Shown: positions 1 through 64,000, numbered from the stretch's first letter. The stretch: DNA of 64,000 nucleotides from an uncultured Holophagales bacterium (GCA_963842525.1 CAWJGT010000034.1:288001-352000), one strand, 5' to 3'. The notes: generated from the letters alone by a model not told the origin. Made by a program: numbers and translations.

Positions 1-1
1 A

Positions 2-3000
2 AGCGCGGCCGAGCGGGTCGTCGCCTACCGCGGCGAGGAGCGCTGGATCGAGGCGTTCGAGCCAGTGCGGCTGCCGGCCGCCGATCCCGGGCGGCTACCG
101 CTGCGCGAGCGCGGTGTCTATCTGATCACCGGCGGTCTGGGAGGCGTGGGCATGACCCTGGCCCGCGAGCTGGCGCGCTCGTTCCGCGCGCGGCTGGTGC
201 TCACGGGCCGGACGTTGCGCGACGGGAGCCTCGCCGCAGCCCACGAGCTGGAGGAGTTGGGCGCGGAGGTCCTGGTGCTCGCGGCCGACGTGACCGACGA
301 GGCGGCCATGCGCGAGGTGGTCCGGCGGGCGCGCGAAAGGTTCGGCCCCATCCAGGGCGCGATCCACGCCGCCGGCGTGCCGGGTGGCGGCGTCATCCAG
401 CTCAAGACCATCGAAGCTGCCTCCCGCGTGCTGGCCCCCAAGGTGCGCGGCGCCCAGGTGCTGGCGCGCGTGCTGGCGGGCGAGCCGGTGGAGCTGCTCG
501 TGCTCCTGGCCTCGACCTTCGGGATCACAGGCGGCGTGGGCCAGGTGGATTACTGCGCCGCCAACAGCTTCCTGGACGCCTTCGCCCGGCAGGTGGCACA
601 GCGCGGCCTGCGCGCCATCTCCCTCGACTGGGCAGCCTGGCAGGAGGTGGGCATGGCGGCCGAGGCGGCTGCGCTGCGTGCTGCGGGCGAGCCGCGGCCG
701 TCCCGCGCTCTGCCGGGTACAAGCGCCGTCGAGCCGGCAGGGCCGGGCGACGGAGCGCCGTTCCACCCGCTGCTCGACCGGCGGCTGGAGAGCGCGGTCG
801 AGGCCGAGGCGGTCTACGCCACCGACTTCAGCCCGGCGCGCCACTGGGTGCTCGCCGAGCACCGCATCCTCGGCACACCGGCCCTCCCCGGCACCGCCTG
901 GCTGGAGATGGCGCGCGCCGCCTTCGCTTGCGAGACCGGCGCGCGGGAGGCCGAGCTCCAGGACGTGACCTTCGTCAGCCCTCTGCTGGTGGCGGACGGA
1001 GACCGGCGCGAGGCGCGGATCGTCCTCGAATGGGACGGCGGAGGCGAGGCGGCATTCCACGGGATCAGCCGCGCGTCCACCGGCGGCGAGTGGCAGGAGC
1101 ACGCCCACGGACGGGTCCGCTCCCTCAACAGAGAGCGTCCTTCGCCGCAGGATGCGGCGGCTCTGGCCGCGCGGTGCGTGAGGGAGGTGGCGCCCGAGGG
1201 CAGGGCCGCGGAGCCCGGCCGTACCGACCGGCTGGTCTCCTGGGGTCCGCGCTGGCAGAGCCTCCGACGCGCCAGCCTGGGCGACGGCGAGGGCCTGCTG
1301 GAGCTGGAGCTCCCGGCAGACCTCGCGGCGGACCTGGACGGCCTCGCGCTCCATCCCGCGTTGCTCGACGTAGCCACCGGCGCCGGTGGCGGATTCCTGG
1401 CCGGCGGAAACGCCCTGCCGGAGTCCTACCGCCGGCTCGCCGTGCTGGGGCCGCTCCCCGCCCGAGTGCTCGCCCATGTGCGGGTGAACGGCGTCAACCC
1501 GGCGGCCGAGACGGTCACCATGGATCTCACCCTGCTGGACGAGGAGGGGGGCGTCCGGGTCGAGATCGAGGGCTTCTCCATGAAGCGGCTGGGGAAGAAG
1601 TCGGGCGACGCCGTCGCTCCGGCGAGCGAGCGAGCAGGCTGGATCCGGCCGGACGAAGGCGTCGAGGCGTTCCGGCGCGCCCTCTCCCGGGGACGGTTCG
1701 CCCAGATCGCAATCTCCCCGACCGAGCTGGGCGCGGCCCTTGCGCCGCCGGTGCGGCAGGAGCGCGAGGAGGCCCCCGGCAGGCCTGCCGGGGAGGCGTT
1801 CCCCCGCCCGAGCCTGACCACCCCCTACGTGGCGCCGCGCGATACCGCCGAGCAGGCGATGGCGGAGCTGTGGCAGCGGGTCCTCAAGATCGACAAGATC
1901 GGAGTCCACGACAACTTCTTCGATCTGGGCGGCGATTCGGTGGTCGCCATCCAACTGGTGGCCCAGGCTACCGCAAGCGGGCTTGCCCTCACTACGCAGG
2001 AGGTCTTCGAGAAGCAGACGGTCGCAGCCCTCGCGCGGCTGGCCATTCCTTACGATCCGGGTGCGGCGGTGGTCGCGGAGCCCGCTGAGCCGGCTCCTGC
2101 CGGCGGGAATTTCTCCGTAGCGGGCCTGTCGCAGAGCAGCCTGGAGCGGCTGCTCGCCAGGCTCGGGGACGCGGCTGCGAATGTCGAGGATCTGTATCGG
2201 CTATCCCCGATCCAGGAGGGGATGCTGTTCCATGCCCTGCACGGCGGGGAGGAGGCGCCGTATTTCGAGCAGCTCGTCCTCACCTACGATCGAGACCTCG
2301 ACCTCGACCGGCTCGAGCGCGCTTGGCGCCAGGCCGTCGAACGCCATCCGGTGCTGCGCACCTCGTTCGTCTGGGAGGACGTGGAGACGCCCGTGCAGAT
2401 CGTGCATCGGCGGGTCGAGCTCCCCTTTGGGCGCCAGGACTGGCAGATCCTCGCGCCGCCCGAGCGCGACGAGCGCCTGCGGCGCTTCCTCGCGGAGGAC
2501 CGCTCCCTGGGCTTCGCGCTCGACCGCGCGCCGCTTCTGCGCCTGAACGCGATCTGGTGGAGCGACGCGAGCTGGCGCCTCGCCTGGAGCTACCACCACC
2601 TGCTCCTCGACGGCTGGTCGGTGGGTCTGCTGCTGCGCGAGGTGGCGGCCATCTACAATGCCGGGGGCCAAGCCGCGGCCGCGGCGCTGGAACCCCGGCG
2701 GCCGTTCCGCGACTACATCACCTGGCTCCGGCAGCAGGACCTCTCGGCGGCCGAGGCCTGGTGGCAGCGGACCTTCGAAGGATTCTTCGCGCCCACCGCC
2801 CTGGGGATCGACCGCACGCCGGGCCGCCCTGTCCTCCCAGGCGACGTCCACGCCGAGGTCGCGGCCGTGCTGCCGGCGGCGCTGACCGCCAGCCTGGAAG
2901 ATTTCGCGCGGCGGCACCGGCTCACCCTGCACACGGTGATCGAGGGGGCCTGGGCACTGGCGCTCGCCCGCTACGGCGACACCGAGGACGTGGTCTTCGG

Positions 3001-6000
3001 CAGCACCCTGTCGGGGCGGCCGGCCGCTCTGCCGGGCTCCGAGTCGATGATCGGCTGCTTCATCAACACCTTGCCGGTGCGGGCACGAACCGCGCTCGAA
3101 CAGAAGCTGCTCCCCTGGCTGCAGAACCTGCAGGCCTGCCAGGTGGAGCTCCGCCGCTTCGAGCACAGCCCCCTCGTCGAGGTGCGCCGGTGGAGCGGGC
3201 TGCCCGGCGACCGTCCTCTGTTCGAGACGATCCTGGTCTTCGAGAGCCTCTTCGGCCCCGGTCTCCGCTCGAGCCATGCCGGCGGCCGCAAGGGCCGGCA
3301 GCTCCACCAACGCACCAACTTCCCCCTGACCCTGGTGGTGTGGCCCGGGCGAGAGATCGCGCTCGAAGCCCGCTTCTACACCGGCCGCTTCGCGGCGGAG
3401 GATGTGTCCCGCCTGCTCGGGTATGTCACGGAGCTCCTCGCGGCTATCGTCACCGAGCCCGACGGCCTCCACCCCGGCGACCGGCGCCTAGCAGACCTGC
3501 CCCTCCTGCTTCCTCACGAGCACGCGCAGATCCTGCGCGAGTGGAACGACACGGCCGAGGAGATCCCCGCCGCCCCCGTCCACCACCTCTTCGCGGCCCG
3601 GGCGACGTGTGTCCCGGAGGCCCCGGCCGTCGCCGACGCCGGCCGTAGCCTCACCTGCGGCGAGCTCGACGCGCGCGCCAACCGCCTAGCGCACCACCTG
3701 ATCCGGCTGGGGGTCGGACCGGAGGTCCTGGTGGGGGTCTCCCTGGAGCGCTCGGCGGACATGGTCGTGGCCCTCCTCGGTATCCTCAAGGCCGGCGGAG
3801 CCTACCTGCCGCTCGATCCTGCTTACCCGGTGGACCGTTTGCGCCTCATGCTGGAGGATTCGGGGACCCGCTTCCTTCTCGCCGCGGACGGGACAGAAAC
3901 GCTCGCCGCGCCGGGGCTCTGCGTCGTCCACCTGGACGATCCGGCGATCGCGGGCGAGCCCGCGCGTCCGCCGCGCCCGCCAGACGCCGAGGTCGAAGCG
4001 CCCCATCTCGCCTACGTCCTCTACACCTCGGGCTCGACCGGCCGGCCGAAAGGGGTGCAGGTCACCCACGGCGCGCTCGCCAACTTCCTGGCCGCCATGC
4101 GCAGGCGTCCCGGCCTGGAGCCGGGAGACGTCCTCCTCACCACGACCTCGCTCTCCTTCGACATCGCCGCGCTGGAGATCTATCTCCCCCTGCTCGCCGG
4201 CGCACGGATCGTCGTCGCCCGGCGCGAGGAAGTCTATGACGGCCGCCGCCTGCGGGAGCTGCTCGCCGAGCACGAGGTCACGGTGATGCAGGCGACCCCT
4301 TCGACCTGGCGGATGCTGGTCGATTCGGGCTGGCGAGGGGGCTCCCGGTTCAGGGTCCTGTGCGGCGGCGAGGCCCTGCCCGAGGACCTCGCCGCAGCGC
4401 TGCGAGCGCGTGCCGCCGAGGTCTGGAACCTCTATGGCCCCACCGAGACTACGGTCTGGTCTGCGGTCGAGCTGCTGCCGCCGGACCGGCCGGTCTCGAT
4501 CGGCCGGCCGATCGCCAACACCGGGATCTACGTCCTCGGTTCCGGGGCTCTCCCGGTCCCCGCCGGAGCACCCGGAGAGCTGCTCATCGGCGGCGCCGGT
4601 GTGGCGCGCGGCTATCTGGGGCGTCCGGACCTGACCGCCGAGCGCTTCGTCCCCGACCCGTTCGCCGGCGCGGCAGGAGTCGGCGGACGCCTGTACCGGA
4701 CCGGCGACCTGGCCCGGCACCGGGCGGATGGACGGCTGGAGCTTCTCGGCCGCATCGACCAGCAGGTGAAGGTCCGCGGCTTCCGCATCGAGTTGGGGGA
4801 GATCGAGGCCGCTCTCTCTCTCCACTCCACGGTGGCGCAGGCCGCTGTGGTGGCGCGCGACGACTGGGGCGACCGCCGGCTGGTCGCCTATGTGACGCCC
4901 TCCGGCGTCCGCGAGCCCGTCCCGGCGGAGCTGCGCGAATTCCTGCGTGCGCGCCTGCCCGAATACATGCAACCTGCGGCCTTCGTCGTCCTGCCGGCCC
5001 TGCCGCTCACCCCCAACCTGAAGGTGGATCGCAGGGCGCTGCCCGCGCCCGCGAACACGTCCGTGATGGCGGACGCGTTCGTCGCGCCTCGCAGCCCCCT
5101 TGAAGAGGTGCTGGCGGAAATCTGGGCCGAAGTGCTGCGCCTTGAGAAGGTGGGGATCGACGACGACTTCTTCGCCTTGGGCGGCCACTCGCTGCTCGCC
5201 TTCCAGGTGGTCTCTCGCATCCAGAGGAAGCTCGGCCTGGCGCCGCCGGTGCACTGGATCTTCGAGCGGCCGACCGTGCGCGGCCTCGCCGAGCGGACCG
5301 GGACGGCGCTCTCAGAGCTGCCGGCCCTCCGTCCGACCGGCCTCCGGGAGGGCGAGCCCGTTCCCGCCTCCTTCGCCCAGGAGGGCCTGTGGCTGCTCGA
5401 CCGGCTCGCCCCCGGCTCGGCGGCTTACAACCTTCCGCTGTCCCTGCGGCTGGGCGGTCGACTGGACGCCGCGGCCCTGACGGCGAGCCTGCACGAGATC
5501 GTGCGCCGCCATGCGGTGCTGCGGACCCGCTTTGCCGCCGTCGACGACGTGCCGCACCAGATCGTCGGGCCGGTCCCCGACCTCCTCCTGCCGGTCATCG
5601 ACCTCTCCGGTCTTCCGGAGCGGGTCCGGGACGCCGAAGCCCGGCGGCTGGCTGTCGTGGCAGTGTTGCACCCGTTCGATTTGACGCGCGGGCCGCTACT
5701 GCGGGCGGTGCTCCTGCGGCTGGGAGCCCAGGACCATGCAGCGCTCTTGGCCGTGCACCACATCGCCTCGGACGGCTGGTCCACGGGCGTCCTCCTCCGC
5801 GAGGTCGCCCTTCTCTACGAGGCCTTCTCGCAGGGCCGGCCTTCACCGCTCACCGAGCTGCCCGTCCAGTACGCCGACTATGCTGCATGGCAGCGGCAGT
5901 GGCTGCGGGGCGAGGTGCTCTCGGCGCACCTCGACTACTGGCGCCGGCAGCTCGCAGGGGCTCCCGCCGTGCTCCCGCTGCGCACCGATCGTCCGCGGCC

Positions 6001-6820
6001 CGCGGTCCGGACGTCCCGCGGCGGACGGATCGCGGTCGAGCTGCCGGCGGAGCTCCGCGACCGCCTGGTCGAGCTCGGCCGCACAGAGCACTGCACGCTG
6101 TTCATGACCCTGCTCGCCGGTTATAGTGCCCTGCTCCACCAGTGGGCGGAAGGTACGGAACGCGTCGTCGTCGGCTCGCCGATCAGTTACCGGAATTGGC
6201 CGGAGGTCGAGGACCTCATCGGGTTTTTCGCGAACGTCCTGGTCTACCACACCCGTCTGGAAGGCGATCCGACGTTCCGGGAGCTTCTCTCCCACGTCCG
6301 CCGGATGGTGCTGGACGGCTTGACGCATCAACACGTCTCCTTCGAGCGACTGGTTGAAGAGCTGCGGCCTGAGCGCAGCCTGAGCCACAATCCCCTGTTC
6401 CAGGTGATGTTCGCTTTCACGGCGGCCGGAGCGGTGACCGCTCCGCCTCCCGACAGGGCCGGCCTCGTCGTCGATCCCTTCGGGTTCGAGGGGACGACGG
6501 CACAGTTCGATCTCGAGCTGAGCCTGACCGACGCGCCCCAGGGCGTGATCGGCACTCTGACTTTCAGCAGGGATCTCTTCGAAAAGGAGACCGTTGCCTG
6601 GAGGTGGGACCAGCTCCGCTTCCTGTTGGAAGAGGTCGCGCGGGAGCCCGACCTGCATTTGAGTGAGCTGCGGTCGCGGCTCACTGAGGTCGAGCGCCGC
6701 CTCTGGGCGCGCAGGCAGGAGGAGCTCGAGGAGGCGTCCTCCCGGAGCTTCAAAGACCGTCGGCGCAGGATGGTGATGGCGGTCGCTGAAGTCATCGGCG
6801 GGGCCGTGCAAGAGGGTTGA
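2..6820 (+). CDS. Hybrid PKS/NRPS, 5'-truncated: KR(with inserted DH)-ACP-C(DCL-like)-A(Gly)-PCP-C
   Basis: The frame is open from position 2 (SAAERVVAYRGEERW...). KR: GVYLITGGLGGVG and QVDYCAAN. DH: EHRILGTPALPG and HPALLD. Carrier GGDS at ~1928. C: HHLLLDGWS. A code DILQLGLVWK (Gly type). PCP GGHS. Terminal C: HHIASDGWS. Stop TGA at 6818-6820. Confidence 0.95.
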   Translation, partial: SAAERVVAYRGEERWIEAFEPVRLPAADPGRLPLRERGVYLITGGLGGVGMTLARELARSFRARLVLTGRTLRDGSLAAAHELEELGAEVLVLAADVTDEAAMREVVRRARERFGPIQGAIHAAGVPGGGVIQLKTIEAASRVLAPKVRGAQVLARVLAGEPVELLVLLASTFGITGGVGQVDYCAANSFLDAFARQVAQRGLRAISLDWAAWQEVGMAAEAAALRAAGEPRPSRALPGTSAVEPAGPGDGAPFHPLLDRRLESAVEAEAVYATDFSPARHWVLAEHRILGTPALPGTAWLEMARAAFACETGAREAELQDVTFVSPLLVADGDRREARIVLEWDGGGEAAFHGISRASTGGEWQEHAHGRVRSLNRERPSPQDAAALAARCVREVAPEGRAAEPGRTDRLVSWGPRWQSLRRASLGDGEGLLELELPADLAADLDGLALHPALLDVATGAGGGFLAGGNALPESYRRLAVLGPLPARVLAHVRVNGVNPAAETVTMDLTLLDEEGGVRVEIEGFSMKRLGKKSGDAVAPASERAGWIRPDEGVEAFRRALSRGRFAQIAISPTELGAALAPPVRQEREEAPGRPAGEAFPRPSLTTPYVAPRDTAEQAMAELWQRVLKIDKIGVHDNFFDLGGDSVVAIQLVAQATASGLALTTQEVFEKQTVAALARLAIPYDPGAAVVAEPAEPAPAGGNFSVAGLSQSSLERLLARLGDAAANVEDLYRLSPIQEGMLFHALHGGEEAPYFEQLVLTYDRDLDLDRLERAWRQAVERHPVLRTSFVWEDVETPVQIVHRRVELPFGRQDWQILAPPERDERLRRFLAEDRSLGFALDRAPLLRLNAIWWSDASWRLAWSYHHLLLDGWSVGLLLREVAAIYNAGGQAAAAALEPRRPFRDYITWLRQQDLSAAEAWWQRTFEGFFAPTALGIDRTPGRPVLPGDVHAEVAAVLPAALTASLEDFARRHRLTLHTVIEGAWALALARYGDTEDVVFGSTLSGRPAALPGSESMIGCFINTLPVRARTALEQKLLPWLQNLQACQVELRRFEHSPLVEVRRWSGLPGDRPLFETILVFESLFGPGLRSSHAGGRKGRQLHQRTNFPLTLVVWPGREIALEARFYTGRFAAEDVSRLLGYVTELLAAIVTEPDGLHPGDRRLADLPLLLPHEHAQILREWNDTAEEIPAAPVHHLFAARATCVPEAPAVADAGRSLTCGELDARANRLAHHLIRLGVGPEVLVGVSLERSADMVVALLGILKAGGAYLPLDPAYPVDRLRLMLEDSGTRFLLAADGTETLAAPGLCVVHLDDPAIAGEPARPPRPPDAEVEAPHLAYVLYTSGSTGRPKGVQVTHGALANFLAAMRRRPGLEPGDVLLTTTSLSFDIAALEIYLPLLAGARIVVARREEVYDGRRLRELLAEHEVTVMQATPSTWRMLVDSGWRGGSRFRVLCGGEALPEDLAAALRARAAEVWNLYGPTETTVWSAVELLPPDRPVSIGRPIANTGIYVLGSGALPVPAGAPGELLIGGAGVARGYLGRPDLTAERFVPDPFAGAAGVGGRLYRTGDLARHRADGRLELLGRIDQQVKVRGFRIELGEIEAALSLHSTVAQAAVVARDDWGDRRLVAYVTPSGVREPVPAELREFLRARLPEYMQPAAFVVLPALPLTPNLKVDRRALPAPANTSVMADAFVAPRSPLEEVLAEIWAEVLRLEKVGIDDDFFALGGHSLLAFQVVSRIQRKLGLAPPVHWIFERPTVRGLAERTGTALSELPALRPTGLREGEPVPASFAQEGLWLLDRLAPGSAAYNLPLSLRLGGRLDAAALTASLHEIVRRHAVLRTRFAAVDDVPHQIVGPVPDLLLPVIDLSGLPERVRDAEARRLAVVAVLHPFDLTRGPLLRAVLLRLGAQDHAALLAVHHIASDGWSTGVLLREVALLYEAFSQGRPSPLTELPVQYADYAAWQRQWLRGEVLSAHLDYWRRQLAGAPAVLPLRTDRPRPAVRTSRGGRIAVELPAELRDRLVELGRTEHCTLFMTLLAGYSALLHQWAEGTERVVVGSPISYRNWPEVEDLIGFFANVLVYHTRLEGDPTFRELLSHVRRMVLDGLTHQHVSFERLVEELRPERSLSHNPLFQVMFAFTAAGAVTAPPPDRAGLVVDPFGFEGTTAQFDLELSLTDAPQGVIGTLTFSRDLFEKETVAWRWDQLRFLLEEVAREPDLHLSELRSRLTEVERRLWARRQEELEEASSRSFKDRRRRMVMAVAEVIGGAVQEG

Positions 6821-6822
6821 GC

Positions 6823-9800
6823 ATGCAGCAGAGCGTCATCCAGGGCTTTCGGCTTTCCCCGCAGCAGGACCGCCTGTGGTCTCTGCAAGGCGATGGGGGA
6901 GAGCTGCCGTACCGCGCGACCTGTGTGCTCCGGATCACGGGCCGCCTCGACGTGCAGGCGCTGCAAGCGGCCCTGGGACGCGTCGTCGAACGGCACGAGA
7001 TCCTGCGCACCACGTTCCGGCAGGCCCCCGGGATGGAGGAGCCCCTCCAGGTCATCGGCGAGAGCGCGGCCGTGCGCATCGAGCGCTGCGAGCTGCGCGG
7101 CGGTTCCTCCGCAGCGCGGGAGGCGTCGGTCGACGCACTCTTCCTGGAGGCGAGCCGTCTCCCCTTGGACATCGAGAATGGGGAGAACGGCGTCCTGCTG
7201 CGGGCGCGGCTGGGCTGCCTGGCCCCCGACCGGCACCTGCTGCTGCTCGTTCTGCCCGCCCTCTGTGCGGACGCCACAAGCCTGGAGAATCTCGCCGCGG
7301 ACCTGGCGCGCTGTTACGCCGCGCTCTGCGGCGGTCCTGCTCCCGGTGAGACGGCTCAGTACGCCGACATCGCGGACTGGATGAACGGGATGCTCGCAAC
7401 GCATGAGGAGGTGGCGCGGAGGTTCTGGGGGAGCCGCGACGTCTTCGCCAGGCTCGACACCCGGCTACCTCTTGAGCGCGAACCGGCCGGCACTGCGAGC
7501 TTTACACCCCGGTCGGTCCCGGTAGAGGTCGCATCCGCGACTGTCGTCGGCGTCGCCCCGGAGCTCGGCGCCACCGAGGAGGCCGTCCTGCTCACCGCCT
7601 GGCAGATCCTCCTGCGGCGCCTGACCGCCTGGCCGGAGACCGTCGTCGGAGTCGCCTTCGCCGGTCGCAAGCATGCGGAGCTGCGCCATGCGCTGGGACT
7701 CTTTACGCGCCATCTGCCCGCTCCCTGCGCATGGGGGGAGGAGGACTGCTTCGCTGCGGCGGTCCGCGCGACCGCAGAGGCCCTCGCCGAGCTGTCCGGC
7801 TGGCAGGAGTCTTTCACCTGGCGGCGCCTGGCGGCGGACGGCGGAGCTCCTTTCTTCCCCTTCGCCTTTGAATATACCGAGGGCGCCGCCGAGCACCGCC
7901 ACGGCGACACGATCTTCTCGATCCTGCGGTCGCAAGCCCAGACCGACCGCTTCCGGGTGAAGCTCGCCGGCTCGCGGCGCGGCGGCACTCTGACTCTCGA
8001 GCTGCAGTACGACGAGAGCACTTTCCGCCGTGAGGACGCCGAGCGCCTTGCCGGCTGGTACGGGGCCTTGCTGGAGAGCGCGGCGAAGTGCCCCGGGGCC
8101 GCGACAGGCGATCTCGGAATTCTCACCGCGGAGGAGCGGCGCGAGGCGCTGGTCGACCTCAACCGGACGGAGGTGGAGCACCCCGGAGCCGGCAGGACGC
8201 TGGCGCGGCTCTTCGCGGAGCAGGCTCGCCGCAGCCCGGACGCGGTCGCGGCCTCGTTCCGCGAGCAGCGGATCACCTATGGGGAGCTGAAAACGCGGGC
8301 CGAGCGGCTGGCCCGCCACCTGCGAGGCCTGGGGGTGGCGCCAGAGGTGCGGGTCGCGCTATGCGTCGAGCGGTCGCTGGACATGGTCCTGGGCATCCTG
8401 GGCATCCTCGAGGCCGGCGGGGCCTACGTGCCCATCGATCCGGCCTATCCGGAGGAGCGGCGGGCCCTGATGCTGGAGGACGCACGCACCCCCGTGCTGC
8501 TCACCCAGGAGCGGCTGGCCCCCGGCCTGGAGGGGCTGCGGGCCGGCGCCCGCATGGTCCGCCTGGACGCGGACTGGCCGGAGATTGCGGCCCACAACCC
8601 CCGCGACGGCCGGGAGGAGGATCTCCCGGAGAATCTGCCGGAACATCTGGCCTACGTCATCTACACGTCCGGCTCTACGGGCCGGCCCAAGGGGGTCATG
8701 GTCTCGCACCGGGCCATCGCGAACCGGCTCCTGTGGAAGCTGCGGGTCTTCCCCCTGGAGCCGGGGGACGTGGTCCTGCAGAAGACGCCCTACAGCTTCG
8801 ACGCGTCGATCTGGGAGATCTTCGTCCCCCTCTTCGCGGGCGCGCGCCTGGCCGTGGCCGAGCCCGGCGGGCACCAGGACCCCGCCTATCTCCTGCGCGC
8901 CCTCGCCGAGGAGCAGGTCACTGCGCTCCAACTCGTTCCCTCCATGCTGCCGGTCCTCCTCGACCAGTCAGGAGCGGAAGAGGCCGGCCGCAGCCTTCGC
9001 GGCCTGTTCTGCGGCGGCGAGGCCCTCGCCGCCGAGGCGGTGGACCGCGCCTTCGCCCTGCTGGCGGGCGTTGTCGTGCGCAACCTCTACGGTCCCACGG
9101 AAGCCTCCATCGACGTCGCCTCCCAGCCCTGCGAGCCGGGCAGGTGGGACGGGATCGTGCCCATCGGCCGGCCCATCGACAACATCCGGCTCTACGTGCT
9201 CGACCCCCGAGGCGTGGCGGTGCCGCCGGGGCTGACCGGAGAGCTGCACATCGGCGGAGTGAACCTGGCCCGAGGCTATCTGGGCCGGCCTGGCCTCACG
9301 GCCGAGCTCTTCGTGCCGGATGCCTGGAGCGGCCTCCCTGGCGAGCGGCTCTACCGCACCGGCGACCTGGTCCGCCTCTCGGGCGCCGGGCTGCTCGAAT
9401 TCCTCGGCCGGGCCGACGGCCAGGTCAAGCTCCGCGGCTTCCGCATCGAGCTGGGCGAGATCGAGGCCGCCCTGCTGCGGCATCCGGCGGTGCAGGAGGC
9501 GGCCGTCCTGGTGCGGGAGGACGCTCCCGGAGCCGCACGCCTGGTGGCGTACGTGGCGCCGGGCGAGACCGCCGCCGGGGAGCTGCGCGCCTTCCTCACC
9601 GCGCGCCTGCCGGAGCACATGGTGCCTCCCGTCGTGGTGACCCTGCCGGCCCTGCCGCGCTTGCCCAACGGCAAGCTGGACCGCCGCGCCCTGCCGGCGC
9701 CGGACCCCGCCGGCCTCGCGGGCTCCCACGGCCCGCGCACCCCGGCCGAAGAGCTGATGGCGACGCTGTGGCGGGACCTTCTGAAGGTCGAGCGGGTCGG

Positions 9801-12800
9801 GGCCGGCGACGACTTCTTCGCCCTGGGCGGCCACTCTCTGCTGGCCACTCGGCTCGTTTCCCGCATCCGCCAGGTCTTCGCAGTCGAGCTGTCAATGCGG
9901 GATGTGTTCCAGGCACCCACCCTCGCCGGCCTCGTCGCGGAGGTATCCGCCGCGCGCGGCATCGCCTCCGGCCGCTGGGTGCCGCCCCTCGTGCCGGTGG
10001 CTCGCATGCCTGGCACCGGGCTGCCGCTCTCCTTCGCCCAGCAGCGGCTCTGGTTCCTGCACCAGCTCGACCCGGAGAGCCCGTCCTACCACCTGCCCAT
10101 GGCCGTGCGGTTCCTCGGTCCCCTGGACCTGCCGGCGTTCGCCGCTGCGGTGCGCGAGGTCGTGCGGCGGCACGAGTCCCTGCGCACCCGCTTCCCGGCC
10201 GAGGATGGGAAGCCGGTCCAGGTGATCGAGCCGACGCCGGCCTCGCCGCTGGCCTGCATCGACCTGTCGGCGCTCTCGGAGGCACGGCGCGAGGCCGAGG
10301 CGCGGCGGATCACGGCAGCCGAGGCGGAGCGCCCCTTCGACCTGGCCGCGGGACCCCTGATCCGCCCGGCCGTGCTGCGGCTGGACGAGCGGAGCCACGT
10401 CCTGCTCGCCTGTCTGCACCACATCGTCTCCGACGGCTGGTCCCTCGGTGTCCTGGTGCGCGAGGTGGCGGCGCTCTACCAGGCGTTTCGCACGGGGACG
10501 GCGCCGGACCTTCCGGAGCTGCCTGTCCAGTACGCCGACTTCGCAGTCTGGCAGCGGAGCTGGCTGTCCGGCGAGGTGCTGGAGGCGGAGCTCGCCTGGT
10601 GGCGGGAGCGGCTGGCCGGAGCGCCGCCGCGTCTCGATCTCCCCACCGACCGCCCGCGGGGCCTCTCCGGCGGCTCCGGACGGCAGCCGCTCCGGCTCTC
10701 CGCCGGCCTCACGCAGCGCCTCGGAGACCGCGCGGGAGCCACGCCGTTCATGGTCCTGATGGCCGGCTTCCAGGCCCTGCTCGGCCGCTGGTGCAACCAG
10801 GACGACGTGCTCGCCGGAGCGCCGATCGCCAATCGCACGCGGGCGGAGATCGAGGGTCTGATCGGCTTCTTCGTCAATACCCTGGTGCTGCGCGCCGACC
10901 TCTCCGACGGGCCGTCGTTCCGCCGCCACCTGGAGCGTGTGCGCGAGGCGACGCTCGCCGCCGCGGACCACCAGGACGTTCCCTTCGAGCAGGTCGTCGA
11001 GGCCGTGCGGCCGGGGCGGGTACGTGGTGAGAACCCGCTCGTCCAGGCGCTGCTCGTGCTGCAGAACGCGCCCGTCGGGCCCCTGGACCTTCCGGACCTG
11101 GCGCTGCGTCCTGAGCCGGTCTCGTTCAGCGCGGCCAAACTGGATCTGACCCTGGAGCTGGCGGAGACTCCGGAGGGGATCGGCGGCGTCTGGCAGTACC
11201 GGGCCGACCTCTTCGACGCGGTCACCGTGGCGCGCCTGTCGCGGCACCTCGCCAACCTGCTGGCGGCGGCGGTGGAGACTCCTGAGCGGAGTGTGTCCGA
11301 GCTGCCGTTGCTCGACGAGGCCGAGGCGACCCAGCTCCTGGTGGAGTGGAACGACACGGCGGCAGGGTTGCCGGAGGGTCTCGTCCACGAAGTCGTCGCA
11401 CAGCGGGCGGCGGAGCGTCCGGACGCTGCGGCGCTTGTCTCTTCCGGCGGGAGCTGGACGTACAGCGAGCTGGACCGGCGGGCCAACGGCCTCGCCCGGC
11501 GCCTGCGCGGTCTCGGTATTGGAGATATTGGGCCGGAGCGGGTGGTGGCGATCTGCGCCGAGCGCTCGCCCGAGATGGTGCTCGCCCTGCTCGCCGTGCT
11601 CAAGGCGGGAGGCGCCTGGCTGCCTCTGGACCCCGCCTATCCGGCGGAACGCCTGCGCTTCATGTGGAAGGATGCCGGCCGGCCCCTCCTCCTGGCACCC
11701 GAGGGCCTGCTGGAGGGCCTGCCTGCCGAGGCACGCGAGCGCTGCCTCCCGTTGACCGTAGAAGAGGAAGACGTGGACGCGCCGAGCGCGCTGGAGACGG
11801 GCGTCGCTCCTGATCACTTGGCCTATGTGATCTATACGTCGGGCTCCACCGGACGGCCCAAGGGCACGCTCCTCACTCACGGCGGGCTGCGCAATACAAT
11901 CGCGGCCCTCATGCAGGCTTACCGGATCGACCGCGGCTCGCGCATGCTCCAGTTCTCGTCGTTCTCGTTCGACGCCTCCGTGGCCGAGATCTTCGGCGCC
12001 CTGGCCGCCGGGGCCGAGCTGCACCTGGCCGCGCCGCACGAGCTACTGCCCGGGCCCGACTTCGTCCGGCTGCTCCGCGAGCGGCGGATCACTGTCGCCA
12101 CCCTGCCGCCCTCCGCGCTGCTCGCCTCCCCTCCTGAGGAGCTGCCGGAGTTGGCGACCCTGGTGGTGGCGGGGGAGACCTGTCCGCCGGAGCTGGCGGT
12201 GACCTGGGGGCGCGGCAGGCATTTCGTGGATGCCTACGGTCCGACCGAGGCCACGATCGCGGCCAGCGCGGGAGCGGGCGCAGCGATCGGCCGGCCGCTC
12301 GCGAACGTCCGCATCCATCTCCTGGGAGCCGGCCTCCAGCCGGTGCCCATCGGTGCCGCTGGCGAGCTCTGGGTGGCGGGCGCCGGCCTAGCGCGGGGCT
12401 ATCTCGGCCGGCCCGATCTGACCGCGGACCGCTTCCGGCCCGATCCGTTCGCGACCTCTCCGGGCGAACGGCTCTACCGCACCGGCGACCTGGCGCGGCG
12501 GCGGCCGGACGGCGAGCTGGGCTTCCTGGGCCGCATCGACCACCAGGTCAAGGTGCGGGGATTCCGCGTCGAGCTTGGGGAGATCGAGGCGGCGCTGGTC
12601 CGCCATCCGGCCGTACACGCCGCGGCCGTGGCGGCGCACGCGGATCGGATCGCCGCATACGTGGTCCCGGCGGAAGGGTCGGAGGCGAGCGTCTCCGAGC
12701 TGCGCGGCTTCCTGCGGCGCGAGCTGCCGGACTACATGATCCCCGCGGCCTGGGTGACGCTGCCGGCTCTGCCGCTGACACCGGCAGGGAAGGTGGACCG

Positions 12801-13203
12801 CCGCGCCCTGCCCGCGCCGGGCACGGAGCGGCCCGACCTGGCCGCCGGCTACACGGCGCCGAGCGGCCCCGTCGAAGAGGTGCTGGCGGACCTCTGGTCT
12901 CGTCTCCTCGGGCTCGAACAGGTGGGTGCCCACGACGACTTCTTCGAGCTCGGCGGCCACTCGCTGCTGGCGACCCAGATGGTCTCGCGCATCCGCAAGG
13001 TGTTCAAGGTGGAGCTGCCGCTGCGCGACTTCTTCGGCCGGGCTACCGTGGCTTCCCTGGCCCGATGGCTCCAGGAGCACGAGGCGAAGCCCGGACAGGC
13101 CATGGCGATCGCGCACGCGGTGCTGAGGATCGCGGCCATGCCGGCCGCCAGCCTCCAGAGCGAGCTGGAGTCCCGGCGGGCGGAACGGAGGCTGGCGCCG
13201 TGA
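6823..13203 (+). CDS. NRPS: interface-like pseudo-C-A(Gln)-PCP-C-A(aromatic, Tyr/Phe-like?)-PCP
   Basis: AGAGGG at 6811-6816 precedes ATG 6823 (alternative start TTG 6817). The N-terminal C-fold has GFRLSPQQ and PALCADATS in place of HHxxxDG. A1 code DAWQFGLIDK (Gln). A2 code DAATVAAIAK (closest to Tyr/Phe codes, uncertain). Both PCPs have GGHS. Confidence 0.95.
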   Translation: MQQSVIQGFRLSPQQDRLWSLQGDGGELPYRATCVLRITGRLDVQALQAALGRVVERHEILRTTFRQAPGMEEPLQVIGESAAVRIERCELRGGSSAAREASVDALFLEASRLPLDIENGENGVLLRARLGCLAPDRHLLLLVLPALCADATSLENLAADLARCYAALCGGPAPGETAQYADIADWMNGMLATHEEVARRFWGSRDVFARLDTRLPLEREPAGTASFTPRSVPVEVASATVVGVAPELGATEEAVLLTAWQILLRRLTAWPETVVGVAFAGRKHAELRHALGLFTRHLPAPCAWGEEDCFAAAVRATAEALAELSGWQESFTWRRLAADGGAPFFPFAFEYTEGAAEHRHGDTIFSILRSQAQTDRFRVKLAGSRRGGTLTLELQYDESTFRREDAERLAGWYGALLESAAKCPGAATGDLGILTAEERREALVDLNRTEVEHPGAGRTLARLFAEQARRSPDAVAASFREQRITYGELKTRAERLARHLRGLGVAPEVRVALCVERSLDMVLGILGILEAGGAYVPIDPAYPEERRALMLEDARTPVLLTQERLAPGLEGLRAGARMVRLDADWPEIAAHNPRDGREEDLPENLPEHLAYVIYTSGSTGRPKGVMVSHRAIANRLLWKLRVFPLEPGDVVLQKTPYSFDASIWEIFVPLFAGARLAVAEPGGHQDPAYLLRALAEEQVTALQLVPSMLPVLLDQSGAEEAGRSLRGLFCGGEALAAEAVDRAFALLAGVVVRNLYGPTEASIDVASQPCEPGRWDGIVPIGRPIDNIRLYVLDPRGVAVPPGLTGELHIGGVNLARGYLGRPGLTAELFVPDAWSGLPGERLYRTGDLVRLSGAGLLEFLGRADGQVKLRGFRIELGEIEAALLRHPAVQEAAVLVREDAPGAARLVAYVAPGETAAGELRAFLTARLPEHMVPPVVVTLPALPRLPNGKLDRRALPAPDPAGLAGSHGPRTPAEELMATLWRDLLKVERVGAGDDFFALGGHSLLATRLVSRIRQVFAVELSMRDVFQAPTLAGLVAEVSAARGIASGRWVPPLVPVARMPGTGLPLSFAQQRLWFLHQLDPESPSYHLPMAVRFLGPLDLPAFAAAVREVVRRHESLRTRFPAEDGKPVQVIEPTPASPLACIDLSALSEARREAEARRITAAEAERPFDLAAGPLIRPAVLRLDERSHVLLACLHHIVSDGWSLGVLVREVAALYQAFRTGTAPDLPELPVQYADFAVWQRSWLSGEVLEAELAWWRERLAGAPPRLDLPTDRPRGLSGGSGRQPLRLSAGLTQRLGDRAGATPFMVLMAGFQALLGRWCNQDDVLAGAPIANRTRAEIEGLIGFFVNTLVLRADLSDGPSFRRHLERVREATLAAADHQDVPFEQVVEAVRPGRVRGENPLVQALLVLQNAPVGPLDLPDLALRPEPVSFSAAKLDLTLELAETPEGIGGVWQYRADLFDAVTVARLSRHLANLLAAAVETPERSVSELPLLDEAEATQLLVEWNDTAAGLPEGLVHEVVAQRAAERPDAAALVSSGGSWTYSELDRRANGLARRLRGLGIGDIGPERVVAICAERSPEMVLALLAVLKAGGAWLPLDPAYPAERLRFMWKDAGRPLLLAPEGLLEGLPAEARERCLPLTVEEEDVDAPSALETGVAPDHLAYVIYTSGSTGRPKGTLLTHGGLRNTIAALMQAYRIDRGSRMLQFSSFSFDASVAEIFGALAAGAELHLAAPHELLPGPDFVRLLRERRITVATLPPSALLASPPEELPELATLVVAGETCPPELAVTWGRGRHFVDAYGPTEATIAASAGAGAAIGRPLANVRIHLLGAGLQPVPIGAAGELWVAGAGLARGYLGRPDLTADRFRPDPFATSPGERLYRTGDLARRRPDGELGFLGRIDHQVKVRGFRVELGEIEAALVRHPAVHAAAVAAHADRIAAYVVPAEGSEASVSELRGFLRRELPDYMIPAAWVTLPALPLTPAGKVDRRALPAPGTERPDLAAGYTAPSGPVEEVLADLWSRLLGLEQVGAHDDFFELGGHSLLATQMVSRIRKVFKVELPLRDFFGRATVASLARWLQEHEAKPGQAMAIAHAVLRIAAMPAASLQSELESRRAERRLAP

Positions 13204-16200
13204 GCTGGGACCGGACGACCCCCGCGGATGTCTTCTCGGCCGAGGGCCTGGAGCTGCTCGACCTCCTGCTCGAGGAGCAGGGGATCGACACCGGCGCCGG
13301 CGCGGCGATCGGCCGGCGCGACGACCCGGCGGAGCTGCCGCTCTCCTTCGCCCAGCAGAGGCTCTGGTTCCTCGACCAATGGCGGCCCGGGACGCCGATC
13401 TACAACATCAGCGCGGCCTATCTGCTGGCCGGGCCGCTGGACCTCGCCGTCCTGGCGCGGAGCCTCGCCGAGGTCGTCCGCCGCCACGAGGTGCTGCGCT
13501 CCACGATCCGCACCGGCCCCGACGGCCGGCCGGTCCAGGCCCTGCACCCCGCCGGGCGCTTCGACCTGCCCCTGGTCGATCTGGACGGCCTTGCGCCCGC
13601 GGCGCGCCAGGCCGAGGCTGCACACCGGGTGGCGGCGGAGGCGCGCCGGCCGTTCGACCTGGCCGCCGGGCCGCTGCTGCGGGCTACGGCGCTCCGCCTG
13701 GCGCCGGACGAGCACGCCCTGCTCCTCACGCAGCACCACATCGTCTCCGACGGCTGGTCCATGGGGGTGCTGGTGCGCGAGGTCGCGTCGCTCTACGCCG
13801 CCTTCGCGGCGGGCCGGCCGTCTCCCCTGCCGGAGCTGCCCATCCAGTATGCCGACTTCGCGGCCTGGCAGCGGCGCCACCTCCAGGGCGAGGAGCTGGA
13901 GCGCCAGCTCTCCTGGTGGCGGCAGCACCTGGCCGGCGCTCCTTCCCTGCTGGAGCTGCCGGCGGACCGGCCGCGCCCGTCCGTCCAGGGGTCCGCCGGC
14001 GCCACGTTCTCCTTCTCGCTCCCCGGCGGGCTGCGTGACGCTCTCGACGCCCTGGCACAGCGCGAGGGGGCGACCCTGTTCATGGTCCTCCTCGCCGCCT
14101 TCGCGGCTCTGCTCCACCGCTGGACGGGGAGTGACGACCTCGTCGTGGGCTCGCCCGTTGCGAACCGGAACCGCGACGAGACCGAGGGCCTGATCGGCTT
14201 TTTCGTGAACACCCTGGCGCTGCGCGCCGGCATGGCGGACGATCCCCCGTTCCGCAGGCTGCTCGGCCGCGTCCGGGAGACGACCCTGGGCGCCTACGAC
14301 CACCAGGACATCCCCTTCGAGATGCTCGTCGACGAGCTGGGGCTGGAGCGGGAGCTGGCGTCACACGCCGCTCTTCCAGGTCGTGTTCTCGCTCCAGAAC
14401 GTGCCGGTGCCCGCGGTCGGCCTGCCGGGCGGGCTCTCCCTGCGGCCCCTGCCGGCCCACAGCGGCACCGCGAAATACGACCTCAACCTGTCCATGACCG
14501 AGACGCCGGAGGGGCTCGCCGGCTCGTTCGAGCACAGCACGGACCTCTTCGACCCGGCCACGATCGAGCGCCTGGCCGGTCACCTCCGCGTCCTCCTGGA
14601 GGGCATCGTGGAGGACCCGGACCTGCGGCTGTCGGCCCTGCCGCTGCTCACGCCGGACGAACGCGACCGGATCGCCGCCTGGAGCGCCGCGGGCCATCGC
14701 TGGACGGTCGCCGGCAACCTGCACGAGCGGTTTGCTGCCCAGGCAGCGCGGACGCCCGGAGCGCTCGCGGTCACGATGCGCGGCGGCGAGAGCCTCACCT
14801 ACCGCGAGCTGGCCGACCGCGCCTCCCGGCTGGCCCGGCACCTGCGCGCCCTCGGGGTCGGCCCCGAGTCGCGGGTGGGGCTCCTCGCCGAGCGCTCGCC
14901 CGCTCTGGTCGTGGGGATCCTCGGCGTCCTCGAAGCCGGCGGCGCCTACCTGCCCCTCGATCCGGCCCATCCCGACGAGCGACTGCTCTACATGCTGCGC
15001 GATGCTGGCGCAGGGCCGGTGGTGGTCGATCCTGCTCTCGCGGAGCGCGCCACGGCCCTGGATGGCGCGGCACGGCTGGTGCTGCTCGGGACGGACACGG
15101 ACAGCCACGGACTGCCACCGACTCGCACTGAGCCGGAGCACCCGGCCTATGTCATCTACACCTCGGGCTCGACTGGAAGGCCCAAGGGCGTGGTGGTCAC
15201 GCATGCCAACGTGCTGCGGCTGTTCGCGGCGACCGAGGGGTGGTTCGGCTTCGGCCCGCAGGACGTCTGGACCCTGTTCCACTCCTACGCCTTCGACTTC
15301 TCGGTATGGGAGATCTGGGGTGCCCTGCTCCATGGCGGCCGGCTTGTGGTTGTGCCGTACCTGGTGAGCCGTTCGCCCGAGGACTTCCACCGTCTCCTCG
15401 TGGAAGAGGGCGTGACGGTACTGAGCCAGACCCCTTCGGCATTCCGTCAGCTCGTACATGTGGAGGGCTCATCGCGCTTGGCGCTGCGCTCCGTAGTCTT
15501 CGGCGGCGAGGCGCTGGATCTCCCGGCACTGGCTCCCTGGTTCGAGCGCCATGGCGACCGCGAGCCGCGCCTCGTCAATATGTATGGCATCACCGAGACG
15601 ACGGTGCATGTCACCTACCGGGAGATCGGGCAGGCGGACACGGCGTCTCCCGGCAGCGTCATCGGCCGCGCGCTCCCGGACCTGTCGGTCCACCTGCTCG
15701 GGCGGCACGGCGCGCCGGTGCCGGTAGGTGTGCCCGGGGAGATCCACGTCGGCGGCGCGGGGCTGGCCCGCGGCTACCTGGGCCGTCCGGAGCTGACCGC
15801 CGAGCGCTTCGTGCCGGACCCCTTCTCGGGCTCGAACGGTGCCCGGCTCTACCGCAGCGGCGACCTGGCGCGCTGGCGGCCGGACGGGGACCTTGAGTAT
15901 CTGGGCCGTATCGACCAGCAGGTCAAGGTCCGCGGCTTCCGCATCGAGCTGGGGGAGATCGAAGCGGCTCTGGCCGGGCACCCGGGCGTGCGCGAGGCCG
16001 CGGTGCTCCAGGGGGACGACGGCCGGCTGACCGGCTACGTGGTGCCGCGGGAGGCGCCGCCGCGCCCGGCCGACCTGCGGAGCCATCTGGAGGAGCGCCT
16101 GCCGGACTACATGATCCCGGCGGGCTTCGTCCTGCTCGCGGCCCTGCCGCTGACCGCCAACGGCAAGCTCGACCGGCGGGCCCTCCTGGACCAGGCGCCG

Positions 16201-19200
16201 GAGGCCGCGGCGGCCCGGGGGGAGGACCATGCCGCGCCGCGCACGCCGGCCGAGGAGCTGCTGGCCGCCGTTTGGCAGCAGGTGCTGGGCCTCGACCAGG
16301 TCGGCATCCGTGACAACTTCTTCGCCCTCGGCGGCGACTCCATCCGCAGCATCCAGGTTCTTTCGCTGGCGCAGGAGCGCGGCCTGAGCCTCTCGGTCCA
16401 GGATATCTTCCAGCACCAGACGATCGCCGACCTGGCAGCCGCCCTGGCCGCGGCGGCGGAGGAAAAGGCGGCCGGCCCGGAGGACGGCGAGCCGCTGTGG
16501 GTCCTGTCCGACGAGGAGCGGAGCCGCCTGCCGCAGGACGTGGAGGATGCCTACCCCCTGACCGGCCTTCAGGCCGGCATGCTCTTCCACATGCGGCTGG
16601 CGCCGGGCGAGGCTCTCTACCACAACGTCAACAGTTGGCACCTCCAGGGGCAGCTCGATCTGGCGGCCCTCCAGGACGCGGTGGATCGGGTCGTGGCGCG
16701 GCACGCGGTGCTCCGCACGTCCTTCGACCTGAGCGCTCCCGCCGAGCCGCTCCAGCGCGTGCACCGCACGGCCGCGCTGCCGGTGGGCGGCGGCGATCTG
16801 CGACATCTCAACCCGGAGCAGCAGGAGGAGGCGATCGCAGACTACGTGCAGCGCGAGCGAAGGAGGCCGTTCGACTTTGCGCATCCGCCGCAGATCCGCT
16901 TCCACGTCCACCGGCGGAGCGACGACAGCTTCCAGTTCACCCTGACGGAGAACCACGCCATCTTCGACGGCTGGAGCCTCCACTCCACCCTGACGGAGAT
17001 CTTCCGCGACTACACGGCCAGGCTGCACGGCCAGCCGCTGCCGCCCGAGCCGCCGCCGGCCGTCGCGTTCCGCGATTTCGTGATGCTGGAGCGCGCCGCG
17101 CGCCGCGCAGAGGAGACGCGCGCCTTCTGGGCCCGCCAGGTGGCCGGCGCGCCGTTCGGCGGCCTGCCCCGCTGGCCGGTGGAGCGCGAGCGTGGCGGTA
17201 TGGGCACTGGAACGGGAACGGTGACCCGCGTTCTCGCGCCGGAGCTGGTGGCGCGCCTCAAGGCCGTGGCGCGGGAGGCCGCGGTGCCGTTCAAGAGCCT
17301 GCTGCTGGCCGTCCACGCCCGGGTGATGGCCGCGGCCAGCGGAGAGGAGGACGTGGTCACCGGCTTCGTGGTCAACGGCCGGCCCGAGTCCCGCGGCGGC
17401 GAGGAGGTGCGCGGCCTCTTTCTCAATTCCGTCCCGCTGCGGCCCGGCCTGGCGCGGGCGCGGAGCTGGCGGGAGCTGGTGCGCGCCGCCTTCGCGGCCG
17501 AGTGGGAGATGCTGCCCCACCGCCGCTATCCGCTGATCGCGATCCAGGACGACGCCGGCGGCCGTCCCCTGTTCGAGACCGCCTTCAACTACATCCATTT
17601 CCACGTGGCCGAAGCGATCTCCCGCCCCGGCGGGCTCGCCGTCCTCTCCAGCCGGCGCTCCGAGGGGAACAACCTCGTCCTGATGGTGAATTTCGACCAG
17701 ACCGCGACCGGCGCCGCCGGCCTCGTCCTCGGGCTGGACTATCACGCGGCCGAGCTGGCGCGCCCCCAGGTCGAAACCATCGCCGGGATGTTCCTGCGCG
17801 CCAGCACCGCCCTGGTGGAGGACCCGGACGCCGATGCCTTCGCCGCGAGCCTGCTGTCGGACGAGGAGCGCGAGCCGTTGGCGGCGTGGAGCGCCGCCGG
17901 GCCGTCGCCGCCCGTCTTCTGCCTGCACGACCGGTTCGCGGCCCGGGTGGCCGCAGACCCGGACGCCCCGGCGGTGACGTACGAAGGCGAGACGCTGAGC
18001 TACGGCGAGCTGAGCCGCCGGGCCGACCGGCTGGCGCAGGTGCTGTGCTCCTGGGGGATCGGCCCCGGCGAGCTGGTGGGGCTCTGCCTGGAACGCTCGG
18101 CAGAGCTGGTCGTGGCTATCCTCGGCGTGCTCAAGACGGGCGCCGCCTACATGCCTGTCGATCCGGACTACCCGGGTGAGCGCATCGCGCGGCTGCTGGA
18201 GGACAGCGGCGTGCCGGTGCTGCTGACGCGGACCTCCCTGGCGGAGCGCCTGCCGGCGCTCTCCTGCCGGCTTCTGCTGCTCGACCGTGAGCGGCCGGCG
18301 CGCGACCCCGTGCCGCTGCCGCGCGACCCCCTGCGGCTGCCGCACGACCCCCTGCCGCTGCCGCACGACCCCCTGCCGCTGCCGCACGACCCCCTGCCGC
18401 TGCCGCACGACCCCCTGCCGCTGCCGCACGACCCCGTGCCGCTGCCACACGACCCCGTGCGGCTGCCGCACGACCCCGCGCCGCTGCCGCACGACCCCGC
18501 GCCGCCGCCGCACGACCGTGAGCGCCTGCCGCTCGACCTCCCGCGCGCCCGGCCGGAGGACCCGGCGTACGTCATCTACACCTCGGGCTCGACGGGCACG
18601 CCCAAGGGTGTCGTGGTCTCCCATGCCAATGTGGCGCGGCTGTTCGCGGCCACCGACTCCTGGTTCGGCTTCGGGCGCGGCGACGTCTGGACCCTGTTCC
18701 ATTCGTGCGCCTTCGACTTCTCGGTCTGGGAAATCTGGGGCGCCCTGCTCTACGGCGGCCGGCTGGTGGTGGTCCCCTACTGGGTCAGCCGCTCGCCGAA
18801 GGCATTCTATGACCTGTTGCGGCGTGAGCGGGTGACGGTGCTCAACCAGACCCCCTCGGCCTTCCGCCAGCTCGTGTGGGCCGAGGAGGAGGCCCTCGGA
18901 GACCGGGAGCCCGACCTGGCGCTGCGCACCGTGATCTTCGGCGGCGAGGCACTGGATCTGGCGAGCCTCGCGCCCTGGTTTGCCCGCCACGGCGACCGCC
19001 GGCCCGAGCTGGTCAACATGTACGGCATCACGGAGACGACGATCCACGTGACGTACCGTCTGCTGCGCACTGAGGACGTCGAGGCGGCCCGCGGCAGCGT
19101 CATCGGCCGGGCGATTCCCGATCTTTCGCTGCACGTCCTCGATGCGGCCTTCCACCCGGCACCGATCGGCGTCCCCGGGGAGATCTGCGTCGGCGGCGCC

Positions 19201-22200
19201 GGCTTGGCGCTCGGCTATCTGGGCATGCCGGAGCGGACGGCCGAGCGGTTCGTCCCCGATCCCTTTGGAGAACCGGGTGCGCGCATCTACCGCTCGGGCG
19301 ACCTGGCGCGGCGGCTGCCGCGTGACTTCAAGGGTGACCTGGAGTATCTGGGCCGCATCGATCACCAGGTCAAGATCCGCGGTTTCCGCATCGAGCTCGG
19401 GGAGATCGAGACCGCCCTCGCGCGGCACCCGGCCGTGCGCGAGGCCGTGGTGATGGTGCGCACTATCGGTGGGGATACCGGCGGCGAGAAGCAGCTCGTG
19501 GCCTACGTCGTGGCGGATCCTGCGCCGGACCTCGGCGAGCTGCGCTCCTTCCTGGCCGCGGACCTGCCCGACTACATGCTGCCCTCGGCTCTGGTGGTGC
19601 TGCCGGAGCTGCCGCTGACCGCCCACGGCAAGGTGAACCGCCAGGCCCTGCCCGAGCCCGAGCGGGCGCGACCCGAGCACGTCGCTCCTCGCACCGGGCT
19701 GGAGCGGCGGATCGCCGAGATCTGGCGCGGGCTGCTGGGAGTCGAGGCGGTCGGGCTGCACGACAGCTTCTTCGAGCTCGGCGGCAACTCCCTGCTCATG
19801 GCGCGCCTCCAGAGCCGCGTGGAAGAGGCCCTGGGCCGCCAGGTCGAGATGGTCGACCTGTTCAGCCATCCGACGGTCGGCTCGCTGGCCCGCTTCCTGA
19901 CCCAGGGCGAGGAGGCGCTCACCCCGGCGCCGGCGCCGCGGGAGCGGACCGGCCGCGAGATCGCCATCATCGGCATGGCGGGGCGCTTCCCCGGGGCGCA
20001 GGACGTCGAGCAGCTCTGGCAGAACCTCCTGGACGGCGTCGAGGCGGTCTCCTTCTTCACCGACGAGGAGCTGATCGCCGAGTCGAGCGTCTCTCCCGCC
20101 CTGCTCGCGGAGCCGAATTACGTACGCGCCGGGGTGGTGCTGGAGGACCCCGACCTCTTCGACGCCGCCTTCTTCGACCTCTCGCCACGCGAGGCGGAGA
20201 TCCTCGACCCGCAGCACCGGCTGCTGCTGGAGTGCGCCTGGCAGGCCCTGGAGCGGGCCGGTTACGCGGGCACGGACCGCACGGTCGGCGTCTTCGCCGG
20301 GGCCAGCCAGAGCAGTTATGCCTTGAACAACCTCCTGCCGAATCCGGAGCTCGTGGCCGCGGTCGGGGGCTTCGCTCTGAATCTGGCGAGCGAGAAGGAC
20401 TTCCTCGCCTCGCGCCTCTCCTACAAGCTCAACCTGGAAGGCCCCAGCTCCACGGTCCAGACCGCCTGCTCGACCTCCCTCGTGGCCCTGCACTTCGCCT
20501 GCCGCAGCCTGCTCGACGGGGATTGCGAGCTGGCCCTGGCCGGCGGCGTCTCGGTGCGAGCCCTGCAAAAAATCGGCTACCTGTACCAGCAGGGCGGCAT
20601 CAACTCGTCCGACGGCCACTGCCGGGCCTTCGACGCCCGGGCCGACGGCGCGATCGGCGGCCAGGGCGTCGGCATGGTCGTGCTGAAGCGCCTGGAGGAT
20701 GCGCTCGCCGACGGCGATCACGTCCATGCGGTCGTCAAGGGGACGGCGGTCAACAACGACGGCTCGCTGCGGGCCGGCTTCACGGCGCCCCGGCGCGACG
20801 GACAGGCGAAGGTGATCCTCGCGGCGCAGGAGCGGGCGCAGGTGGACCCCGAGGCGATCGGCTACGTCGAGACCCACGGCACCGCCACGTCCCTGGGCGA
20901 TCCGATCGAGGTCGCGGCCCTGACCAAGGCCTTCCGGCAGAAGACCGAAAAACGCGGCTTCTGCGCCCTCGGCTCGATCAAGACCAACATCGGTCACCTC
21001 GATGCCGCGGCCGGCGTGGCCGGGCTCATCAAGGCCACCCTGGTGGTCGAACGGGGAGAGATCCCGCCCAGCCTGCACTTCGAGAGGCCCAACCCGCAGA
21101 TCGACTTCGCGTCGAGCCCCTTCTTCGTGGCCTCGCAGCGCTGTGCCTGGCGGCCGGACGGGATGCCGCGCCGGGCCGGCGTGAGCGCCTTCGGCATGGG
21201 CGGGACCAACGCCCACGTGATCCTGGAGGAGGCGCCGCCGGCCGCGCCGGCCGGCCCGTCGCGGCCCTGGCAGGTCCTGTCGTTCTCGGCCCGCACGCCC
21301 GCGGCCCTGGAGCGGATGACGGACGAGCTGTCGGCCCACCTCACGGCCCATCCCGAAAAGGATCTGGCGGACATCGCTTTCACCCTGCGCGTCGGTCGCC
21401 GCGCGTTCCGCCACCGGCGCGCCCTGGTGGCTGCGACGGCCGCCGAGGCGGCCGAGGCGCTGGCGGTGCGCGACCCGCGGCGGGTCTGGACGACCGAGCA
21501 GGAGCCTGGCGGCCGGCCCGTCGCCTTCCTGCTCCCCGGCGTCGGCGATCACTACGCCGGCATGGCCGCGGGGCTCTATCACGCCGAGCCGGTGTTCCGG
21601 CAGGAGATCGACCGCTGCGCCGAGCTCCTGCTGCCCGAGCTCGGGATCGACCTGCGGCAGATCCTCTTCGCGGAGAGCGAGACGGAGGGCGAACGAAAGG
21701 GGTTGGACCTGCGCGCGATGTTGCGGCCCGGTGCCCCGGCCGCGGGACCGCTCCACCAGACCCGGATCGCGCAGCCGGCCGTCTTCGCCGTCGGCTATGC
21801 GCTGGCGCGCCTCTGGATGTCCTGGGGCGTGCAGCCTCAGGCGCTGCTGGGGTACAGCCTCGGCGAGTACACCGCCGCCTGCCTCGCCGGGGTCCTGTCG
21901 CTCGCCGACGCTCTCGCGCTGGTGGCCCGGCGCGCACAACTGATCGACGAGCTGCCGCCGGGCGCCATGCTGGCCGTGCCGCTCTCCGAAGAGGAAACGA
22001 TGCGGCGCCTCGCGCCCGGCCTTGCGATCGCCGCGGTCAACGCGCCCTCCGTCTGCGTGGTCTCGGGGCCGCTGGAAGCTGTGGCCGCGCTGGAGGAGCG
22101 CCTGGAGCGCGAAGGCCTGCTCTGCCGGCGCATCCCGACCTCGCACGCCTTCCACTCCCCGATGATGGAGCCTGCCGCGGACGCCTTCCGCGAGCTGCTC

Positions 22201-24555
22201 CGCACGGTCGAGCTGCGCGCGCCGGAAATCCCCTACCCGTCGAACGTGACCGGCACCTGGGCCCGGGCCTCGGAGGTCACCGATCCCGAATACTGGGTCC
22301 GGCATCTGTGCCGGACCGTGCGCTTTGCCGACGGCGTCGCCGAGCTGTGGCGGGAGCCGGGGAGGGTCCTGCTGGAAGCCGGTCCCGGGCCGGCCCTGGG
22401 GAGCCTGGCGCTGCAACACCCGGCGAGCGCGGAGGCATCGCGCCCGGTCGCCCTGCCGTCGCTGCGCCACGAGCACGACCGGCAGGACGATCAGGCCTTC
22501 CTGCTCAAGACCCTGGGACAGCTCTGGCTGGCCGGCGTGGAGATGGACCCTGCCGCCCTGTACCAGGGCGAGCGGCGTCTGCGCGTGCCTCTCCCGACCT
22601 ATCCCTTCGAGCGGCAGCGCTACTGGATCGAGCGCCCGGCGGCACGGCCTGCCACAGAGCGCACAACGCATTCAACCGGAAAGATCGCCGACCCCGCCGA
22701 CTGGTTCCACGCCCCGTCGTGGAAGCTCGCCGTGCGGCCTCCAGTGCCCGGGGACCGCGGAGGCCGCTGGCTGGTCCTCGAAGACGGGCATCAAGATAGT
22801 ACGGGCGTGGGCTCCCGGCTGGTGGCGCGGCTGGAGGCCGAGGGATGCGACGTGATCGCCGTCCGCGCCGGCGCAGGGTTCGACTACGATGCCCTCTTCG
22901 CCGAGATCGGGCTGCCTGCCAGGATCGTGCACCTCCTCAGCCTGACCTCCGAGGTGAGGGAGCCCGACCCGGAGCTCTTCGATCAGGCGCAGGAGACCGG
23001 GTTCCACAGCCTGCTCGCGCTCGCCCAGGCACTCGGCAAGAGGAGGGGCTCCGGGGACCGCTGCGAGATCTGCATCGTCACCAACGGCCTCGCCGGCATC
23101 GAGCGGGGCGACCGGATCCAGCCGGAGAAGGCGACCCTCCTCGGCCCCCTGCGCGTGATCCCGCAGGAATACGGCCATCTCACCTGCCGGCTGATCGACG
23201 TCGATCCGAGCGAGGACCTGATCGAGGAGATCTGCGTGAAGGGCGCCGAGCCCATCGTCGCCCGGCGCGGCCAGCAGCGCTGGATCGCGGCCATCGAGCC
23301 CCTCCCCCTGGACGCGGGAAACTCCTGGCCAGGACCCCTGCGCCAGGGAGGGATTTACCTGATCACGGGAGGCTTCGGCGGGATCGGGAGCGCGCTCGCC
23401 GAGCATCTGGCGCGAACCGTTCAGGCGAAGCTCGTCCTCGTCGGCCGCACGCCGCGGCCGGATCTTGCGGGCCGCCTGGAGGAACTCGGCGCAGAGGCGA
23501 TGCTGTGCACGGCGGACGTCACCGATGCGCAGGAGATGCAGCGCGTGGTCGAGGAGGCGATCGCGCGCTGGGGACGGATCGACGGCGTCTTCCATGTGGC
23601 GGGCCTGCCGGGCGCCGGCCTCCTCCAGCTCAAGACCCGCGACGCCGCGGCCGAGGTGCTCGCCGTCAAGGCCCGGGGTGCGCTCGTCCTCCAGTCCGTG
23701 CTGCGCGGTCATTCGGTCGACTTCCTGGTGCTCTTCTCCGCCATGACCTCGCTCACCGGCGGCATCGGCCAGGTCGACTACTGCGCGGCCAACGCCTTCC
23801 TCGACGTCCTCGCCCAGAGCACCCAGGGCAACCGGCAGCGGGGAGGGGTGCCCACGGTCTCCGTCAACTGGTGCGAATGGCAGTGGGACAGTTGGACCGG
23901 GCAGGTCGGCGCGCTCAACCCCAGGATGCAGGAGACCCTCCAGCGGCAGCGCCAGGCCTACGGGCTGACCTTCGCGGAGGGCATGGAAGCGCTCGGCCGC
24001 GCCCTGGCGAGCGGCGCGCCGCAAGTGGTCGTCTCCACCCGCCAGCTCCAGGAGGTCCTCCAGCAGCAGCACTCGCTCGCCGAGATGCTCACGGTGCTGG
24101 ACCGGTCGGCCCAGCCGGGAGGGCACGGACGCCGGCACACCCGGCCGGCCCTGCCGACCCCGTACGCCCCGCCCGGAGACGAAACCGAGCGGCAGCTCGC
24201 CGATCTCTGGGGAGACCTGCTCGGGATCGAACAGATCGGCATCCACGACAACTTCTTCCTGCTCGGCGGCCATTCGCTGCTCGGGCTCCAGGTCATGACG
24301 CGCATCGACGAAGCCTTCCAGATCGAGCTGCCCCTGTCCGTCCTGTTCGAGGCTCCCACGGTTGCCGAGCTGGCGGCGGTGATCGCGGGGTCCGGGGAGG
24401 GCGGTGGCGGCGACGGCACGCCTGCGGCGCGTCGCACACCTGAAATCCGCAGAGTCGATCCGCTGAGCGCTCAGCGGATGCTGGAGAGCCTCGACGTCCT
24501 CTCGGAGGAGGAGATGGACCGGCTCCTCGCCGAAATGCAGGAGGAAGAGGTCTAG
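13200..24555 (+). CDS. Hybrid NRPS/PKS (~3784 aa after correcting one frameshift near 14361): C-A(Thr)-PCP-C(modAA)-A(Thr)-PCP-KS-AT-KR-ACP
   Basis: GTG 13200 overlaps the upstream TGA and follows GGAGG. The C domain reads in the 13200 frame to ~14360, then continues as HTPLFQVVFSLQN in the frame of ORF 14383..24555. A codes DFWSVGMVHK and DFWNIGMIHK (Thr). KS TACSTS; AT GYSLG/HAFH; KR GGFGGIG and DYCAAN. Stop TAG 24553-24555. Confidence 0.92.
14383..24555 (+). CDS. Main uninterrupted segment of the third gene (end of C, then A-PCP-C-A-PCP-KS-AT-KR-ACP)
   Basis: 3390 aa ORF that begins mid-C domain, so it is the downstream part of the gene starting at 13200. Confidence 0.9.
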   Translation: MFSLQNVPVPAVGLPGGLSLRPLPAHSGTAKYDLNLSMTETPEGLAGSFEHSTDLFDPATIERLAGHLRVLLEGIVEDPDLRLSALPLLTPDERDRIAAWSAAGHRWTVAGNLHERFAAQAARTPGALAVTMRGGESLTYRELADRASRLARHLRALGVGPESRVGLLAERSPALVVGILGVLEAGGAYLPLDPAHPDERLLYMLRDAGAGPVVVDPALAERATALDGAARLVLLGTDTDSHGLPPTRTEPEHPAYVIYTSGSTGRPKGVVVTHANVLRLFAATEGWFGFGPQDVWTLFHSYAFDFSVWEIWGALLHGGRLVVVPYLVSRSPEDFHRLLVEEGVTVLSQTPSAFRQLVHVEGSSRLALRSVVFGGEALDLPALAPWFERHGDREPRLVNMYGITETTVHVTYREIGQADTASPGSVIGRALPDLSVHLLGRHGAPVPVGVPGEIHVGGAGLARGYLGRPELTAERFVPDPFSGSNGARLYRSGDLARWRPDGDLEYLGRIDQQVKVRGFRIELGEIEAALAGHPGVREAAVLQGDDGRLTGYVVPREAPPRPADLRSHLEERLPDYMIPAGFVLLAALPLTANGKLDRRALLDQAPEAAAARGEDHAAPRTPAEELLAAVWQQVLGLDQVGIRDNFFALGGDSIRSIQVLSLAQERGLSLSVQDIFQHQTIADLAAALAAAAEEKAAGPEDGEPLWVLSDEERSRLPQDVEDAYPLTGLQAGMLFHMRLAPGEALYHNVNSWHLQGQLDLAALQDAVDRVVARHAVLRTSFDLSAPAEPLQRVHRTAALPVGGGDLRHLNPEQQEEAIADYVQRERRRPFDFAHPPQIRFHVHRRSDDSFQFTLTENHAIFDGWSLHSTLTEIFRDYTARLHGQPLPPEPPPAVAFRDFVMLERAARRAEETRAFWARQVAGAPFGGLPRWPVERERGGMGTGTGTVTRVLAPELVARLKAVAREAAVPFKSLLLAVHARVMAAASGEEDVVTGFVVNGRPESRGGEEVRGLFLNSVPLRPGLARARSWRELVRAAFAAEWEMLPHRRYPLIAIQDDAGGRPLFETAFNYIHFHVAEAISRPGGLAVLSSRRSEGNNLVLMVNFDQTATGAAGLVLGLDYHAAELARPQVETIAGMFLRASTALVEDPDADAFAASLLSDEEREPLAAWSAAGPSPPVFCLHDRFAARVAADPDAPAVTYEGETLSYGELSRRADRLAQVLCSWGIGPGELVGLCLERSAELVVAILGVLKTGAAYMPVDPDYPGERIARLLEDSGVPVLLTRTSLAERLPALSCRLLLLDRERPARDPVPLPRDPLRLPHDPLPLPHDPLPLPHDPLPLPHDPLPLPHDPVPLPHDPVRLPHDPAPLPHDPAPPPHDRERLPLDLPRARPEDPAYVIYTSGSTGTPKGVVVSHANVARLFAATDSWFGFGRGDVWTLFHSCAFDFSVWEIWGALLYGGRLVVVPYWVSRSPKAFYDLLRRERVTVLNQTPSAFRQLVWAEEEALGDREPDLALRTVIFGGEALDLASLAPWFARHGDRRPELVNMYGITETTIHVTYRLLRTEDVEAARGSVIGRAIPDLSLHVLDAAFHPAPIGVPGEICVGGAGLALGYLGMPERTAERFVPDPFGEPGARIYRSGDLARRLPRDFKGDLEYLGRIDHQVKIRGFRIELGEIETALARHPAVREAVVMVRTIGGDTGGEKQLVAYVVADPAPDLGELRSFLAADLPDYMLPSALVVLPELPLTAHGKVNRQALPEPERARPEHVAPRTGLERRIAEIWRGLLGVEAVGLHDSFFELGGNSLLMARLQSRVEEALGRQVEMVDLFSHPTVGSLARFLTQGEEALTPAPAPRERTGREIAIIGMAGRFPGAQDVEQLWQNLLDGVEAVSFFTDEELIAESSVSPALLAEPNYVRAGVVLEDPDLFDAAFFDLSPREAEILDPQHRLLLECAWQALERAGYAGTDRTVGVFAGASQSSYALNNLLPNPELVAAVGGFALNLASEKDFLASRLSYKLNLEGPSSTVQTACSTSLVALHFACRSLLDGDCELALAGGVSVRALQKIGYLYQQGGINSSDGHCRAFDARADGAIGGQGVGMVVLKRLEDALADGDHVHAVVKGTAVNNDGSLRAGFTAPRRDGQAKVILAAQERAQVDPEAIGYVETHGTATSLGDPIEVAALTKAFRQKTEKRGFCALGSIKTNIGHLDAAAGVAGLIKATLVVERGEIPPSLHFERPNPQIDFASSPFFVASQRCAWRPDGMPRRAGVSAFGMGGTNAHVILEEAPPAAPAGPSRPWQVLSFSARTPAALERMTDELSAHLTAHPEKDLADIAFTLRVGRRAFRHRRALVAATAAEAAEALAVRDPRRVWTTEQEPGGRPVAFLLPGVGDHYAGMAAGLYHAEPVFRQEIDRCAELLLPELGIDLRQILFAESETEGERKGLDLRAMLRPGAPAAGPLHQTRIAQPAVFAVGYALARLWMSWGVQPQALLGYSLGEYTAACLAGVLSLADALALVARRAQLIDELPPGAMLAVPLSEEETMRRLAPGLAIAAVNAPSVCVVSGPLEAVAALEERLEREGLLCRRIPTSHAFHSPMMEPAADAFRELLRTVELRAPEIPYPSNVTGTWARASEVTDPEYWVRHLCRTVRFADGVAELWREPGRVLLEAGPGPALGSLALQHPASAEASRPVALPSLRHEHDRQDDQAFLLKTLGQLWLAGVEMDPAALYQGERRLRVPLPTYPFERQRYWIERPAARPATERTTHSTGKIADPADWFHAPSWKLAVRPPVPGDRGGRWLVLEDGHQDSTGVGSRLVARLEAEGCDVIAVRAGAGFDYDALFAEIGLPARIVHLLSLTSEVREPDPELFDQAQETGFHSLLALAQALGKRRGSGDRCEICIVTNGLAGIERGDRIQPEKATLLGPLRVIPQEYGHLTCRLIDVDPSEDLIEEICVKGAEPIVARRGQQRWIAAIEPLPLDAGNSWPGPLRQGGIYLITGGFGGIGSALAEHLARTVQAKLVLVGRTPRPDLAGRLEELGAEAMLCTADVTDAQEMQRVVEEAIARWGRIDGVFHVAGLPGAGLLQLKTRDAAAEVLAVKARGALVLQSVLRGHSVDFLVLFSAMTSLTGGIGQVDYCAANAFLDVLAQSTQGNRQRGGVPTVSVNWCEWQWDSWTGQVGALNPRMQETLQRQRQAYGLTFAEGMEALGRALASGAPQVVVSTRQLQEVLQQQHSLAEMLTVLDRSAQPGGHGRRHTRPALPTPYAPPGDETERQLADLWGDLLGIEQIGIHDNFFLLGGHSLLGLQVMTRIDEAFQIELPLSVLFEAPTVAELAAVIAGSGEGGGGDGTPAARRTPEIRRVDPLSAQRMLESLDVLSEEEMDRLLAEMQEEEV
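18298..18528 (+). repeat. In-frame 21-bp tandem repeat (consensus CCGCACGACCCCCTGCCGCTG, ~11 copies) encoding (PHDPLPL)n inside a Thr A domain
   Basis: Directly visible at 18298-18528: four perfect central copies with degenerate edge copies. GACCGTGAGCG (DRER) occurs at both ends. Confidence 0.95.
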
Positions 24556-24557
24556 GT

Positions 24558-60393
<35,836 letters not shown>

Positions 60394-60397
<4 letters not shown>

Positions 60398-63300
60398 CCA
60401 GCACCCTCGAGCTCTCCGACAAGCGCAAGCTCCTGCTGGAGAAGCTGCTCCGCAAGCACGGAGTGGAGACCGGCACCCGCCCGGCCGTCGGGCGCCGCGC
60501 CGGCTCCGGCCCCGCTCCGCTCTCCTTCGGCCAGCAGCGCCTCTGGTTCCTCCACCAGCTCCAGCCCGCGAACACGGCCTACAACATCGCCGAGGCCGTG
60601 CGCCTCCTGCGCGGGGGTCTGGACGCCGCGGCCCTGGCGGGCGCCTTGACCGAGACGGCGCGCCGCCACGAGGTGCTGCGCACGGTGTACGCCATGATCG
60701 ACGGCGAGCCCCGGCAGATCGTCCAACCGCCGGCCCCCGTCCCGCTGCCCCGCGTCCTTCTGGCCGGGCTGCCGGCGCCTGACCGCGAGGCCGAGGCCGC
60801 GCGGATCGCCGCGACCCTGATCGCGGAGCCTTTCGACCTCGTCCGCGGCCCCGTGCTCCGCGCCGTCCTGGTGGAGCTCGACCGGGGCGACCACGTTCTC
60901 GTCCTCCTCCTCCATCACATCGCGACCGACGGCTGGTCCATGGGCCTCCTGGTGCGCGAGCTGACGCTGCTCTACGAAGCGCTCGGCACCGGCGCCCCCT
61001 CGCCGTTCCCAGAGCTGCCGCTGCAGTACTCCGACTTCGCCACCTGGCAGCGCGGCTGGCTCCAGGGCGAGACTCTGGAAGGCCAGCTCCGCTACTGGCG
61101 GGAGCGGCTCGCCGGCGCCCCCACCCGGCTCGCCCTCCCCGTCGACCGCCCCTGGCCGGCCGTCCAGACCTCGCGCGGCGCCCGCACACCGATCGCTGTC
61201 GGCGACAAGACGGCCGCGGCCCTCCGCGAGCTCGCCCGCGAGCACGGAGCCACGCTGTTCATGGCCCTGGCGGGCGGCCTGGCCGCGCTCCTCGCGCGCC
61301 TCACGGGCGAGGACGACCTCCTCCTCGGCACCCCCACCTCCGGCCGCGTCCGTCCGGAGCTCGAGGGGTTGATCGGCTTCTTCATCAACACCCTGGTGCT
61401 GCGCGCCGATCTCACGGGCAACCCCGGCGTCCCGGCGCTGCTCTCGCGGGTCCGGGAGACGGTGCTCGGCGCCGACGCCCACCAGGACCTCCCCTTCGAA
61501 CGGCTGATCGACGCCCTGGAGCTCCCCCGCGACCTGTCGCGCAACCCCCTGTTCCAGGCGATGCTCGCCTTCCAGAACCTCCCCCCGGTCGAGGAGCGGC
61601 CGGGCCGGCTCGCCGCGCTCCCCTTCCCCATCGCCGCGCACCAGGCCCAGTTCGAGCTGTACGTCTCGCTGGCCGACTCGCCGGGCGGTCTCTTCGGCCT
61701 CCTGGAGTACCGCACCGAGCTGTTCGACGCCAGCACCGCCCAACGCCTGGCCCGGTGGTTCGAGACCCTCCTGGCCGGGATGGCCCACGCCCCTTGGAGC
61801 TCCGTCGCGGAGCTTCCCCTGCTCTCCCCCACCGAGGAGCGGCAGCTCGTCCACGAGTGGAACGACACCGCCGTGGCGTATGCCTGGCCTCCAGAGCGCG
61901 GCGGCCTCCACCAACTGATCGCGGCGCAGGCGGCGCGCACGCCCGGCGCGGTCGCCGCGAGCTTCGAGGGGGAGAGCCTGACCTACGCCGAGCTGGACTC
62001 CCGGGCCAACCGCCTGGCCCGCCACCTGCGCTCCCTGGGCTGCGGACCGGAGACAAGGGTGGCCGTGGCCATGGAGCGCTCGCTGGAGCTGCTGGTCGCC
62101 CTCCTGGGCACCCTGAAGAGCGCCGCCGCCTATGTCCCTCTGGACCCCGACTACCCGCGGGAGCGCCTCGCCTTCATGCTGGACGACGCCCGGCCGGCCG
62201 TGCTCCTCACCCAGGAGCGGCTGCGGCCGGTCCTGCCGGAGACCCCGGAGACCACCGTCGCCGTCCTCTCCCTCCACCCCGACGGCCGCGAGTCCGCAGA
62301 CCACGACGGCTCCCCTCTGGATGAGGCGGTGGACGATCTCCAGCTCGCCTACGTCATCTACACCTCGGGCTCGACCGGCCGCCCCAAGGGCGCCATGGTG
62401 CAGCACGCCGCCATCCGCAACCGGCTGCTGTGGATGCAGGAGGCCTACGCCCTGGACCCGGCCGACACGGTGCTGCAGAAGACCCCCTACAGCTTCGACG
62501 TGTCGGTGTGGGAATTCTTCTGGCCGCTGCTCGCCGGCGCCCGCGTGGCCTTCGCCCGGCCGGGCGAGCACCGCGACCCCGCCGCCCTGGCGGCCCGCAT
62601 CGCCGCGGAAGGGACGACCGTGCTCCACTTCGTCCCCTCCATGCTCCAGGTGTTCCTGGAGGAGCCGGGGATCGACGGCTGCCGCTCGCTCCGCCGGGTG
62701 GTGGCGAGCGGCGAGGCGCTGACGCCGGGGCTGGTGCGCCGCTTCCACGAGCGCCTGCCGGGCGTGGCTCTGGAGAACCTCTACGGGCCCACCGAGGCCG
62801 CGGTCGACGTGACCTTCCACCCTTGCCCGCCGGGTCCGCCGGGAGATGCCGACCGCGCCGTGCCGATCGGGCGCCCCATCGCCAACACCCGCATCCACCT
62901 CGTGGACCGGGGCGGCCGCCCGGTGCCCCTGGGGGTCGCCGGCGAGCTGTGGATCGGCGGCGTCAACGTCGGCCGCGGCTACTTCGGCCGGCCGGAGCTG
63001 CACGGCCGAGAGGTTCGTCCCCGATCCCTTCGGAGCCCCGCAGGGATCTCGCGCCTACCGTACCGGGGACCTCGCCCGCCGCCGGCCGGACGGTATAGTC
63101 GAGTACCTGGGGCGGATCGATCACCAGGTCAAGCTGCGGGGCGTGCGCATCGAGCTGGGCGAGATCGAGAGCGCCCTGCTGCGCCACCCCGCAGTCCGCG
63201 AGGCCGCCGTGCTGCTGCGCGAGGACCGGGGCGTGCGCCGTCTGGTGGGTTACGTGGCCCCCCCGACGGCAGCCACCGCCGACGAGATCCGCCGTTTCCT

Positions 63301-64000
63301 CCTCGAGCGCCTCCCAGAGGCCATGGTCCCCGCCCGCTTCGTGGGGCTGGACACCCTTCCGCTGTCCCCCAGCGGCAAGCTCGACCGCCGGGCCCTCCCC
63401 GCCCCGGACACCGCGGTGGCCCTGGCCGAGACCGAATACGTACCGCCGGCCTCCCCCCTGGAAGAGATTCTGTCCGAGGTCTGGGGCGAGATCCTCGGCG
63501 TCTCCCGGGTGGGAGCCCGCGACAACTTCTTCGCCCTGGGCGGCGACTCGATCCTCAGCCTGCGGATGGTGGGCCGCCTGCGCGAGCGGGGGTTCGAGCT
63601 GAAGCTCCAGCAGGTGTTCCAGCACCAGACCGTGCGCGACCTGGCCCGCGAGATCGCGACCTCCCAAGGCGAAGCCGCCCCGGCCCGGACCGGCCCCTTC
63701 GAGCTGGTCTCCGCCGAGGACCGCGACGGTCTCCCGGCCGGGCTGGAGGACGCCTATCCCCTGGCCCGGCTCCAGGCCGGCATGCTCTTCCACAGCTCGT
63801 TCGACCCCGAGGCCTCGGTGTACCACGACATCTTCAGCGAACGGCTGCGCGGCCCCTTCGACGAGGCGGCGCTCCGCGGGTCCATCGCGCGGGTCATGGC
63901 ACGCCATCCGGTGCTGCGCACCTCCTTCGCAATCCACGGCTTCGGGGAGCCTCTGCAGCTCGTCCACCGCGAACCCCCCGTGCCCCTGGTGGTGGAGGAC
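60394..64000 (+). CDS. NRPS, 3'-truncated and absent from the ORF track (frameshift at ~63001): C-A(Ser)-PCP-C(modAA)...
   Basis: ATG 60394 overlaps the upstream stop (ATGA) and follows GAGGAAGGA. Manual translation gives [19 protein letters not shown]...[12 protein letters not shown]...[10 protein letters not shown] code DVWHVSLVDK and PCP GGDSIL, then [17 protein letters not shown]...YHDIFS...RHPVLRTSF...EPLQLVH. Confidence 0.92.

Follow-up and report, generated by a model that had tools for sequence, protein, structure and literature searches.

The window, by which we mean the whole 64,000-nucleotide stretch analysed, lies in the 9.95 Mb genome of an uncultured soil acidobacterium. It is the middle half of a ~122-kb single-strand assembly line whose ends lie near -50.7 and +71.4 kb (window coordinates). 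The line consists of eight translationally coupled genes for a FAAL-ACP loading unit, 30 NRPS modules and five PKS modules, and its closest relatives in sequence searches are Thermoanaerobaculia MAGs. Domains were mapped by tblastn using the window's own domains as queries, and ORF translations were scanned against Pfam. All 12 of 12 + strand ORF translations across the window match Condensation, AMP-binding, PP-binding, ketoacyl-synt, Acyl_transf_1, KR or PKS-DH families, with best E-values down to 1e-199.

The first-pass annotation had described a very long line of at least 19 modules in which NRPS and PKS alternate. The map bears this out: 19 carrier-bearing modules lie on the + strand. Fifteen of them are complete NRPS modules and three are complete PKS modules; the remaining one is a PKS module represented by its KR-DH-T end. 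The domain tally is 19 T, 15 A, 17 C-type (the last cut by the window end), three KS, three AT, two KR and one DH. Every PKS module in the window is followed by a C-A-T module, and an A-T pair precedes each complete one (KS at 19954, 40742 and 50292), as had been claimed for modules that directly extend an amino acid. In keeping with the reported lack of E, Cy, MT and TE domains, the Pfam scan of the window ORFs matched no E, MT or TE family, and the DxxxxD motif of Cy domains is absent from every in-window C-type domain.

The GGxS serine is kept in all 19 in-window T domains; across the whole line the carrier serine was read intact in 34 of 35, the motif of T03 straddling a frame break. The KS Cys-His-His residues are kept in three of three KS domains in the window and five of five in the whole line, and HHxxxD is found in all LCL-type C domains save C17s. 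Among the 30 NRPS modules are 28 complete C-A-T sets, the exceptions being module 5, without a C domain, and the terminal module with its dead A35. At the in-window gene junctions (6820/6823, 13200/13203, 24555/24558 and 60394/60397), neighbouring genes either leave a 2-nt gap or overlap by 4 nt, and a purine-rich stretch lies upstream of three of the four.

The features of the window are given below. Pocket codes come from our own alignment with assumed motif anchors, and the substrates are presumed from Stachelhaus codes; six pocket codes were looked for in papers and none was found.

2..6820 (+): gene g3, 3' part, with KR-DH-T of module 15, C-A-T of module 16 and a terminal C domain (open frame -5026..6820; Pfam, tblastn)
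113..2038 (+): module 15 tail KR-DH-T (tblastn map)
113..643 (+): KR of PKS module 15 (PF08659, E=5e-50; GGxGxxG, YxxxN; precedes the DH)
764..1603 (+): DH of PKS module 15 (PKS_DH_N and PS-DH matches; HxxxGxxxxP, HPALLD; after the KR)
1847..2038 (+): carrier T15 (GGDSV)
2201..5290 (+): NRPS module 16, C16s-A16-T16 (A16 code DILQLGLVWK, presumably Gly-like)
5360..6670 (+): C17a, terminal C domain of g3 (intact LCL type, HHIASDG; no A or T after it)
6823..13203 (+): gene g4, C17s-A17-T17-C18-A18-T18 (ATG 2 nt past the g3 stop, AAGAGGG upstream)
6853..8211 (+): C17s, degenerate C (PALCAD in place of HHxxxD; Pfam Condensation E=3e-47)
8212..9933 (+): A17 and T17 (A17 code DAWQFGLIDK, presumably Gln-like)
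10021..13086 (+): NRPS module 18, LCL C-A18-T18 (A18 code DAATVAAIAK, presumably aromatic-like)
13200..24555 (+): gene g5, modules 19, 20 and 21 (GTG start overlaps the g4 stop, GTGA)
13335..16425 (+): NRPS module 19 (C19 frame-broken; A19 code DFWSVGMVHK, presumably Thr-like; T19 GGDSI)
16555..17934 (+): C20s, dehydrating-type (modAA/DHC) C (NHAIFDG)
17935..19911 (+): A20 and T20 (A20 code DFWNIGMIHK, presumably Thr-like)
19954..24375 (+): PKS module 21, KS-AT-KR-T (AT21 GYSLG, HAFH)
24558..60397 (+): gene g6, modules 22-32 (one ~35.8-kb reading frame if seven frame breaks are read through)
24654..27782 (+): NRPS module 22 (C22 with two frame breaks; A22 code DVWHASLVDK, presumably Ser-like; T22 GGDSI)
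27909..29318 (+): C23s, divergent C (HHAILDG)
29319..31046 (+): A23 and T23 (A23 code DLYNFSLVWK, presumably Cys-like)
31107..34206 (+): NRPS module 24 (A24 code DVWHVSLVDK, presumably Ser-like)
34285..37422 (+): NRPS module 25 (A25 code DIWEITADDK, presumably 2,4-diaminobutyrate-like)
37516..40687 (+): NRPS module 26 (A26 code DVWHISLVDK, presumably Ser-like)
40742..43861 (+): PKS module 27, KS-AT-T (no reductive domain; AT27 GHSVG, HAFH)
43934..47066 (+): NRPS module 28 (A28 frame-broken; code DVQFRADV?K, Pro-like family)
47133..50237 (+): NRPS module 29 (A29 code DLFNNALTYK, presumably Ala-like)
50292..53850 (+): PKS module 30, KS, frame-broken AT, 261-aa spacer and T (AT30 GYSLG, QAFH)
53929..57057 (+): NRPS module 31 (A31 code DAHITTHVAK; Pro-family motifs)
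57136..60268 (+): NRPS module 32 (A32 pocket region frame-broken)
60394..64000 (+): gene g7, 5' part, module 33 and start of C34s (ATG overlaps the g6 stop, ATGA)
63758..64000 (+): C34s, first 81 codons (continues to ~65122 past the window)

Gene g3 starts near -3300. Module 33 has the A33 code DVWHVSLVD-, which we take to be Ser-like, and GGDSI in T33. The code of A32 is unreliable because its pocket region is frame-broken. The Cys, the diamino acid and the two Pro-like units predicted earlier agree with the pocket codes (presumed assignments). A 79-aa insertion in A20 (18298-18534) has no Pfam match.

Condensation domains and ketide units

Three C domains of the window had been called modAA-type, and C20s, C23s and C34s (the last in the window only at 63758-64000) are the domains concerned. 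C34s is the clearest dehydrating-type C domain of the three: its PDB matches are McyA at 394 and AmbE at 224 bits, with no other above 164. C20s matches McyA at 322 and AmbE at 197 bits, against 117-148 for DCL-type and at most 95 for LCL-type domains among the matches listed. C23s is probably also of the dehydrating type but the weakest of the three, with McyA best at 165 bits, AmbE at 116 and PvdL at 129. In a quick tree the three domains form one clade (SH-aLRT 97 and 98), within which C23s is sister to C20s plus C34s (98) and has a long branch. In sequence all three resemble characterised DHCs more than LCL or DCL domains, C23s weakly so. C20s reads NH where HH is expected.

Each of the three also lies directly downstream of a Ser/Thr module: the upstream A domains A19, A22 and A33 have Ser/Thr-like codes (presumed assignments) and their T domains read GGDSI. 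C20s, C23s and C34s would dehydrate the preceding Thr, Ser and Ser residues, respectively, before condensing them, which fits the dehydro residues of the earlier prediction. A donor-side position directly after a Ser/Thr module is described for the AlbB and AmbE C domains in the review PMC10880069. Of the characterised domains, McyA (PDB 8jbr) and AmbE-C2 (PDB 7r9x) are most like C20s and C34s and, with less certainty, C23s; the donor-side position is that of AmbE and AlbB-C2/C3. Unlike those cases, C20s has NHxxxDG, C23s is very divergent, and three such domains occur in one line.

The other C domains examined against PDB are of more familiar types. C16s, which follows the PKS module 15, has McyB as its top match (354 bits vs 114 for McyA) and is predicted to be a DCL-like C domain taking a polyketide donor. 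C18 matches Txo2, an LCL structure, at 355 bits. C17s has weak matches only (best 98 bits) and in the tree sits basal to the LCL group on a long branch.

From collinearity, at five places a single KS-AT(-KR(-DH))-ACP module would add C2 after an amino-acid-derived unit. The predicted ketide states are beta-keto for modules 10, 27 and 30, beta-hydroxy for module 21 and enoyl for module 15. Module 21 would turn a Thr-type unit into a beta-hydroxy-gamma-amino (statine-like) unit. Module 27 has no reductive domain and module 30 no catalytic KR, and each would therefore give a beta-keto unit; the spacer of module 30 matches PF21394 only (E=1.4e-10). Module 14, just upstream of the window, has the Cy motif DxxxxD, a nitroreductase-type Ox insert in its A domain and an A code that is presumably Cys-like. 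Since this module is Cy-A(Ox)-T, the enoyl unit of module 15 is predicted to extend a thiazole. Of the earlier claims on the ketide units, the three oxidation states stand (KR and DH in 15, KR in 21, none in 27 and 30); the idea that the first unit extends a plain amino acid gives way to the thiazole. The KR-before-DH order of module 15 is also found in seven of the eight related MAG loci mapped. All five AT domains of the line are present, three with GYSLG vs GHSxG and four with HAFH, a malonyl-type motif.

Loading, release and the order of the line

The 5' end of the line matches a FAAL subfamily (NCBIfam, E=4e-131), with a loading carrier at residues 591-656 that was identified by Pfam PP-binding only. 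The first-pass annotation had pointed to the flanks for starter, thioesterase and tailoring genes. The FAAL-ACP is found there, and Cy, Ox and sulfotransferase domains are present outside the window; thioesterase PF00975 has no match across the cluster (contig coordinates C34:237431 to 360800), and Pfam scans outside the window gave no reductase match. The line has the C-A-T core motifs, the KS-AT-ACP modules with in-module AT and the loading unit of a modular hybrid NRPS / cis-AT type I PKS; the terminal release domain of that class (TE, reductase or terminal C) was not found. We consider it likely that the locus encodes one such hybrid line, FAAL-loaded and collinear, with dehydrating C domains, without a TE, and with frame breaks that are consensus errors. 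A fatty acyl starter would be followed by stepwise amino-acid extension, if collinearity holds. The earlier prediction of a long peptide stands, but the window covers only some half of the line; judging from the modules, the product should be a long fatty-acyl-capped lipopeptide-polyketide, about twice what the window alone predicts. The protease-inhibitor role suggested for it earlier is speculative.

The last gene is a 1484-aa ORF with Condensation, AMP-binding, PP-binding and MFS_1 matches, that is, a Cy/dead-A/T/MFS fusion, in which the Condensation match is a Cy domain and the A domain has neither P-loop nor A10 lysine. Because a line without a thioesterase ends in a Cy/dead-A/T set fused to an MFS transporter, we propose that release and export would probably be coupled at the membrane via this set. 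NCBI 'non-ribosomal peptide synthetase/MFS transporter' proteins of Micromonospora and other actinomycetes likewise join the last NRPS module to a C-terminal MFS; however, they have PF00975 between T and MFS, which the protein here does not. About 40 metagenomic relatives (matches P0122-P0161) carry Condensation, in some cases a remnant A, and then T and MFS; they too lack PF00975.

At two junctions the line leaves the canonical order. One is at module 5, which lies upstream of the window and lacks a C domain; the other is the g3/g4 boundary, where an intact C domain ends g3 and a degenerate one opens g4. Strict collinearity of all 35 modules is not assured. It is rather doubtful that the 35 modules work together as a single collinear line giving a lipopeptide of ~30 amino acids and five ketide units, with a thiazole-acrylate, three dehydro residues, one statine-like gamma-amino unit and three of the beta-keto kind, and with TE-free release by a membrane-embedded Cy/dead-A/T-MFS module that couples release to export. 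To our knowledge, a hybrid of ~30 amino acids and five ketides would be the longest nonribosomal peptide-polyketide known. If true, TE-less terminal-module release, recurrent in the lineage, would be a termination mode without prior mechanistic description.

The same two junctions could instead mark the ends of two or three shorter lines, in which modules 1-16 are released by C17a, g4 begins a second peptide and a further break may lie at module 5. Chain-releasing terminal C domains acting onto amines are known. Every other junction is T|C or T|KS, whereas g3 and g4 meet as C|C; the catalytic histidines are missing from C17s, and module 5 follows T04 directly. We nevertheless regard such a split as improbable: only 2 nt separate the g3 stop from the g4 start within one operon, the tblastn map and PF00975 search revealed neither a second loading domain nor a release domain, and the amino acid on T17 is the simplest acceptor for C17a. 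A co-fold of C17a and C17s points weakly the same way. It scores 0.56 (best of three controls 0.00; runs share at least 84% of contacts, partner pLDDT at least 80), on a scale where 51 of 78 solved complexes reach the mark, as do 2 of 108 mismatched pairs, and where scores of 0.60 or below include only 5 of the 78 solved complexes and all 4 passing mismatches (of 180). The pass may reflect likeness to the many solved C domains.

Frame breaks and assembly

Frameshifts had been flagged in the first-pass annotation, and nine non-junction frame switches are confirmed in the window, of which eight fall within domains and the ninth in the linker between A33 and T33:

14362..14492 (+): break in C19 (adjacent tblastn segments in frames 3 and 1)
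25127..25139 (+): break in a C5 run of C22 (contigs of metagenomes X1, X2 and X4 have one additional C behind 25134)
25471..25488 (+): second, compensating break in C22 (tblastn; not among the 12 indel rows listed)
32213..32236 (+): break in C24 (X2 contig without one base at 32217, depth 15.3 of 15.3)
38238..38249 (+): break in C26 (X2 contig without one base at 38240, depth 13.2 of 13.2; X4 0 of 8.1)
46204..46233 (+): break in A28 (tblastn)
52204..52292 (+): break in AT30 (Pfam, tblastn)
59208..59291 (+): break or breaks in A32 (Pfam, tblastn, A-domain translation)
62985..63449 (+): break between A33 and T33 (C7 run at 63258 as candidate site)

In g6 the T-to-C and T-to-KS linkers are only 55-130 nt long and the frames overlap across each break. 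Indels of frame-restoring sign occur at three of the four break sites in the 20 kb compared, in contigs 90-99% alike from other soil and rhizosphere metagenomes; these contigs come from relatives, not the source strain, and cover four of the nine in-window sites. In X2 the insertion at 25134 accounts for only 6.1 of 24.8 depth. Frame breaks of this kind are found in all NRPS/PKS regions of the genome, with 83 split A, C, KS or AT domains across nine contigs and only eight of them in this cluster. Because relatives restore the frame and similar breaks occur genome-wide, the nine breaks look like consensus errors of the assembly and not gene decay.

It is very unlikely that the locus is a decaying pseudogene array with genuine frameshifts and no product. 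Nine switches in 64 kb, not all in homopolymers, and X4 contigs that agree with the window at one checked site would fit decay. Against it, catalytic motifs are intact throughout, the 31 A-domain translations contain one stop, at a break, and no other in-frame stops lie within domains; the frame-restoring indels and the 83 like breaks elsewhere in the genome tell in the same direction.

A module order created by assembly, through chimera or collapse of repetitive modules, is extremely improbable. Short-read contigs do show many joints that skip 3-16 kb, and module 5, without its C domain, lies next to an 89% identical 1.5-kb A-domain duplicate. However, each side of these joints is just 22-35 nt long, a pattern typical of repeats or of sequence from other organisms, and the one intra-cluster repeat that reaches 150 bp at 85% identity lies outside the window, within which no such pair was seen. 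Independent contigs of 580-1370 nt bridge T23/C24, T24/C25, T25/C26 and T26/KS27 in window order, and the assembly line sits on a 793-kb contig.

Relatives and known systems

It is most unlikely, on the searches made, that the cluster belongs to an already described compound. Against 5.8 billion proteins the best near-full-length matches of g4 reach at most 50% identity and one local match reaches 62% over 58% of the query, all with generic names. Among 185,579 species genomes the best matches lie at 44-52%; the locus at 52% aligns only in part, and those spanning most of the query stay at 47% or below. The 40 relatives, five of the same genus, reach 54% over the KR-DH part, 48% at full length and 41% within the genus, and the flanking module orders differ in the eight related loci mapped. 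Nothing searched came close in sequence; the first-pass annotation had likewise matched the module order to no known compound. No orthologue was found among public proteins and the 40 relatives, full-length best matches being 41-50% identical, and none of the openly accessible papers searched reports that such a compound was isolated from an acidobacterium.

When one malonate extends an aminoacyl thioester, a gamma-amino unit results, as in the statine-like or vinylogous residues of didemnin, thalassospiramide and syringolin/glidobactin. As here, those systems place a single KS-AT(-KR(-DH))-T between NRPS modules; unlike them, the present line has five insertions in three oxidation states and three AT domains with GYSLG, HAFH being kept in four of five. 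In epothilone EpoB/EpoC a Cy-A-Ox-T thiazole module reportedly hands over to a PKS module. Here module 14 precedes a KS-AT-KR-DH-T module in the same way, but the junction lies in the middle of a 35-module line and the DH follows the KR.

Orphan NRPS and NRPS-PKS clusters of more than 100 kb are described for soil Acidobacteria, namely Ca. Angelobacter and the UBA5704 lineage (PMC9723581, PMC12818350). The present cluster shares with them the phylum, the >100-kb size class, the hybrid type and a BGC-rich genome; it differs in having no sequence orthologue (at most 54% in the 40 relatives, 41% within the genus), and the genome's best matches are Thermoanaerobaculia MAGs. Judged by its sequence, the cluster belongs to a familiar type of biosynthetic machinery and stands out only by its unusual size. 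The genome as a whole has ~290 A domains and 44 KS matches in ~26 regions.

Extent and content of the assembly line

The window (G000:C34:288001-352000) belongs to a genome of 9.95 Mb on 34 contigs and has a G+C content of 72%, with long open frames filling one strand nearly end to end. All 12 plus-strand ORF translations carry NRPS or PKS families in Pfam, with E-values down to 1e-199. Domains were mapped by tblastn against the contig, using as query one copy per domain type taken from the window. The window holds 19 T, 15 A and 17 C-type domains (the last truncated by the window end), together with 3 KS, 3 AT, 2 KR and 1 DH. They make up 15 complete NRPS modules and 3 complete PKS modules; of a fourth PKS module, the KR-DH-T end lies inside. 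A C-A-T module stands behind each of the PKS modules, and an A-T pair ahead of each complete one. A Pfam scan and a motif check found no epimerase, methyltransferase, Cy or thioesterase signatures within the window. Given these counts, this layout and these missing signatures, the first-pass annotation correctly described at least 19 modules with alternating NRPS and PKS units and no E, Cy, MT or TE.

The domain map runs on beyond the window, reaching about -50.7 kb on the upstream side and about +71.4 kb on the downstream side. Eight genes encode the whole line of 30 NRPS and 5 PKS modules, and the G+C content of the cluster region is about 72.5%, against 67.8% genome-wide.

Features of the line (window coordinates, negative values upstream; L-numbers are extracted loci)
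about -36100 to -34050 (L004:13822-14248 and onward): module 5, with no C domain (tblastn, Pfam)
-19434 to -18427, 21526-22539 and 51861-52875: AT domains reading GYSLG (motif reading)
about -11610 to -10525 (L005:18390-19475): in-line sulfotransferase domain (PF13469, E=3e-31)
113-2038, plus strand: KR-DH-T end of the fourth PKS module (tblastn)
19954, 40742 and 50292, plus strand: KS of the complete PKS modules (tblastn)
6820/6823 (2-nt gap), 13200 (GTGA), 24555/24558 (2-nt gap) and 60394 (ATGA), plus strand: gene junctions in the window
24558-60397, plus strand: gene g6, one frame of about 35.8 kb with 11 modules if its breaks are read through
+66966 to +71420 (L007:2966-7420): terminal gene, one ORF with Cy-type C, A, T and MFS transporter
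L007:7461-8792: DUF3326 gene, directly after the terminal gene

The flanks, which the first-pass annotation wanted retrieved for starter, thioesterase and tailoring genes, contain a fatty acyl-AMP ligase at the 5' end of the line, together with its carrier domain (PP-binding by Pfam). They also contain the sulfotransferase domain and a Cy-A(Ox)-T module; no thioesterase was found. The sulfotransferase domain sits between the T domain of the Ser-type module 12 and the following C domain, where it may form a sulfate ester or a leaving group for elimination. The Cy-A(Ox)-T module, with a DxxxxD motif and a nitroreductase insert, stands upstream of the window, directly before the KS of module 15. 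Ahead of the C-less module 5, T04 is frame-broken; A05 starts about 46 codons behind it and is an 89% DNA duplicate of A06 with an identical pocket code. Directly ahead of the loading module lies a PhyH-family dioxygenase gene (L003:17085-19169). A stretch of 430 aa at the N-terminus of its product is without Pfam hits, and against NCBIfam the protein has only an ectoine-hydroxylase-like match below cut-off.

Condensation domains, polyketide modules and predicted substrates

The majority of the C domains are of the LCL type (for example, C18, the C domain of module 18, matches Txo2 at 355 bits). The three modAA-type domains of the first-pass annotation can be named as C20s, C23s and C34s, by their McyA and AmbE matches and their common clade. 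Bit scores against McyA and AmbE-C2 are 394 and 224 for C34s and 322 and 197 for C20s; C23s is the weakest, its best match being McyA at only 165 bits. In a quick maximum-likelihood tree the three form one clade (SH-aLRT 97 and 98) and two Cy domains form another. C23s precedes a Cys-like A domain and was considered as a Cy domain, which was rejected because of its HHxxxDG motif. Two further candidates for the modAA type were also dismissed: C16s, behind PKS module 15, resembles DCL-type domains (McyB, 354 bits), and C17s is of the LCL type but degenerate, with PALCAD in place of HHxxxD and weak matches throughout. Each dehydrating-type C domain is preceded by an A domain with a Thr/Ser-like code (A19, A22, A33) and a GGDSI T domain. 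The review PMC10880069 states that C domains of the dehydrating kind act on the Ser/Thr of the donor before condensation, and the order found here, a Ser/Thr-type module and then a dehydrating-type C domain, is the arrangement that it describes.

The Cys-His-His residues are kept in all five KS domains of the line. At the active-site serine, AT15 and AT27 read GHSxG and AT10, AT21 and AT30 read GYSLG; HAFH is found in four of the five AT domains, AT30 having QAFH. Module 15 has the order KS-AT-KR-DH-T, with the KR ahead of the DH and both domains keeping their motifs (window 113-1603). The same KR-before-DH order occurs in seven of the eight Thermoanaerobaculia MAG loci mapped (L010-L016, L025), in modules about 45% identical. 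Module 21 has a KR alone as reductive domain, and modules 27 and 30 have none; module 30 carries a 261-aa spacer, with PF21394 as its only match. The domain content thus predicts an enoyl (module 15), a hydroxy (module 21) and keto units (modules 27 and 30), in agreement with the three oxidation states proposed at first. The enoyl unit, however, is predicted to extend a thiazole rather than a plain amino acid, since the module just upstream is Cy-A(Ox)-T.

Ten-residue pocket codes were read from our own alignment by means of motif anchors and assigned through Stachelhaus codes; these assignments are the least secure of the results. On this basis, we take A16 to be Gly-like, A17 Gln-like, A18 aromatic, A19 and A20 Thr-like, A22, A24, A26 and A33 Ser-like, A23 Cys-like, A25 diaminobutyrate-like, A28 and A31 Pro-family, and A29 Ala-like. 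The A32 code is unreadable owing to a frame break, and a literature search for six of the codes returned nothing usable. A20 has a 79-aa insertion in its N-terminal part (window 18298-18534) with no Pfam match.

Frame breaks, assembly integrity and the g3/g4 junction

The tblastn map shows nine frame switches in the window away from gene boundaries. Contigs from four soil or rhizosphere metagenome runs (X1-X4) were aligned to 24001-44000, a segment covering four of the nine breaks. Being only 90-99% alike to the window, these contigs come from relatives and not from the source strain. Indels of the frame-restoring sign are present at three of the four breaks: an extra C behind 25134, in a run of five C (3.4 of 3.4 depth in X1, 6.1 of 24.8 in X2 and 12.3 of 18.8 in X4); one base fewer at 32217 (15.3 of 15.3 in X2); and one base fewer at 38240 (13.2 of 13.2 in X2, 0 of 8.1 in X4). 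The fourth site had no indel among the rows listed. For the further runs X5-X18, the word shares are small and give no indication of habitat. Split domains of the A, C, KS or AT kind number 83 across 9 contigs of the genome, with only 8 of them in this cluster. On the strength of the restoring indels, the genome-wide splits and the intact catalytic motifs, the nine breaks look like consensus errors.

Contig mapping speaks against a chimeric assembly of repetitive modules, which the first-pass annotation had named as a way in which its reading could fail. The T23/C24, T24/C25, T25/C26 and T26/KS27 junctions are bridged in the given order by independent contigs of 580-1370 nt, and the sole pair of repeats of at least 150 bp and at least 85% identity within the 122 kb is the A05/A06 duplicate, outside the window. 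The many short-read "joints" that skip modules were not counted as misassembly, because their sides are only 22-35 nt long (under 36 nt) and they were flagged as repeat artefacts.

It is unlikely that the genes form several shorter lines rather than one line of 35 modules. That reading draws on the junction between genes g3 and g4, the only one of C|C* type, at which C17a, the terminal C domain of g3, meets the degenerate C17s, unlike all other junctions; on the simplest reading, however, C17a would act in trans, condensing the chain onto the T17 amino acid, and C17s would be a vestigial docking partner. Co-folding of C17a with C17s lends this weak support, with a score of 0.56 (best of three controls 0.00), runs agreeing in at least 84% of contacts and a partner pLDDT of at least 80. 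Of 78 solved complexes 51 passed the mark, as did 2 of 108 mismatched pairs, and at scores of 0.60 or less only 5 of those 78 complexes pass, plus all 4 passing mismatches (of 180). Since both chains resemble solved C domains, the pass may reflect that likeness. The cluster is a real hybrid assembly line and very probably functional.

The transporter-fused end, relatives and significance

The A domain of the terminal gene has neither the P-loop nor the A10 lysine and is a dead A. PF00975 has 14 matches genome-wide and none in this cluster, and release would take place at the transporter-fused end without a thioesterase. The same Cy/dead-A/T/MFS type of end is found at two further clusters of this genome (C19:295606-300159 and C3:1506192-1503043). 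With relatives at 80-81% (P0122, P0123), the terminal gene falls into a group of some 40 metagenomic proteins of the Condensation(Cy)-(A)-T-MFS layout that lack a thioesterase, whereas actinomycete "NRPS/MFS transporter" proteins carry one. Its MFS subfamily is also fused to M28/M20 peptidase or penicillin-amidase domains in metagenomic proteins (P0162-P0186), which hints at export coupled to processing. A paralogue of the DUF3326 gene, 58% identical, adjoins another NRPS-PKS cluster (C9:1521366-1522652), and the family is otherwise found in cyanobacteria and plants. A look-up of the DUF3326 protein in the ESM Atlas gave nothing but further DUF3326 clusters, none with a function, and NCBIfam returned no family.

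Queried against species-representative genomes, the KR-DH-T-C16s segment has its best loci at 44-52% identity, nearly all in Thermoanaerobaculia or Acidobacteriota MAGs and with different flanking module orders. Forty relatives were compared, 5 from the same genus, another 19 from the family and another 16 from the order. Identity among them peaks at 54% for the KR-DH part, at 48% for the full length and at 41% for members of the genus; a paralogue inside the genome itself is 63% identical. Among 5.8 billion proteins, matches spanning most of g4 are at most 50% identical, all with generic names, and one local match is 62% identical over 58% of the query.

Hits to A, C and KS domains in the genome number about 290, 284 and 44. 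They fall into about 26 regions, several of more than 90 kb and one of 235 kb with 59 A domains; about 1.4 Mb of the 9.95-Mb genome looks like NRPS/PKS.

Examples of NRPS/PKS regions in the genome
C3:391216-626171
C3:1418771-1598680
C9:1319018-1416670

PMC9723581 and PMC12818350 describe NRPS and NRPS-PKS clusters of more than 100 kb in Ca. Angelobacter, beside which UBA5704 is a further BGC-rich acidobacterial lineage. A literature search on Thermoanaerobaculia BGCs and acidobacterial lipopeptides gave nothing usable, and a link to trigintamicin, from a 2025 long-read soil metagenome paper, was rejected because the 30 in the name is a temperature in degrees C and not a number of residues. With about 25 further NRPS/PKS regions in the genome and such clusters already reported, the class itself is unsurprising. 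Several features of the cluster are unusual but have precedents one by one, and release without a thioesterase at the transporter-fused end would be the step left to explain.

Giant orphan lines make the uncultured Acidobacteria of soils a large and unexploited reservoir of natural products, and the cluster is a near-fully delimited example of such a line. Because its start, end, junctions and error sites are mapped, it is ready for polishing, followed by cloning or synthesis-by-prediction. It raises questions of enzymology in its three dehydrating C domains, the in-line sulfotransferase, the KR before the DH, the C|C gene junction, the C-less module and the thioesterase-free transporter-fused end. 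A TIR-domain/AAA-ATPase gene (L007:10548-12194) lies about 3 kb beyond the downstream end and is followed by a TPR gene, a pair that looks like a defence type and lies outside the assembly line.
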